DNA from: Anaerolineales bacterium UBA832 | GTDB lineage: Bacteria; Chloroflexota; Anaerolineae; Anaerolineales; UBA11657 | NCBI GenBank assembly: GCA_002296125.1 | Contig: DBHI01000120.1 | Span: 32,329 to 84,416 of the forward strand | DNA: 52,088 bases | Direction: 5' to 3' | Part shown: piece by piece, positions 1-52,088 of the stretch | Layout: each line of letters begins with the position of its first letter | How positions within the stretch are numbered: position 1 is the stretch's first letter | Program-made: the position numbers and the translations under genes | Notes under the pieces: generated by a model | Told to the model about the DNA's origin: nothing | What the model saw: only the letters and a program-made list of their open reading frames with translations | The model's database searches: none

Positions 1-2
1 CA

Positions 3-545
3 AAGTGTTTAGATGAAAAATATTATTGGATTGTGGATCCACTTGATGGTAGCATGAATTTTTATAGGGATCTTCCTATTAGTTGCATTTCAATAGGTTT
101 ATTTAATGGGACAAAGCCAGTAATAGGAGTAGTATATGATTTTCATAATGAAGATATGTATACTGGTATTGCTGATCATATTTCTACACTGCAAGATAAA
201 CCTATTCATGTTAGTAGTACAAGTAGTGTTCAGGATGCCATATTGTGTACAGGATTCCCCGTAAACATGGACTTTTCACAGAAAAAACTAATAGAGTTTG
301 TGGAACATGTAATCCATTATAAAAAAGTGCGCTTGTTAGGATCTGCTGCGCTTTCATTGGCGTATGTTGCATGCGGAAAGGTTGACGTATATATGGAGTC
401 AGATATTATGTTATGGGATGTAGCAGCAGGTCTTGCTTTAGTATTAGGGTCTGGAGGTTATGTTGATATTACTCCAGGTACTCATGAGTGGTCATACAAT
501 GTGTATGCGTCCAATAATAATATCAATAGTAGTCAGGATAATTAA
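3..545 (+). CDS. Inositol monophosphatase / bisphosphate nucleotidase family protein (SuhB/CysQ-like), 5'-truncated by the window edge
   Basis: The frame is open from base 3 (KCLDEKYYWIVDPLDGSMNF...), so the GTG at 33 in the ORF track is an internal Val. W-x-x-DPLDG-S-x-NF and LWDVAAG are the metal-binding signatures of the IMPase superfamily. Stop TAA at 543-545. Confidence 0.85.
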   Translation, partial: KCLDEKYYWIVDPLDGSMNFYRDLPISCISIGLFNGTKPVIGVVYDFHNEDMYTGIADHISTLQDKPIHVSSTSSVQDAILCTGFPVNMDFSQKKLIEFVEHVIHYKKVRLLGSAALSLAYVACGKVDVYMESDIMLWDVAAGLALVLGSGGYVDITPGTHEWSYNVYASNNNINSSQDN

Positions 546-586
546 GGTTTTCTAACATATATAGAGTATATAAAAACTTTCTTAAC

Positions 587-2464
587 GTGAGTAATTTGAT
601 ATTAGTGTCGGCAGATCTTGATTTGTCTCGGATAAAGCATAATTTACAATCTTATATGAATAAGACGTGGATGTATGCTGGTCAAGATGTTAGATTAAGA
701 ATTCGGTGGGAAAACACTTTAGTTCATCTACAACCTCGTGTTAATTTATCTTATCAACTGCAGGAAGCTGCTGATAGTTTGTCAGATGATTTTAATTTAT
801 GGATAGATACAATTGGTCAATCAAACAGTTCATTGTTTTGGTGGTTGGGACAAATAGCTGAGAAGAATCCGTTTGTATCTTCTTTGTTTTTTAATTTATG
901 CTATTTTAAGACGATCATTGATTATATACATAATAATCCTGACAAGAATTATTTAGTTGTTGTAGAAAATCACGCTTTGCGTCGCACATTGAGTAATTAT
1001 GCGAAGAAGAATCAATGGCAATTTGTTGAAATTGATAAATGGTTTGCAGAATTACAATCTCTAAAGAAATCAGTTGCCGAGATATTTTATGGTTTGTTAG
1101 CTAAAATTAATCTGGCTAAAAATTGGATTTCTTTACGGTTAATATTACGTGATTTGTACAAATATCAATCTAGAAATTACTCTGAACATAATTGTCAACT
1201 AAGTAAAACAATTTTATTTCACTCTTGGGTTAGAGATGATAGTATTGATAGTCAAGGGGAATTTATAGATCAGTTCTTCGGGAAGTTGCCTGATTTTATT
1301 AAATCTCATGGGTTTAAGGTGCAATATTTTCATTTACCACTTTCTTTTGTTACCAAATCTTCTGGTCCTTATTACCTTTTGAAGCCTTTGGCTGATAAGG
1401 GTTTACTGTTTCCTTCTCATAATTATTATAAAATCATTGATTTGTTTAAATCAATGATTTACCCAATGTTTTTGTGTTGGAAGCCGTTAAAAGTACAAAA
1501 ATTTAATTCTTGGGAGATTAATGATTTGATTTTGCAGGATAGATGGAATCAAGTATGGTCATCAAGAACAAGTGCTGCATACATGTATTATTTATTTGCT
1601 GCTAGGTTAGGGGAAAGAGGCATACGTTTTAATAAAACTTTGGGTACATTTGAAAATCATATATGGGAAAAAAGCTTTAATTTAGGAGTTCGGCATTTTA
1701 ATGTTTCGGACGAAATTGTTGGTTATCAACATACAACACTTAATTGGAATTATCATTGTTATTCACCAAAATTAAATGAATTTAAATCAGGTGTTTTACC
1801 TGATAGAGTAATTTGCAGTGGATCAATTTGGGAATCTGAATTAATAAAGCGAGGATATAGTAATGTGGATGTTGGAGGAGCATTACGATTTGAATTTTTG
1901 TCAAACAAAATGGAATCATGTGATCGAGACAACAATGAACCCATTATATTAGTGGCAGTTAACGCAGGTGGATTTTTGACACTTGAGGTATTGCGGCAAG
2001 TGTATTTAGCATTTAAGCAGGAGAAGCATAGTAAGATATTAATAAAGGTTCATCCGCATTTACAAATTGATAGTGTTGATTTTGATACAATTTTTGATGG
2101 AAATAAACCATCTAATTTTGAGGTGATTGACAGACCTATGTCTGAATTGCTTCTAGAAGTGGATTTGTTGATTTATTCGTCTACGTCTGTATGTTTAGAG
2201 GCACTTGCAATGGGAGTGCCTGTTATCTCAGTAATACCGGAAACATTTCTTGATTTGGACGATTTGAGATTATTGCCAAATTTGCGTTGTGCAACAGGAT
2301 CATATCAAGAGTTGTTTTTGCAGTCAGAGAAAATTTTAGGAAGATCTCAGGGTGAATATGAGGATTGGTTATCAAAAATTGGTGATACCATGACAGATGT
2401 TTTTTCACCTGTGACAGTTAATACATTGGAATCGTTCATATTAAGTGAGGAAAGTCGTGAATAA
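587..2464 (+). CDS. Hypothetical 625-aa protein; the C-terminal third resembles the sugar-nucleotide-binding half of GT-B-fold transferases (capsule/teichoic-type)
   Basis: Long ORF with a GTG start 41 nt after the previous stop. The C-terminal block PIILVAVNAGG...KILIKVHPH...DLLIYSSTSVCLEALAMGVPVISV looks like a GT-B C-domain. The N-terminal ~400 aa are not recognisable by eye. Confidence 0.4.
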   Translation: MSNLILVSADLDLSRIKHNLQSYMNKTWMYAGQDVRLRIRWENTLVHLQPRVNLSYQLQEAADSLSDDFNLWIDTIGQSNSSLFWWLGQIAEKNPFVSSLFFNLCYFKTIIDYIHNNPDKNYLVVVENHALRRTLSNYAKKNQWQFVEIDKWFAELQSLKKSVAEIFYGLLAKINLAKNWISLRLILRDLYKYQSRNYSEHNCQLSKTILFHSWVRDDSIDSQGEFIDQFFGKLPDFIKSHGFKVQYFHLPLSFVTKSSGPYYLLKPLADKGLLFPSHNYYKIIDLFKSMIYPMFLCWKPLKVQKFNSWEINDLILQDRWNQVWSSRTSAAYMYYLFAARLGERGIRFNKTLGTFENHIWEKSFNLGVRHFNVSDEIVGYQHTTLNWNYHCYSPKLNEFKSGVLPDRVICSGSIWESELIKRGYSNVDVGGALRFEFLSNKMESCDRDNNEPIILVAVNAGGFLTLEVLRQVYLAFKQEKHSKILIKVHPHLQIDSVDFDTIFDGNKPSNFEVIDRPMSELLLEVDLLIYSSTSVCLEALAMGVPVISVIPETFLDLDDLRLLPNLRCATGSYQELFLQSEKILGRSQGEYEDWLSKIGDTMTDVFSPVTVNTLESFILSEESRE

Positions 2465-2471
2465 TAACAAA

Positions 2472-3347
2472 ATGTTGATTACCGGAGCTAATGGAATGGT
2501 AGGCAGTTATGTAACAAAGATTTTTTCAGATTGGGATTTGTATATGACTGATTTGGATTCATTAGATATGTCTAGCACAAAGTTAGATGTATGTGATGCT
2601 GTAGAAGTGATGCAAATAGTAAAAAATGTTGATCCTGATTTTGTTTTACATTTAGCAGCAGCTACAGATGTTGATCGATGTCAAATTGAGCCAGAATGGG
2701 CTTACAGAGTAAATGCTATAGGTACTCAGAATATTGCTTTGGCATGCCAAGAAACAAATGCTCGTTTAATTTATGTTAGTACAGGAAATGTATTTGAAGG
2801 AAACAAAGAAACAGAATATACAGAGTTTGACAAACCAGGTCCTAAGAATATTTATGGAAACTCTAAATTGGTAGGTGAAGAAATAGTTAGTTCTCTGTTA
2901 AATAAGTATTACATTGTTAGGGCTGGTTGGATGATAGGTGGTGGTGTAAAGGACAAGAAGTTTGTTAGCAAGATGGCACATATGTTAATGGATGATCAAG
3001 GACCTTTGAAAGCTGTTAATGATAAATTCGGAAGTCCTACATATGCTTTTGATTTACTTGAAGGAATATCTAAATTGATTGATACAGGCTATTATGGTTT
3101 GTATCATATGGTTAATCCTGGCATGGTATCACGATTTGAAATAGCGGAAGCGTTAAGAGATATTTTGAAAATGACACAAGTAGAAATTGAATCTGTGACT
3201 TCTGAAGAGTTTCAAACTCCAGCCCCAAGAATTCGCATGGAAGCTCTTTCGAATTATAAGCTAGAATTATTAGGGTATAACTGGATGAGGTCATGGAAGG
3301 AAGCATTGAAAGAATATGTTATTACGGAATTATTACCTGTTTTATAA
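2472..3347 (+). CDS. RmlD-like SDR (dTDP-4-dehydrorhamnose reductase family; NDP-4-keto-6-deoxyhexose reductase)
   Basis: MLITGANGMVGS glycine-rich NAD(P) loop, YGNSKLVGE (YxxxK), and FGSPTYAFDL, typical of the RmlD substrate-binding domain. I prefer the ATG at 2472, just after the upstream stop at 2464, over the ORF-track start at 2445. Confidence 0.75.
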   Translation: MLITGANGMVGSYVTKIFSDWDLYMTDLDSLDMSSTKLDVCDAVEVMQIVKNVDPDFVLHLAAATDVDRCQIEPEWAYRVNAIGTQNIALACQETNARLIYVSTGNVFEGNKETEYTEFDKPGPKNIYGNSKLVGEEIVSSLLNKYYIVRAGWMIGGGVKDKKFVSKMAHMLMDDQGPLKAVNDKFGSPTYAFDLLEGISKLIDTGYYGLYHMVNPGMVSRFEIAEALRDILKMTQVEIESVTSEEFQTPAPRIRMEALSNYKLELLGYNWMRSWKEALKEYVITELLPVL

Positions 3348-3378
3348 ATTATTTAATATCGACTTTTTATAGCAACTT

Positions 3379-4581
3379 ATGACTACTGTTACTGTGTTGA
3401 TGCCGGTGTATAACGGTGCTAGATATCTTAGAGAAGCTATAGATAGCATTCTACAACAAACATTTCAGGATTTTGAGTTTCTAATTATTGATGATGCTAG
3501 TACAGATGAATCGGTCAAAATTGTTTTGTCATATCATGATGATAGAATAAGATTGATTCAAAATGAATCTAACCTCGGTCAAGTTAAATGTCAGAACAAA
3601 GGATTACACCTTGCAAATGGTAAATATATTGCTAGGCTTGATCAAGATGATAGTAGTGAAGCAAACCGTTTGCAGAGACAAATAGAGTTTCTGAATTCAA
3701 ATAATAGACTTGCTGTAGTAGGTACATGGCTTGTGAAGGTAGACGGTCGTGGTAATGAGATAGGCAAATGGTTGGGTAATATTGATGATTACATTGATGT
3801 TTTGTTTACGAGTTTAACTAACTCTTTGCCTTTGTATCATCCATCGGTAATGTTTAGACGAGATGCTGTATTGGCTGTCAATGGATATGATGAGGATTTA
3901 CCTTATTGTGAAGATCAGGATTTATGGCGTAGGCTTGCACTAGCTGGTTATGAATCTATTGTGATTCCAGAAGTTTTAACAAGGTATCGTATACATGATG
4001 ATCAACAATCTGTAACCAAATCAAACATTCAAAGTAATAATGTAATTATTACTCTTGAACGTTTTCTGGAATATTTTGTGATTGACTCAGCAGTAAAACC
4101 TTTACGTTTATTGATGACATGTGAATCGTTGCTAGGTTTGGAGTTTTGGGAATTATGTTCCAGTCCAAAAGTAACTCGTCAATATTGTGATTACATTTTG
4201 CAGTTATTGTTCAGTATGAAGGAGAAATTGCAATTGACGTCTATTCAATTTGAGAAGTTGGAGTTATTGATGCGGAGGCATGCTGTATATGCTAGTTTGC
4301 GTGCTTGGAGAGGTGGGTTGTTTAGACAGTGGTTTGCAAGTGTGCCAATGTACTTGTTTGCTGTTCGAGGTGGAATATCAATGACATTATGTCATTATGT
4401 GTATATTTATCCAATTGTTTATGTGATTGCTCCCATTTTTATAATACTTCGTACAATAAAAAGATTGGTTTTTAAAATAACATACGTAAAGTCGTTGTTT
4501 GAATACATGAGGCATATTGGTAAGCAATCCAATGTATTGCGTTACTGGTACAGAAAAATCAGATATTCGAATTCAAGATAG
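3379..4581 (+). CDS. GT2-family glycosyltransferase with a ~180-aa C-terminal extension ending in hydrophobic segments
   Basis: VTVLMPVYNGARYLREAIDSILQQTFQDFEFLIIDDASTDES is a GT-A N-terminus with a DxD-type motif, and RLDQDD is also present. The C-terminus VPMYLFAVRGG...YIYPIVYVIAPIFIILRTI is hydrophobic. Confidence 0.8.
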   Translation: MTTVTVLMPVYNGARYLREAIDSILQQTFQDFEFLIIDDASTDESVKIVLSYHDDRIRLIQNESNLGQVKCQNKGLHLANGKYIARLDQDDSSEANRLQRQIEFLNSNNRLAVVGTWLVKVDGRGNEIGKWLGNIDDYIDVLFTSLTNSLPLYHPSVMFRRDAVLAVNGYDEDLPYCEDQDLWRRLALAGYESIVIPEVLTRYRIHDDQQSVTKSNIQSNNVIITLERFLEYFVIDSAVKPLRLLMTCESLLGLEFWELCSSPKVTRQYCDYILQLLFSMKEKLQLTSIQFEKLELLMRRHAVYASLRAWRGGLFRQWFASVPMYLFAVRGGISMTLCHYVYIYPIVYVIAPIFIILRTIKRLVFKITYVKSLFEYMRHIGKQSNVLRYWYRKIRYSNSR

Positions 4582-4676
4582 TTATAGTTAATTATATGGA
4601 GAATTAGACAATTAATAGATCAACAGATTATTCACAAAATGTAATTGCTTATGTTACTGAAAGTTATCCAGGCATA

Positions 4677-5912
4677 ATGACGTTTATGGAACGTGAGATT
4701 TCAGGTCTGATTCATCATGGATGGAAAGTATCAGTCCTAGCTTTGCATGGTCCGATGCATGTAAACTATGCTGCTGAATTGGATCAGAGCAAAGTAGATA
4801 AATATTATTGTTTGAATAGACATTTGTTTTCAATTAGAATGTTGCTGTCACATGTGAGTATGTTGATAAAAATACCAGGCAAGTATTTTAACTCACTGAT
4901 CTGTTTGTTTCGTTATTATTCTTCATCTTGGTATTTATTTTCAAGAGCTATATATGCGTTTTTAAAAGCTGGCTATTTTTATGAGATCGCTAGATCAGTT
5001 GGGGTTAAACATATACATGCACATTTTGCTGGTAGGACTGTCGATGTTGCAATTTTTTTGTCAAAATTCCTTGAGATCGAGTTTAGTTTTACGGGTCATT
5101 CAAATGATGTAACAGGTACATATCCTCTTCTGCAAGAAAAAATTCAGCTTGCAAGTTTTGTGATTGCAGAGAATCAGAATGCGTATGATGCAGTTGTGTC
5201 ACTGATACCACATGATAATATTGATCATGATGTTCACATCATTCGACCTGGTGTAAACACAAGTTTTTTTAAGCCATTAGTAGATATGCAATCGGATATT
5301 CCAACATTGATTAGTGTAACAAGACTAGTTGAATCCAAGGGATTGAATGATTTGGTTAATGCATGCTGCCAGTTAAAAGAGCGAGGATTGGATTTTGTTT
5401 GTCATATTGTAGGTGATGGGCCTCTATTTAATGAATTAGAGATGCAGATAAATGAACTCAATCTTGACAAATATATATTTCTTAAAGGGGAGTTGCCATC
5501 TACAGAAATATTACAATTATTGAATAATTCATGGATTTTTGTTCTACCTTGTATACGAGTCAATAGTAGCCAGGGTGATCATCCTAAAGAGTTTGTTTCT
5601 GTAGTAGAGGATGGTATTCCATCATCTTTAATAGAAGCTATGTCAGTAGGATTACCAGTAGTAACTACTAATGTAGGAGCTCTGCATGAATTAATAAATA
5701 GTCCAATCAATGGCATGGTTGTTGAACAAAGAAATTCAGATGAATTAGCACGCGTATTGATAAATTTAATAAATGACTCATCTTTGAGGAATGAATTAGG
5801 TGATAATGCTAGAAAAACAGTAATGAAAGACTTTGATACTTATGTTTGTTCAAGAAAATTGGGTTCACTTATATTAAATACTATTAATAAAAATAAACTG
5901 GAGAAGTTATGA
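4677..5912 (+). CDS. GT4-family (GT-B) glycosyltransferase, WcaL-like; the true start is probably upstream of the first ATG
   Basis: C-terminal E-x7-E region VEDGIPSSLIEAMSVGLPVVTTNVGALHE and LVESKGLNDL...IVGDGPL. The frame is open from 4608 and encodes NVIAYVTESYPG, a GT-B beta-1-like strand, with no ATG/GTG/TTG (see findings). Confidence 0.8.
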   Translation: MTFMEREISGLIHHGWKVSVLALHGPMHVNYAAELDQSKVDKYYCLNRHLFSIRMLLSHVSMLIKIPGKYFNSLICLFRYYSSSWYLFSRAIYAFLKAGYFYEIARSVGVKHIHAHFAGRTVDVAIFLSKFLEIEFSFTGHSNDVTGTYPLLQEKIQLASFVIAENQNAYDAVVSLIPHDNIDHDVHIIRPGVNTSFFKPLVDMQSDIPTLISVTRLVESKGLNDLVNACCQLKERGLDFVCHIVGDGPLFNELEMQINELNLDKYIFLKGELPSTEILQLLNNSWIFVLPCIRVNSSQGDHPKEFVSVVEDGIPSSLIEAMSVGLPVVTTNVGALHELINSPINGMVVEQRNSDELARVLINLINDSSLRNELGDNARKTVMKDFDTYVCSRKLGSLILNTINKNKLEKL

Positions 5913-7681
5913 ATATAGTGGGAATACATGATGGTCACAACTCTAGTGTAACAATTGTACAAAATGGTAAGGTTTTAGCTGCTTGTCAGGAAGAACGTTT
6001 GACTCGTGTGAAAAATCAAGGTGGTTCACCAGTAAATGCTTTACATGAATCTTTGAGAATCAGTGGACTTGGCACATTGGACTCGATTGATCAATTTGTT
6101 ATAGCAGGCAGAGTATCTCAGCCACCATATATTACTCGTCAAGATGTTTTAGATGATTATGCTTATAAAAGTATGTATAGTAAATCAGCTATGGGAGCGC
6201 TGCGATCAGTAGTATCAGATAATGACTTGATCAGGAATTTATGGTTACGCTTACAAAAATATCAAACTTCTTCTGCGCAAAGAATGCGATCAAGTTTTTT
6301 AATTGATGAAGGAGTTCCGTTTGAAAAAGTTCAATTTATCGATCACCATACTGCACATGCATCTAGTGCATATTATGGTATGGCTAATTATGATGAACGT
6401 ATTTTAGTGTTAACTAATGATGGTGCTGGAGATGGTTTGTGTGGAACTGTGAGCATAGGATATGAAGGTCAGTTGCAGCGTATTGGACAGATATCAGAGG
6501 ACAATTCACTTGCTACTATTTTTGCAATGATAACTTATATGATGGGAATGGTTCCGCTTGAGCATGAGTATAAGATAATGGGTTTGGCTCCATATTATCG
6601 AGGTGATGTTAAAAACAATAAAGTATATCAAGGTCTTGTTAATATTTTTGAATGGGATCAAGAGACTCCATTTTTGTGGCGAAGGAGTGATCATATTCCT
6701 AGAGTTGGATATCTCTGGAAATATTTAGAAAATTTGCTACATAATCAACGTTTTGATTCTGTTGCAGCTAGTATGCAGGCATATACTGAGATGTTTATGG
6801 TTGAGTGGGTCAAACGTTGTATTCGTGAAACAGGAGTGACTAGAGTTGCTGTTGCTGGTGGTACGTTTATGAACGTGAAAGCTAATCAAGCATTGCTAGA
6901 TATACCAGACGTTGAAGAATTATTTGTTTTTCCTTCATGTGGTGATGAAACAAATTCGGTGGGTGCTGCTTATTGGTCTTATGCTCACAGTCAATTGTCG
7001 GATCATAAGACTGTCAATATTCATAAATTGGGTTCAATTTATTGGGGTGGTGAATTTAGTGATCATGAGATAGAAAATGTATTAGAAAATTTTAAGTTTA
7101 ATAGCAAAGAAGTCATTTATAAAAAACACGATAATATTGAGAGTATAGTAGCTGAACTTTTGTCTACTGACAAAGTAGTTGCTCGTTTCAAAGGTAGAAT
7201 GGAATTTGGTGCTCGTGCCTTAGGTAATCGATCTATACTTGCTAAACCATCTGATTTACAAGTTGTTCAATATATTAATGATATTATCAAATCCCGGGAT
7301 TTCTGGATGCCTTTTGCTCCAGCAGTTTTAGCGGAATATAGTGATGATTATTTTCGGAAAAACAAACCAATTAGTGCAAGTTATATGGTTATGTCATTTG
7401 ATACTAAGAAAAGTAAGCGAGGAGATATTATTGCATCTTTGCATCCTCAAGATGGTACTGCTAGACCACAGGAAGTATATTCAGATATGAATTCCGATTT
7501 TGCATCCTTGTTACAAGAATATCGTAGTATAACTGGAGAAGCTGTGCTTTTAAATACATCTTTTAATTTACATGGTTATCCATTAGTTTATTCTCCGTTA
7601 GATGCATTAAATGTTTTTAATAGATCTGGACTAGAATATATGGCTTTGGGAAATTATTTGGTATCTAAGTGCGAAAAATAA
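5909..7681 (+). CDS. Carbamoyltransferase, NodU/CmcH/TobZ family (copy 1)
   Basis: MNIVGIHDGHNSSV...QEERLTRVKN, HHTAHASSAYY, GRMEFGARALGNRSILAKP, FWMPFAPAVL and LLNTSFNLHGYPLV. ATGA overlap with the upstream GT4. Confidence 0.9.
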   Translation: MNIVGIHDGHNSSVTIVQNGKVLAACQEERLTRVKNQGGSPVNALHESLRISGLGTLDSIDQFVIAGRVSQPPYITRQDVLDDYAYKSMYSKSAMGALRSVVSDNDLIRNLWLRLQKYQTSSAQRMRSSFLIDEGVPFEKVQFIDHHTAHASSAYYGMANYDERILVLTNDGAGDGLCGTVSIGYEGQLQRIGQISEDNSLATIFAMITYMMGMVPLEHEYKIMGLAPYYRGDVKNNKVYQGLVNIFEWDQETPFLWRRSDHIPRVGYLWKYLENLLHNQRFDSVAASMQAYTEMFMVEWVKRCIRETGVTRVAVAGGTFMNVKANQALLDIPDVEELFVFPSCGDETNSVGAAYWSYAHSQLSDHKTVNIHKLGSIYWGGEFSDHEIENVLENFKFNSKEVIYKKHDNIESIVAELLSTDKVVARFKGRMEFGARALGNRSILAKPSDLQVVQYINDIIKSRDFWMPFAPAVLAEYSDDYFRKNKPISASYMVMSFDTKKSKRGDIIASLHPQDGTARPQEVYSDMNSDFASLLQEYRSITGEAVLLNTSFNLHGYPLVYSPLDALNVFNRSGLEYMALGNYLVSKCEK

Positions 7682-9330
7682 TATATAAACAATATTTACT
7701 AGCTATCTTGTGGGTTTTCATACTGTATATCCCTACTATTTATGCATTATCTTCATCTATAATTTCAGATAGATACTTCTCTGGTAGCATTGTAAATATT
7801 CATGACCATAATGCTTATCTATCATCAGTCCAAGATGGTATGAATGGAGAAGTATGGCTGGGGAATTTATTGTTTACTACTGAAAGTGATTTACCACAGG
7901 GACTGCATCATATTCATGCATCATTATTTTATAGAATACTTGGTTGGATTTATGGTTTGATTGGACTTCCAATAAATTTGTTTTATATAGTTATAGGAAG
8001 TATATTTGCATTTATAGCTTTTATTGGATATTGTAAACTATTTAATGCATGTTTTAGTAGTAAAAGAGAATTAACTGTAGCCATGATACTGTTGTTTGTT
8101 TTTCCTGGTGTATTGTGGATCAATCAACTCATGCAGCAAATTCCTGATAATACTACTTATTTTCCAAACCACATTTTATTTGCAGAACTGTGGGGAAATC
8201 CTAGTATGAATCCACTGACCCACAATAGTTATATGCCTCATTTTGTGTTTGCTACTGCTACTTCTTCTATTTTATTTTGTAGCTTACTTGAAGTGGTTCA
8301 CTCAAAATCTTCTAATTATTTGAGAATTGCAATATCTAGCTTGTTGGTAGCTTGGCTGTTACCTACATTAGGTATATTGTGGATAGCAATTTCCTTTACC
8401 TATATTCTATATAATAGATTGTATTTTGGTTTGTCTAATTCTAGAATCAAGTTATTATCTATTTCATTTGTACCAGCAGTTATACTATCTTTATGGTCAT
8501 CTCATTTAGTATTTCTCGATGAGTTTTGGGTAAAGTATATTTATACAAATGTTGTGATGAATGGAACTATTGACTTAGCTCTGTTCATTCTCCATTTAGG
8601 TATTTTTAGTATAGTAGTAGCATGGAGTATGTTTGAGATTGCCAAAAATCATACTAAGAATTCTGGAGGTACTGTATTAGCTGTTATATGGTTGTTCTGG
8701 TTATTTATTATTTCATTGGCATCTTTTCCAGGTTCTCCGAGATTTATGGATGGAATTTATTTGCCAGTTATTATCCTTGTAACATATGCTTATTCCAATA
8801 TTAGAAACACTAAACCAGCACTGTTACGATGGTTCAATTTAACAATAATTGTAGCTGTTTTACCAGGAACTATTCTTACATATATATATCCATGGTATGG
8901 TCACTTATATGTTCACTTTTTTGAGACGCGTTTAAATTTGCTTAGTGATGAAATTTGGCCAATACATTTATCTAAATCAGAGGCCAATACCCTGTACTGG
9001 CTTAAAGATAATGTTGATAATAGTGATGTTGTTATATCGGGACCGATAATGTCTAGTTTTGTACCGGCTTTTTCTGGTTCGAGGGTTTATTTTGGGCATA
9101 TTGGTAGAACAGTTGATTTTCATCGTAAGTTAGATGAATTACAGACACTTGAAGATACCAAAAGATTACCTTTACTTGAATTAGATGGGGATTTGTGGCT
9201 GGTGAGTACACCAAAAGAACCAATTGCTTCTCCGAGTAGATTGTATGTTGGTCAGACCAATTATTATTGTGCAACAGATAGTATTTTGATGGATGATGTT
9301 TCAGTGGTGCAATATCAATGGTGTGATTAG
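7669..9330 (+). CDS. Polytopic membrane protein (~12 hydrophobic segments plus a ~100-aa C-terminal soluble domain), putative GT-C-type glycosyltransferase
   Basis: GTG start overlapping the upstream stop. The first loop has an acidic/His cluster (SDRYFSGSIVNIHDHNAYLSSVQDG). The C-terminal segment SEANTLYWLKDNVDNSDVVISGP...FSGSRVYFGH resembles the periplasmic tail of GT-C enzymes. No family could be assigned by eye. Confidence 0.45.
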   Translation: MRKIIYKQYLLAILWVFILYIPTIYALSSSIISDRYFSGSIVNIHDHNAYLSSVQDGMNGEVWLGNLLFTTESDLPQGLHHIHASLFYRILGWIYGLIGLPINLFYIVIGSIFAFIAFIGYCKLFNACFSSKRELTVAMILLFVFPGVLWINQLMQQIPDNTTYFPNHILFAELWGNPSMNPLTHNSYMPHFVFATATSSILFCSLLEVVHSKSSNYLRIAISSLLVAWLLPTLGILWIAISFTYILYNRLYFGLSNSRIKLLSISFVPAVILSLWSSHLVFLDEFWVKYIYTNVVMNGTIDLALFILHLGIFSIVVAWSMFEIAKNHTKNSGGTVLAVIWLFWLFIISLASFPGSPRFMDGIYLPVIILVTYAYSNIRNTKPALLRWFNLTIIVAVLPGTILTYIYPWYGHLYVHFFETRLNLLSDEIWPIHLSKSEANTLYWLKDNVDNSDVVISGPIMSSFVPAFSGSRVYFGHIGRTVDFHRKLDELQTLEDTKRLPLLELDGDLWLVSTPKEPIASPSRLYVGQTNYYCATDSILMDDVSVVQYQWCD

Positions 9331-9433
9331 TGACTTTAGTTGATAACATATATATAATTGTTTGCAAAATGTTACTGATCAATTTGAGTGAATTTTGGAC
9401 ATATAAACTAATCAATAAATGTTGGTATTTTAG

Positions 9434-10915
9434 ATGAACGAAGTTGCACGCTTGTACCAAGTTAATAATAAGTCTATTGCTGTTAAACTTTTTGTTACAG
9501 TTTATCTGTTGTGCTTATTTTTTATGGATTCAACTTCCCATGGTGTATTTACTGGTACAAATAGATTCCAGTATTTATCTTATGCAATTGTAGAGAACCA
9601 GACTATAGATATTAGTATAGTTGAGGAACAATATGGAGAAACAGTTGAAGCTTATGAAGTAAATGGTAAGCGAGTACAAATAATTAATCCAGGATTGGGA
9701 TTACTAATGTCACCAGTTTATGCTTTGTCATCATCAATGGGTATAGAGGACTATATTGAAGGTACAATTGGTAATCAATGGATAACTCCATATAGAGGAT
9801 TGTTGTTTGCATTAATTATTAATGCAACTATGGCGGCAATATTTGTCACATCTTTGTGGTTAATTTTTCGGTGGTTAGGTTTATCTATCAAACTTTCGAT
9901 GAGTATTGCTATTGGAGTTGGATGGGGCAGTATGGCTGCTTATTATTTTACCGCTGGTACTAATGTACAAACTGCAGTTGAAACTGCTTTGTCTACTTTG
10001 GCCTGGCTTTTTATTATTGGGTTGGATCGTGGTATTAAGATTAAATATCATGCATTTTGGTCGGGTTTTTTCATGGGTATTGCGATTCTGGTGAATGTAC
10101 CTGCTGTTATAACAGCTATGTGTACAATGCTATATATTTTTTATGTGTATAGATCTAAAACATTAAGTTTTATCATAGGCTTAATACCAGGTATTATTAT
10201 TTTGTTGATTTATCAGTGGATTGCTTTAGGAAATCCTTTTTTGGATGTTCCTTTTGCATATTTTCAATCTAAAGGTTTGTACAGTAATCCCGATGATGTT
10301 AGCTTTATACAGGTTGCTTTGGAATTTCTAATAGGTTGGCACCAGGGCATAATTTGGTATTTTCCTTTATTGGTTGTTATGTTTATTGGAATACGTCGAT
10401 TGAAGACAAATAAGCATTTGACCATTGTTTGTTTGACATTAATGTTCTTGCATTGGATGTTTGCAACATGGTACACACATTTATGGATTCAAACCGAACA
10501 GATGCTGTCCTTTTATCCATGGTATGCTACTCCAGGACCAGGTGGACCAAGATACTTACTTCCAGCTGTACCATTTGTAGCAATTTTGATATCTCAAATC
10601 GATTATAGATATCTGTATTTGAGGACGTTTGCTGTTTGGTTAGGTGTTTTAGGAATGTGTTTAAATATTCCTGTATTGATGTATCCAGCAGGTGGACCTG
10701 TGTTTCGAAGTTTTATTTTAATGATGAAATATGGATTACAGGTTCCTCTAGCTAAAATAGTTGTTAACTATACTCAAAATGAATTCAAACTGTTTACTGT
10801 TGAAACTACATATGTGATAACGTGGTTGGTTGTTTTAATTGGAGCTTTGCTTTGGATATGGGGTATAAATAGATTTCGAGATTGGATTTTTGATGATTGT
10901 GAGTGTAGAGAGTAA
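9434..10915 (+). CDS. Polytopic membrane protein, putative GT-C-like glycosyltransferase
   Basis: 493 aa, at least 10 hydrophobic segments, and a large first extracytoplasmic loop (NRFQYLSYAIVENQTIDISIVEEQYGETVEAYEVNGKRVQIINPGLGLL). There is a late PGGPRYLLP motif. Preceded by a 103-nt gap. Confidence 0.4.
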   Translation: MNEVARLYQVNNKSIAVKLFVTVYLLCLFFMDSTSHGVFTGTNRFQYLSYAIVENQTIDISIVEEQYGETVEAYEVNGKRVQIINPGLGLLMSPVYALSSSMGIEDYIEGTIGNQWITPYRGLLFALIINATMAAIFVTSLWLIFRWLGLSIKLSMSIAIGVGWGSMAAYYFTAGTNVQTAVETALSTLAWLFIIGLDRGIKIKYHAFWSGFFMGIAILVNVPAVITAMCTMLYIFYVYRSKTLSFIIGLIPGIIILLIYQWIALGNPFLDVPFAYFQSKGLYSNPDDVSFIQVALEFLIGWHQGIIWYFPLLVVMFIGIRRLKTNKHLTIVCLTLMFLHWMFATWYTHLWIQTEQMLSFYPWYATPGPGGPRYLLPAVPFVAILISQIDYRYLYLRTFAVWLGVLGMCLNIPVLMYPAGGPVFRSFILMMKYGLQVPLAKIVVNYTQNEFKLFTVETTYVITWLVVLIGALLWIWGINRFRDWIFDDCECRE

Positions 10916-12099
10916 TGGCAAAGAATAGTATTGTTTTTATGATGGATTATAGGGGTGATCAATTACAAATTGGTGGTACATCTAATTATTTGAAATTGCT
11001 TGCTCCTAGAGTTCGCGATCTTGGATTTGATGTTAGGGTTGCTATGCCATATTCAAATCGTACAGAAGATGTACTTGATTTTATGAGTGAACAAAATATT
11101 ACAGTTGATAATGTTGATATTTCACCTCAGTTTGGGAATGTATTTGATCGTATCTATGCTGCTTACAGTTATTTTTCTAGAGTACGTCCTGATCTCGCTC
11201 ATTTTATTTTGCCGTGGTGGAATTCATGTGAGTATGGTATTTTGGGTGCAAGATTGGCAAGTATTGGATCTAGGATTGTAACTTATCAATCTTTTCCTGA
11301 AAAAATTGATGAAAAAATATTTAAAGGAGTGAAGGGATTCTTGCGTTTGCGTAGGCACTTGTTTACTTGTCATTCTGTACATAAAGCTATTTCAGTAAGT
11401 GAAATAAATAAACATAGGCTTATAAATAATAAGTTTTATTTATCCAATAAAGTAAAAGTTATTAGAAATATGATTGAATCTTGTAAGTTTTCTTCTATAG
11501 AGAACTCCATAGATTTTCGTAAGATATGGGGGATTGGTGATCATAAAACAATTATTACTGTGATAGGATATCTTGAACCAATTAAAGGTCATAAATATTT
11601 GTTCGACGCTTTGCCAAATATTGTTAAAGTACATCCTAATGTTATTGTTTTAGTAGTTGGTGATGGTGAATTGAGGGAGTATTTTCACAAGCAAGTGCGT
11701 GAATTAAATGTTGAAGAAAATGTATTGTTTGTTGGCTGGCAGAATGACATTCCTAACATTTTATCAGCGTCAGACATGTTAATATTACCCTCTTTGTCAG
11801 AAGGACTTCCGTTTGTAATTCCAGAAGCAATGGCTGCTGGTTTACCTATTGTGTCTACAAGAGTAGGGGGTATTCCAGAAGCAATTGTTGATGGACAAAC
11901 AGGATATTTGGTAGATCCGAAATCATCCATGGAAATAGCGGAAGCAGTCATAAAGATGCTAGATAATCCTGAAAGGATGTTATCGATGGGTAGTGCTGGT
12001 CAAGTACGTGCTATTACTGAATTTGATGTAAGTCGCATGGTTTTAGATACATGTGGTGTGTACAATGATGTTTTGTTCAATGGTTTGATAGATAGATAA
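10915..12099 (+). CDS. GT4-family glycosyltransferase
   Basis: LEPIKGHKYL...VVGDGELR, then SLSEGLPFVIPEAMAAGLPIVSTRVGGIPEAIVDGQTGYLV (E-x7-E). TAATG 1-nt overlap with the upstream gene. Confidence 0.88.
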   Translation: MAKNSIVFMMDYRGDQLQIGGTSNYLKLLAPRVRDLGFDVRVAMPYSNRTEDVLDFMSEQNITVDNVDISPQFGNVFDRIYAAYSYFSRVRPDLAHFILPWWNSCEYGILGARLASIGSRIVTYQSFPEKIDEKIFKGVKGFLRLRRHLFTCHSVHKAISVSEINKHRLINNKFYLSNKVKVIRNMIESCKFSSIENSIDFRKIWGIGDHKTIITVIGYLEPIKGHKYLFDALPNIVKVHPNVIVLVVGDGELREYFHKQVRELNVEENVLFVGWQNDIPNILSASDMLILPSLSEGLPFVIPEAMAAGLPIVSTRVGGIPEAIVDGQTGYLVDPKSSMEIAEAVIKMLDNPERMLSMGSAGQVRAITEFDVSRMVLDTCGVYNDVLFNGLIDR

Positions 12100-12180
12100 A
12101 TAATAGTGTTAACTTGTCTGCAACTATGTTTTGGGTATTACAAATTGATTTCTGAATGAATGATTGATTGATACATATTT

Positions 12181-13299
12181 ATGATCAGAGATATATTATT
12201 CTTTCAACATAACACAGAATTTGGTCTTACTGAACGATATCTATCACAGTTGGCTATTAAGTTAGATCGTTCGAAATTTCGATCACATCTTGTATATCCA
12301 GATGCTAGCAAATTAGATGAGTTTAAAGATTTGGTAGAGTATGGGGTAAATTTACATGTTTTACCAGAACAAGTTTTCAATATAAATTTTTTTCACAGCA
12401 TCAAAATCATAAGGGAATCATTAATAGATTTAAAACCAGATTTGATTCATTTTAATGATCCGGGTGTTATTGGAATGTTGGCTGCACGTTTATATAATTC
12501 TTCGCCAATAGTAATGACACATCATACTCCAGAGCTTGATAGAAATTATGATTTGCCTGGAAAAATTTTGGAAAAACTGGCTTTTTTGGGTAATACTGAA
12601 GTAATTTTTACCTCGGAACAAGATAGTAGAACTGGCGGTATACTGGATGGTAATTATAAATGGAATCACACGGTCATCCCATATGGAATAGATGTTTCGT
12701 TATTTGATGGAGATTTAAACAAGAAGGATATATTTGATAGATTTAACATCCCTTACGATCACAAAGTGGTTGTAAACGTTGCGAGATTAGTACCTCAAAA
12801 AGGTCACAAATATCTTATTTTAGCGGCTGAGAATGTTATTGAAACAATTGAGAATGTGTCTTTTTTGATTATAGGTGATGGTGAATTGCGACAGGAGCTA
12901 CAATACCAAGTCGATCAAGCAGGGATTTCTGATCGTTGTATTTTTGCTGGCTATGTGTCAGATGTGCATAACATACTCAATGTTTGCGATGCTTTTGTGA
13001 TGCCATCTTTGTTTGAAGGGTTATGTATGGCTGTGTTAGAAGCTTCTGCATCTGGTCTACCTGTAGTTTCAACAAGAGTTGGTGGAATTCCGTCCGTGGT
13101 TGTTAATGACGAGACAGGAATATTGGTTCCCGTGAAAGATGTAGATGAATTGACTTCAGGGATTATGAAAATGATTTGCAATCCAGAATATTCCAATAGA
13201 TTGGGTGAATCAGGAAGAAATATTGTTGTGGAAAAATTTTCAGTAGAATCAATGATAAAAAATACAGAAGATCTTTACGATAGGATTCTTGGCAAATAA
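12181..13299 (+). CDS. GT4-family glycosyltransferase
   Basis: LVPQKGHKYL...IIGDGELR and SLFEGLCMAVLEASASGLPVVSTRVGGIPSVVVNDETGILV. Confidence 0.88.
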   Translation: MIRDILFFQHNTEFGLTERYLSQLAIKLDRSKFRSHLVYPDASKLDEFKDLVEYGVNLHVLPEQVFNINFFHSIKIIRESLIDLKPDLIHFNDPGVIGMLAARLYNSSPIVMTHHTPELDRNYDLPGKILEKLAFLGNTEVIFTSEQDSRTGGILDGNYKWNHTVIPYGIDVSLFDGDLNKKDIFDRFNIPYDHKVVVNVARLVPQKGHKYLILAAENVIETIENVSFLIIGDGELRQELQYQVDQAGISDRCIFAGYVSDVHNILNVCDAFVMPSLFEGLCMAVLEASASGLPVVSTRVGGIPSVVVNDETGILVPVKDVDELTSGIMKMICNPEYSNRLGESGRNIVVEKFSVESMIKNTEDLYDRILGK

Positions 13300-13305
13300 A
13301 GGGAC

Positions 13306-14283
13306 ATGATATCTATGGTTAATGATCCGATGGTCAGTGTAGTGATTGCTTCTTATAATCGTGCAGATTTTATATATGATTCTATTGTGAGTGTACAAAA
13401 CCAGACTTTTACAGATAAAGAGATAATTGTTGTTGATGATGGTTCAACTGATGATACACGCAGTATACTCCAAGAGTTTGGTGGACAAATAAGTGTAATA
13501 TATCAAAGTAACCAGGGTAGATCAGCAGCTAGGAACAATGGTGTAATGAATGCAAAAGGCAGACTCATTGCTTTTTTGGATTCGGATGATGTATGGATGC
13601 ATGATAAATTAGACAAGCAGGTAGATATGTTGTTTGATAAATCAGATGTGGGATTAATACATACTTTCTCAGATGTGATTGATTCAAGTGGTATATTCAT
13701 CCCACATGAAAGTAAACTTCGCCAAAAACTTCATACACAGTCTGTTAAAAAGGGATATTCTTATGAAAGCTTAAGTGAAAATTGTGTAATGTTTCTGTCA
13801 ACAGTGATGGTTCGACGGGATTGTTGGGATGATGTTGGTCCTATGGATATTACAATACCTGCATTTGAGGATTGGGATTGGTATATGCGATTGTCACGTA
13901 AATATAATGTAGGAGTTATCCCAGAAATATTAGTACATTTTCGATTGCATGAATCTAATACTTCTCAAAAAGAATTTTTTCAAGGCAGAATTTTGACATG
14001 CGAGAAGCATTTGAAGTGGTTAAATGAGCAAACTGCTGGAAATGAGAATGTATTGAATGTTAGACGTAATTTTTATCTACAGCTTGCCGGAGCATATTAT
14101 GTACATAATGATTCTCTGCAAGTTGGTTTGTATATGCGTAAGGCAATAGAAATTGATAGAAATGTAGTTTTTAATTTGTACAATTTGCGTTATATATTAA
14201 CGATGTTATTTTCTGATAGGGTGTCTAACACTCTCCGACAATTAAAGAGACTAGTCATTAAGTTAATGATTAGAAATAGATAG
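13306..14283 (+). CDS. GT2-family glycosyltransferase
   Basis: VSVVIASYNRADFIYDSIVSVQNQTFTDKEIIVVDDGSTDDT, with the acceptor-side motifs FLDSDDVW and EDWDWYMRL. Confidence 0.88.
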   Translation: MISMVNDPMVSVVIASYNRADFIYDSIVSVQNQTFTDKEIIVVDDGSTDDTRSILQEFGGQISVIYQSNQGRSAARNNGVMNAKGRLIAFLDSDDVWMHDKLDKQVDMLFDKSDVGLIHTFSDVIDSSGIFIPHESKLRQKLHTQSVKKGYSYESLSENCVMFLSTVMVRRDCWDDVGPMDITIPAFEDWDWYMRLSRKYNVGVIPEILVHFRLHESNTSQKEFFQGRILTCEKHLKWLNEQTAGNENVLNVRRNFYLQLAGAYYVHNDSLQVGLYMRKAIEIDRNVVFNLYNLRYILTMLFSDRVSNTLRQLKRLVIKLMIRNR

Positions 14284-14326
14284 ACCCTATTTTGGACTGT
14301 TTCTTTATAATTTTAGTTAAGATATT

Positions 14327-15064
14327 ATGAAACATTTTGATGAACGTATTGTTCCTGATAATGTTCCGATAGGAATATTGTCAATGCATATCAAGCGTTA
14401 TGAGTTTGTGAAATCATATATGAGACGAGGGTATGTATTGGATGTTGCATGTGGTGTTGGCTACGGGTCTCGTTATTTGGTTGATGCAGGTTTTAAAGTT
14501 ATAGGCGTGGATATTGATGTAGAGTCTGTGTCATATGCTCAATCTCGTTATTCAGTATTGGGCAATCCTAAATTTGTTGTTGCGGACGCGATTGCAATGG
14601 GATTTGGTTGTAAAACATTTGATGTAATATGTTCGTTTGAAACAATTGAGCATATTAAGGATCCCAATTTATTTTTACAGGAAATAAAAAGATTACTAAA
14701 AGATGATGGAATATTTGTTGTTTCTACACCGATTGCTAGCGATACTACAAATAATCCAGCAAACCCATTTCATTTTCAAGAATGGAGTCCAAACGATTTT
14801 CGGAACTTACTTAGTAAATATTTTGATCATGTTGAATTGTTTTCGCAGGTGCGTAGGCAGACGGATTCTAGTACGCTTTTAAAACGTCTTGACATTTTGA
14901 ATTTACGTAAGTGGTTTTTACCCAAAATATTAGTTAGAAAATTAGCTAATATTGCTGGAGTGCAAGCAATGGATAGTATGCTTGTGGATCACATAGATAT
15001 TATAGATGGGATAGTTGAAGGAGCTAGCGAGATAATAATAATAGCGAAAAATGAAAACGATTAA
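14327..15064 (+). CDS. Class I SAM-dependent methyltransferase
   Basis: Motif I VLDVACGVGYGSRYL, post-I VIGVDID, and FDVICSFETIEHI. Confidence 0.85.
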   Translation: MKHFDERIVPDNVPIGILSMHIKRYEFVKSYMRRGYVLDVACGVGYGSRYLVDAGFKVIGVDIDVESVSYAQSRYSVLGNPKFVVADAIAMGFGCKTFDVICSFETIEHIKDPNLFLQEIKRLLKDDGIFVVSTPIASDTTNNPANPFHFQEWSPNDFRNLLSKYFDHVELFSQVRRQTDSSTLLKRLDILNLRKWFLPKILVRKLANIAGVQAMDSMLVDHIDIIDGIVEGASEIIIIAKNEND

Positions 15065-15860
15065 CAATAATCAATGGGGCGACGTATGGAAGAATGATAT
15101 GCACGCATATGATGCAGATTCAGAATTAATGTCAATGAATATTGAAAATGTTAGTGTTCGTTGCGAAAAAATTATGCATTATGTTAAACAACATATTGGA
15201 GATCTTACACAGAAAAAATCTGTAGAAGTTGGTTGTGGTGGTGCTATATATAGTCAGATATTTGCACGTATGGGTGCTATTGCAACTTTAATTGATTATA
15301 GTGTTGAAGCATTAGAGTTAGCTGAACGTAATTTCACTAATTTAGGTTTAGATGCTGACATGATTGAAACTGATGTATTTAATTTGTCATCAAATTTGAT
15401 TGAAAAATTTGATGTTGCTATGTCATTTGGTACTGTAGAACATTATCGATACCCAGAAAGACTAGAAATTTGTAGAGCACATATAGATTTGTTAAGACCA
15501 GGTGGTATTTGTATTATTAGTACTCCTAATATATTTTTTCTTCCTCATGAGTTGTTGAAAATATTATTAGTAAGAAAAGGAAAGTGGTTTTTAGGTTATG
15601 AGGGAAGCTTTTCTCCCTTTGAATTACGTAATGTTGGTCATAAATTAGGATTAAGGAATATTAAAATTATTGGTTCATCTTGGCGAGCAGATTTAATTAG
15701 ATACATGAATATTATAAGAGAAACCAATACATTTAAGAATTGGTTCCAGACCACTAATCCACAAGTTGATGCATTGTTGTCTCCTACAAAACAAACACAT
15801 AATTGGTTAGATGATTTTATTGGACATGATATTGTGTTGTTGGGTGTGAAGGATGTGTAA
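15051..15860 (+). CDS. Class I SAM-dependent methyltransferase (second; 14-nt overlap with the first)
   Basis: Motif I VEVGCGGAIYSQIF, LIDYS, and FDVAMSFGTVEHY. Confidence 0.85.
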   Translation: MKTINNNQWGDVWKNDMHAYDADSELMSMNIENVSVRCEKIMHYVKQHIGDLTQKKSVEVGCGGAIYSQIFARMGAIATLIDYSVEALELAERNFTNLGLDADMIETDVFNLSSNLIEKFDVAMSFGTVEHYRYPERLEICRAHIDLLRPGGICIISTPNIFFLPHELLKILLVRKGKWFLGYEGSFSPFELRNVGHKLGLRNIKIIGSSWRADLIRYMNIIRETNTFKNWFQTTNPQVDALLSPTKQTHNWLDDFIGHDIVLLGVKDV

Positions 15861-15869
15861 GGTAAGTCA

Positions 15870-16994
15870 ATGCGAATAGTTTATACCGTATTAGATGGTC
15901 GTATGTCTGGTGGTCAAGTGATTTGTGGGAATATTATGACCACTGCGTGTGATAGTGGTCATGATGTTTGTTTAGTTACACCTAATAGAGGTGAATTTAC
16001 TGATGAATTGGCTGAAAAAAATATTGATGTTTATACAATTCCTATGGAACGTACATTTCACTTTTACCAAGCAATAGTTTTTGCTCGATTTTTGCGTGAT
16101 TGGAATGCAGATTTAGTTCATTGCCATGCAGCTGTTACCGGTACTATATTAGCACGCATTGGTGCAAAAATAGCTGGAGTACCACTGATTAGTCATGTTC
16201 ATATTGAAAATAAATTTAGTGATGTATATTGGATTAGGAAATTGCAGATAATTTTATACAATTTGACTGCTAATTTTGTAGATCATATTTTAGCTATCAG
16301 CAATGCTACTAAGTTGTCTCTAGTAAATCAAGGAATTACTGACAATAGAATTACTGTGATTCATAATGGAGTTCAGATACCTGAAAAGGTTGTTGATGTT
16401 GCAGAAATTAAACAGATCAAAAAATCATTAGGATTAAAAGCTGATTCCAAAATTATAGGAATGGTCGCTAGATTGTGTCCGATTAAAGGGCAGAAAGAGT
16501 TTATTTATTCTGCACACAATATTTGTGATGATTTTTCAGATGTGGAATTTGTAATAATTGGAGAAGATTATGAATTCAATGGAGAGTTTCGTAATGAATT
16601 ACAGGAACTAGTTGATAATTTAGGTTTGGTCAATGTTGTGCATTTTCTCGGTTATCGTAATGATGTAAAAAATATATTGAGTTGTTTTGATGTCTTTGTT
16701 TTACCATCATGGATAGAGGGTTTTCCAGTTACGATTTTGGAGGCAATGGCAGCAAGAAAGCCAGTTGTTGCCACCGATGTTGGTGGTGTTTCCGAAATAA
16801 TATCTAATTATCAAACAGGTCTACTAATTCCGGAGAAGGATGTTTTACGGCTAACTGTAGCAATTGTTTCATTGTTGAATGATTCTCGGAAAGCTAGTTT
16901 GATTAGTGAGACTGGTTACAGATACGTGCTGAACAATTTTTCACATGACCACATGTGGACTCAGATTAGTAGATTATATGAATTATATGAATAA
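15870..16994 (+). CDS. GT4-family glycosyltransferase
   Basis: LCPIKGQKEF..., SWIEGFPVTILEAMAARKPVVATDVGGVSEIISNYQTGLLI. Confidence 0.88.
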   Translation: MRIVYTVLDGRMSGGQVICGNIMTTACDSGHDVCLVTPNRGEFTDELAEKNIDVYTIPMERTFHFYQAIVFARFLRDWNADLVHCHAAVTGTILARIGAKIAGVPLISHVHIENKFSDVYWIRKLQIILYNLTANFVDHILAISNATKLSLVNQGITDNRITVIHNGVQIPEKVVDVAEIKQIKKSLGLKADSKIIGMVARLCPIKGQKEFIYSAHNICDDFSDVEFVIIGEDYEFNGEFRNELQELVDNLGLVNVVHFLGYRNDVKNILSCFDVFVLPSWIEGFPVTILEAMAARKPVVATDVGGVSEIISNYQTGLLIPEKDVLRLTVAIVSLLNDSRKASLISETGYRYVLNNFSHDHMWTQISRLYELYE

Positions 16995-16998
16995 ATTT

Positions 16999-18810
16999 AT
17001 GAAAATTAAGAACACACTTTCCATTGATGGATGGATATGCTGTGTGCTTACAATTGTAGCTATAAGTACTAGGTGGTTCTTTATTCAAGGTAATAATTCT
17101 GTGCCTTTTGATATACAAGATGAAATAGCATTAGTATGGGCTCTAAAGGATTTTTTGATTGGTGAATGGAGTGGTATTAGTGGTCCAATTCACAGGTTTG
17201 TAGCTTCTTATTTGTTTGCACCATTTTATGGGGTTTATTTCTTTTACTTATGGTTAATTAATTCTACTAGTGGCTTAGGTCCTATCCAGCAATCTTTTTT
17301 TATTCAGTCATCTAATGCATATAATGATATAGGTATTTGGGTATTGGTTCCTAGGTTAGTATCATGGTTGTCACTAGTACTATCAATACCATTGCAATAT
17401 ATGTTGACTCGTAGAATTACAGATAACAGAATCACATCGGTTTTGGCTGCTATTTTGTTGCTTTTTTCATTTACACATATATACTCATCTTTTTTTGGTC
17501 TTCCTGATGGTATTGGTTTGTTATTATTTCAGGGAACATTATTGTATAGCTTTTCCTACATCAATAAAAGATACAGAAAATCTTTAATCGTATTTTCGAT
17601 ATTAATTGCTTTTACATTACTAGTTCAAGTATTAAATGGTATTGTTTTTATATTAGCTGGAATATGGTTTTTGGTATCGATTCATAGGACACAGAACAAT
17701 ATTATCTCTAGAAAATTAGTTTCAGAAATTGTTATTATTGCTTTTACTGTTGTTATATGTCTTATCATTATTAATCCACTATTTTATTTGGCTCCTAGTA
17801 ATATTTTGGATGAAGTCAATTATGGCATTGGAGAATGGATTCCGAGTTCAGAATCTAATATCTTGATGACTATAATATATATTTTGCGTGTAATATTTGA
17901 TGAAATTTTGGGGTTAGAATTAAGTTTGTTGTTATTGGCTGCTATTTTAAGATTTGTAATGTTAAAGGGTAATGTAGATTGGATATATATGGTTATAGGA
18001 CCATTATTATTGGCCTTTTTTATTATGGCCTTTTTTACAGAACTGACATATGAAACTAATTTGTTATCCATATATGTTCCAGTAACAATTTTGTCTGCTT
18101 GGGTTCTAACTCAAATAAAATTGTATAATTTTCCTGATTTGCATTTGGTGGGCAATGTCTTCAGCAGGTTTGTGTGGCCTTTGATATTAATTGTAGTTTT
18201 ATGGGGACCAGTAAACAAATGGTTTAGTTTTTATCAGCTAACGCTTGAACAAGGAACACGTTTAATGGCCAAGAATTGGATTGAAGCTAATATTCCATCT
18301 GATTCTAAGATATATATGGCTCCATATACTTATTCTGCTCCTTTAATTAAGAGTGTTTCTCAGATAAAAATGGATTCCATCGATGGTGAGTTGTCTGATT
18401 GGCGATTAAATTCTGAGATTGGCAATCAATTATCCCCATCATATTTTCTTGTAAATGATTCTCATTTAGATTCGCATCAATATTCTGAACCTGATTATTT
18501 TATTCAATCGATTTTTGTTTATGGAGAATATGATTGTAAGATTGATCGAGAGATTGATATTATTGATTGTCCGTACAATCCTTTAAGAGGATCATATCCT
18601 TATTTTAGTGCAATAAATCAGATCCCTAACAATTTAGATAGAGATTTATTGTTACTTAGGGAATTTACACCATTGTGTTCTGGATCTGGCGTAGAAAAGG
18701 GCATTATAAATTACAGGACTAATGTTTTAAGAAATAATATCGATGATTTGTGTACGTTTGGTCCGATTATTAACATATATGAAGTTGTCTCTAGTTTTCA
18801 ATCTCAATGA
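16999..18810 (+). CDS. Polytopic membrane protein with a ~200-aa C-terminal soluble domain, putative GT-C-type glycosyltransferase
   Basis: I prefer the ATG at 16999 (MKIKNTLSIDGW...), just after the upstream stop at 16994; the ORF track starts at 16945. The first loop carries PFDIQDE, an acidic motif as in GT-C first loops. About 12 hydrophobic segments are followed by LEQGTRLMAKNWIEANIPSDSKIYM. Confidence 0.45.
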   Translation: MKIKNTLSIDGWICCVLTIVAISTRWFFIQGNNSVPFDIQDEIALVWALKDFLIGEWSGISGPIHRFVASYLFAPFYGVYFFYLWLINSTSGLGPIQQSFFIQSSNAYNDIGIWVLVPRLVSWLSLVLSIPLQYMLTRRITDNRITSVLAAILLLFSFTHIYSSFFGLPDGIGLLLFQGTLLYSFSYINKRYRKSLIVFSILIAFTLLVQVLNGIVFILAGIWFLVSIHRTQNNIISRKLVSEIVIIAFTVVICLIIINPLFYLAPSNILDEVNYGIGEWIPSSESNILMTIIYILRVIFDEILGLELSLLLLAAILRFVMLKGNVDWIYMVIGPLLLAFFIMAFFTELTYETNLLSIYVPVTILSAWVLTQIKLYNFPDLHLVGNVFSRFVWPLILIVVLWGPVNKWFSFYQLTLEQGTRLMAKNWIEANIPSDSKIYMAPYTYSAPLIKSVSQIKMDSIDGELSDWRLNSEIGNQLSPSYFLVNDSHLDSHQYSEPDYFIQSIFVYGEYDCKIDREIDIIDCPYNPLRGSYPYFSAINQIPNNLDRDLLLLREFTPLCSGSGVEKGIINYRTNVLRNNIDDLCTFGPIINIYEVVSSFQSQ

Positions 18811-20570
18811 AATCTAATAAGTTTATACACGCTACATTGTTGCTACCAGCATGGAAGGTTATGTTGTGTTTATTAATGTCATTGCATTTTATTTTAATTC
18901 CTTTGTTTTTAGAACAATACGATACCGTGATGACATATTCTCCAACCATAGTGCAACATGCAGATCCAGTGTTTACACATATTCCAATTCTTAGGAAGTT
19001 GTTAGGTGGTATTCCATCATTTGGAGATCAATTTGTTTTGTTGGAAGATGTTGAAGTTAATATTAATGCATGGCCTAGATTACCTTATTATTTGATGTCG
19101 TTAATTAGCTATCCTGTGATGAATCACTTAGATGTAATACCACTTGTATCTACAGTCTTGTTAACACCAGTTCATGCAGCATTGTTGTATGTTTGGGTAC
19201 GCCGTATTACTGGTTCCATATCAGTATCTATATTGGGTTCTAGTGTTGCTTTATTGTTTAGAGAACTTTTTGTTTTGCAGCCATGGCATTGGGTAAATGT
19301 TAATCAGATCAAAGGTTTGTTGAATTCACCATTTTTTTCTAATGCACTTATTCATCCACAAATTTCGTTTGGTGTTTGTTGTTTTTCATTGATACTTATA
19401 TATCAATTTATGATGAGACCAAGTAAAAAACTGTGTATTGGTATAGGGATTGTATATGGAGTTAGTTTTTACACTTATTTTTATTTATGGACTTATCTTA
19501 CATTACTACTTGGCTTAATAGGTATATATTTATTGTTTCAACGTGATATTGCATCAATTAGCTTGATGCTTAAAGCAGTATGTCTGGCACTGGTAATTTC
19601 GACATTTTATTGGATGGATTATTGGCAGTTTTCTCAGACCGCAGGTTTTGTAGATTTTCAAGACAGGTTCGCTCTTAGTAGGATACCGGATTTGACAGAA
19701 AGATTAGTTAATTTACGACCACATTTAATTACTGTATTATTTTTCATTTTTGTTATTAGTAGAAGAAGTAAACAATATCTATACTTATTGTTGGTCGTTG
19801 TAGCTGCTGAAATATTGTGGAAGGCTCCAATTGTGATTGGTCGAGATTATCAAAGTTTGCATTATGCATATCATTTTTTTGGGCCATTTGTAGCAATTGT
19901 GTTTATGTTTTTATTGCGAGAATTGCTGTTCAAGATTGTACAACCAAACTCATTTTTTGTAGCGGGAATCGTATTTATTAGTGCGATTGTTGTGACGAGC
20001 ATTGGATTATATAGATCTTATCAATATTCTTTGAGTAATCATACTGCATTTTCTATTGAAAAGGATGTTTATGATGCTTATGAATTTGTGCAAAATAATG
20101 TTTCTGCAGGATCTATCATTGTGGTGGCAGATCCTGAAGTTAACATGAGAATACGTAATGTTGCACCAGTATATGTTTATGTTCCCTCAGGATATGGTAC
20201 ATTCGCAACTACTGATGAGATGTTAACTAGATATATAGAAATGAAAAAGTTTTATGGTATCGATTTGGATTATTCTTTGGATTACAAATGGTATGATTCC
20301 ATTCATGACGAATATATTGAGCCTGGATTATTGGAAACTAGTAGATGGTTGTTTAATGGATCTTTAAAATATAGTGACAATATATTAAGGGAGGAAGCTA
20401 TTGTTTCAGTAAATGATTCGCGACAATTTAAATCTTTGACTTATGACGCTGATTTGGTATGGTTTGGTCCCTATGAGAAGGCTGTTAGCGATATTAATAT
20501 AAATAAATTACAAGATCTAACGCTTGTGTATTCTAACAATTCGGTAGATTTGTACAAATTTGCTAAATGA
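18807..20570 (+). CDS. Polytopic membrane protein with a ~190-aa C-terminal soluble domain, putative GT-C-type glycosyltransferase
   Basis: ATGA overlap with the upstream gene. 587 aa with about 11 hydrophobic segments. C-terminal EKDVYDAYEFVQNNVSAGSIIVVADPEVNMRIRNVAPVYVY has the same layout as the tails of 7669..9330 and 16999..18810. Confidence 0.4.
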   Translation: MKSNKFIHATLLLPAWKVMLCLLMSLHFILIPLFLEQYDTVMTYSPTIVQHADPVFTHIPILRKLLGGIPSFGDQFVLLEDVEVNINAWPRLPYYLMSLISYPVMNHLDVIPLVSTVLLTPVHAALLYVWVRRITGSISVSILGSSVALLFRELFVLQPWHWVNVNQIKGLLNSPFFSNALIHPQISFGVCCFSLILIYQFMMRPSKKLCIGIGIVYGVSFYTYFYLWTYLTLLLGLIGIYLLFQRDIASISLMLKAVCLALVISTFYWMDYWQFSQTAGFVDFQDRFALSRIPDLTERLVNLRPHLITVLFFIFVISRRSKQYLYLLLVVVAAEILWKAPIVIGRDYQSLHYAYHFFGPFVAIVFMFLLRELLFKIVQPNSFFVAGIVFISAIVVTSIGLYRSYQYSLSNHTAFSIEKDVYDAYEFVQNNVSAGSIIVVADPEVNMRIRNVAPVYVYVPSGYGTFATTDEMLTRYIEMKKFYGIDLDYSLDYKWYDSIHDEYIEPGLLETSRWLFNGSLKYSDNILREEAIVSVNDSRQFKSLTYDADLVWFGPYEKAVSDININKLQDLTLVYSNNSVDLYKFAK

Positions 20571-20601
20571 TCATTTGTTTTTTTGAGTTAATTATCACAA
20601 T

Positions 20602-21729
20602 ATGAGAATTGGAATAGATGGAATTCATATTTCCCGTAATATGAAAGGTATAGGGCGAGTAGAGACTAGTATTGTAGAAACTCTAGCGAGTCACACATTT
20701 TTACATGAATTTGTTGTTCTAACAGATAAGGAGCATAGTCAGTTGGGTTTACCGGAATCTGATTCAATTTCTTATTATGTAGATCAATGTAGAACTTTGT
20801 TGGAATGGGAACAGATAAGACTACCTAGAGCAATTAGAAAACTTAAGATTGATTGTTTGATTACTTTGGCTGATCGTATTCCACACAGTTCTTTATGTCC
20901 AATTATTATGTATCTTTTTGAGATTCCTGAGATACGTAGGCGTTTGTCAATTGAAAGAGGTAGTGCAGGTAGGTATCAATTGTTTAGTGATTTGTTCACC
21001 AAATTTGTCTTTCCTATGAGTTTGAAAAAATCTAGATATATTGCTGTGTCTTCTGAATTCACTAGAAAGGAATTAACAAGTAATTATCAAGTTGATCCTA
21101 GTAAAATCAGTGTTGTGCCTGCTGCTATTAGTAAACGATTTTTTTGTTCTAGTATTGATCAATTTCATCGGTCAAGTATGCAACATCGTTTTGATGCTAG
21201 TGATGGATATGTGGTAAGTTTTTCCTCAGGTGATGTGCGAGAGAATATTGAGATTAGCCTTTGTGCGTTTGCTGAAGCTAATATATCAAAAAATATAAAG
21301 ATGATTTTAGTTGGTGATGTATATCCACAAAATATTATAAACCAATTAGATTTACAAGATAGAGTGTTATCTGTTGGTTATGTGTCCGATGATGAATTGT
21401 TGGACATTTATAGAGGAGCCGATGCTTATCTGGATGCGTCATTGTATGAAGGTTTTGGCTTACAGGTACTCGAAGCTATGGCGTGCGGTGTTCCTGTATT
21501 GTGCTCAGAAATTGATTCTCTTCTTGAAATTGTTGGTGAAAGTGCTTTGACTTATAATTGTACAGATGTTGTTGGTTTCAGTAAAGGATTAGAATTAGTG
21601 TTTAATAGTAATATTCAATCAAAACAAATGATAGATAAGGGATTGAGTTTAGCAAGTCAGTACTCCTGGTTAGATACAGTAATGAACTTGATAGAATTGT
21701 GTGAATTGTCTTCAAATTCAATTGACTAA
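20602..21729 (+). CDS. GT4-family glycosyltransferase
   Basis: MRIGIDGIHISRNMKGIGR..., SLYEGFGLQVLEAMACGVPVLCSEIDSLLEIVGESAL. Confidence 0.85.
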   Translation: MRIGIDGIHISRNMKGIGRVETSIVETLASHTFLHEFVVLTDKEHSQLGLPESDSISYYVDQCRTLLEWEQIRLPRAIRKLKIDCLITLADRIPHSSLCPIIMYLFEIPEIRRRLSIERGSAGRYQLFSDLFTKFVFPMSLKKSRYIAVSSEFTRKELTSNYQVDPSKISVVPAAISKRFFCSSIDQFHRSSMQHRFDASDGYVVSFSSGDVRENIEISLCAFAEANISKNIKMILVGDVYPQNIINQLDLQDRVLSVGYVSDDELLDIYRGADAYLDASLYEGFGLQVLEAMACGVPVLCSEIDSLLEIVGESALTYNCTDVVGFSKGLELVFNSNIQSKQMIDKGLSLASQYSWLDTVMNLIELCELSSNSID

Positions 21730-21732
21730 ATT

Positions 21733-22902
21733 ATGCCTTTGCAAAAAGATTGTAAATCTGTTTGTATATTAACTGAAATTGTTTCTCCATATCGTATTCC
21801 TGTATTTAATGTACTGTCTCAGACTCCAGATATTGATTTAGAAGTTTTGTTTTTTTCTAAGTCAGAGGAACGTAGATCGTGGAGTATTTCTTGGGAGAAA
21901 ATTAAGTTTAAATATAAAATCTTGTTTGGATTTTTATTTTCTAGGCGGTATCAGGATGGACCAATATTTTTTAATCCTACAATAATTTATTATTTGTTTA
22001 GGAATAGATATCATTCTGTCATATGTTTTGGGTATCATCATCCAACTATTTGGTTGACACTGTTGCTGAACTATATTATTGGATCACGGATGTTACTATG
22101 GAGTGAAAGTACGATTAAAGATCATCGTGATACAAACAAAATTGTGCAGTTTTTCAAACGTTTATTGATTTCCAGATTTGATGGTTTTATAGCTGCGGGT
22201 AGGTCGCAAGTAGAATATCTTGAACATCTTGGTGCACGTCGAGATCAAATTTGGATTGCACCTGATTCAGTAGATTCTGATTTTTTCATTAGTGAATCAG
22301 AATTATATAGAAATAAAAAGAATCAAATCAAGAGTGATTTGGGTATTCAAGGCCCTATCATATTGTATGTTGGTCGTTTGATAGATGACAAGGGAATACC
22401 TGAATTGATTGATGCATTTGAACAAGTTTTCAGTGAAGAGAATGTTACATTGATATTGGTAGGTGATGGTCCTGATTTTGGCAAATATAGAGATTATTGT
22501 AAAGAAAATGATATTTCAGCAATTCAATTTAAAGGTTTTTGTTTACAAAAACACTTGCCACGTTACTATGCTATTTCTGATTTTTTCGTATTTCCCACTA
22601 GAAGTGACCCATGGGGACTAGTGATAAATGAAGCAATGTGTGCGGGTCTGCCTATTGTTTGTTCTACTGCGGCTGGTGCTTCTGCAGATCTAGTGATTCA
22701 TGGAGAGAATGGTTTGTTGCATGAACCGGGTGAAGTTTCTGTTTTACGGAATCATATGCTTACATTACTTAGAGATGAAAACATGCGCCTGAGTATGGGT
22801 ATTAAATCTAAGGAAATTATAGCGGGATTTCATCCAAATATAATGGCTCAAGGTATGCTTGAATCTATTTTACAATTAGAGAACAAAGTTCATTCAGGAT
22901 GA
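21733..22902 (+). CDS. GT4-family glycosyltransferase
   Basis: GRLIDDKGIPELI...LVGDGPD, and TRSDPWGLVINEAMCAGLPIVCSTAAGASADLVIHGENGLL. Confidence 0.85.
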   Translation: MPLQKDCKSVCILTEIVSPYRIPVFNVLSQTPDIDLEVLFFSKSEERRSWSISWEKIKFKYKILFGFLFSRRYQDGPIFFNPTIIYYLFRNRYHSVICFGYHHPTIWLTLLLNYIIGSRMLLWSESTIKDHRDTNKIVQFFKRLLISRFDGFIAAGRSQVEYLEHLGARRDQIWIAPDSVDSDFFISESELYRNKKNQIKSDLGIQGPIILYVGRLIDDKGIPELIDAFEQVFSEENVTLILVGDGPDFGKYRDYCKENDISAIQFKGFCLQKHLPRYYAISDFFVFPTRSDPWGLVINEAMCAGLPIVCSTAAGASADLVIHGENGLLHEPGEVSVLRNHMLTLLRDENMRLSMGIKSKEIIAGFHPNIMAQGMLESILQLENKVHSG

Positions 22903-22903
22903 T

Positions 22904-24340
22904 ATGCGCAGTACATTTATTGATTCTCCTAAATTGATTTTGACAGTATTTGTTACGTTGTTGGTGATCATATTTCAATCTACACAAGAATTTCCAGGTA
23001 TATATTTTGATGAATTCAGAATAGTTATGGTTAGTGACTGGGAATGGAGTATATCTTTTGCAAATATTAATAGGATCATTTCTTTCCGTACCATTTTTTC
23101 TTATTTGCGTTGGGTAGCATTAGTTTCTATTATTTTGTTTGCAGCATACGATTCGTTTACTAAGCATAAAATTCCACGATCAGTCAACAAAGCTGATATC
23201 AGTATTCTTATGTTTATTATAGTTGCTACTATATCTTGTTTATATTCAATCAATGTTACTAAATCAATTATGCGAGTTATATCACTTGTCTTGATGTATT
23301 TGGCAGTTTTTTGGGGAATATGGTTATATGCAGATAGGTATGGTGATAAATCTGTGATACATACTATTGTCATAGTTGTAACCATTGTGTTTGTATTACA
23401 CATACTGAATATATTTTTTGATAGATTAGGTTCATTTCCTTATTTTGGTAGATTTCAAGGTTGGACAATTAATCCTGGAATTGCTGCTAGTCATGCTTCT
23501 CTATTTTTCCCAATAGTACTTTACGTTTCTTTACAGTCAAGTAAATGGCAGTATTGGTTGTTGATAGCTGCTATGATTTTTGTTTTGATTATGTCTCAGA
23601 CACGTACTGAAATTGTTGCTATGTCTATTGGTTCATTATATTTTGTGTTTCGCAGCTACCCGAAGCATAGATTCATTAGTGTTTTATCTGTAACATTGAT
23701 TCTTGTAATTTCGTATGCGTGGATAGAAATTGGTCCCAGAATTTATCCTAAAAATGTAGATTTTGACATACGTCATTTGTTTGGATCTGAAATTGTAGTT
23801 CAAGATAATAGTCTGGATAAATACTTGAGTTTGGACGATGATATAGATAATTGGTATGATCGATTTAATCCACGTACAGCTGATGCTAGAACTTTGGCGC
23901 ATCGTACTGATAAATGGAGGTTGGGTTTGACATATTTTGTTGAGCGGCCATTTCATGGTTTTGGTTTTGGTACAGAAGATCAATTATTTGAATATCATGG
24001 TGTTGAGCCGCAGAATTATCAACTAAGTGGTGCATATATGCATAATTCTTATTTGGGTTTATTACTACAGGTTGGTTTGCTTGGAGCATTTTTGTTTTAC
24101 GCACCAATTGGCTTTTTGGTTTGGAGTGTGATCTTTCGCCATTATGAATGGCCAGACAATTATTTGCGTGATGCTTTGATATCAGTGGTCTTGACTTGTC
24201 TAATAGCTGGATTGTTTTCCAGTGATTTATATTCTATGGGTAACATTAAGAGTATTATATTTTGGATAAGTATTATGATGTTGATTCGTTCAAGAAGAGT
24301 ACAAACGCAGATACAAGATATACAATCAGGATCTATTTGA
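22904..24340 (+). CDS. Wzy_C / O-antigen-ligase-like polytopic membrane protein (polymerase or ligase), paralog 1
   Basis: At least 10 hydrophobic segments. VLIMSQTRTEIVAM, then an external loop, HRTDKWRLGL...FHGFGFGTED, and MHNSYLGLLLQVGLLGAFLF, matching the RfaL/Wzy_C pattern. Confidence 0.7.
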   Translation: MRSTFIDSPKLILTVFVTLLVIIFQSTQEFPGIYFDEFRIVMVSDWEWSISFANINRIISFRTIFSYLRWVALVSIILFAAYDSFTKHKIPRSVNKADISILMFIIVATISCLYSINVTKSIMRVISLVLMYLAVFWGIWLYADRYGDKSVIHTIVIVVTIVFVLHILNIFFDRLGSFPYFGRFQGWTINPGIAASHASLFFPIVLYVSLQSSKWQYWLLIAAMIFVLIMSQTRTEIVAMSIGSLYFVFRSYPKHRFISVLSVTLILVISYAWIEIGPRIYPKNVDFDIRHLFGSEIVVQDNSLDKYLSLDDDIDNWYDRFNPRTADARTLAHRTDKWRLGLTYFVERPFHGFGFGTEDQLFEYHGVEPQNYQLSGAYMHNSYLGLLLQVGLLGAFLFYAPIGFLVWSVIFRHYEWPDNYLRDALISVVLTCLIAGLFSSDLYSMGNIKSIIFWISIMMLIRSRRVQTQIQDIQSGSI

Positions 24341-24355
24341 GATAAGTTTAAATAA

Positions 24356-25972
24356 ATGACAAACGTAAAAATGTCTCGCAAAACATCTTGGTTTATGACA
24401 GTTGGGATGTTAATGCTGATATTACCACATTATAGTTTTATTCCTATTGTAGATTTTGTTAATTTACATATTGATGTAGTGAGTGAAATAGTGTGGTATT
24501 TTCAAAACGGTAATGTTGAGTATGTTATTTCTTTACGAGAAGTTTTATCTTATTTAAGATGGTTACCATTAATATTAATGGTGATATATGTGGTTTGGAT
24601 TGTAATAAATCGACGTATGTTGACGCGGTCAGTGTACAAAGCTGATAAGTATGCGATTGTTTTCTTAAGCTTTAGTGTTATATCTTGTATTTATTCTATA
24701 GATCCGAGAATGACTTTATTGAGATCTGCTTCCCTTTGGTTAATGTATCTAGCAGTTTTTTGGGGTGTTTGGTTCTTTGTTGATATTTTTGGAGTAGAAT
24801 CTATTATTCGTGTGATATTAAACACTGCTTCTATTGTGTTTGTTGTACATATCTTTTTTGCTGTAATGTATCCACAAGTTGCTTTTCCATATTTAGGTAG
24901 GTTTGAAGGTTGGACTATTAATCCAGGTACTGTTGCTGGTTATAGTGCCGTTGTGTTGCCCTTGGCACTTTGTTTTGCTTTGAAGAGTTCAAAAATTACT
25001 CATTGGTTGTTGGTTAGTGCAATTGTAGTTGTTTTAATTATGTCTCAGACACGTACTGAGTTGATTGCTTCAATGTGTGGATCTCTGTTTTTCTTACTCT
25101 TTGTTTTACCTAATAAGCGATTAGTTTCTGTTGTTTTAGTAAGTTGTGTATTTTTAGTAGCAACTATTTGGATTCAGTTTGGTTCTGTGTTATTTCCTCA
25201 AGGAACGGAATTTAGTTGGAATAGATTATTTGTATTTGAGTCAGTATACGAAAATAAATCAGATGACTTAACGTTTTTAGAGAAATTATCCATAGGTACA
25301 ACAGATGAGTCATTGTTTATTAGTGATGATATACAGGATTTAGAAAATATAGATGAGTCATTGTTTGTTGGTGATAATACACAGGATTTAGAAAATAAAG
25401 ATGTATTGATTCCAGAAGACATGAGTCAATCTACAGAAAAGGTAGATAGAGATTCTAGTAATCAAATAGGAACAATTACAAATATTAGAACTTTAAGAAG
25501 AGATAATCCACGAATTCAACATATTACAACTTTGTCTAGTCGTACTGAAAAATGGATGGCTGGATTACAGTATTTGATTCAGAGACCTTTGTTAGGATAT
25601 GGTTTTGGTACAGAAGATAAGTTGTTTGCCTATCATGGGGTACAAGAAAACTTGTATGTTAGGACAGGATCATATCTACATAATGCTTATTTGGGTTTAG
25701 CTTTACAATTGGGTCTAATAGGGGCTCTATTATTGTATTTGCCATTACTTATACTGTTTGTCAATACGGTACGTATATCAATTAATTTCAGCACAGATGA
25801 TTTCAATATAGCTTGTTTGAGTGTACTTTTAGTTGGTATGATATCAGCAGTAGCTTCAAGTGATATTTATTCTATGGGAAACTCTAAAAGTGTTCCATTT
25901 TGGATAAGTGTAATGCTTTTGGTAAGGTATAACTTGGATGCAAAATTTGTTAAGAAGATCACATTTGAATAG
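24356..25972 (+). CDS. Wzy_C / O-antigen-ligase-like polytopic membrane protein, paralog 2, with an expanded acidic loop
   Basis: Colinear with paralog 1: LMYLAVFWGVW, PYLGRFEGWTINPG, VLIMSQTRTELIAS, SRTEKWMAGL...GYGFGTED, LHNAYLGLALQLGLIGALLL. It has about 60 extra residues in the large loop. Confidence 0.7.
   Translation: MTNVKMSRKTSWFMTVGMLMLILPHYSFIPIVDFVNLHIDVVSEIVWYFQNGNVEYVISLREVLSYLRWLPLILMVIYVVWIVINRRMLTRSVYKADKYAIVFLSFSVISCIYSIDPRMTLLRSASLWLMYLAVFWGVWFFVDIFGVESIIRVILNTASIVFVVHIFFAVMYPQVAFPYLGRFEGWTINPGTVAGYSAVVLPLALCFALKSSKITHWLLVSAIVVVLIMSQTRTELIASMCGSLFFLLFVLPNKRLVSVVLVSCVFLVATIWIQFGSVLFPQGTEFSWNRLFVFESVYENKSDDLTFLEKLSIGTTDESLFISDDIQDLENIDESLFVGDNTQDLENKDVLIPEDMSQSTEKVDRDSSNQIGTITNIRTLRRDNPRIQHITTLSSRTEKWMAGLQYLIQRPLLGYGFGTEDKLFAYHGVQENLYVRTGSYLHNAYLGLALQLGLIGALLLYLPLLILFVNTVRISINFSTDDFNIACLSVLLVGMISAVASSDIYSMGNSKSVPFWISVMLLVRYNLDAKFVKKITFE
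25304..25399 (+). repeat. Two tandem copies of a 48-bp (16-codon) unit inside Wzy-like paralog 2
   Basis: 25304-25351 gatgagtcattgtttattagtgatgatatacaggatttagaaaatata versus 25352-25399 gatgagtcattgtttgttggtgataatacacaggatttagaaaataaa (43/48 identical). These encode DESLFISDDIQDLENI / DESLFVGDNTQDLENK. Confidence 0.9.
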
Positions 25973-25999
25973 ATATATAAATAGTAAGGTGTTGCAATT

Positions 26000-27313
26000 G
26001 TGCTAAACAATAAGATTCTAGGTGTTAAGTTAAGTGTTTGGATTATGTTGTTAATATTGTATCTAGGTTTAGTACTTAGGATGATAATTGCATACTATAG
26101 TAGTCCAGATGCTATGGGTGCTGATTTAAGAGGTGATTTACTTCATCATAGAGTAGCAGTGAACATTGTGAATGGTCATGGTTTTGTTATGAATGTTGGG
26201 GAGCCGTATTCATTTAACCCTCCAGGATATGCATATTTTTTAGCTGGATCATATGTTTTGTTTGGTAAGACTTGGTTTACAATTGCATTTATACAATCAT
26301 CACTTAGCATGTTATCTGTGGTATGTGTGTATCTTATAGCGTCGAAGATTTACAATAGAGTCTCAGCGTTAATTGCTGCTAGTTTTATGTCCTTTTACCC
26401 CTATTCTGTTTATCACTCTAGTCGTGTTATGGATACTACTTTGTTCACGTTTATGATGTTAGTTTCAGTCGCTTTAGTGATTTATTATTGGCGAACACGA
26501 AATTTGAAGTCTTGGATATTTATTGGATTAGTAATGGGATTAGCTTGTTTGGTTCGCACAACTATGCTGGCAGTTTGTATCGGTGTATTTATGTGGTTAA
26601 TTGTGGTTTTGGGATTCAGCAAAGGTAAGAAGTCTTTGTTAGCATGTGGTTTAGGGATAGTATGTATTGTGTTGCCTTGGACAATTAGAAATTTTGTTGT
26701 GGAGAGAGAATTCATATTTATTGATTCTAAAGGAATTCCTAATGCTTATATGGGCAACAATGAACTTACATTAGAATATATAGATAGTGGTAAGAGTTTG
26801 GACCAATTATGGCAAGATAGTAGGTTTGAAAGAGAACCCAAAGGTCTAAGTGGAGCAGATGAAAGAACTTGGTATATGTCCCAAATTGTAGATTTTGTTA
26901 GAAATAATCCAATGACTTATATAAAGTTATTATATAAAAAACTGTTTTTGTTTTGGAGCCCCTATATTAATCCTAATATGAGTACTGTTAAGGGTTTCGG
27001 AGACATTTTCTCTTTTTCAGAATTGGGTACAAAATTGTCTTTTGAGGATTTTAGGCGAATTTCATATACTATAAGTTATAGTGTTCTTAGCTTGTTTGCA
27101 ATATGTGGCTTTGTCTTATCATTAGGTCACATTAGTGAATCACGCTTGTTGTTATTAGTGTTGCTACTCTATACATTGGTGAATGTGCTAGTTTGGACGA
27201 GTACTAGATTGAGGATACCATTAGATTCAATACTTGCTATATTTGCGGGTTATGGCATGTTACGTACGGTTTTTGGAAAGTTTTATGAAAATATTATTCG
27301 TAACTCAGTATAA
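26000..27313 (+). CDS. ArnT/PMT-like GT-C glycosyltransferase (GT39/GT83-type, polyprenyl-phosphate-sugar dependent)
   Basis: GTG start 8 nt after AAGGTG. ADLRGDLLHHRVAVNIVNGHGF...NPPGYAYFLAGSYVLFG...SFMSFYPYSVYHSS is the typical N-terminal layout of ArnT/PMT_2 proteins. About 11 hydrophobic segments. Confidence 0.65.
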   Translation: MLNNKILGVKLSVWIMLLILYLGLVLRMIIAYYSSPDAMGADLRGDLLHHRVAVNIVNGHGFVMNVGEPYSFNPPGYAYFLAGSYVLFGKTWFTIAFIQSSLSMLSVVCVYLIASKIYNRVSALIAASFMSFYPYSVYHSSRVMDTTLFTFMMLVSVALVIYYWRTRNLKSWIFIGLVMGLACLVRTTMLAVCIGVFMWLIVVLGFSKGKKSLLACGLGIVCIVLPWTIRNFVVEREFIFIDSKGIPNAYMGNNELTLEYIDSGKSLDQLWQDSRFEREPKGLSGADERTWYMSQIVDFVRNNPMTYIKLLYKKLFLFWSPYINPNMSTVKGFGDIFSFSELGTKLSFEDFRRISYTISYSVLSLFAICGFVLSLGHISESRLLLLVLLLYTLVNVLVWTSTRLRIPLDSILAIFAGYGMLRTVFGKFYENIIRNSV

Positions 27314-28445
27314 TTTGTTTGATCCAAATGCAGGTGGTCCTGTTTTTAAGTTACGTTCACTTAGCAATTATTTAACTGATCTTGGACATAATGTTACTGT
27401 TATTACTGTAAATGCTGATTATGAATTTCTTAAAAAAGAAAGTGATTTTTTGTCTGAGTTAAACAATGAAGTAAAAATAGTAAGTTTACGTAGTATTTGT
27501 AGATTTAGATCAGTTACTATTAATCCAGGCATATTTTCAGCTGCTTGGAAAGAAATTAAAAGAGCTGATGTTGTACATATTTTCGGGTTGTATGATTTAT
27601 TGGGACCAATTGTGGCGTTTGTTGCTAAAATGCAGCACGTACCCTATTTGGTTGAGCCACTCGGTATGTTTGTGCCAATTATGCGGAGTTTTTTGATTAA
27701 AAGGATTTACCATTTTGTTTTTGGAACCTGGTTGGTGGATAATGCCTCATGTGTTGTAGTTACTTCCGAGCAAGAACGACAGGAGATTATCAATGAACGA
27801 AAACAATTGGGAAGAATAATAGTAAGGCGTAACGGTATAGATCTAAATGAATTTGATGATTTACCAGAAAGAGGTATGATTCGCAATCAGTTTGGTATTT
27901 CTCCGGACGAAACTATGTTGTTATTTCTGAGTAGATTGTCACCAAAAAAGAATCCTGAATTGTTGATCAGAGCTTTTGCTGAGTTACATAGACAAAATTT
28001 GAAACTCGTGTTTTCAGGTCCAGATGAATCTGGTTATCAGGAAGAACTTCAAATACTCATTAAACAGCTATGTGTAGGTGATGATATTGTATTTACTGGA
28101 CCATTGTTTGGTAAAGACAAGGTAGCAGCACTACATGATGCTGATATTTTTGTGTTACCTTCTAATAATGAAAATTTTGGCAATGTAGTAGCCGAATCAG
28201 TTGCTATAGGTACGCCAGTAATAATTTCTGATAGATGTGGTATAGCTCCATTTATCTCCGATAGAGTTGGTCTAGTGATTTCACCTACTAAGATTAATTT
28301 GGTAGATGCCATAACATACTTGTTAGATGACCGAGAATTATATCTAAGATTCAAAAAGGATTGCGCAAAAGTTTCTAATGATTTCTCGTGGAATGATCCG
28401 GTAAGTGAGTTGGAGAAAGTATATATATCTTTAACTGATGCCTGA
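27285..28445 (+). CDS. GT4-family glycosyltransferase
   Basis: I prefer the ATG at 27285 (MKILFVTQYNLFDPNAGGPV...); the ORF track starts at 27234. RLSPKKNPELL... and SNNENFGNVVAESVAIGTPVIISDRCGIAPFISDRVGLVI. Confidence 0.85.
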   Translation: MKILFVTQYNLFDPNAGGPVFKLRSLSNYLTDLGHNVTVITVNADYEFLKKESDFLSELNNEVKIVSLRSICRFRSVTINPGIFSAAWKEIKRADVVHIFGLYDLLGPIVAFVAKMQHVPYLVEPLGMFVPIMRSFLIKRIYHFVFGTWLVDNASCVVVTSEQERQEIINERKQLGRIIVRRNGIDLNEFDDLPERGMIRNQFGISPDETMLLFLSRLSPKKNPELLIRAFAELHRQNLKLVFSGPDESGYQEELQILIKQLCVGDDIVFTGPLFGKDKVAALHDADIFVLPSNNENFGNVVAESVAIGTPVIISDRCGIAPFISDRVGLVISPTKINLVDAITYLLDDRELYLRFKKDCAKVSNDFSWNDPVSELEKVYISLTDA

Positions 28446-28488
28446 TAATCATTTATTAAAATTTTATAAAATAATTATGTGATAAGTA

Positions 28489-30111
28489 ATGAAAGTTAAT
28501 AATGACCTTGAAAGATTTGCAAATGTGAGATCCATCGTAGGTTTGATTGATTGGAGGCTTATAGTTCTAATTATTTTTTGTTGTAGTGTGCAAATGTATT
28601 TCTTATCTTCTCCATTTGTTAATTTGGAATATGTGTATCATCAGAGTGCGGAATTTATTTCTTACGGTTCTGGTTTAAGAGATTCTTTGTTGAATTTATT
28701 TGAAGGATTTAACAATCCAATTGGAAATGTAGTATTAATTGCTGGAGCTCAAAATTTGTTTGGTGTGACTGAATGGTCATCTAGAATGCCAGCATTGTTG
28801 TCGTGGGTTATTTGTGTTTCTGTAGTGTACGTTGTTTGTAGTATATGGTGGTATTCACCATTGGCTTTAATCAGTGTCACTTTAGTTAGTGTAGTACCAG
28901 TGTTTTGGGTATATAGTGGGACTACTTATCCTGATGTGCCTTTTACTGCATTAATTACATTAGCAATGTTTGTGGCTGGTTATGCTATAGATAAGCATAG
29001 TATTAAGATGCATTTGTTGTCAGCTTTATTGATATCTGTTGCTTCATTGATTCGTTACAACGGGCTATTATTTTTACCCGTTATTTTTATAAGTGCATGG
29101 ATTCATAGTCGTAATAACAAATTAGAAAATGTTATTGTATATTTACTAAAGGTTTTTGTATTTTATATTGGGTTTGTGATAATAGTATTGGCCCCGTATT
29201 TTGTTTGGACAAGACAGGTATTAGGGATAGTTTTCAGACCAGAATTTGTTTTAATATCAGCTAGTGATATTAAATTTCATTTGATTGCAACTATACCTCG
29301 TTTGGGTGGATACATAATGTGGTTAGGTGCTTTATTTGTTCCATTTATTCCAATAATTCTTAATTATATTAGATCTAGCTCATCTCAATCCTATAAGTGG
29401 GTGATTGTTTGTATTATGCCTTTGAATTTGGGTGTTGTGTTCTTAGTGCAATATTTGGAATCTTTTTCAGGTGAAGCATTCGGAGAAATGTGGTTTGGTT
29501 GGTTGGAAAGATTGTTACCATTTTTAGTTATTCAGGCAATGAGACTGGTATTTTTGTTAGTTGGTGAGTTGTGTGTTTTTGGAATAATTAAGTGGGGACG
29601 AGAAAAAGTATGGCCAAATATGTATATTAGTTTGTGGTTGTTGATTCCTTTGTTGATACATTCATTTTATAGAATGAGTCAAAGATATGTTATGTTTTTC
29701 TGTATTCCGCTTGCTATATTTCTATCTTTGATTTTATACAAATCTTTTATTAACGATGCTAAGAAGAGTCTAGCAATTTGGTCAATTACTATATATATGA
29801 TAATCTATTCCGCTGTTGGGATATTTACAACTATTTATTATAGTACTGAAGGTTATGCAGCTGCAGATATAGCATACACTGTTAATAATAACAATTATAA
29901 TATAGAAGCTAGTCGACATAATCCAGTGTTAACTAATTCTGCTTATTTGGTCGATGAAAGTAGATTTAGCAGCAATAATAATAATCAAGTTAGTCATCGA
30001 GTGGTTATGTTAGGTATAGGAGAAACAGTGGATGGAATAGTCTATTTGCGAGAAGTTAGAGTTTTGGGTATATTGTTAAAAAGTTATGCAATTGTGAAAG
30101 AGGTATATTAG
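28489..30111 (+). CDS. ArnT/PMT-like GT-C glycosyltransferase (second)
   Basis: 540 aa with at least 12 hydrophobic segments. The first loop NLEYVYHQSAEFISYGSG...NNPIGNVVLIAGAQNLFGVTEWSSRMPALL resembles the ArnT/PMT_2 N-terminus. The C-terminal ~90 aa are soluble and Asn-rich. Confidence 0.5.
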   Translation: MKVNNDLERFANVRSIVGLIDWRLIVLIIFCCSVQMYFLSSPFVNLEYVYHQSAEFISYGSGLRDSLLNLFEGFNNPIGNVVLIAGAQNLFGVTEWSSRMPALLSWVICVSVVYVVCSIWWYSPLALISVTLVSVVPVFWVYSGTTYPDVPFTALITLAMFVAGYAIDKHSIKMHLLSALLISVASLIRYNGLLFLPVIFISAWIHSRNNKLENVIVYLLKVFVFYIGFVIIVLAPYFVWTRQVLGIVFRPEFVLISASDIKFHLIATIPRLGGYIMWLGALFVPFIPIILNYIRSSSSQSYKWVIVCIMPLNLGVVFLVQYLESFSGEAFGEMWFGWLERLLPFLVIQAMRLVFLLVGELCVFGIIKWGREKVWPNMYISLWLLIPLLIHSFYRMSQRYVMFFCIPLAIFLSLILYKSFINDAKKSLAIWSITIYMIIYSAVGIFTTIYYSTEGYAAADIAYTVNNNNYNIEASRHNPVLTNSAYLVDESRFSSNNNNQVSHRVVMLGIGETVDGIVYLREVRVLGILLKSYAIVKEVY

Positions 30112-30119
30112 GTTAATTA

Positions 30120-31844
30120 ATGAATATTTTGGGTATAAATGCGTATCATGGCGGTGCATCAGCTTGCTTAATTCAAGATGGTGAGTTGATATCAGCTGTT
30201 GAAGAAGAACGCTTTGAAAGAATTAAGTATTGGGCAGGATTTCCTATTAATGCTATTAATCATTGTCTAAAAGAGGCGAAAATATCGATATATGATGTTG
30301 ATCATGTAGGGATATCCAGGGATCCTAATGCAAATCTGATAAGAAAAGCTCGGTTTGCAGTGCAAAGTAGACCTAGTCCAAAACTTCTTTATGATCGGCT
30401 TAGAAATAGACGTGTGGTAGGTAATATATCTACAGTTTTATGTGATTATTTGCAAATAAATAAAAGGGATTTAAAGGCATCGTTTCACAATGTAGAGCAT
30501 CATCGTGCCCATATGGCCAGCACGTTCTTTGTTTCTCCTTATGAAAATGCATCAATCTTGTCAATAGATGGTATGGGAGATTTTACTAGTACGATGTGGG
30601 GTAGAGGATTAGGTAATAAAATTATTGTTGATGATGCAATTCATTTTCCTCATTCTCTTGGAATTTTGTATACCGCTGTTTCTCAGTGGTTAGGTTTTTC
30701 TGAGTATGGTGATGAAGGAAAAGTGATGGGACTAGCTCCTTATGGTTCACCTAGATATGTTGATAAGCTGTTAAAGATATTACTGATACAATCAGACAAA
30801 ACTTTTTTAATTGATCAGAGCTATCTTAGCTACCGTGCTGAAGGTGGTACTATGACTTGGTATGGTGGTAAGCCTCGAATCGGAAAATTGTTTTCCGATA
30901 AATTTCAGAAACTATTTGGAGATCCTCGACTATCAAATCAGGAGATTACATCATATCATGAGGATATTGCTGCTTCATTGCAGGTAGTAACTGAATTAGC
31001 AGAAATGTCATTGGTGAAAAAGTTGTATGAAGATACAGGCATAGATAAATTGTGTTTGTCAGGTGGTGTCGCTTTAAACAGTGTGTTTAATGGTAAGATC
31101 TTACCAGAAACCGAGTTTAATGATATTTATATTCAACCAGCTGCTAGTGATTCAGGTACTGCTTTAGGAGTCTGCTATTACATTTATCATCAAATTCTTG
31201 GGTATCCTCGCAAATATAATATGACAAATGCTTATACAGGACCAAGTTTTTCAAATAGTTATGTAGAATCTGCTTTGAACAAACATACTATTCATTATTC
31301 AACATATGATTCTGAATCTCTAGTGAAAGAGATATCTAAATCTATTGCAGATGGTAAAGTAATAGGTTGGTTTCAGGGTCGAATGGAATGGGGTCCGCGC
31401 GCTTTGGGTAATCGTAGTATTATAGCTGACTCTCGAAATTCAAAAATGAGAGATATATTGAATTCCAGGATAAAGCATCGTGAGAAATTTCGACCTTTTG
31501 CTCCTGCAATAATGGATGAACATACTGGTGATTATTTTGATCAGTCATATCCTGATCCATTTATGCTAAAGGTGTATGGGGTTTTACCTGATAAGCAAGA
31601 AGTAATTCCAGCTGTTACACATGTGGATGGATCGGGCAGATTACAAACTGTTGCTCAGCAAGTGTCTCCATTATATTGGGAGTTGATAAATTCATTTTAT
31701 GAGCGTACAGGAGTTCCAGTGGTATTAAATACTAGCTTTAACGAAAATGAACCTATCGTTTGTAAACCTGAAGAAGCTATTGCATGCTTTTTACGTACTA
31801 AAATGGATGTTCTAGTAATTGGAAATTATGTGGTAACAAGATGA
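30120..31844 (+). CDS. Carbamoyltransferase, NodU/CmcH/TobZ family (copy 2)
   Basis: MNILGINAYHGGASACLIQDGELISAVEEERFERIKY, HHRAHMASTFF, GRMEWGPRALGNRSIIAD, FRPFAPAIM and VLNTSFNENEPIV. Confidence 0.92.
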   Translation: MNILGINAYHGGASACLIQDGELISAVEEERFERIKYWAGFPINAINHCLKEAKISIYDVDHVGISRDPNANLIRKARFAVQSRPSPKLLYDRLRNRRVVGNISTVLCDYLQINKRDLKASFHNVEHHRAHMASTFFVSPYENASILSIDGMGDFTSTMWGRGLGNKIIVDDAIHFPHSLGILYTAVSQWLGFSEYGDEGKVMGLAPYGSPRYVDKLLKILLIQSDKTFLIDQSYLSYRAEGGTMTWYGGKPRIGKLFSDKFQKLFGDPRLSNQEITSYHEDIAASLQVVTELAEMSLVKKLYEDTGIDKLCLSGGVALNSVFNGKILPETEFNDIYIQPAASDSGTALGVCYYIYHQILGYPRKYNMTNAYTGPSFSNSYVESALNKHTIHYSTYDSESLVKEISKSIADGKVIGWFQGRMEWGPRALGNRSIIADSRNSKMRDILNSRIKHREKFRPFAPAIMDEHTGDYFDQSYPDPFMLKVYGVLPDKQEVIPAVTHVDGSGRLQTVAQQVSPLYWELINSFYERTGVPVVLNTSFNENEPIVCKPEEAIACFLRTKMDVLVIGNYVVTR

Positions 31845-32815
31845 AGGTTTTAGTTACAGGTAGTTCAGGATTTATTGGATCTCATTTGGTAAATTCTTTG
31901 ATTAGCAATGGGCATATTGTAATGGGTATAGATTTAGTTAGCCCTATTGATAAATATGAGGGAAACTATGTTTTTCATCAATGTGATATATTAGATTTTG
32001 ATAGGCTAATTGAAGGTTTCGATAATTTTCAACCTGAATGTGTGATTCATCTTGCAGCAAGAACAGATTTGGATGAGAATGCTGAGTTAATTGTTGATTA
32101 TAATGTTAATATTGATGGTGTAAAAAATATAGTTGTTGCTTCTCAAAAGACAGATAGCGTTAAAAGATGTATTTACACATCTACTCAATTAGTATGTCGT
32201 CCAGGTTATGCTCCTAAGGATAGTACCGATTGGCAACCTCATACTTTGTATGGAGAAAGTAAGGTGCTAGGTGAGAAGATTATACATAATAATGATGATA
32301 CTAATGTATCGTGGTGTATAGTGCGACCCACTACTGTGTGGGGTCCAGGAATGAATGAACATTATCAGAGATTTATTCGGATGGTTGAATCAGGTAGATA
32401 TTTTCATGTAGGTGACAAATTATTACACAAATCTTATGGGTATGTCGGTAATGTAGCTCATCAGTTATTGAGGATTATGAGTGCCCCTTCCGAGAATATT
32501 CATAGAAGAGTATTTTATCTTGCCGATTATGAGCCTCTTTCTTTGAAAAAATGGGTAGATATGTTAAGTGATGAGTTAGGTTCTGGGGATATAATAACTA
32601 TACCTATAATCTTGGCAAGATTAGGTGCATTGGTAGGTGATGTTGTTAATAAGTTGGGTTTTTCAAGCTTTCCATTTAATACTTTTAGATTACAGAATGT
32701 GTTAACTGAATATCAGGTAAATACAGATGATACTGAAGAAATTTGTGGTGATTTACCGTATGATACTGAATTAGGAGTGGAGGCGACAGTTAAGTGGTAT
32801 AAATCATTAAAATAA
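31841..32815 (+). CDS. NAD-dependent epimerase/dehydratase family protein (extended SDR)
   Basis: MKVLVTGSSGFIGSHLV and YGESKVLGE (YxxxK). ATGA overlap with carbamoyltransferase 2. Confidence 0.85.
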   Translation: MKVLVTGSSGFIGSHLVNSLISNGHIVMGIDLVSPIDKYEGNYVFHQCDILDFDRLIEGFDNFQPECVIHLAARTDLDENAELIVDYNVNIDGVKNIVVASQKTDSVKRCIYTSTQLVCRPGYAPKDSTDWQPHTLYGESKVLGEKIIHNNDDTNVSWCIVRPTTVWGPGMNEHYQRFIRMVESGRYFHVGDKLLHKSYGYVGNVAHQLLRIMSAPSENIHRRVFYLADYEPLSLKKWVDMLSDELGSGDIITIPIILARLGALVGDVVNKLGFSSFPFNTFRLQNVLTEYQVNTDDTEEICGDLPYDTELGVEATVKWYKSLK

Positions 32816-32922
32816 GTTCAGTGGGTAATTTTGTTATTGTCTAATTTGTGTGTTTTGATCTAGTAATACATAATATACAGGTACAAGCAATATCTAAGCA
32901 ATTATAATAATTGAGGTCAAAT

Positions 32923-33939
32923 ATGAATTTGGATGGCAAAAAAGTTTTAGTAACAGGTGGAGCATCTTTTATTGGTTCTCATCTCACAGATGCATTAGTC
33001 GATAAAGGAGCAGAAGTACGTATTGTGGATAACCTTAGTAGTGGGCATTTGGAAAACATCAAATCTCATCTTGAATCTGGAAAAGTTGATTTTGTTGAGG
33101 CCGATCTAACTACTCCTGGTGTTTCAGTTGATGTGGTGAAAGATATACAAATTGTGTTTCATTTAGCAGCAGATCATGGTGGTCGAGGATATGTTGATTT
33201 ACATCAAGCTGCATGTACTACGAATTTAGCGTTGGATGGTATGTTGTTTCGTGCATGTCATGAAGAAGGAGTAGATAAAGTTGTGTATGCATCATCAGGG
33301 TGTGTATATCCTAATCATTTACAAAACAATCCGGATGAAATTCTCTATTTGACTGAAGATATGGTGGGACCTCCATATGATGCAGACAATATGTATGGAT
33401 GGGCTAAATTAATGGGTGAAATGACTTTACAAGCTTTTTATAAAGATTGGGGTCTTAAATCAGCTAGTTGTCGATATTTTACTGTGTATGGTGATCGAGG
33501 TCATGAAAATCACGCTGTAATTGCTATGATTGCTCGTGCATTCGTTAACCAAGATCCATATGTGGTGTGGGGTAATGGAGAGCAAATTCGTAATTGGACG
33601 CATGTTGATGATATTGTATCGGGCACTATATTAGCAGCAGAGAAAATAGATGATGGTACTGCAATTAATCTGGGTACTATGGAACGTACACGTGTTATTG
33701 ATGCTGTAGAAGAGGTACTTAAATCTACTGGTCATAATGCTACTATTGAGCTTCATCCTGAAATGCCAACAGGTCCGATGAATAGAGTTGCAGACAACAA
33801 ATTAGCTAGAGAGCTTCTTGATTGGTCACCTGAGGTTAAGTTTATGGATGGTTTACATCGAACAATTGAATGGTACTTTTCTACAAAAGATCGGGATCAG
33901 GTAAGCGCTGTTTTGGAAGATCGTCTTACTGAGCGTTAG
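32923..33939 (+). CDS. NAD-dependent epimerase/dehydratase family protein (extended SDR)
   Basis: The ATG at 32923 lies 6 nt after GAGGT (32913-32917); the ORF track starts at TTG 32911. KVLVTGGASFIGSHLTDAL and YGWAKLMGE. Preceded by the largest intergenic gap in the window (107 nt). Confidence 0.85.
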   Translation: MNLDGKKVLVTGGASFIGSHLTDALVDKGAEVRIVDNLSSGHLENIKSHLESGKVDFVEADLTTPGVSVDVVKDIQIVFHLAADHGGRGYVDLHQAACTTNLALDGMLFRACHEEGVDKVVYASSGCVYPNHLQNNPDEILYLTEDMVGPPYDADNMYGWAKLMGEMTLQAFYKDWGLKSASCRYFTVYGDRGHENHAVIAMIARAFVNQDPYVVWGNGEQIRNWTHVDDIVSGTILAAEKIDDGTAINLGTMERTRVIDAVEEVLKSTGHNATIELHPEMPTGPMNRVADNKLARELLDWSPEVKFMDGLHRTIEWYFSTKDRDQVSAVLEDRLTER

Positions 33940-33942
33940 TTT

Positions 33943-35187
33943 ATGAATGATATTTTGATGTTAAGCTTGGTATATGGTCCTGATACTGTATCTACAGCAA
34001 ATATGATGACAGATATTGCCAAGGGATTAGGTGAAAAAGGACATAATGTAACAGTGCTTACATCTGTTCCTCATTACAATCCATCTGATGAAGTTATCAA
34101 AAATCCAGTAATGCATTTTAGTTGGTTTAAGTTCTATTCAGAATCTATGGAAGATGGTGTGAGGGTGCTACGTGTTTTTATGCCACCCAAGAGGCATAAA
34201 ATTTGGGCACGAGCATTTGATTATTTGATTTTTCAGATATTAACAACTTGGTTAGGTTTGTTTAAGGTATCAAGTCCTGATGTGGTTTTTGTTACTTCGC
34301 CTCCAATTACACTTGGGATAAGTGGAATATTGATTGCATTATTTAGGAGTGGTAAGTTTGTATATGATGTGCGCGAGTTGTGGCCTGATGTTCCAGTGAG
34401 GATGGGATTATTTCGGAATGCTTTGCTAATTAAGTTTGTATATTGGTTAGAAGATTTCGTGTATAGTAAGTCTGCATCTATATCAACTATAGCTCGTAGT
34501 TTTCGAGACACATTAATTGTAAGAGGTGTGTCTGAAGACAAGTTGTATTTTACTCCTAACTTTGTTGATATAGATTTTATCATTCCATCTAATAGGGTTA
34601 ACAAATTTTCTGTTACGCATGGATTAGATGGAAAGTTTGTTGTGCTATATGCTGGTAATGTTGGCTTGACTCAGGGCCTTGAAATATTGATTGATGTTGC
34701 CAGATATTTTGAAAGTAATAATGAAGTTCAGTTTGTAATTGTAGGAGATGGAGCAGCTCATGCTCAATTAGAAAATGTAATTATTGAATCTGAAGTTAAT
34801 AATTTAACAATGTTACCGTTTCAATCAACTGAATTAGTGAATGACATGTATGCTACTTCCAGCATATGTATTGTGCCCTTAAGGAAGGGTTTTTCCTATG
34901 ATACAGTGCCATCCAAGATTTATACATCGATGGCTGCAGGTCGTCCCGTTGTTGCTTCTGCTGAAGAAGATTCAGAAACAGCATTTTTGTTAAATGAATC
35001 TGATGCAGGAATATCTGTGGAACCAGAAAACCCAAGTGCTTTAATTAATGCAATTTGTGAATATTATCAAAACAGAGATAGTATTTTGGTTTCAGGTGAA
35101 AATGGCAGGAGATGGATCGAACAATATTATTCTAAATCCGTTGTTATTGATGCATATAATGACATGGTTTTAGATATTGTTGACTGA
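33943..35187 (+). CDS. GT4-family glycosyltransferase, WbuB/WcaI-like
   Basis: N-terminus LSLVYGPDTVSTANMMTDIAKGLGEKGHNVTVLTSVPHYN is typical of the WbuB/WcaI subgroup. YAGNVGLTQGLE and SKIYTSMAAGRPVVASAEEDSE. Confidence 0.8.
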   Translation: MNDILMLSLVYGPDTVSTANMMTDIAKGLGEKGHNVTVLTSVPHYNPSDEVIKNPVMHFSWFKFYSESMEDGVRVLRVFMPPKRHKIWARAFDYLIFQILTTWLGLFKVSSPDVVFVTSPPITLGISGILIALFRSGKFVYDVRELWPDVPVRMGLFRNALLIKFVYWLEDFVYSKSASISTIARSFRDTLIVRGVSEDKLYFTPNFVDIDFIIPSNRVNKFSVTHGLDGKFVVLYAGNVGLTQGLEILIDVARYFESNNEVQFVIVGDGAAHAQLENVIIESEVNNLTMLPFQSTELVNDMYATSSICIVPLRKGFSYDTVPSKIYTSMAAGRPVVASAEEDSETAFLLNESDAGISVEPENPSALINAICEYYQNRDSILVSGENGRRWIEQYYSKSVVIDAYNDMVLDIVD

Positions 35188-35239
35188 GACAATGAATTAC
35201 TTTTTTGGTATCATTACTTTTTCTCATCATTTATAACCC

Positions 35240-36424
35240 ATGTTGCACATTTTCAAATTTCACAAATATAAATATCTACTGGGAATGTTATTAATAGTTT
35301 TGGGTTTTACATTGCCATTATTTGTTTTTGAGATAGCGTTTAGGATGTTTGGTCCGGATTGGTTAGATTTACGAATGCGTGAAATTAGTTTGAATGAGAA
35401 TGTATTCTTTGACACTGATTATGGTTGGCCGATCGAATGTAATGAAATTGGATGCTATAAATTTGTTCCAAATAGCGAATTTTTAGTATCTACAAACGAA
35501 TATAGTCATTCTGTTCATATTGGAAGCGATGGATATCGTTTAAATGGAAATAGAATCAGTGATTTTAGAAAAACTATACCGTTTGTAGGTGATTCATTTA
35601 CTTTTGGAGTAGGTGTTGAAGATCATCAAACTTTCGTTAGTATATTAGAGAGAGATTCTAATAATAGGTATTTGAATATCGGTATACCCGGTAATTCCAT
35701 TGTGCAACAAATTGATATTGTGAAGAAGCGTCATGATGATTTAGGAAGGCCTAATGAGTATGTTTTTGTATTTTTTTTGGGCAATGATTTTCAGAACATA
35801 TTAGAGAGCCGTCTTTTGGCTCCTGGCACTTATTCTAATAATATAGATTTAGAAGATGAAGAGGTTGATTATTATCCTACTGTTTCAAACAATTTTTCTA
35901 TTTTAGCTACGATCAATCAATTTGTTATTGACAATAGATTTCTAAGAGAGTTATATACTGTTCAATGGCTTCGTCACAAAGTTTTAATTCTTGTTAATCA
36001 ATCTAATGCTGATCTAATGGATCCTATTTTTCTGATGATGAGAAAGGACAAAGAATATTTGTCTGAATCAAAAAGTATATTTGTAGACGAATTGCGTCGT
36101 TTGGATGATCTTGCTGATGCTTTGGATTTTCAATATGCATTTTTAATAGTTCCCGATCGTCATCAAATTGATTCTGATTTGTTAAAAATTAGAATGGATT
36201 ATTATGGCATTGATTCAGAAGATATTGACTACATGTTACCTAATAATGTATTGAGTATATTATTAGATGAGCACCAAATTACCTATATTGATCCAACGGA
36301 GTGTATGAAAACGCAAGACAATGTTAATGAATTATTCTATATATTGGACAATCACTTAACAGTGAAGGGTCATGCTACGATGGCAAAATGCGTTGGAAAT
36401 AGTATAAATGATAAATTAGAATGA
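35240..36424 (+). CDS. Membrane-anchored SGNH/GDSL hydrolase-fold protein (glycan O-acyl esterase/transferase candidate)
   Basis: N-terminal TM YLLGMLLIVLGFTLPLFVFEIAF. All four SGNH blocks are present: FVGDSFTFG (Ser), GIPGNS (Gly), FLGNDF (Asn) and DNHLTVKGH (Asp-x-x-His). Confidence 0.75.
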   Translation: MLHIFKFHKYKYLLGMLLIVLGFTLPLFVFEIAFRMFGPDWLDLRMREISLNENVFFDTDYGWPIECNEIGCYKFVPNSEFLVSTNEYSHSVHIGSDGYRLNGNRISDFRKTIPFVGDSFTFGVGVEDHQTFVSILERDSNNRYLNIGIPGNSIVQQIDIVKKRHDDLGRPNEYVFVFFLGNDFQNILESRLLAPGTYSNNIDLEDEEVDYYPTVSNNFSILATINQFVIDNRFLRELYTVQWLRHKVLILVNQSNADLMDPIFLMMRKDKEYLSESKSIFVDELRRLDDLADALDFQYAFLIVPDRHQIDSDLLKIRMDYYGIDSEDIDYMLPNNVLSILLDEHQITYIDPTECMKTQDNVNELFYILDNHLTVKGHATMAKCVGNSINDKLE

Positions 36425-36430
36425 TTTGCC

Positions 36431-37471
36431 ATGTATGATGAATTAAGAATAACATTAATATTGATAACAACTCTTTATTTAAGTGATTTGGGTATTAAGA
36501 GGATGATCTTGTGGGCAACAAGCAAGGGGATATTAGATGTTCCTGGTGAGCGTAGTTCACATAGCATTGCTACTCCAACTGGTGGGGGTATTGTGATTGC
36601 ATTAGTTACTATTATTGTTTATTTAATTTCGAGCACAATTTTGCCTTCATGGTTTAAGTTTGATATTGCATCTTTTTTAATAGCATCTATAGTGATTGCT
36701 TTGATAGGATGGATGGATGATTTGTATTCCGTATCAGCTTTATGGAGATTTAGCATACAATCTGTTGTGGCAGTTTTTATGATTGTAACAGTAGGATTAT
36801 ATGACGAAATTGGAATATATGATTATTCGATCAGTTTGTCATGGTTAGGTTTTCCGATCACCTTTTTGTGGATTGTAGGTTTAATTAATGCGTTCAATTT
36901 TATGGATGGTATTGATGGAAATGCTGGGGGAATTAGTGTAGTAGCAGGAATATTTTGGTGTTTGATTTCTATATACCAAGGGGAGTTAAGTTTATTTGTT
37001 TTGAGTATTTTGGTAATTATGAGTTGTTTTGGTTTTTTGATGCATAACTGGCATCCTGCAAAAATATTTATGGGGGATAGTGGAAGTACTTTTCTGGGTT
37101 TTACTTTTGCGGTTATTCCACTTTTTATGTATCAATCAACTGGAAATATAAAAATTCCTATTGTGGGAGTTTTGATTGTTTCTCCATGGATTTGGGATGC
37201 AATTTACACGTTTTTGAGAAGATTATTTCGTAAGGAATCAGTTTTTACGGCACATCGTACATATATGTATCAGCGTTTGACTACTGCTGGATATTCACAT
37301 AGTCTGGGATCTGCTATTTATATTGCCCTTTGTATGCTTACCGGTATGTTAGGCTATATATATATAACTAGTACTGCTTCGAGACATTTGTTGATTGTTT
37401 TATGTTGTTCAATTGTACTGATAGGACAATTAGTCTTGGTGCTTATTGCTGAGGGTAGACAACATTCATGA
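36431..37471 (+). CDS. Polyprenyl-phosphate HexNAc-1-phosphate transferase, MraY/WecA/WbpL superfamily (initiating PGT, copy 1)
   Basis: GWMDDLYS, NAFNFMDGIDGNAGG and FMGDSGSTFLGF. About 10-11 hydrophobic segments. Confidence 0.88.
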   Translation: MYDELRITLILITTLYLSDLGIKRMILWATSKGILDVPGERSSHSIATPTGGGIVIALVTIIVYLISSTILPSWFKFDIASFLIASIVIALIGWMDDLYSVSALWRFSIQSVVAVFMIVTVGLYDEIGIYDYSISLSWLGFPITFLWIVGLINAFNFMDGIDGNAGGISVVAGIFWCLISIYQGELSLFVLSILVIMSCFGFLMHNWHPAKIFMGDSGSTFLGFTFAVIPLFMYQSTGNIKIPIVGVLIVSPWIWDAIYTFLRRLFRKESVFTAHRTYMYQRLTTAGYSHSLGSAIYIALCMLTGMLGYIYITSTASRHLLIVLCCSIVLIGQLVLVLIAEGRQHS

Positions 37472-38490
37472 AATTGGAAGGTTTACAACAATTGGTGATG
37501 GGTAAAACTGTTTTGGTTACTGGGGCAAGTGGTACAGTAGGTGGAGAAGTAGTTCGACAGTTAATCAAATTGTGTCCTGGACAGATAATTTGTTTAGGTA
37601 GAAATAAAGATAAGTTATCCAATCTATTTGTTACTAGTAAAATTAAGTGTGAAACCGAAGTTGTGTGGGAGACATGTGATATCTGTGATAGAGATCAGGT
37701 TAATGTTATTTTTTATAAATATGATCCAGATATAGTTTTCCATTTGGCAGCCGAGAAGGACATTAAATTGACTAATGCTGATCCGTTTAATTGTGTAATG
37801 GTTAATGTAATTGGCACTTTTAATATTGTTCAAAGTGCCAAAGAAACAAATGCAGATAATTTGTTGTTTACTTCTTCAATTAAGGCTAATTATCCTACAA
37901 GTATTATGGGTGCTACAAAAAGAATCGGTGAATTCTTAGTCAAATCTGCTGCAATTGAAATTGAGAAATCATATTACACAGTAAGATTAAGTAATGTAAT
38001 GGAAAGTGAGGGTGGTGTTTATTCTCTATTCTGTAATCAGATTGCAAATGGTGGGCCAATTACAATTACACATCCTGATGCAGTACGTGTGTTTGTTAGC
38101 GCTAAAGAGACAGCATGTTTGCTGTTATATTCATTGATGTGCGCGCATCCAGGTTCTGTTTTGGGATTGGCTGCTGGAAATAGGATGAAAATAGTAGATT
38201 TGGCAATAAGATTAATTGGTGAATATGAGTTTGAAGAAGGGCGTGAAATTGAAATAAGCTATGTTGGTTTGAGGAATGGAGAAAAATTAGTTGAAGAAAA
38301 TGTTGGATTGGGTGCTGAATGGCTTTCTACGACGCATGATAAGATTTTAGTATCTAATCAAACATTCGATTTGTCCGTGCTTAATAACGTTGAGGATAGC
38401 GTCATTGATTTGCTGGATATAGTGAGAAAAAAGGATTTAGATGGTTTGCAATCGGTGATTAGGACTATAGTTCTTGGATATGGTAGATAA
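37468..38490 (+). CDS. CapD/PglF/WbpM-like SDR catalytic domain (UDP-HexNAc 4,6-dehydratase family), soluble and divergent
   Basis: VLVTGASGTVGGEVVRQL, HLAAEKD, NVIGTFN, MGATKRIGE, RLSNVMESEGGVYSLF and GGPITITHPD, colinear with the Polysacc_synt_2 family. It lacks the usual N-terminal 4-TM domain. It has T-S-S-I-K-A (37870-37887) where the family has S-T-D-K-A. Confidence 0.75.
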   Translation: MKLEGLQQLVMGKTVLVTGASGTVGGEVVRQLIKLCPGQIICLGRNKDKLSNLFVTSKIKCETEVVWETCDICDRDQVNVIFYKYDPDIVFHLAAEKDIKLTNADPFNCVMVNVIGTFNIVQSAKETNADNLLFTSSIKANYPTSIMGATKRIGEFLVKSAAIEIEKSYYTVRLSNVMESEGGVYSLFCNQIANGGPITITHPDAVRVFVSAKETACLLLYSLMCAHPGSVLGLAAGNRMKIVDLAIRLIGEYEFEEGREIEISYVGLRNGEKLVEENVGLGAEWLSTTHDKILVSNQTFDLSVLNNVEDSVIDLLDIVRKKDLDGLQSVIRTIVLGYGR

Positions 38491-38586
38491 ATTGTATTTG
38501 TATGTTAGTTAAATATGTTTTTCAAATAGATAGATTAGTTTATTGGGTGCAAACCTACATCGTTTTTAGTTTGGGTAATTACTAGT

Positions 38587-40086
38587 ATGGTTAATATTGG
38601 AACTTTATTGTTAGGGTTTGTTAGTGGATTAATATTGGTCTGGTGTGCTACTGCAATATTTAGAAAGTTTGCTCCAGGATTAGGTTTGGTGGCTGTAGAA
38701 AACTTTCGTAGCTCGCACATTGGTACTGTGCCTGTGGCAGGAGGCGTGACATTTGTTGTCATTTCTCCATTAATAGCTTTGTTCATAGCTAATCAAATAG
38801 ATGTTCATCTAGAGCGCAGTGATTGGGCTTTGCTTGTTTCTGGGTGGTTTATAGCAATTGTGAGTCTGATAGATGACTGGAAACCACTTCCAGCTCGTGT
38901 GAGATTAGTGGCACAGGTTTGGGCTGTTTTGGGGCTAATAATATATGCAAGATATCTGCGGTTTTTTGGTGCAGGAAGTTTTGGGGTTGTTGATGTAGGT
39001 TGGTTAGGAGTATTGATAACCATTGTGTGGGTTTTAGGTATGTCAAATGCTTTTAATTTTATGGATGGCATGGACGGTCTTGTGGCTGGGCAAAGTCTTA
39101 TTGTTGCTCTCAGTGTAGCTTGGATGAGTATGAATGTGGGTTTGAGTTGGATGGCAATATTATCTGCTTCATTAGGAGGTGGATTGTTGGGTTTTTTTAT
39201 GCATAATGTTTCACCAGCTCGTGTGTTTATGGGTGATGTTGGCAGTATATGGTTAGGTTTTTTATTTTCAGGTATGGCGGTAATAGGAGCTCCTAGAAGT
39301 GGTGAACGTTTGTCTCTTGGTTTTTGGATATTGATACTTGGTATATTTTTGCTTGATTCAGGATTAACATTGGGCAGAAGGTTGTTGCAAGGTGAGCCTG
39401 TGTTAGAGGCTCATAGAACACATTATTATCAACGTTTGTTAAGCATTGGTTGGGGTCATGGTCGAGTGACCACATGGTATTTGGTGATGGCGACTATTTT
39501 GGCCGGGGTATCAATTGTGCACTTTGATATTTGGCGATTACCATTTGTAGTACTTGTAGTAGTAGGATTAATGGCTTTTGCGGGCACTTTTGCATTAGTG
39601 CATTATGTGGAAAGTTATAAAGTTGAGTTTGAATCTGAGCATGGTAGCCCATTGGGGAAAGTAACTGCTGGTGGATTACTTAAGCCGTTTGTACGTCTAT
39701 TACAACATTCAGGTACTGTTTTGATGATGGATGGAGCGATAGTGGTTATTGCATATCTCATGGCTTTTAGATTAGGTGTTGGTAATTGGTTTGATATTGA
39801 TATTAGAGACGGTATTATTGCTGTATTTTTTGTGCATTTAACCTTGAATTTGGCTTTGGGGATTTATATTGAAAAGTTATCCTTATCAAGATTGTCCTTA
39901 ATATTGCGGATATTATCATCATGTCTAATGTCATTTATTGCTTTGTTATTAGGAGAGATTTTATTGGGACCGGTGAGATCTATTCCAGTCATAGTATTGA
40001 TAATCGGTACAGGAATGAGTGCTATCGGATTTGTATTAGTACGCTCTAGAAGAACTTTGCAACAAGAAAGGTTCATCAAAGATTGA
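38587..40086 (+). CDS. MraY/WecA/WbpL-family PGT (copy 2) fused to a C-terminal 4-TM module resembling the N-terminal membrane domain of CapD/PglF/WbpM
   Basis: N-terminal ~330 aa: LIDDWKPLP, NAFNFMDGMDGLVAG, FMGDVGSIWLGF. C-terminal ~150 aa: LMMDGAIVVIAYLMAFRLGV...LALGIYIEKLSLSRLSLILRIL...VRSIPVIVLIIGTGMSAIGFVLVRSRR, which matches by eye the D-x6-A-x-x-A-F-x-LRF / G-x-Y...R-x-x-S layout of the WbpM-type TM domain. Confidence 0.7.
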   Translation: MVNIGTLLLGFVSGLILVWCATAIFRKFAPGLGLVAVENFRSSHIGTVPVAGGVTFVVISPLIALFIANQIDVHLERSDWALLVSGWFIAIVSLIDDWKPLPARVRLVAQVWAVLGLIIYARYLRFFGAGSFGVVDVGWLGVLITIVWVLGMSNAFNFMDGMDGLVAGQSLIVALSVAWMSMNVGLSWMAILSASLGGGLLGFFMHNVSPARVFMGDVGSIWLGFLFSGMAVIGAPRSGERLSLGFWILILGIFLLDSGLTLGRRLLQGEPVLEAHRTHYYQRLLSIGWGHGRVTTWYLVMATILAGVSIVHFDIWRLPFVVLVVVGLMAFAGTFALVHYVESYKVEFESEHGSPLGKVTAGGLLKPFVRLLQHSGTVLMMDGAIVVIAYLMAFRLGVGNWFDIDIRDGIIAVFFVHLTLNLALGIYIEKLSLSRLSLILRILSSCLMSFIALLLGEILLGPVRSIPVIVLIIGTGMSAIGFVLVRSRRTLQQERFIKD

Positions 40087-40108
40087 GATATTACATAGAG
40101 GTGTTTCG

Positions 40109-42172
40109 TTGACAGAGAGATATTCTAAATATTGTATAACCGTTTTACTTCTTGTTGTAGCATTGATGTGTAGTATAAGAGTGTTTGCTACTCCTTTTAA
40201 TGATAATGAAGGTGGATTTCCGGATGAATTATTCCATGTTGGTCGTTCTTTGCAAAATACCATCCGGATTTCAGAATTGATCAATTTCGGTCATATTGAT
40301 AATTCTGTGGATGATTTAGCAGGTTTTAGTTCTAGAGTAGAAACGGTTTGTGAATTAGGTATTGAAAAGCCAGATATTTGTCCTGGATATTTCGAGTCTC
40401 GTGTTAACAATGTATATCCCGTCAGTAGTGGGAATATTCGTGGAAAGGGAGTCTATATTTTTCATGGACTTATGCAATTAGTATTACATAATGTTAACGT
40501 TGGTTTTAGGATATATTTCGCTAGGATGATGGCCGTTATGATTGGTGTGTTAATGGTTTATGTTATATATAGATTATCTTTTCTATTGTTTCATGATCAA
40601 AGATTGGCTATTGCTGTTGCTGCATCCATTGGTCTAATGCCATCTGTTAGTAACATTGTTAGTGCAGTATCTACAGAAGGACCGGCATTATTGGCAGTAG
40701 CATTACTATTGTTATCAACCACAATCATTGTTGTTCAAGGATTTTCTATTGCGAGATTGTTGCTTTTTGGGTTTTCAGTGTTATGTTGTCTTTTTACAAA
40801 AATTACTGCGATAATACCTTTGCCTATATTGATGTTGTTTTTCCTAGATAGGGTTGGTTTCAGTTGGAAAAAATTGCTTGCGGTTTTTGGTTTTCTCATA
40901 GTCATTGCTATAACATTTTTAAGAGGTGATGCGACAAAAGCAGGTGTAGCACATTGGTACTTTGAGAGGAATCCTGGTCTAGTATCTGTACACGGTACAC
41001 CAGTAAAGTTGGCTTATCAGGTATTTTATAAATCATATGGGGTTGAAAAGAATATAAAACCGAATGCTATTGCGAATGATTGGGCCATTGGTTATACATG
41101 TTTGACTGAATTTGATAATATTTCTTGTGATTCATTTCCATCCCAGTTTTCAAATACTATTGTACAATTTTTGCCAACTAGAGAGGCTAAAAGATTAGCT
41201 GGTAAAATCGTTACTTTTGGATCATGGATGTATGCTAATGATGGTGAAATAGTTAGTAGTCCAGCAATTGTTTTAGGATATGATAATGCTAATCAAGATG
41301 TAGTTGGTGGTTCGCAACATACAGGTAATGGTGCATGGGAATTTGTAGTCAATCATATTCAGTTGCCTAATGATATACGTGATATTGGAGTGAGTTTGGA
41401 TGCTAGCAATCAATCCCTAATATTTTGGGACGATATAGTTTTAATAGAAGGATTGCTAGGTGCCGAAGGTGGACCACCAGTTTTTGATAATAGAGACTCT
41501 TCTTCAGGTGTTTGGAATGGAATTAGATTTAGCAATTTATTAAAAAATGGCTCTGCCGAGCAACATTGGAACAATGTTCCTGATAGTCTTTGGTCATTTA
41601 TGATTAATTATGGTACTGGAACATGGGCTAATAGATTAAATGGTCAATTATTTACACTTTATGATTTAGATCGTACAGGATCAGGATATTTTGCAGGTAT
41701 CCGAGCTATGTTTGTTACTTTTTGGGGGTCTTTTGTGGGTGGTGATTGGCCTGGTTTGGCTCGTTGGCATTATGTTGTTGCGATCGTATTTGTGATCATA
41801 TCTTTGTACGGGTGGCTCCGATATGTCAATTTCGATAGTAAGCTAAAAGTTATGCCATTAGGTTTACCATTATATTTTTGGTGTTTGATATTGGCATATC
41901 TGATAACAGGTATTTTACGTATGGAGATATCTGCTGAATGGGTACCTCCTTTATATTATTCGACCTCAAGATTTGTCTTGCCAGCTATAATTCCTGTGAT
42001 GTTATTGTTAATTTCTGGTTTAGTATTTTTGACAAGCAGGAAATTAAGTCGACTGTTAATAGCTACATTAGTACTTCTGATTTTTTTAGCTAATTCTTGG
42101 ATGTTGTTGCGTGTTGAATTACCATATTTTAAGTGTGACATTGAACCGCGTTGGGTGTGTACAGATCTGTAA
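40109..42172 (+). CDS. Large polytopic membrane protein (687 aa) with a ~270-aa central extracytoplasmic domain, putative GT-C-type glycosyltransferase (DUF2142-like N-terminus)
   Basis: TTG start. The first loop FNDNEGGFPDELFHVGRS carries a PDE-x-x-H motif recalled from DUF2142/GT-C proteins. About 8 hydrophobic segments are followed by a soluble region (~aa 290-560) and then 4 more hydrophobic segments. Confidence 0.45.
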   Translation: MTERYSKYCITVLLLVVALMCSIRVFATPFNDNEGGFPDELFHVGRSLQNTIRISELINFGHIDNSVDDLAGFSSRVETVCELGIEKPDICPGYFESRVNNVYPVSSGNIRGKGVYIFHGLMQLVLHNVNVGFRIYFARMMAVMIGVLMVYVIYRLSFLLFHDQRLAIAVAASIGLMPSVSNIVSAVSTEGPALLAVALLLLSTTIIVVQGFSIARLLLFGFSVLCCLFTKITAIIPLPILMLFFLDRVGFSWKKLLAVFGFLIVIAITFLRGDATKAGVAHWYFERNPGLVSVHGTPVKLAYQVFYKSYGVEKNIKPNAIANDWAIGYTCLTEFDNISCDSFPSQFSNTIVQFLPTREAKRLAGKIVTFGSWMYANDGEIVSSPAIVLGYDNANQDVVGGSQHTGNGAWEFVVNHIQLPNDIRDIGVSLDASNQSLIFWDDIVLIEGLLGAEGGPPVFDNRDSSSGVWNGIRFSNLLKNGSAEQHWNNVPDSLWSFMINYGTGTWANRLNGQLFTLYDLDRTGSGYFAGIRAMFVTFWGSFVGGDWPGLARWHYVVAIVFVIISLYGWLRYVNFDSKLKVMPLGLPLYFWCLILAYLITGILRMEISAEWVPPLYYSTSRFVLPAIIPVMLLLISGLVFLTSRKLSRLLIATLVLLIFLANSWMLLRVELPYFKCDIEPRWVCTDL

Positions 42173-42189
42173 ATGAGGATATAGATAAA

Positions 42190-44103
42190 ATGTGTGGTGT
42201 TTTTGGAATGGTTGGCAATTCTAATAGAGATATAGCTAGACGTGTGTGTGGAGCGATGCATCATCGTGGTCCAGACGATAATGGCATGTGGTTTGATGAT
42301 AAAAGTATTCCTGTGACTTTAGTGAATACAAGACTCGCTATATTAGATTTGTCTGATGCAGGACATATGCCTATGCAAAATAATAATGGTGATTTAGTAG
42401 TTACTTATAATGGTGAAATATATAATTTTCCTGAAATACGTGATATGTTGGAGAGCCTTGGTTATTCTTTTGTGTCTCAGAGTGATACAGAAGTCTTGTT
42501 GACTGCTTATGAACATTGGGGTGAGGGCTGTATTGATCATTTTAGAGGGATGTTTGCTTTTGTGATATGGGATATCAAGAAACAGAAATTGTTTGCAGCT
42601 AGGGATAGGCTTGGAATAAAACCTTTGTATTGGTCTATGGTAGGTGATTGTTTACTAATTGGTTCTGAAATAAAGACACTATTGTCAACAGGCTTAATAG
42701 ATTCATTATTAGATCAAGAAGCTCTGCATCACTATTTGACATTCTATGCGGTTCCGCCGCCTTTGACTATGATTCAGGATATCAAGGCTCTTTTGCCTGG
42801 GCATGCTTTGACATGGGAGAGTGGTAGTTTATCAATTAAGCAATATTGGGATCTACCAGTTGTGACGTCTATTTACAAAGATACTGACAGTTATGATGTA
42901 CTGGAAATGCAACGTGAATTGCGTAATTTGTTAGAAGAATCTATTAAACTACGTATGGTTGCAGATGTTCCAGTTGGTGCATTTTTGTCAGGAGGTTTGG
43001 ATTCTTCAGCAGTTGTTGCTTTGATGGCTACGTTAAGTGGTAATCAATTAAAGACTTTTTCGATAGGTTATGATATTGATGGAACTAAAGTCGATGAGCG
43101 ATATTTTGCTGATTTAGTAGCTAAAAAATATGATACTGAACATCATGAAATAGTAGTTACTGGACAAGATGTAGCATCACAATTGTCTAATTTTGTTAGT
43201 GCCATGGATCAGCCTAGCGGTGATGGTCTAAATACGTTTCTAGTGTCACAAGCAACTTCTCAACATGTAAAGGTTGCTCTATCTGGATTGGGCGGTGATG
43301 AATTGTTCGCTGGTTACAATCAATATCGATATTTAATGTATGCAGATAATATCAGTGCATTGTGGGGTTATGTACCTAAACAAGTTAAGGGAATAGCAAG
43401 ACATTTGTTTAATCTGTCTTCAAGTATTTTCGATAGAGAGGCACTTGCTGATATACCAAATTGGTTAGAGTCACATTTCTTGGAACGGTATTTGCGAACT
43501 CGAACATTATTTAATGAAGATATAAAAACTCAACTCTATAGTTCAAACCAATTGTGGAGAGAGAATGAAATTGCATCTAGCATTGATTTCCTTAAGCCTT
43601 ATATTAATGATAACGAACAAGATTCCATTGTGAAAGTTACGCGATTAGAACTTAAATCTTATTTGTCACACATGTTGCTACGTGACACTGATGTCACCAG
43701 TATGTCTCATTCACTAGAAGTTCGAGTACCTTTAATTGATCATAAACTTGTTGAATTTGCATTAAATATTCCACCATCTGAAAAACTAGACAAGTCATTT
43801 TCTGGAAATTTTTCTGGTAGAGGAAAAAAGATATTATCTGATGTATTATCTGATTTGTTGCCTGATGAGATTTTGATGAGGAAAAAACAGGGATTTTTTA
43901 TGCCTGTGAATGAATGGTTACGTAATGATTTGAATCCTATTCTATCGGAGGCTTTGTCAGATGATTCTGTGTCTCGACGCGGCCTTTTTGATCCGGTTCA
44001 GGTGCGAAAATTGCGCAATGAGTTTGATCTTGGTCAGGGATCATACATGCGGATTTGGGCATTGCTAATGTTAGAATTGTGGCAAAGAGAGTTTGTAGAC
44101 TAA
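42190..44103 (+). CDS. Asparagine synthase (glutamine-hydrolysing) family amidotransferase, AsnB/WbpS-like
   Basis: The start must be the ATG at 42190 so that the protein begins MCGVFG, giving the N-terminal nucleophile Cys2 of class-II (Ntn) glutamine amidotransferases; the ORF track starts at 42151. SGGLDSS pyrophosphatase loop. Confidence 0.88.
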   Translation: MCGVFGMVGNSNRDIARRVCGAMHHRGPDDNGMWFDDKSIPVTLVNTRLAILDLSDAGHMPMQNNNGDLVVTYNGEIYNFPEIRDMLESLGYSFVSQSDTEVLLTAYEHWGEGCIDHFRGMFAFVIWDIKKQKLFAARDRLGIKPLYWSMVGDCLLIGSEIKTLLSTGLIDSLLDQEALHHYLTFYAVPPPLTMIQDIKALLPGHALTWESGSLSIKQYWDLPVVTSIYKDTDSYDVLEMQRELRNLLEESIKLRMVADVPVGAFLSGGLDSSAVVALMATLSGNQLKTFSIGYDIDGTKVDERYFADLVAKKYDTEHHEIVVTGQDVASQLSNFVSAMDQPSGDGLNTFLVSQATSQHVKVALSGLGGDELFAGYNQYRYLMYADNISALWGYVPKQVKGIARHLFNLSSSIFDREALADIPNWLESHFLERYLRTRTLFNEDIKTQLYSSNQLWRENEIASSIDFLKPYINDNEQDSIVKVTRLELKSYLSHMLLRDTDVTSMSHSLEVRVPLIDHKLVEFALNIPPSEKLDKSFSGNFSGRGKKILSDVLSDLLPDEILMRKKQGFFMPVNEWLRNDLNPILSEALSDDSVSRRGLFDPVQVRKLRNEFDLGQGSYMRIWALLMLELWQREFVD

Positions 44104-44141
44104 GATATCGATAAAATTTGTTCTTTCAGGAGAGATTGTAA

Positions 44142-45272
44142 ATGATAAATATACCTCAAACTGATCCATATGCTAATTATCTGTCACATAAGGACCAAAT
44201 TGATAATGCAATATTAAGAGTTTTGGATAGCGGTACTTATATTATGGGTAATGAAGTTTCTTCGTTTGAGGAGGAATTTGCTAAATTTATTGGATGTGAT
44301 TTTGTAGCAGGTGTGGCTTCAGGTACAGATGCAATTGATTTAGCATTAAGATCACTTGGTATTGGTGTTGGATCGGTAGTTTTTACTGTTAGTCATACTG
44401 CAGTTGCTACTGTTGCAGCTATTGAGCGTACAGGAGCTACTCCTATATTGGTAGATATTGCACCTGATACATACAATATGGATGTAGTTTGTTTAGAGAA
44501 TGCAATTAAGGCATATTCAGATGAATCTGCAGCGATAGTACCAGTACATCTTTATGGTCATCCAGCTGATATGGAATCGATCATGCGAATTGCAGATGAT
44601 TATGGTCTGTTTGTAGTTGAAGATTGTGCACAGGCTCATGGTGCGTCTATTTTAAATAAGAAGGTGGGTACTTGGGGTCATTTGAGTGCTTTTAGTTTTT
44701 ACCCTACTAAGAATCTTGGTGCTTTAGGTGATGCTGGGGCTGTAGCATCAAATGATTTGCATTTGATTGAAAAAGTTAGGCATTTGCAGGAATATGGTTG
44801 GACTAAGAGGTATATCAGTGAAATGCCAGGTATTAATAGTAGAATGGATCCTATTCAAGCTGCTGTATTAAGAATTAAGCTTACAAGACTTGATGAAGAG
44901 AATAAGAAACGTAATATTTCAGCGGAAATTTATAACGATGCATTTTCTATTCTTAATATTCAACTACCATATGTAAAAAATGACGTAAGTCATGTGTTTC
45001 ATCAATATGTTGTCAGAGTTGAACATCGTGATGAATTACGTGAATTTTTGTATGAGAGGGGTATATCTACTGGGATACATTATCCATTGCCAGTTCATCA
45101 ACAACCTGCCTATAATGGTCGTATAGTTATTCACGATCATCTGAAGCATACTGAGGCAATTTCTAGTAACATTTTAAGTTTACCTATGTACTCTGAATTA
45201 TCTTCTGTTGATGTTGATATGGTGATAAGAGAAATAATGCGGTGGTATGATAGCAAACTTAGATATTTTTGA
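44142..45272 (+). CDS. DegT/DnrJ/EryC1/StrS-family PLP-dependent sugar aminotransferase
   Basis: AGGAGA RBS. GVASGTDAIDLAL, DCAQAHGA and FSFYPTKNLGALGDAGAV (PLP Lys). Confidence 0.9.
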   Translation: MINIPQTDPYANYLSHKDQIDNAILRVLDSGTYIMGNEVSSFEEEFAKFIGCDFVAGVASGTDAIDLALRSLGIGVGSVVFTVSHTAVATVAAIERTGATPILVDIAPDTYNMDVVCLENAIKAYSDESAAIVPVHLYGHPADMESIMRIADDYGLFVVEDCAQAHGASILNKKVGTWGHLSAFSFYPTKNLGALGDAGAVASNDLHLIEKVRHLQEYGWTKRYISEMPGINSRMDPIQAAVLRIKLTRLDEENKKRNISAEIYNDAFSILNIQLPYVKNDVSHVFHQYVVRVEHRDELREFLYERGISTGIHYPLPVHQQPAYNGRIVIHDHLKHTEAISSNILSLPMYSELSSVDVDMVIREIMRWYDSKLRYF

Positions 45273-45292
45273 ACCTTGTCTTTTGTTGCATA

Positions 45293-45323
45293 TTGAGGCG
45301 GTACTTATACAATACTATATAAT
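45293..45323 (+). promoter_or_regulatory. Possible sigma70-like internal promoter upstream of the C-methyltransferase gene
   Basis: TTGAGG (45293-45298), a 17-19 nt spacer, then TATATAAT containing TATAAT (45318-45323), in a 76-nt intergenic gap. AT-rich DNA gives many chance matches. Confidence 0.2.
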
Positions 45324-45348
45324 CTTATTAGAAGGAGAATCTTGATTT

Positions 45349-46596
45349 ATGAATGAAATTTCATTAAATAAAAAAATATGTAGACTTTGTGATGCACCAA
45401 GTTTACAAAGTTTTCTGGATTTAGGAAGAATGCCTATTGCAAATGCTTTTCTTACTTCAGAGCAACTCAAAGATACAGAATTTACATTCAATTTGGAAGT
45501 GGGATTTTGTGAAAAATGTTTCATTGTTCAATTAATAGATATGGTTGAACCAAACAAATTGTTTCATGAGAATTATGCATACTTTTCTTCTATTTCAAGT
45601 GTGATGGACAATCATTTTGCTGATTTAGCTAATGAGATAAATACTGAAATTTTTTATGATCCAACACTATCTGTTATAGAAATTGGATCTAATGATGGAA
45701 TATTGTTGAGCAAGCTCACTGGATATGCATTGAATACAATTGGTATTGAACCATCAGCTAATGTGGCATCAGCAGCTCGAAAACAGGGCCTGAACGTTAT
45801 ATCTAGATTTTTTGATTCGTCTTTGGCAGTGGAATTATCGGAGAAATATAATGCTGCGCAGTTAGTTGTAGGTACAAATGTATTATGTCATATTCCTGAT
45901 TTAAACGAATTAGCTAAATCCTTAAATATTGTTTTAGATGATGAAGGTGTATTTATTTTTGAAGATCCATATTTGTTGGAAATAATGCATAAACTTGCAT
46001 ATGATCAGATATATGACGAGCATTACTATTATTTTAGTGTTACCGCATTACAAGTATTGTTTGCTAGACATGGTTTACGTTTATTTAAGGTTGAACCAAT
46101 TTCAGTTCATGGTGGATCTATGAGGATTTATGGATGCAAATTGTCTTCAAAGCGTTCTACAGATGAGTCAGTGGTCAGGCAACTTGCAATTGAAGATGAG
46201 CAAGGCATAAGTAATCTTTCAAGTTATTTGGTGTTTGCGGATAAGGTACAACAATCACGTTCATCTCTTGTGGAATTACTGCACAAGTTAAAGGATGAAG
46301 GAAAAAGTTTGGTTGGTTACGCAGCATCATCTAAAGGTACAGTGATTCTGAACTATTGTGGAATTAATACAGATATTTTGGATTATGTGTATGATAATAC
46401 ACCATCAAAACAAGGTTTGTATACTCCGGGGACTCATATACCTATAGTTTCTACTGATAATTTTTCTTCTGATAAGCCTGATTATGCTTTTATATTAGCA
46501 TGGAATCATATGGAAGAGATTGTTGCTAAGGAGGAGGAATTTAGGAATCAGGGAGGTAAATTTGTGACGCATATTCCTGAAGCTAGGGTTGTATGA
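45349..46596 (+). CDS. NDP-hexose C-methyltransferase, TylC3/EvaC/KijD1-type (Zn-ribbon + class I MT + C-terminal C-methyltransferase domain)
   Basis: AAGGAGA RBS. N-terminal CRLCDAPSLQSFLDLGRMPIANAFL...GFCEKC (4-Cys), VIEIGSNDGILL, NVLCHIPDL, and C-terminal GYAASSKGTVILNYCGI...DNTPSKQGLYTPGTHIPIV. Confidence 0.82.
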   Translation: MNEISLNKKICRLCDAPSLQSFLDLGRMPIANAFLTSEQLKDTEFTFNLEVGFCEKCFIVQLIDMVEPNKLFHENYAYFSSISSVMDNHFADLANEINTEIFYDPTLSVIEIGSNDGILLSKLTGYALNTIGIEPSANVASAARKQGLNVISRFFDSSLAVELSEKYNAAQLVVGTNVLCHIPDLNELAKSLNIVLDDEGVFIFEDPYLLEIMHKLAYDQIYDEHYYYFSVTALQVLFARHGLRLFKVEPISVHGGSMRIYGCKLSSKRSTDESVVRQLAIEDEQGISNLSSYLVFADKVQQSRSSLVELLHKLKDEGKSLVGYAASSKGTVILNYCGINTDILDYVYDNTPSKQGLYTPGTHIPIVSTDNFSSDKPDYAFILAWNHMEEIVAKEEEFRNQGGKFVTHIPEARVV

Positions 46597-46617
46597 AAAT
46601 TAACTGGGAGGTGACAT

Positions 46618-47631
46618 TTGGACTTTTCAGCTATTGCTGGTAGTAACGTCTTGATTACAGGTGGTATGGGATTTATAGGTAGTAATTTGGCAAGACGCTG
46701 CGTTGAGTTAGACTGTAATGTTACGATCATTACTCGTTCTTATGAAAAACAAGAAAATATTGATGCTATTCTTGATCAAATAAAAGTTTGTGAAGTTGAT
46801 TTGAGTATCGTTGATTCAAGTAGAGAAAAAATTCGAGAGCTATTGGTGCAAAAAGATTTTGTGTATCATCTGGCTGCTCAAACAAGTCATCTGGATTCTA
46901 TGGAGAATCCTTTAGGTGACCTGGAAGCTAATTGTGCCGTTACATTAGAATTATTAGAAGGGTGTCGAGAATTGTGCCCAGATGTCAATTTTGTGATGCC
47001 TGGTACAGTGACACAAATCGGGTGTGCTACCAATTTGCCTGTGTCAGAGGATCATCATGATTGGCCAATCACATTGTATGACACACATAAACTTGTTTGC
47101 GAAAAGTATTTGTATGTTTACCATCATAATTACGGTATGAATACAACAATGTTGCGTTTGGCAAATATATTTGGAGAACGTCAAGAGGTAAATAATCCTA
47201 AGAGAGGAATACTAAACTATATGTTGTGGAGAGCTCTTACTGGGGAAGATTTAACTATTTATGAGCCAGGTGATTTTATCAGAGATTATTCTTATATTGA
47301 AAATTGTATTGATGCATTGTTATTGGCAGGAATATCTACAGAAACTAATGGTAAATCATATGTATTTGGGTCTGGCAATGGTTTAGAATTTCAAGAAATG
47401 GTCAGTGAAATTGTAAGACTAGTATATTTACTAAGTGGTAAACAATCTACTGTTATTAGAGTACCATTCCCATTTGCAGAACAACGAATGGATGTTGGTG
47501 ATTTTGTTGCTAACAATCAGAATTTATGTAATGATACAGGGTGGTATCCTAGGATAAGTTTCGAGGACGGTTTAAGCAAAACTATTACATACTATACTGA
47601 TAAATTGGGAGAAGATATTGATGAAAGATAA
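46618..47631 (+). CDS. NAD-dependent epimerase/dehydratase family protein (extended SDR)
   Basis: The TTG start at 46618 lies 6 nt after GGGAGG (46606-46611). VLITGGMGFIGSNLARR and YDTHKLVCE. Confidence 0.85.
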   Translation: MDFSAIAGSNVLITGGMGFIGSNLARRCVELDCNVTIITRSYEKQENIDAILDQIKVCEVDLSIVDSSREKIRELLVQKDFVYHLAAQTSHLDSMENPLGDLEANCAVTLELLEGCRELCPDVNFVMPGTVTQIGCATNLPVSEDHHDWPITLYDTHKLVCEKYLYVYHHNYGMNTTMLRLANIFGERQEVNNPKRGILNYMLWRALTGEDLTIYEPGDFIRDYSYIENCIDALLLAGISTETNGKSYVFGSGNGLEFQEMVSEIVRLVYLLSGKQSTVIRVPFPFAEQRMDVGDFVANNQNLCNDTGWYPRISFEDGLSKTITYYTDKLGEDIDER

Positions 47632-48601
47632 GTTGGTTGCAAGTCTTATTGATAAGCGTATAGTAGTGACTGGTGGACTTGGTTTTATTGGTAGTAATCT
47701 TGTACATTCCTTAATAGAGTATGGTGCAGATTTAGCAATTATAGACTCATTGGATCCAAGGTCAGGAGGTGATATTGCTAATATACATGGTATCCAAGAT
47801 AAAATCGATTTGTTTTCAGCTGATATATGTGATTTTGAGACAGTTGCATCAGTTGTGCAGGATGCAGACTATGTGTTTCACTGTGCAGCTCATACTTCTC
47901 ATCCCTATTCAATGCGCGATCCTCAGTTAGATGTTTCTGTAAATTGTATTGGTACTTTGAATGTTTTGGAGGCATTACGTAAATTAAGGCCAATGGCTCG
48001 AATGGTTTATGTTGGTACGAGCACACAGATTGGACCTATGATTGAAAATCCAATTAATGAGCAACATATAGTTGCACCAGTGGATATCTATTCAGCGAAT
48101 AAAGCAGCAGCAGAATATTATTGTAGGATTTATGCTAATGCTTATGATCTTGATATAAATGTAGTGCGTTTGCCAAATGTTTATGGTCCTCGTGCAAACA
48201 TTACTAGTCCTGATTTTGGTTTTATAAATTATTTCATTGGTTTAGCTTTGCGTGATCAATCCCTTACTATATATGGTAAAGGAGAACAGTTACGCAGCGT
48301 TATATATGTTAAAGATGCTATTAATGCATTGATTCTATCTGGATGTTCAGATATTACGGGTAAGGTATGGTTTGCTGCGAATGAAAGTTCAGTTAGCGTA
48401 AAAGAATTAGCTGACAGTATTGTAAAAGCATGTGGATCTGGCAGCGTTATAAATATTGAGTGGCCTGATGATCGTAAGCGCATTGATGTAGGAGATATAG
48501 TTATTGATTGTTCTCGTATTTACAGAGATTTAGGATGGCAAGCATTGGAATGCTTAGAGAATGGTTTGAAAGAGACTGTGCAATATTGGAAATCACGATA
48601 A
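47618..48601 (+). CDS. NAD-dependent epimerase/dehydratase family protein (extended SDR), paralog-like to the preceding gene
   Basis: Start at TTG 47618 or ATG 47621, overlapping the upstream stop. IVVTGGLGFIGSNLVHSL and YSANKAAAE. It shares the G-T-x-T-Q-I-G block with 46618..47631. Confidence 0.85.
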   Translation: MMKDKLVASLIDKRIVVTGGLGFIGSNLVHSLIEYGADLAIIDSLDPRSGGDIANIHGIQDKIDLFSADICDFETVASVVQDADYVFHCAAHTSHPYSMRDPQLDVSVNCIGTLNVLEALRKLRPMARMVYVGTSTQIGPMIENPINEQHIVAPVDIYSANKAAAEYYCRIYANAYDLDINVVRLPNVYGPRANITSPDFGFINYFIGLALRDQSLTIYGKGEQLRSVIYVKDAINALILSGCSDITGKVWFAANESSVSVKELADSIVKACGSGSVINIEWPDDRKRIDVGDIVIDCSRIYRDLGWQALECLENGLKETVQYWKSR

Positions 48602-48685
48602 TGTTTAAAACAATGTAAGACTGATAGTATTATATGTTTTTGTTATTGTTGTTTGATTTATATTATTGTATTGGAGGAATATAGA

Positions 48686-49645
48686 GTGAATTCAAATGTA
48701 TTAGTAACTGGTGGTTTAGGACATATAGGTTCTGCACTTATTAGGTATCTTGCTGAGTTGTCAGATATTGATCAAATAACGATTATGGATAATTTGGTTA
48801 CTCAAAGATATGCATCATTGTTTAATTTACCCGATAATATTTCATACAGATTTGTTGAAGGAGATGTCATGCAAGATGAAGACATGGATGAGGCATTAAG
48901 GGATATAGATGTTATAGTCCATTTAGCTGCCATTACTGACGCTGAGGGGAGTTTTGATCGATCTGAAGATGTGAATTTAATCAATTTTGAGGGTACACAG
49001 AAAGTAATTGAAGCATGTATTCGGAATGGAGTTCGTAGATTAATTTTTCCTTCTACTACGAGTGTCTATGGGCCTGTTAGTGGGATAGCTTTAGAGAATA
49101 GTAGACGATCTGATTTGAGACCTCAAAGTCCATATGCTGTTAGTAAATTAGATGCAGAAGATGAAATATTGAAGTATACCAAGTCTGGAAATATTGAAGG
49201 TGTGCTGCTTAGGTTAGGGACTATTTTTGGGCCTAGTCCAGGTATGAGATTTCATACTGCTGTAAACAAATTTATTTTTCATGCTGTGACAACAAAACCT
49301 TTGACAGTTTGGGAAGAGGCCGTTAATCTTGTTAGACCTTATCTTGATTTAAAGGATGCTGTCAGGGTGATTGGTTTTATGATAACAAACACCCAATGTA
49401 TAGGAGAGATTTATAATGTTGTTACTTTGAATGCAACTCTTGATCAGATTATTGAATCTATTCGGCTGAACATTGAAGATATAGAAATTGAATATACATC
49501 GACACGTATGTTGAATCAAGTTTCTTATCATGTAAATGATGATAAATTAAGAAGTATCGGATTTGAATATTGTGGTGATTTGACTACAGGTGTTCGAGAC
49601 ACGTGTGATATCCTACGAGGAATATACTGTAACAATGTTCCATAG
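48686..49645 (+). CDS. NAD-dependent epimerase/dehydratase family protein (extended SDR)
   Basis: I prefer the GTG at 48686, which lies 8 nt after GGAGG (48673-48677); the ORF track starts at TTG 48653. NVLVTGGLGHIGSALIRYL and YAVSKLDAE. Confidence 0.82.
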   Translation: MNSNVLVTGGLGHIGSALIRYLAELSDIDQITIMDNLVTQRYASLFNLPDNISYRFVEGDVMQDEDMDEALRDIDVIVHLAAITDAEGSFDRSEDVNLINFEGTQKVIEACIRNGVRRLIFPSTTSVYGPVSGIALENSRRSDLRPQSPYAVSKLDAEDEILKYTKSGNIEGVLLRLGTIFGPSPGMRFHTAVNKFIFHAVTTKPLTVWEEAVNLVRPYLDLKDAVRVIGFMITNTQCIGEIYNVVTLNATLDQIIESIRLNIEDIEIEYTSTRMLNQVSYHVNDDKLRSIGFEYCGDLTTGVRDTCDILRGIYCNNVP

Positions 49646-49654
49646 GTTAATTGA

Positions 49655-50380
49655 ATGAATAAACTGAATCAGAAAAATCCCTGGATTGAATATTGGAGTA
49701 CTGATCATATATGGTCCCATTCTGCATTTTGGCGTAAGCAGATGGAGGTGTTTATCAGACTTACATCAAATATAATGGATTATAGTGAAACTGACACAAT
49801 TTTGGATTTTGGTTGTGGTAGTGGCCATTTTGCTGAAATTATGTCACATAGAATAGGATCCATTGTTTGCGCTGACATGTCTGAAAATTATATTCAATTG
49901 TGTGCTAACAAATTTGCAAATGTTTCAAATGTAAATGTAGTAGAAGTCAAGCCAGATTTATCCGATCTGTACAAAGTTGGTACTGCTTTCAACAAAGTGA
50001 TTTGTTTTAGTGTTGTACATTATTTTCCAGATATAGATTGTGTGACTAGATTCTTAAAGGGTATTCAGAATATTATTGTTCCTGGGGGAAAATTATTAAT
50101 TGGGGATATTGGTAATAATAAACGTAGTTTGAATGATTATATTAAGGCTGTTTTATTTACTTTGAGGCAGGGAATGTTCTTGGATGCATTGAGATTGATG
50201 ACTAAGGTAACATTGTCGGATCCTGATTACAGTAAAATAAAACAAGGTGGTAATAGTTATTTGCATATTCCTGATTCATATTTTATGGATATTTCTCGTG
50301 AGTTAGGTATAGAAATTACATTCTTAAGTTCTCAGTTAACAGTGAATTCTAATTATAAGCATGTGCTAGTAGAATATTAA
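49655..50380 (+). CDS. Class I SAM-dependent methyltransferase
   Basis: Motif I ILDFGCGSGHFAEIM, CADMS, and FNKVICFSVVHYF. Confidence 0.8.
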   Translation: MNKLNQKNPWIEYWSTDHIWSHSAFWRKQMEVFIRLTSNIMDYSETDTILDFGCGSGHFAEIMSHRIGSIVCADMSENYIQLCANKFANVSNVNVVEVKPDLSDLYKVGTAFNKVICFSVVHYFPDIDCVTRFLKGIQNIIVPGGKLLIGDIGNNKRSLNDYIKAVLFTLRQGMFLDALRLMTKVTLSDPDYSKIKQGGNSYLHIPDSYFMDISRELGIEITFLSSQLTVNSNYKHVLVEY

Positions 50381-50415
50381 TATAGAATAATTTATAGATA
50401 AAGGTATATTGAAAT

Positions 50416-51813
50416 TTGAATAATAAAAAAATTGTAATAATAGGTGGTGGTATTTCTGGCTTGACTGTAGCATGGCGTTTGCAAGAGCTTGGTTTTCAAG
50501 TTGAAGTTTGTGAGGCACAAGATTTTGTGGGGGGGTTGGCTGGTACTATTCGTCCTGAAAATGGTAGATATTGTTTAGATTTTGGACCTCATTTTTTTAT
50601 AACACAGAAGCAAGAAATTGTTGAACGTATAACTAGTTTGCTGGACGAAGATGTGGTGAGTTTTGAAAGAACTGCTCAATTGTATGTACAGGGTAGATTT
50701 TTGGATTATCCTTTGAGTGCCAAGAATGTTCTTTTGAATTTTAGTATTAACGACTCAATTGCTTCTATAGTGACTTTTGCATGGGCACAAATCAAATCAT
50801 TCTTGGGAATTTTTAGTTCACTTTCAAAACAAAAGGTTCATTTTGGAGAATGGGCATCAGCCAACTTTGGAAGTCATTTGTCAAAAATCTTTTTCGAGCC
50901 TTATACAGAAGGTTTTTGGAAAATACCATGCGAAAATTTGGCTCCTGAAATACTTCCTACTAGTACAAAACTGAATTTTATGAAGAGTTTGAGAATGATG
51001 TTTCTCCGAAAAGTGAGTGGTCCTGCTCAATCATTAACTGAACGAGAGCTTGTTTTGCCGCTTCGATATCCCATTAGGGGTTATGGGATGATTGCTGAGA
51101 CAATGGCTGAAAAAGTTAAAGAAATGGGTGGTACTATTTATAATAATGCTCGTGTTGTTAAACTGAAATCATTACTTGATGACAAATATTCGGTAGTTGT
51201 AGATAAAGGTGATAGACAATTTGAGTTAAGTGGTGATTATGTAATTTCTACAATACCAATACCTAACTTAGTTGATATCATGTCTCCGGATGTACCTGCA
51301 GTTGTCAAGGAATGTTCAGACAAGCTTGATTATTTGTCTCTAATTGTGTTATATGTAGTTACAAAGAAAAATAATTTACTTGATACTTCTTATGTGTATT
51401 ATCTTGACCGACCTTATCATAGACTTGCAGAGATGGAGAAGTTTTGTGACACACTTTTTCCTAAGGGTGAAAATATGTTAGCAGTGGAATTTTCATGTCA
51501 TAGGGGAGATAATATATGGAAAATGACCGAAGAGGAATTGTTAGAAGTTGCATTACCTGATTTAGAGAATGATAGGATATTGTCGAGAGATGATGTTGAT
51601 AAATTGTTTGTTGTTAGAGCTAGTCATGCATATCCAATTAGATTTGTAGATTTTCGGAAAAATCTTGACACTTTTCTTGATTATATTGATTCAAAAGAAA
51701 ACATAGATGTATTAGGTAGGACTGGTGAATATCAATATATAGATAGTGATCAATGTATGGATAGGGCTTTAGTTTTGGCCGACAAAATTTCTGCAAAATT
51801 AAAGGCTAATTAG
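50416..51813 (+). CDS. FAD/NAD(P)-binding oxidoreductase (amine-oxidase / protoporphyrinogen-oxidase-like fold)
   Basis: TTG start. KIVIIGGGISGLTVAWRLQELGFQVEVCEAQDFVGG is a dinucleotide-binding beta-alpha-beta motif with GG. C-terminal GRTGEYQYIDSDQCM. Confidence 0.7.
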   Translation: MNNKKIVIIGGGISGLTVAWRLQELGFQVEVCEAQDFVGGLAGTIRPENGRYCLDFGPHFFITQKQEIVERITSLLDEDVVSFERTAQLYVQGRFLDYPLSAKNVLLNFSINDSIASIVTFAWAQIKSFLGIFSSLSKQKVHFGEWASANFGSHLSKIFFEPYTEGFWKIPCENLAPEILPTSTKLNFMKSLRMMFLRKVSGPAQSLTERELVLPLRYPIRGYGMIAETMAEKVKEMGGTIYNNARVVKLKSLLDDKYSVVVDKGDRQFELSGDYVISTIPIPNLVDIMSPDVPAVVKECSDKLDYLSLIVLYVVTKKNNLLDTSYVYYLDRPYHRLAEMEKFCDTLFPKGENMLAVEFSCHRGDNIWKMTEEELLEVALPDLENDRILSRDDVDKLFVVRASHAYPIRFVDFRKNLDTFLDYIDSKENIDVLGRTGEYQYIDSDQCMDRALVLADKISAKLKAN

Positions 51814-51883
51814 ATTTGTGAAATCAGTTCCATTGTGTGACTAGGTGTAAAACAAAAAGATATTTTTTAACTATTGAGAAATT

Positions 51884-51905
51884 AGCACAATCAAGTGCTT
51901 TTTCT
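51884..51905 (+). terminator. Weak hairpin plus T-run after the FAD oxidoreductase gene (possible intrinsic terminator or attenuator)
   Basis: AGCAC (51884-51888), loop AATCAA, GTGCT (51895-51899), then TTTTCT. The stem is only 5 bp, so this is weak. Confidence 0.2.
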
Positions 51906-51916
51906 GGAGGAATTTT

Positions 51917-52088
51917 ATGAAGGTTTTTTTACGAAAAATGATTGTTAATATGGGAGTGTTTGGAGAAATATTGATTTTCTTATGGCAGCGTAAGTTGTGG
52001 TGGATGATTCCGATGGTAGTTGTATTACTGACATTTGGCATGTTGTTGATGTTTGCATCTGCTTCTGGAGTAGGACCATTTATATATA
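51917..52088 (+). CDS. SxtK/DUF5989-like small membrane protein, 3'-truncated by the window edge
   Basis: Not in the ORF track because no stop falls inside the window. GGAGG (51906-51910) lies 6 nt before the ATG. Translation MKVFLRKMIVNMGVFGEILIFLWQRKLWWMIPMVVVLLTFGMLLMFASASGVGPFIY matches the remembered DUF5989 pattern (F-x-x-RKK-x-W-L-x-P, one TM, then S-x-x-APFIYTLF). The true start may be the ATG at 51950. Confidence 0.6.
   Translation, partial: MKVFLRKMIVNMGVFGEILIFLWQRKLWWMIPMVVVLLTFGMLLMFASASGVGPFIY

Follow-up and report, generated by a model that had tools for sequence, protein, structure and literature searches.

A putative envelope-glycan assembly cluster of marine Chloroflexota with at least five, and probably seven, GT-C proteins in 34.5 kb

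The 52,088-nucleotide stretch of DNA analysed here (the window) is best read as the middle section, 52 kb in length, of an operon-like cluster for envelope-glycan assembly that lies on a single strand and exceeds 72 kb; the cluster comes from uncultured marine Chloroflexota and encodes unusually many outer-face GT-C proteins. At least five, and probably all seven, of the polytopic proteins flagged in an earlier note belong to this class, giving a density of seven in 34.5 kb. Four further GT-C-like proteins are encoded directly downstream of the window end, so that up to 11 may be present in about 72 kb. The cluster is called operon-like because it is 98% coding, its genes lie on one strand (+), and many start and stop codons overlap; the start of 7669, for instance, overlaps carbamoyltransferase gene 5909 by 13 nt. 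Features are listed in Table 1, and ORFs are named by their start positions. All seven ORFs described in the earlier note are present on the + strand. The start given there as 16999 is an in-frame ATG, but it lies within ORF 16945 (16945-18810, 621 aa), and public gene calls begin at 16978 (610 aa).

Table 1. Features of the cluster within the window
Feature	Position	Strand	Basis
Interleaved cytoplasmic glycosyltransferases, 8 GT-B and 2 GT-A/GT2	3379-35187	+	Pfam Glycos_transf_1, Glycos_transf_2
NodU/CmcH-type carbamoyltransferase	5909-7681	+	Pfam Carbam_trans_N, Carbam_trans_C; NCBIfam NodU-like
Polytopic orphan membrane protein, possible GT-C, 553 aa	7669-9330	+	Layout, weak profile match
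Divergent GT-C (PMT_2-like superfamily), absent from Pfam, 493 aa	9434-10915	+	Profile-profile comparison
GT-C, PMT/PMT_2 type, 603-621 aa by start codon (16945, 16978, 16999)	16945-18810	+	Pfam
GT-C-fold protein (as modelled), orphan family, 587 aa	18807-20570	+	AF2 model/Foldseek
Wzy_C-family protein (polymerase, ligase or O-OTase type), 478 aa	22904-24340	+	Pfam Wzy_C, 61.7 bits
Second Wzy_C-family protein, 538 aa	24356-25972	+	Pfam Wzy_C, 57.6 bits
GT-C, PMT_2 family, 437 aa	26000-27313	+	Pfam PMT_2
GT-C, PMT_2 family, 540 aa	28489-30111	+	Pfam PMT_2
Second NodU/CmcH-type carbamoyltransferase copy	30120-31844		Pfam Carbam_trans_N, Carbam_trans_C
WecA/MraY-type polyprenyl-phosphate N-acetylhexosamine-1-phosphate transferase (initiating)	36431-37471	+	Pfam, TIGR02380
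Second WecA-type transferase	38587-40086	+	Pfam Glycos_transf_4, 117 bits
Polytopic protein, divergent PMT_2-like GT-C candidate, 687 aa	40109-42172	+	CBM-like domain, homolog, fold match
CBM-like beta-sandwich domain of 40109, about residues 349-475	41153-41533	+	AF2/Foldseek
Nucleotide-sugar tailoring block	42151-51813	+	Pfam, NCBIfam

Three of the seven proteins scored above the gathering thresholds of the Pfam PMT and PMT_2 models (GT39, GT83 ArnT-like). These were 16945 (PMT 31.4 bits, cutoff 22.7; PMT_2 26.5 bits, cutoff 26.1), 26000 (PMT_2 56.7 bits, cutoff 26.1) and 28489 (PMT_2 51.3 bits); 26000 also gave weak NCBIfam matches to the LA_3751/LA_3752 family and to archaeal STT3. The remaining four (7669, 9434, 18807 and 40109) fall outside the models, 9434 and 40109 being connected to them by profile or sub-threshold matches. 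Five proteins had been thought unassignable to a known family; by Pfam and NCBIfam the number is four. None of 16945, 26000, 28489, 9434 and 40109 matched any solved PMT or ArnT chain in sequence.

For 9434, which has no Pfam or NCBIfam match, an exhaustive search recovered 62 remote relatives. Among 45 that were aligned, PMT_2 was found in three, PMT in two, GT87 in one and a TMEM260-like domain in one, and some remote relatives carry TPR tails. When the superfamily alignment of 9434 was compared with the 26000 family using hhalign, the two matched over residues 73-264 (P=83%, E=9e-6). At the level of sequence profiles, 9434 is shown by these results to be a divergent GT-C tied to PMT_2 via the 26000 family.

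The orphan 18807 family comprises 21 clusters, with relatives in just 5 of 185,579 GTDB species, and has no Pfam family match, STT3 included. A Foldseek search with its AlphaFold model returned GT-C proteins as all of the top 26 PDB matches, among them STT3, PglB (6gxc; E 1.2e-5, TMq 0.48), AftA (8if8; E 4e-5), DPY19, ArnT, AglB, Pmt4 and ALG9/3. The best of these, STT3/PglB/AglB, matched in both the transmembrane core and the C-terminal soluble domain; unlike them, 18807 lacks the WWDxG motif, and identity in the structural alignments is 9-13%. Overall confidence is low for both AF2 models made (18807 and 40109; pLDDT 58-62), that of 18807 having pLDDT 62 and pTM 0.57 with a poorly modelled first loop; the family keeps D53 and D74 of this loop invariant. 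As modelled, 18807 has a GT-C fold.

The resemblance of 18807 to the oligosaccharyltransferases STT3 and PglB bears on a reading in which the GT-Cs, alone or with the Wzy_C proteins acting in a PglL-like manner, modify surface or S-layer proteins instead of a polysaccharide, as an O- or N-linked system comparable to archaeal Agl, Campylobacter Pgl or the actinobacterial PMT pathways. Three of the proteins belong to Pfam families named for protein O-mannosyltransferases, the TPR tails of some 9434 relatives recall TMTC-type protein O-mannosyltransferases, and the Wzy_C family includes the PglL/PilO O-oligosaccharyltransferases. Proteinaceous outer layers, found in some Chloroflexota (PMC13319060), would fit as well. 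We nevertheless regard this reading as unlikely: the WWDxG motif, which defines STT3/PglB/AglB, occurs in no candidate, ten soluble glycosyltransferases and two Wzy_C proteins suit a polymer, a carbohydrate acceptor is suggested by the CBM-like domain within 40109, and the roughly 72 kb examined include no gene for a candidate target protein. PMT_2 is, moreover, a broad family in which ArnT and other enzymes that modify lipids and glycans are also found.

The 40109 family (20 clusters) has no Pfam match, but one homolog gave a sub-threshold match to PMT_2 (E 0.0045) at residues 136-267, spanning the TM2-TM6 region, and this is the same region that hhalign aligns to 16945, 26000 and the 9434-superfamily alignment. 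The only plausible membrane-protein match of the 40109 model was a weak one to Pmt4 (9i5l_A; E 0.013, Foldseek prob 0.96). Its central domain, modelled with pLDDT 64-86, matched CBM16, CBM4, CBM61, CBM22 and a hyaluronan-binding module (E from 3e-3, TMt 0.4-0.5). CBMs are also present in the GT-Cs Emb, AftD and GT136 (PMC11127046). The motif PDELFH occupies residues 38-43, with D39, E40 and H43 nearly invariant, and R621 is invariant. We consider 40109 a probable PMT_2-like GT-C of divergent sequence into which a carbohydrate-binding-like domain has been inserted.

The family of 7669 is tiny (16 clusters; 17 metagenome loci). No link to Pfam, NCBIfam or the PDB was found, profiles included, and none of 13 family members matched any GT-C family even at E<=10. 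A basic N-tail and TM1 precede an acidic first loop of 75 aa with conserved D46, D56 and E72; the motif IHDHNAY occupies residues 44-50, in which H45, D46, N48 and Y50 do not vary among 13 homologs, and R358 is invariant in the family. Comparison with the 9434 superfamily using hhalign gave P=22% and E=9.5e-4, pairing SPRFMDGIYLP of 7669 with GPRYL..LP. Its sequence layout makes 7669 a possible GT-C.

At least one of the orphan polytopic proteins might instead be a flippase, polymerase, co-polymerase or exporter, the main candidate being 7669 and other possibilities 40109 or two unassigned downstream proteins. The lack of any known-family flippase gene across about 72 kb speaks for this, as do the missing database links of 7669 and the weak fold match of the transmembrane part of 40109. 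However, 7669 and 40109 resemble the GT-C-linked 9434 in the first loop, which is long, acidic and conserved, and in carrying the invariant arginine motif 'PR[FY][LM]..P', and their weak profile matches point only to GT-C-like proteins. Neither family matched a MOP/Wzx, Wzy_C or acyltransferase model at E<=10, and the hhalign probability against Wzy_C was below 1%. We judge a non-glycosyltransferase among the orphans to be somewhat improbable.

Taken together, at least five of the seven (16945, 18807, 26000, 28489 and 9434) are shown to be GT-C-fold membrane glycosyltransferases. The GT-C architecture proposed earlier for all seven thus holds for these and probably for 40109; for 7669 the case consists of its architecture and the 22% hhalign link, and seven GT-Cs are for that reason not fully proven. 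The group did not turn out to consist mostly of transporters, Wzy polymerases or acyltransferases.

All seven proteins have a basic N-tail, TM1 and an acidic, K/R-poor first loop of 67-115 aa with conserved D/E residues. In the other four polytopic proteins of the window (two Wzy_C, two PNPT) the first loop is 24-34 aa, and the long acidic layout is specific to the seven among the polytopic proteins of the window. The acidic or His-rich motifs reported for these loops lie where described, after TM1, and each is conserved in its own family; they include PFDIQDE (residues 54-60 of 16945, where D56, D59, E60 and D69 are conserved) and ADLRGDLLHH (residues 41-50 of 26000). Soluble domains were likewise borne out for most, as C-terminal tails in four proteins (7669, 150 aa; 16945, 202 aa; 18807, 196 aa; 28489, 94 aa) and central loops in two (40109, 280 aa; 26000, 128 aa); neither was found in 9434. 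A count of at least ten hydrophobic segments in each protein agrees with 16945, 18807, 28489 and 40109 (10-11), but is not strictly verified for 9434 and 26000, for which a crude Kyte-Doolittle scan gave 7-9; 7669 has 9-10.

An all-against-all comparison with blastp, phmmer and hhalign produced no significant pair except 26000-28489 (P=57% for 28489 against the 26000 family), and profile comparison linked only 26000, 28489 and 9434 to one another. Mutual identity is below BLAST detection. As judged from sequence, the seven are shown not to be recent paralogs. The expectation of new GT-C families was supported in that four orphan families have no Pfam domain, with 16-62 detectable relatives each among 1.8-5.8 billion proteins.

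Gene order in the cluster is kept in marine 'Anaerolineales' MAGs at about 40-65% protein identity (loci L008, L009, L012, L013, L020, L023, L031, L036 and L037), and the synteny spans more than 50 kb between lineages this divergent. The source labels are nearly all Chloroflexota, one contig being labelled Rhodospirillaceae, and the host envelope type is taken from these MAG taxonomy labels. A marine lineage that carries the label Chloroflexota ('Anaerolineales') has kept the cluster as a conserved trait. Such conservation is the opposite of what would be seen if this were a diderm's ordinary O-antigen or capsule serotype island, hypervariable and with membrane proteins accumulated as a mosaic by horizontal transfer; the uniform composition (gene GC 0.31-0.36 for nearly all genes) also argues against such an island. 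Leptospira-type surface-carbohydrate loci are giant and single-strand, and the present cluster resembles them in being low-GC, very long and co-oriented. Weak matches to Leptospira-type NCBIfam families, TIGR04326 for ORF 587 and NF047440 (LA_3751/LA_3752) for 26000 and 28489, are in line with an island, although far below the curated cutoffs, as are the Rhodospirillaceae contig and the deviating GC of 38587 (0.39). The cluster differs from the Leptospira-type loci in host phylum and envelope and has no LPS context. Chloroflexota, a phylum generally considered monoderm, have outer layers 'composed of polysaccharides or proteins' and are reported to lack LPS and BAM genes (PMC13319060). We consider an island highly improbable; the earlier analogy to monoderm cell-wall glycan assembly fits the host.

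We favour, with moderate confidence, a conserved envelope-glycan assembly line with heavy extracytoplasmic glycosylation, for which we infer acceptor, donors and product. Two WecA-type transferases, 36431 (Pfam Glycos_transf_4 139.9 bits; TIGR02380 WecA-like 120 bits) and 38587, would initiate glycan synthesis on polyprenyl phosphate on the inner side of the membrane. About ten soluble GT-A/GT-B transferases (GT-B: 4677, 10915, 12181, 15870, 20602, 21733, 27234, 33943; GT-A/GT2: 3379, 13306) would then extend them with unusual sugars, which may be amino, C-methyl, deoxy, amidated, O-methylated or carbamoylated and would be supplied by the many tailoring enzymes. The tailoring block, syntenic in L036 and L037, encodes an AsnB-type amidotransferase, a DegT aminotransferase, a sugar C-methyltransferase, three epimerase/dehydratases, a methyltransferase and an FAD amine-oxidase-like protein. 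Lipid-linked intermediates would be flipped by a transporter encoded elsewhere and polymerised, ligated to an acceptor, or both, by the two Wzy_C proteins, and each GT-C, working outside the membrane with a polyprenyl-phosphate-linked donor, would add its own specific branch or extension. The most likely product is a heteropolysaccharide of the cell wall or surface layer, complex in structure and conserved in the lineage.

A search of about 72 kb revealed no GtrB/ArnC/Ppm1-type polyprenyl-P-sugar synthase, the GT2 proteins 3379 and 13306 being EpsE/TuaG-like and not ArnC/GtrB-like by NCBIfam. Neither the window with 10 kb on each side nor the relatives examined encode a Wzx, ABC, GtrA, SMR or MATE flippase, and no LCP-type wall ligase was seen. 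With neither synthase nor flippase found, the cluster does not account for the donor supply of 7-11 GT-Cs.

Known systems usually have one GT-C per locus, and multi-GT-C loci have been singled out as unusual (PMC11127046). The earlier note took zero or one to be typical of O-antigen or capsule loci; the extensive extracytoplasmic elaboration that it read from seven is likewise what we infer. In three-component systems (GtrA/GtrB/Gtr*; C. youngae GT136; Gram-positive GacL and YfhO/CsbB/GtcA), an extracytoplasmic GT-C likewise acts on a lipid-linked or wall glycan, and GT136 also has a CBM (PMC11127046). Unlike these, none of the seven genes has a polyprenyl-P-sugar synthase or small flippase nearby.

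By analogy, the logic of the cluster appears to parallel mycobacterial and corynebacterial arabinogalactan/LAM assembly, in which GT-C enzymes (EmbA/B/C, AftA-D, mannosyltransferases) use decaprenyl-P-sugar donors. In both, a single wall glycan begun by a WecA-type enzyme would be worked on outside the membrane by many different GT-Cs, one after another, and neither host phylum has a classical LPS outer membrane; some mycobacterial GT-Cs carry carbohydrate-binding modules (PMC11127046, PMC3044687), and the 18807 model matches AftA. The cluster differs in that its GT-Cs have no sequence-level relationship to the Emb/Aft families, equivalents of DPPR synthase, DprE and the SMR flippase were not found in it, the CBM-like domain of 40109 is central rather than C-terminal, and two Wzy_C proteins are present. 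GT-C density is also higher, seven in 34.5 kb and up to 11 in about 72 kb against about 15-16 GT-C proteins in the whole M. tuberculosis genome (PMC2610374).

Four polytopic proteins of the window, 22904, 24356, 36431 and 38587, had been left out of the earlier list. 38587 has 14 hydrophobic segments overall, roughly four of them in the additional 160 aa or so at its C-terminus. The Wzy_C proteins 22904 and 24356 are 37% identical, and the large loop of 24356 carries an inserted acidic repeat, with a 48-bp tandem duplication at 25303-25403.

All 40 ORFs of at least 150 aa in the 52,088-bp window lie on the + strand, coding sequence fills about 98% of it, and start and stop codons frequently overlap. 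By Pfam and NCBIfam annotation it is one continuous, putative glycan-assembly locus (Table). The GC content is about 0.33 (range 0.31-0.39), with GC3 of about 0.2-0.29. GC skew is strongly positive and uniform across the window, at +0.14 to +0.40 per 2 kb, which suggests a strong strand-compositional bias of this genome. Each carbamoyltransferase gene directly adjoins a GT-C-type gene (GT-C being a polytopic membrane glycosyltransferase fold): 5909 shares 13 nt with the start of 7669, an adjacency kept in most related contigs, and 30120 begins 8 nt after 28489. A 625-aa protein encoded near the window start carries no Pfam domain and is conserved in position in related contigs. It matches NCBIfam TIGR04326 at E 6e-26 and 91 bits, below the cutoff of 250; this family of 'surface carbohydrate biosynthesis protein' takes its name from Leptospira LIC13510.

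Features of the locus, its flanks (L034, upstream; L032, downstream) and related contigs (L014, L036); plain numbers are window positions
Feature	Location	Strand	Assignment or evidence
PIG-L-family deacetylase, 2-hydroxyacid dehydrogenase, two GFO/IDH/MocA oxidoreductases, three methyltransferases	L034:1-10000		
CTP_transf_3/NTP_transf_3 cytidylyltransferase	L034:1-10000		
Inositol-monophosphatase-family gene	L034:1-10000 (window 33-545)		Truncated ORF
Soluble glycosyltransferases	window	+	8 GT-B (Glycos_transf_1), 2 GT2; Pfam/NCBIfam
Carbamoyltransferases (2)	5909-7681 and 30120-31844	+	NodU/CmcH-type; Pfam/NCBIfam
SAM methyltransferases (several), sugar C-methyltransferase	window	+	Pfam/NCBIfam
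DegT aminotransferase, AsnB-type amidotransferase	window	+	Pfam/NCBIfam
SDR epimerases/dehydratases (many), GDSL-like protein	window	+	Pfam/NCBIfam
Polytopic membrane proteins (11)	window	+	
625-aa protein	587-2464	+	TIGR04326, sub-threshold
7669	from 7669	+	Candidate GT-C only; architecture, hhalign link
9434	from 9434	+	GT-C, outside Pfam models; hhalign to 26000, GT-C domains in remote relatives
16945	from 16945	+	GT-C; PMT 31.4 bits (cutoff 22.7), PMT_2 26.5 bits (cutoff 26.1)
18807	from 18807	+	GT-C fold, orphan family; AF2 model and Foldseek, top matches all GT-C
26000	from 26000	+	GT-C; PMT_2 56.7 bits (cutoff 26.1)
28489	from 28489	+	GT-C; PMT_2 51.3 bits
40109	from 40109	+	Probable GT-C; CBM-like domain, sub-threshold PMT_2, weak Pmt4 fold match
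Wzy_C pair 22904/24356	22904-25972	+	
48-bp tandem duplication in 24356	25303-25403	+	2.1 copies, 90% match
WecA/MraY-type pair 36431/38587	36431-40086	+	
Arg motif, 7669	8740-8772	+	R358
Arg motif, 9434	10544-10576	+	R373
Arg motif, 40109	41963-41995	+	R621
DUF5989 protein (60 aa), then four polytopic GT-C-like proteins	L032:11502-19521		Directly downstream of window end
Downstream polytopic 1 (815 aa)	L032		YfhO-like, 26.6 bits (cutoff 28.5)
Downstream polytopic 2 (642 aa)	L032		Orphan; 9434 profile 21.8 bits; carries APRFMLP
Arg motif, downstream orphan	L032:15697-15740		
Downstream polytopic 3 (509 aa)	L032		PMT_2, 30.4 bits
Downstream polytopic 4 (535 aa)	L032		Orphan
B12-binding radical-SAM gene	L014:8215-9681		Also in L011
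Extra PMT_2 gene	L036:3644-5155		

The earlier note had described seven GT-C-type proteins, named here by ORF start, and a window ORF scan found all seven at the lengths it gave. The gene that it began at 16999 is real, but the ATG at that position lies inside ORF 16945, and public calls fit a start at 16978. The motifs quoted from these proteins do sit in the loop following the first hydrophobic segment and are conserved inside each protein's family. In a crude hydropathy scan the claimed minimum of 10 hydrophobic segments held for four proteins (10-11), but 7669 has 9-10 and 9434 and 26000 have 7-9; the overall range of 7-11 compares with about 7-13 transmembrane helices in the GT-C membrane domain (PMC11127046). 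The GT-C fold places conserved acidic catalytic residue(s) in the extracytoplasmic loop after TM1 (PMC2610374, PMC11127046). All seven proteins share a short basic N-terminal tail, TM1 and an acidic, K/R-poor first loop of 67-115 aa, in which D/E residues are shared by at least 80% of the members of each family. The corresponding loop measures 24-34 aa in the locus's other four polytopic proteins. From the basic tail and the charge bias, the first loop would lie outside. AlphaFold2 (AF2) modelled both 18807 and 40109 as helical bundles.

Three of the proteins, 26000, 28489 and 16945, were assigned at curated gathering cutoffs to PMT_2 (PF13231) or PMT (PF02366), Pfam families within GT-C. The four orphans (7669, 9434, 18807 and 40109) had no Pfam match at E<=0.1 and none in NCBIfam, where the seven proteins gave at best far-sub-threshold matches, and they matched no PDB sequence with either single-sequence or family-profile queries. 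The PDB sequence search does not discriminate, because the three Pfam-positive proteins likewise matched zero chains.

For 9434, 62 relatives came out of an exhaustive HMMER search of 1.84 billion representatives. Among the 45 that were aligned, three carried PMT_2, two PMT, one GT87 and one a TMEM260-like domain, and some had TPR tails. The 9434 family profile aligned with the PMT_2 protein 26000 over residues 73-264 versus 62-234 (hhalign 83%, E 9e-6), against 0.4% for a Wzy_C control.

The AF2 model of 18807, built from a 14-homolog alignment, had a pLDDT of 62 and pTM of 0.57, with transmembrane core blocks at pLDDT 70-91. In a Foldseek search of the PDB its best 26 matches were all GT-C, with E values down to 1e-5, and included yeast/human STT3, PglB (6gxc, E 1.2e-5, TMq 0.48), AftA, DPY19, ArnT, AglB, Pmt4, ALG9 and ALG3; after these, probabilities fall to GPCR noise. 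A rival reading takes the locus for a protein glycosylation system, and STT3, PglB and AglB are among these matches, but the WWDxG motif of their C-terminal soluble domain was absent from all 11 candidates, 18807 included, in a regex search. Membership of 18807 in the oligosaccharyltransferases was therefore dropped, and it has a GT-C fold without being a canonical oligosaccharyltransferase.

The AF2 model of 40109 was poor overall (pLDDT 58). Residues ~349-475 reached pLDDT 64-86 and matched CBM16, CBM4, CBM61 and CBM22 in Foldseek; the protein carries a predicted beta-sandwich CBM-like domain fused to its membrane domain. Carbohydrate-binding modules have precedents among GT-Cs, in EmbA/B/C, AftD and GT136 (PMC11127046). 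The single plausible Foldseek match of the transmembrane part was Pmt4, and this was weak (E 0.013). A homolog that is 40% identical, P0034, gives a sub-threshold PMT_2 match (E 0.0045, 17.6 bits) over residues 136-267, the TM2-TM6 zone that hhalign weakly aligned to 16945, 26000 and the 9434 profile.

The remaining orphan, 7669, was weakly linked to the 9434 superfamily over its C-terminal membrane half (hhalign 22%, E 9.5e-4), in an alignment that places its invariant stretch SPRFMDGIYLP opposite GPRYL..LP in the 9434 family. Local HMM cross-searches gave weak hints of 5-7 bits in the same direction. Permissive Pfam scans of 15 family members, the most divergent orthologs among them, found no GT-C, transporter, Wzy or acyltransferase family, and a metagenome scan to widen the family returned the same narrow clade alone, at 40-56% identity.

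A motif, [GSA]-[PS]-R-[FY]-[LMV]…P, opens a late transmembrane segment in several of the families. Its Arg is invariant within each family (Table), R373 of 9434 being among just four columns that do not vary across 45 sequences, and it may bind phosphate of the lipid donor. Enrichment of PR[FY][LM] is not statistical evidence, since the pattern was defined after seeing the sequences; within-family invariance alone was used.

Other identities for the seven were sought. Wzy_C (PF04932) matched only 22904 and 24356, and hhalign of the seven families against these two gave P<=0.9%. Polysacc_synt*, MATE, Acyl_transf_3 and MBOAT had no match in the seven (Pfam, E<=0.1), and MOP/Wzx or acyltransferase Pfam models had none in 7669 and 40109 family members at E<=10. 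When all 11 membrane proteins were compared by blastp and phmmer, only the Wzy_C pair and the phosphotransferase pair were related, and with small ortholog profiles hhalign singled out only 26000-28489 (57%). No kinship among the seven was significant apart from this pair and 9434-26000 (blastp, phmmer, profile-profile), so that the locus brings together no fewer than five or six GT-C lineages of distinct sequence. The GT-C reading is supported for five of the seven and probable for 40109; 7669 is a candidate, by its architecture and the hhalign link. Four to six of the families in the locus are candidate new GT-C families.

The earlier list of membrane proteins, whose seven members are real, left out 22904, 24356, 36431 and 38587. 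The first two are adjacent Wzy_C-family paralogs, 37% identical, and could be a polymerase together with a ligase or O-oligosaccharyltransferase. A tandem duplication inside 24356 gives the large loop of this second Wzy_C protein an acidic repeat (…ESLFISDDIQDLEN / ESLFVGDNTQDLEN…). The other two are WecA/MraY-type initiating phosphotransferases (PNPTs), 28% identical, and two initiators suggest two separate lipid-linked glycans. The 38587 protein has a C-terminal extension of ~160 aa with about four hydrophobic segments, and its gene has the highest GC of the locus (GC 0.39, skew 0.38).

The flanks were taken from longer contigs of the same organism. The upstream 10 kb contains further sugar-nucleotide genes, which might point to a CMP- or CDP-activated sugar or to a unit derived from inositol. 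With the four downstream GT-C-like proteins, the whole cluster may have up to eleven GT-C-type proteins; the count of seven, correct for the ORFs concerned, is therefore an underestimate.

Across the ~72 kb of window and both flanks we found no Wzx/MOP, ABC, GtrA, SMR or MATE transporter, no GtrB/ArnC/Ppm1-type polyprenyl-P-sugar synthase and, despite two Wzy_C and 7-11 GT-C-type genes, no LCP ligase. The two GT2 proteins, 3379 and 13306, scored best against EpsE/TuaG and just 27-30 bits against ArnC; their candidacy as GtrB/ArnC-type donor synthases is unsupported. The cluster thus differs from a three-component Gtr-type system in missing the adjacent synthase and the GtrA/SMR/MATE flippase. 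One rival reading is that some of the orphans are the missing flippases. For 9434 a Wzx-type flippase was rejected because of its PMT_2 link.

The orphan families are very small. In a 5.8-billion-protein collection 7669, 40109 and 18807 have 16, 20 and 21 clusters, respectively, with no Pfam domain in their members, and a relative of 18807 occurs in only 5 of the 185,579 GTDB species representatives. The sources are Tara Oceans and other marine metagenomes, with metagenome-assembled genomes labelled Chloroflexi, Anaerolineales or Anaerolineaceae; one source contig carries a Rhodospirillaceae label. Gene order is kept over nearly the entire window in contigs whose proteins are just 40-65% identical. 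On an alternative reading the locus is an ordinary O-antigen island, but gene order kept at such divergence indicates a conserved lineage trait and not a serotype island.

GT-C enzymes work at the extracytoplasmic face with lipid-linked donors (PMC11127046, PMC2610374), and the seven would use polyprenyl-phosphate-linked sugars. We infer the donors, acceptor, product and function of the cluster along the following lines. The two PNPTs would start glycans that about ten soluble glycosyltransferases lengthen; after export the Wzy_C pair would polymerise or ligate these, and the GT-C set would add branches or extensions. The closest functional analogue is mycobacterial arabinogalactan/LAM assembly. 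GT-C enzymes make the mycobacteria-defining wall polymers and are drug targets, and outside Actinobacteria they are mostly single and act as side-chain modifiers. The whole genome of M. tuberculosis encodes about 15-16 GT-C proteins (PMC2610374), and a recent survey singled out loci with more than one as unusual (PMC11127046). Within a known kind of system, the present cluster is unusually dense in GT-C proteins. Chloroflexota are considered monoderm, and their outer layers are of unknown makeup, 'polysaccharide or protein' (PMC13319060), and our literature search found no paper tying GT-C enzymes to this phylum.

The broadest reading, which we consider unlikely as a whole, is that marine Chloroflexota of Anaerolineae-like type assemble a conserved outer layer of their envelope, for the most part outside the membrane, using up to 11 GT-Cs drawn from several hitherto unrecognised families and two Wzy_C proteins, as an independent, non-actinobacterial counterpart of arabinogalactan/LAM assembly. 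Donor supply or flipping would then be unconventional, since none of the known families of polyprenyl-P-sugar synthase or flippase is in the cluster, and an orphan family such as 7669 might do it.

A conserved Chloroflexota cluster with 7-11 mutually unrelated GT-C-type proteins would offer a concrete genetic handle on the composition of the phylum's enigmatic outer envelope layers. It would also bring at least four candidate new families (7669, 9434, 18807 and 40109, the last with its CBM-like domain centrally inserted) and two downstream proteins to CAZy-type classification. That no donor synthase or flippase can be recognised is a gap both specific and testable.

The edges of the cluster vary among related contigs. 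In two of these, L014 and L011, the orthologs of 7669 and 18807 have a B12-binding radical-SAM gene between them, and L036 has an extra PMT_2 gene ahead of the GDSL-like gene. On a 13.7-kb contig, two different paralogs of the 9434 family (P0059 and P0061) lie beside an 18807 homolog (P0052).

What the first reader, a model, noticed from the sequence alone, without database searches (positions are those of the whole stretch)
36431..40086. Permuted PGT / CapD(PglF, WbpM) architecture: PGT, then a soluble dehydratase-like domain, then a second PGT fused to the 4-TM domain that normally belongs to the dehydratase
Seen:
- Gene 1 (36431) is a complete WecA/WbpL-type PGT.
- Gene 2 (37468, ATGA-coupled) is a CapD-family catalytic domain with no TM region.
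- Gene 3 (38587, after a 96-nt gap) is a second complete PGT. Its last ~150 aa (DGAIVVIAYLMAFRLGV ... GIYIEKLSLSRLSLILRIL ... VRSIPVIVLIIGTGMSAIGFVLVRSRR) look like the N-terminal membrane domain of WbpM/PglF/CapD.

Established: in that family the 4-TM domain normally precedes the SDR domain in one polypeptide.

Inference: a domain swap has tethered the 'dehydratase anchor' to the initiating transferase. This could scaffold a dehydratase-PGT complex for substrate channelling. I am not aware of this arrangement having been described.
Basis: partly seen in the sequence, partly recalled or inferred. Interest (0 to 1): 0.7.

Follow-up and report, generated by a model that had tools for sequence, protein, structure and literature searches.

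The report
Sugar-phosphate transferase carrying a dehydratase's membrane anchor
In a glycan-synthesis cluster of marine Anaerolineales bacteria, a membrane enzyme that starts sugar-chain assembly carries at its end the four-helix membrane module normally found at the front of a sugar dehydratase, and the neighbouring anchor-less dehydratase-like gene has lost a key catalytic residue; this is a new and conserved variant of known parts whose function is still unproven.

Summary
G1 (36431-37471) and G3 (38587-40086) are intact polytopic phosphoglycosyl transferases. G2 (37468-38490) is a soluble Polysacc_synt_2 SDR that overlaps G1 by ATGA.

The last ~150 aa of G3 form four TM helices that are homologous to the N-terminal anchor of PglF/WbpM/CapD dehydratases. 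A tail profile searched against 1.84 billion proteins hits canonical 4TM-PF13727-PF02719 proteins (E = 4e-12). It also hits ~1000-aa proteins in which a PF00953 transferase is fused to a complete CapD.

The long form is not an artefact. About 15 sequence clusters share it, the tail has dN/dS ≈ 0.2, and the G1-G2-G3-G4 module recurs in several marine Anaerolineales contigs.

The 'domain swap / substrate-channelling scaffold' reading is unproven. Graded architectures (PGT|CapD as adjacent genes, the full fusion, forms lacking the SDR, and G3) suggest a truncated WbpL-WbpM-type fusion. G2 has Ile where the family's catalytic Asp sits (S-I-K against T-D-K; 13 of 14 clade clusters against 0 of 106 outgroup proteins), so it is probably not a conventional 4,6-dehydratase. 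The tail's invariant residues are predicted to face outward, away from G2.

Verdict: a new variant of a known kind, of moderate interest.

The parts
36431..37471 (+). G1: complete polytopic phosphoglycosyl transferase (WecA/WbpL/MraY superfamily), 346 aa, no extension
   Evidence: PF00953 E 9.5e-41. TIGR02380 scores 120 bits, below its cut-off of 326. Read directly from the translation: DD, NAFNFMDGIDG, FMGDSGS and AHRTYMYQRL motifs are present. Only 30% identical to the G3 PGT domain. Present upstream of G2 in L001-L005.
37468..38490 (+). G2: soluble, anchor-less and DUF-less SDR of the PglF/CapD (Polysacc_synt_2) branch, with an altered active site
   Evidence: PF02719 E 2.1e-63 across the whole protein. 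Best solved relative is PglF 5BJU at 145 bits, against CapE 100 and PseB 65. No TM segment. A clade of 14 clusters, then a sharp drop to long PF13727-bearing CapDs.
37873..37887 (+). G2 residues 136-140, 'SSIKA': Ile at the position of the catalytic Asp (PglF Asp396)
   Evidence: Alignment with PglF and 10 CapD SDR domains. SSIKA in 13 of 14 clade clusters and S[ST]DKA in 106 of 106 outgroup hits. The single exception, P0202, is a chimera. Family signature TDK...Mx3K as given in PMC8987622.
38491..38586 (.). 96-nt G2-G3 intergenic spacer
   Evidence: No promoter-like or terminator-like consensus site falls inside it.
38587..39618 (+). G3 residues 1-344: polytopic PGT catalytic domain (11 modelled TM helices)
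   Evidence: PF00953 E 1.1e-33. G3 has every residue that is invariant across 56 PGT homologs: D97, N154, N157, D160, D163, D217, D257, R265, H279. AF2 pLDDT is mostly above 90. Foldseek matches MraY/DPAGT1 with TM-score up to 0.81. dN/dS 0.07-0.08.
39619..39711 (+). G3 residues 345-375: predicted cytoplasmic linker between the PGT domain and the 4-TM module
   Evidence: Alignment A1: G363, L364 and P367 are invariant. Rich in K/R. AF2 models it as the extension of TM11 plus a loop.
39712..40086 (+). G3 residues 376-499 plus stop: CapD/PglF/WbpM-type four-TM-helix module, with no PF13727 DUF and no SDR after it
   Evidence: Exhaustive profile search: P0122 (canonical CapD) E 4e-12, P0124 (PGT-CapD fusion) E 5e-11. 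Domain census. Collinear alignment over four helices. TIGR03025 N-terminus E 0.0016. dN/dS about 0.2. Invariant R407-D408-G409-I410, F415-T419, N421, E457, L459-P462, I466-P467.
40109..42172 (+). G4: 687-aa polytopic membrane protein of an orphan family, always immediately downstream of G3
   Evidence: No Pfam hit. Only 20 homologs; the only taxon named is Anaerolineales, and the rest are unnamed or 'hypothetical'. Conserved position in L001-L005. AF2 pLDDT 62; the central beta-sandwich weakly resembles CBM4/16/22.

Best explanation
G3 is a working polytopic phosphoglycosyl transferase of the WecA/WbpL/MraY superfamily. It keeps, at its C-terminus, the four-TM-helix module that normally opens PglF/WbpM/CapD-type UDP-HexNAc dehydratases, but it lacks the nucleotide-binding DUF (PF13727) and the SDR domain that follow that module elsewhere. 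It most likely descends from a fusion of adjacent wbpL-like (PGT) and wbpM-like (CapD) genes, followed by loss of the cytoplasmic domains. The 4-TM module is kept by selection because it does something within the membrane at the initiation step, such as oligomerisation or contact with a membrane partner or the lipid carrier. It is not kept simply to hold a dehydratase at the membrane. G2 is an offshoot of the same dehydratase branch that lost its anchor and DUF. It has Ile in place of the catalytic Asp and several remodelled motifs, so it is probably not a conventional 4,6-dehydratase: it may be a neofunctionalised NAD(P)-binding sugar-nucleotide enzyme or a non-catalytic binder. G1-G2-G3-G4 form a conserved module, restricted to a clade of marine Anaerolineales, inside a large Wzy-type glycan cluster. 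Shown here: the homologies, the architectures, the conservation, the purifying selection and the active-site substitution. Inferred: the order of evolutionary events and the function of the tail.
For: Tail homology: whole-library E-values of 4e-12 to 1e-3 to the N-terminal 4-TM block of PF13727+PF02719 proteins and of PF00953+PF13727+PF02719 fusions, with a collinear four-helix alignment. Graded series of architectures: PGT followed by a separate canonical CapD beside G3's nearest tail-less relative P0021; full fusions P0124/P0125/P0160/P0143; fusions without an SDR in L073, P0128 and P0035; and G3 itself. The topology fits: the 11-TM PGT ends in the cytoplasm and the 4-TM module runs in-to-in (AF2 helices, plus the positive-inside rule read from the sequence). 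Selection: tail dN/dS is 0.18-0.22 at dS 0.55-0.93, against 0.07-0.08 for the PGT domain, and there are about 15 full-length clusters. The module is conserved in L001-L005. G2: closest to PglF; a short-form clade nested next to long CapDs; Asp to Ile in 13 of 14 against 0 of 106; PglF-type enzymes lack the SDR Tyr and rely on Thr/Asp (PMC8987622). The 4-TM block persists without any nearby CapD-type SDR in L073 and L084.
Against: No direct evidence shows what the tail does. The CapD next to P0021 is not the closest relative of the tail (8.9 bits against 62 bits for P0122), and the PGT domains of the full fusions are only 26-30% identical to G3, so the fusion-then-truncation path is not traced through actual intermediates. 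An independent profile-profile test against CapD N-termini chosen through their SDR domains was not significant (E 0.17). G2 could still be active through an unknown mechanism.
Confidence: 0.6

Rival explanations
1. One reading: a split CapD. The anchor on G3 docks the soluble SDR G2 at the membrane next to the transferase, forming a complex that channels a modified UDP-sugar straight into the initiation reaction.
For: The G2 and G3 families are both restricted to the same clade, are of similar size (14 and about 15 clusters) and are always adjacent. G2 derives from anchor-bearing CapDs and G3 carries exactly that kind of anchor. The full PGT-CapD fusions show that selection does favour physical coupling of these two activities.
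Against: The DUF that links the anchor to the SDR, and mediates dimerisation and nucleotide binding in WbaP, is absent from both proteins. The W-R-Y-A-S cytoplasmic loop, conserved in canonical anchors, has decayed in the tail family. The tail's invariant residues (RDG, GE.LLGP, IP) sit at the predicted extracytoplasmic helix ends (plus the positive-inside rule). G2 lacks the catalytic Asp and has remodelled motifs. The soluble WbpM domain is fully active without its anchor (PMC8987622). In UBA1136 an extra 309-aa ORF separates G2 from G3.
Confidence: 0.22
2. The tail is a non-functional evolutionary remnant of a former PGT-CapD fusion, or an artefactual read-through or assembly join of a PGT gene with a downstream small membrane-protein gene.
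For: The tail is less conserved than the PGT domain (43-51% against 64-76% identity to the window protein). AF2 confidence is lower in the tail (60-84). It has lost the W-R-Y-A-S motif.
Against: Uninterrupted ORFs of about 500 aa occur in about 15 clusters from independent ENA, JGI, NCBI, Logan and Tara assemblies. dN/dS is about 0.2 at unsaturated dS. About 30 columns of the tail are invariant across sequences only 36-56% identical. No DUF or SDR remnant lies between the G3 stop and the G4 start, which are 22 nt apart.
Confidence: 0.05
3. The tail is a WbaP-type (large monotopic PGT) four-helix bundle, or a generic hydrophobic extension whose match to CapD anchors comes from TM composition bias.
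For: The only curated-library hit on the isolated tail is the N-terminus of TIGR03025 EPS_sugtrans (E 0.0016). The Lg-PGT and PglF anchors are themselves structurally related (PMC10942596). The hhalign tests were not significant.
Against: Of the 78 non-self profile hits, only 2 carry Bac_transf, and one of those two (P0141) is a Bac_transf-CapD fusion. By contrast 42 carry CoA_binding_3 and 23 carry Polysacc_synt_2. Hits driven by composition would scatter over unrelated membrane families, but every inspected match aligns in the same register on the block that precedes PF13727.
Confidence: 0.08

Closest known systems
PglF (C. jejuni) / WbpM (P. aeruginosa) / Cap5D: membrane-anchored UDP-GlcNAc 4,6-dehydratases (4TMH - PF13727 DUF - PF02719 SDR)
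   Same: The G3 tail is homologous to their N-terminal 4-TM module. The G2 SDR domain is closest to PglF among solved structures and keeps the NAD(P) GxxGxxG motif and the M-x3-K dyad.
   Different: Here the parts sit on two polypeptides and in the reverse gene order (SDR first, anchor second). The anchor is at the C-terminus of a different enzyme. The DUF is missing altogether. G2 has S-I-K in place of T-D-K.
WbpL-WbpM gene pair (a polytopic PGT followed by its dehydratase) and its uncharacterised natural fusions (PF00953+PF13727+PF02719, about 1000 aa, e.g. P0124, P0125, P0160)
   Same: The same two families are physically linked, with the PGT N-terminal to the 4-TM block, and the predicted membrane topology is compatible. 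The wbpL-wbpM adjacency in P. aeruginosa is from my own knowledge.
   Different: G3 stops right after TM4 of the anchor. Its PGT domain is only 26-30% identical to those of the full fusions. Public sources label the fusions 'hypothetical', give them a composite automatic name, or leave them unnamed.
Large monotopic PGTs (WbaP, CpsE): 4TMH - DUF - Bac_transf (Dodge et al. 2024, PMC10942596)
   Same: A four-helix membrane bundle of the same broad kind is attached to an initiating phosphoglycosyl transferase. The isolated tail weakly hits the TIGR03025 N-terminus.
   Different: The catalytic domain belongs to the other PGT superfamily (polytopic, PF00953). The bundle is C-terminal and not N-terminal. 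There is no DUF. The sequence affinity is with the dehydratase branch.
Bifunctional monotopic PGT fusions (Bi-PGTs; PMC11626204, PMC10942596)
   Same: The general principle is the same: pathway enzymes are fused to the initiating transferase. P0141, P0234 and P0248 are Bac_transf-CapD examples seen here.
   Different: Those fusions involve monotopic PGTs and add catalytic domains. G3 is a polytopic PGT that carries only a non-catalytic membrane module.

Membership tests
Polytopic PGT superfamily (MraY/WecA/WbpL; Pfam PF00953) - G1 and G3 | PF00953 domain above the gathering score | tested here: met
   G1 scores 139.9 bits and G3 117 bits against a cut-off of 27.
Polytopic PGT superfamily (MraY/WecA/WbpL; Pfam PF00953) - G1 and G3 | Conserved cytoplasmic catalytic motifs (DD, NxxNxxDGxDG, MGDxGS, HxxH-type loop) | tested here: met
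   G3 has every residue that is invariant in 56 homologs: D97, N154, N157, D160, D163, D217, D257, R265, H279. The G1 motifs were read directly from the translation.
Polytopic PGT superfamily (MraY/WecA/WbpL; Pfam PF00953) - G1 and G3 | MraY-like multi-pass fold | tested here: met
   G3 model pLDDT 86. Foldseek against MraY/DPAGT1: E down to 6e-10, TM-score (target) up to 0.81. G1 was not modelled.
WecA equivalog (NCBIfam TIGR02380) | Score above the curated equivalog cut-off of 326 bits | tested here: not met
   G1 scores 120 bits and G3 92 bits. They are family members but not WecA orthologs, and their sugar specificity is unknown.
PglF/WbpM/CapD-type membrane anchor (4TMH module) - G3 tail | Sequence-profile homology to the 4-TM block that precedes PF13727 in PF02719 proteins | tested here: met
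   E 4e-12 (P0122), 1e-9 (P0131) and 4e-8 (P0138) in a library of 1.84e9 proteins. Domain census. Collinear motifs.
PglF/WbpM/CapD-type membrane anchor (4TMH module) - G3 tail | Four TM helices with both ends in the cytoplasm | tested here: met
   Four hydrophobic segments and four AF2 helices. The K/R distribution (linker, loop 2 and C-terminus positive; loops 1 and 3 acidic or neutral) was read from the sequence. This is a prediction only.
PglF/WbpM/CapD-type membrane anchor (4TMH module) - G3 tail | Followed by the PF13727 nucleotide-binding DUF and a PF02719 SDR domain in the same chain | tested here: not met
   G3 ends 13 residues after TM4. No PF13727 or PF02719 hit. G4 starts 22 nt downstream.
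PglF/WbpM/CapD-type membrane anchor (4TMH module) - G3 tail | Conserved W-R-Y-A-S motif in the loop after TM2 | tested here: not met
   Present in the consensus of 78 hits, with W at 90% or more. The window has 'YIEKLSLS'; some orthologs keep R-W but none keep Y-A-S.
PglF/WbpM-type UDP-GlcNAc 4,6-dehydratase - G2 | PF02719 domain and closest similarity to PglF | tested here: met
   214.7 bits. PglF 5BJU E 5e-41, ahead of CapE and PseB.
PglF/WbpM-type UDP-GlcNAc 4,6-dehydratase - G2 | Active-site signature T-D-K ... M-x3-K (Thr/Asp abstract the C4-OH proton; PMC8987622) | tested here: not met
   G2 has S-I-K ... M-x3-K. The Ile is present in 13 of 14 clade clusters, whereas Asp is present in 106 of 106 outgroup proteins.
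PglF/WbpM-type UDP-GlcNAc 4,6-dehydratase - G2 | N-terminal 4TMH plus DUF | tested here: not met
   PF02719 starts at residue 15. No TM segment.
PglF/WbpM-type UDP-GlcNAc 4,6-dehydratase - G2 | Dehydratase activity on UDP-GlcNAc | not testable with these tools
   Needs an enzyme assay.
Large monotopic PGT (WbaP-like) - G3 tail | Bac_transf (PF02397) catalytic domain C-terminal to the bundle | tested here: not met
   No PF02397 in G3. Only 2 of the 78 tail-profile hits carry it.

The most novel reading that the evidence does not exclude
The 4-TM helix bundle shared by PglF-like dehydratases and large monotopic PGTs is an autonomous membrane module dedicated to the initiation step, for example by engaging polyprenyl phosphate, the PGT dimer, or downstream membrane partners such as G4. 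G3 would then be a natural minimal construct in which it works with neither the DUF nor an SDR, on the other PGT superfamily. In the stronger form of this reading, the G3 tail and the active-site-altered G2 together make up a split, repurposed CapD that regulates or feeds the transferase.
Probability: 0.2. Interest if true: 0.7.

Novelty: new variant of a known kind. Interest (0 to 1): 0.5.

Why it matters
Dodge et al. (2024, PMC10942596) called the sharing of the 4-TM plus DUF module between WbaP-type transferases and PglF-like dehydratases 'puzzling', and its membrane part has no assigned function. This locus shows the same module on a third host, a polytopic PGT, reduced to the membrane helices alone and still under purifying selection. 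Along with it I found a graded natural series: separate genes, a full PGT-CapD fusion, fusions lacking the SDR, and the anchor alone. That argues that the bundle has a role tied to the initiation step itself and is more than an anchor for a soluble domain, and it offers natural minimal constructs for testing that role. The clade-wide Asp-to-Ile change in G2 also marks a PglF-like SDR subfamily whose active-site signature is absent from the review's classification table (PMC8987622). The practical limits are that the hosts are uncultured marine Anaerolineales and that nothing here shows what the tail or G2 actually does.

Tried and rejected
1. Pfam on the isolated tail gave no family. NCBIfam gave only a weak hit to the TIGR03025 N-terminus, E 0.0016.
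2. A PDB sequence search with the tail profile gave nothing meaningful; the only hit was Octarellin at E 1.9.
3. hhalign of the tail profile against the single P0035 anchor gave the expected collinear register but E 0.088.
4. hhalign against 10 CapD N-termini chosen independently through G2's SDR homologs gave E 0.17. That set was heterogeneous and partly N-truncated, so the test was underpowered.
5. Recent duplication as the origin of the two PGTs is rejected: G1 and G3 are 30% identical and each has closer relatives elsewhere.
6. I looked for a special affinity of G2 for the SDR domains of the PGT-CapD fusions and found none: identity is 33-37% to both fusion and canonical forms.
7. I tested whether the CapD next to P0021 is the donor of the tail. 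It is not supported: 8.9 bits.
8. P0202 looked like a Asp-retaining member of the G2 clade but is a chimera.
9. G4 identity: no Pfam hit, an orphan family, a weak AF2 model, and only CBM-like hits at E around 1e-3.
10. The promoter and terminator scan found nothing in the 96-nt gap.
11. Literature searches found no described polytopic-PGT/CapD fusions. One query was too generic to be useful, and Riegert et al. 2017 could not be opened.
12. The G2-tail complex could not be modelled because no multimer prediction tool was available.

Full report
**1. The observation**

The window is 33-34% GC, and all 40 ORFs of 150 aa or more lie on the + strand.

- G1, 36431-37471, 346 aa: Glycos_transf_4 (PF00953), E 9.5e-41.
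- G2, 37468-38490, 340 aa: Polysacc_synt_2 (PF02719) covering residues 15-295, E 2.1e-63. It has no hydrophobic segment.
- G3, 38587-40086, 499 aa: PF00953 at residues 81-234, followed by about 150 residues with no Pfam hit.

The ATGA overlap between G1 and G2 is confirmed, as is the 96-nt gap before G3. No promoter or terminator consensus falls in that gap.

**2. Is the long G3 real?**

A search of 5.8 billion proteins returned about 15 clusters of full-length relatives, 491-507 aa long and 52-69% identical. They come from ENA, JGI, NCBI, Logan and Tara assemblies, and the tail aligns end to end in all of them. Only two of the GTDB species representatives carry this form, the marine MAGs Anaerolineales bacterium UBA3001 and UBA1136.

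Codon-level comparison of pairs that are not saturated (dS 0.55-1.0) gives dN/dS of 0.18-0.22 for the tail and 0.07-0.08 for the PGT domain. The tail is therefore a selected coding domain. It is not a read-through, an assembly join or a decaying remnant.

**3. What the tail is**

I built a profile from 12 tails (A2) and searched it with HMMER against every one of 1.84 billion representative proteins. It gave 81 hits at E<=1e-3. Outside the tail's own family there are two classes.

- Proteins of about 630-660 aa, matched at their N-terminus: P0122 E 4e-12, P0131 E 1e-9, P0138 E 4e-8.
- Proteins of about 1000 aa, matched at residues about 340-480: P0124 E 5e-11, P0125 E 1e-10, P0160, P0143.

Pfam shows that the first class is canonical CoA_binding_3 (PF13727) plus Polysacc_synt_2, which is the CapD/PglF/WbpM architecture. 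The second class is Glycos_transf_4 + PF13727 + Polysacc_synt_2, a polytopic PGT fused to a complete CapD.

In a census of all 78 non-self hits, 42 carry PF13727, 23 PF02719, 7 PF00953 and only 2 Bac_transf. One of those two, P0141, is itself a Bac_transf-CapD fusion. The tail therefore belongs to the dehydratase branch of the module and not to the WbaP branch.

A MAFFT alignment is collinear over all four helices. The shared features are:

- TM1: D..aY..LRF
- TM2: vHL..N..fGlY
- TM4: rpiPlSV..G..gf..R.R

AlphaFold2 on G3 (56-sequence alignment; pLDDT 86, pTM 0.82) gives an 11-helix PGT domain and four further long helices at 365-397, 406-430, 437-459 and 468-498. The PGT part matches MraY/DPAGT1 structures with TM-score up to 0.81. 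No solved structure matches the tail.

Some weaker tests failed or were underpowered. Pfam finds nothing on the tail. hhalign against one anchor gave E 0.088, and against an independently chosen but ragged set of CapD N-termini E 0.17. The conclusion rests on the whole-library E-values and on how specific the hits are.

**4. Where it probably came from**

The data suggest a simpler route, because related sequences form a graded series.

- Unfused: G3's nearest tail-less relative, P0021 (44% identical), is followed after a 51-nt gap by a separate canonical 4TM-PF13727-PF02719 gene. This is the wbpL->wbpM gene order; the comparison with P. aeruginosa is from my own knowledge.
- Fully fused: the proteins of about 1000 aa.
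- Fused but without a recognisable SDR: a complete ORF in a freshwater Chloroflexi MAG (L073), P0128 (a partial record), and P0035 from Krumholzibacteriota.
- G3: only the four helices are left.

The topology fits this series. The PGT domain ends in the cytoplasm and the module runs from cytoplasm to cytoplasm. This follows from the AF2 helices and from the K/R distribution read directly from the sequence.

There are caveats. The anchor of the CapD next to P0021 is not the closest relative of the tail (8.9 bits against 62 bits for P0122). The PGT domains of the full fusions are only 26-30% identical to G3. The order of events is therefore an inference and has not been traced through real intermediates. 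G1 and G3 share only 30% identity, so they are not recent duplicates.

**5. G2 is not an ordinary dehydratase**

Among solved structures G2 is closest to the PglF catalytic domain (145 bits, against CapE 100 and PseB 65). Its family is compact: 14 clusters, all about 340 aa. Scores then drop from 274 to 208 bits, to long proteins bearing PF13727. G2 is thus a short offshoot of the anchored branch.

According to the review PMC8987622, PglF/WbpM enzymes have the signature T-D-K...M-x3-K. Because the usual SDR tyrosine is a methionine in this branch, Thr395 and Asp396 remove the C4-OH proton. G2 keeps Ser, Lys and M-x3-K but has Ile at the Asp position (residues 136-140, SSIKA).

This holds in 13 of 14 clade clusters, while all 106 outgroup proteins have S[ST]DKA. 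The one exception, P0202, is a chimera whose junction lies next to the motif.

Other family motifs change together with it:

- AAYKHV becomes AAEKDI.
- GNVLGSRGSV becomes SNV[ML]ES.GGV.
- LDMGE becomes LAAGN.

The NAD(P)-binding GxxGxxG motif is intact. G2 is thus under constraint, but it lacks both known general bases. I infer that it has a new function or has become a non-catalytic binder. Neither can be shown here.

**6. The module and its surroundings**

G1, G2, G3 and a 687-aa polytopic membrane protein, G4 (40109-42172), occur in this order in the window and in L001-L005. In UBA1136 an extra ORF sits between G2 and G3.

G4 belongs to an orphan family. It has 20 homologs and no Pfam domain, and the only taxon named among them is Anaerolineales. 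Its model is weak (pLDDT 62), and only its central beta-sandwich resembles carbohydrate-binding modules, at E about 1e-3.

The rest of the window is a large glycan cluster. It contains:

- many GT1, GT2 and GT4 enzymes
- two Wzy_C paralogs
- several PMT-type GT-C proteins
- two carbamoyltransferases
- an Asn-synthase-like amidotransferase
- a PseC-like aminotransferase
- methyltransferases
- several other SDRs

**7. How it most likely works**

*Shown.* G3 has every residue that is invariant across 56 PGT homologs and an MraY-like fold. It most likely transfers a HexNAc-type sugar-1-phosphate to polyprenyl phosphate.

*Inferred.* The tail acts within the membrane at this initiation step, in oligomerisation or in contact with a partner or the lipid carrier. 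It does not serve simply as an anchor for G2. The reasons are:

- The DUF that connects the anchor to the SDR, and that dimerises and binds nucleotide in WbaP (PMC10942596), is absent.
- The cytoplasmic W-R-Y-A-S loop that is conserved in canonical anchors has decayed in the tail family.
- The tail's invariant residues (R407-D408-G409, E457, G461-P462, I466-P467) map to the predicted outer ends of the helices.
- Related truncated fusions keep the module with no CapD-type SDR gene nearby.
- The soluble WbpM domain works without its anchor.

The G2 and G3 families are co-distributed, are adjacent, and have complementary losses.

**8. Comparison with what is known, and novelty**

Three things were already known:

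- the anchored architecture of PglF/WbpM
- the sharing of the 4TMH plus DUF module with large monotopic PGTs, which Dodge et al. call 'puzzling'
- bifunctional fusions of monotopic PGTs

I found no description of the following in the literature searched:

- the module on a polytopic PGT
- the module reduced to the helices alone
- a PglF-like subfamily with S-I-K

Public sources label the G3-type proteins 'glycosyltransferase family 4 protein'. They label the fusions 'hypothetical protein', give them a composite automatic name, or leave them unnamed.

I classify this as a new variant of a known kind, with interest 0.5. It bears directly on a recently posed question and offers natural minimal constructs. 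It is, however, confined to uncultured marine Anaerolineales, and its function remains inferred.

Noticed in passing
window 40109-42172 (G4): A 687-aa polytopic membrane protein of an orphan family: 20 homologs, no Pfam domain, and the only taxon named is Anaerolineales. It always sits immediately downstream of G3. A 'GGFPDELFH' motif is conserved in the first loop, and the central beta-sandwich weakly resembles CBM4/16/22. It may be a GT-C-like or glycan-handling partner of G3.
   Followed up: partly
window 38587-40086: G3 is the most GC-rich ORF in the window: GC 0.390 (z = 2.8 over the 40 ORFs) and GC3 0.290 (z = 2.4). The PGT part is 0.406 and the tail 0.355. This may hint at a different history from the neighbouring genes.
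   Followed up: partly
P0202 (homolog of window 37468-38490): A 299-aa protein from a 3-kb contig. Its first ~100 residues are canonical CapD-like (STDKA, AALKHV), and the rest is about 97% identical to G2. The junction lies at the conserved 'PTSIMGATKR'. It is either a recombinant or an assembly chimera.
   Followed up: partly
L073 9096-10973 (Chloroflexi bacterium K_Offshore_80m_m2_157): A complete ORF encoding a polytopic PGT, the 4-TM module and CoA_binding_3, with no SDR. It is an intermediate between the full PGT-CapD fusions and G3.
   Followed up: partly
P0141, P0234, P0248 (found): Monotopic PGT (Bac_transf) fused to a CapD-type dehydratase. In P0141 the order is Bac_transf, then 4TM, CoA_binding_3 and Polysacc_synt_2. 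This is a different PGT-dehydratase fusion class, seen in Anaerolineae and Acidiferrales MAGs.
   Followed up: no
L005 6659-7588 and 9541-11662 (Anaerolineales bacterium UBA1136): An extra 309-aa ORF is inserted between the G2 and G3 orthologs, and the G4 ortholog is split into two overlapping ORFs. The split could be a frameshift or an assembly error.
   Followed up: no
window 22904-24340 and 24356-25972; 5909-7681 and 30120-31844: The cluster contains paired paralogs: two adjacent Wzy_C (O-antigen ligase/polymerase-like) genes and two carbamoyltransferases, in addition to the two PGTs. This suggests two parallel or interlocked lipid-linked glycan assembly lines in a single 52-kb one-strand cluster.
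   Followed up: no
window 587-2464, 7669-9330, 9434-10915, 18807-20570, 28489-30111: Five large ORFs (493-625 aa) in the cluster have no Pfam hit at E<=1e-5, or no NCBIfam hit at E<=1e-10 in the case of 28489-30111. The L001 ortholog of 28489-30111 is PMT_2-like.
   Followed up: no
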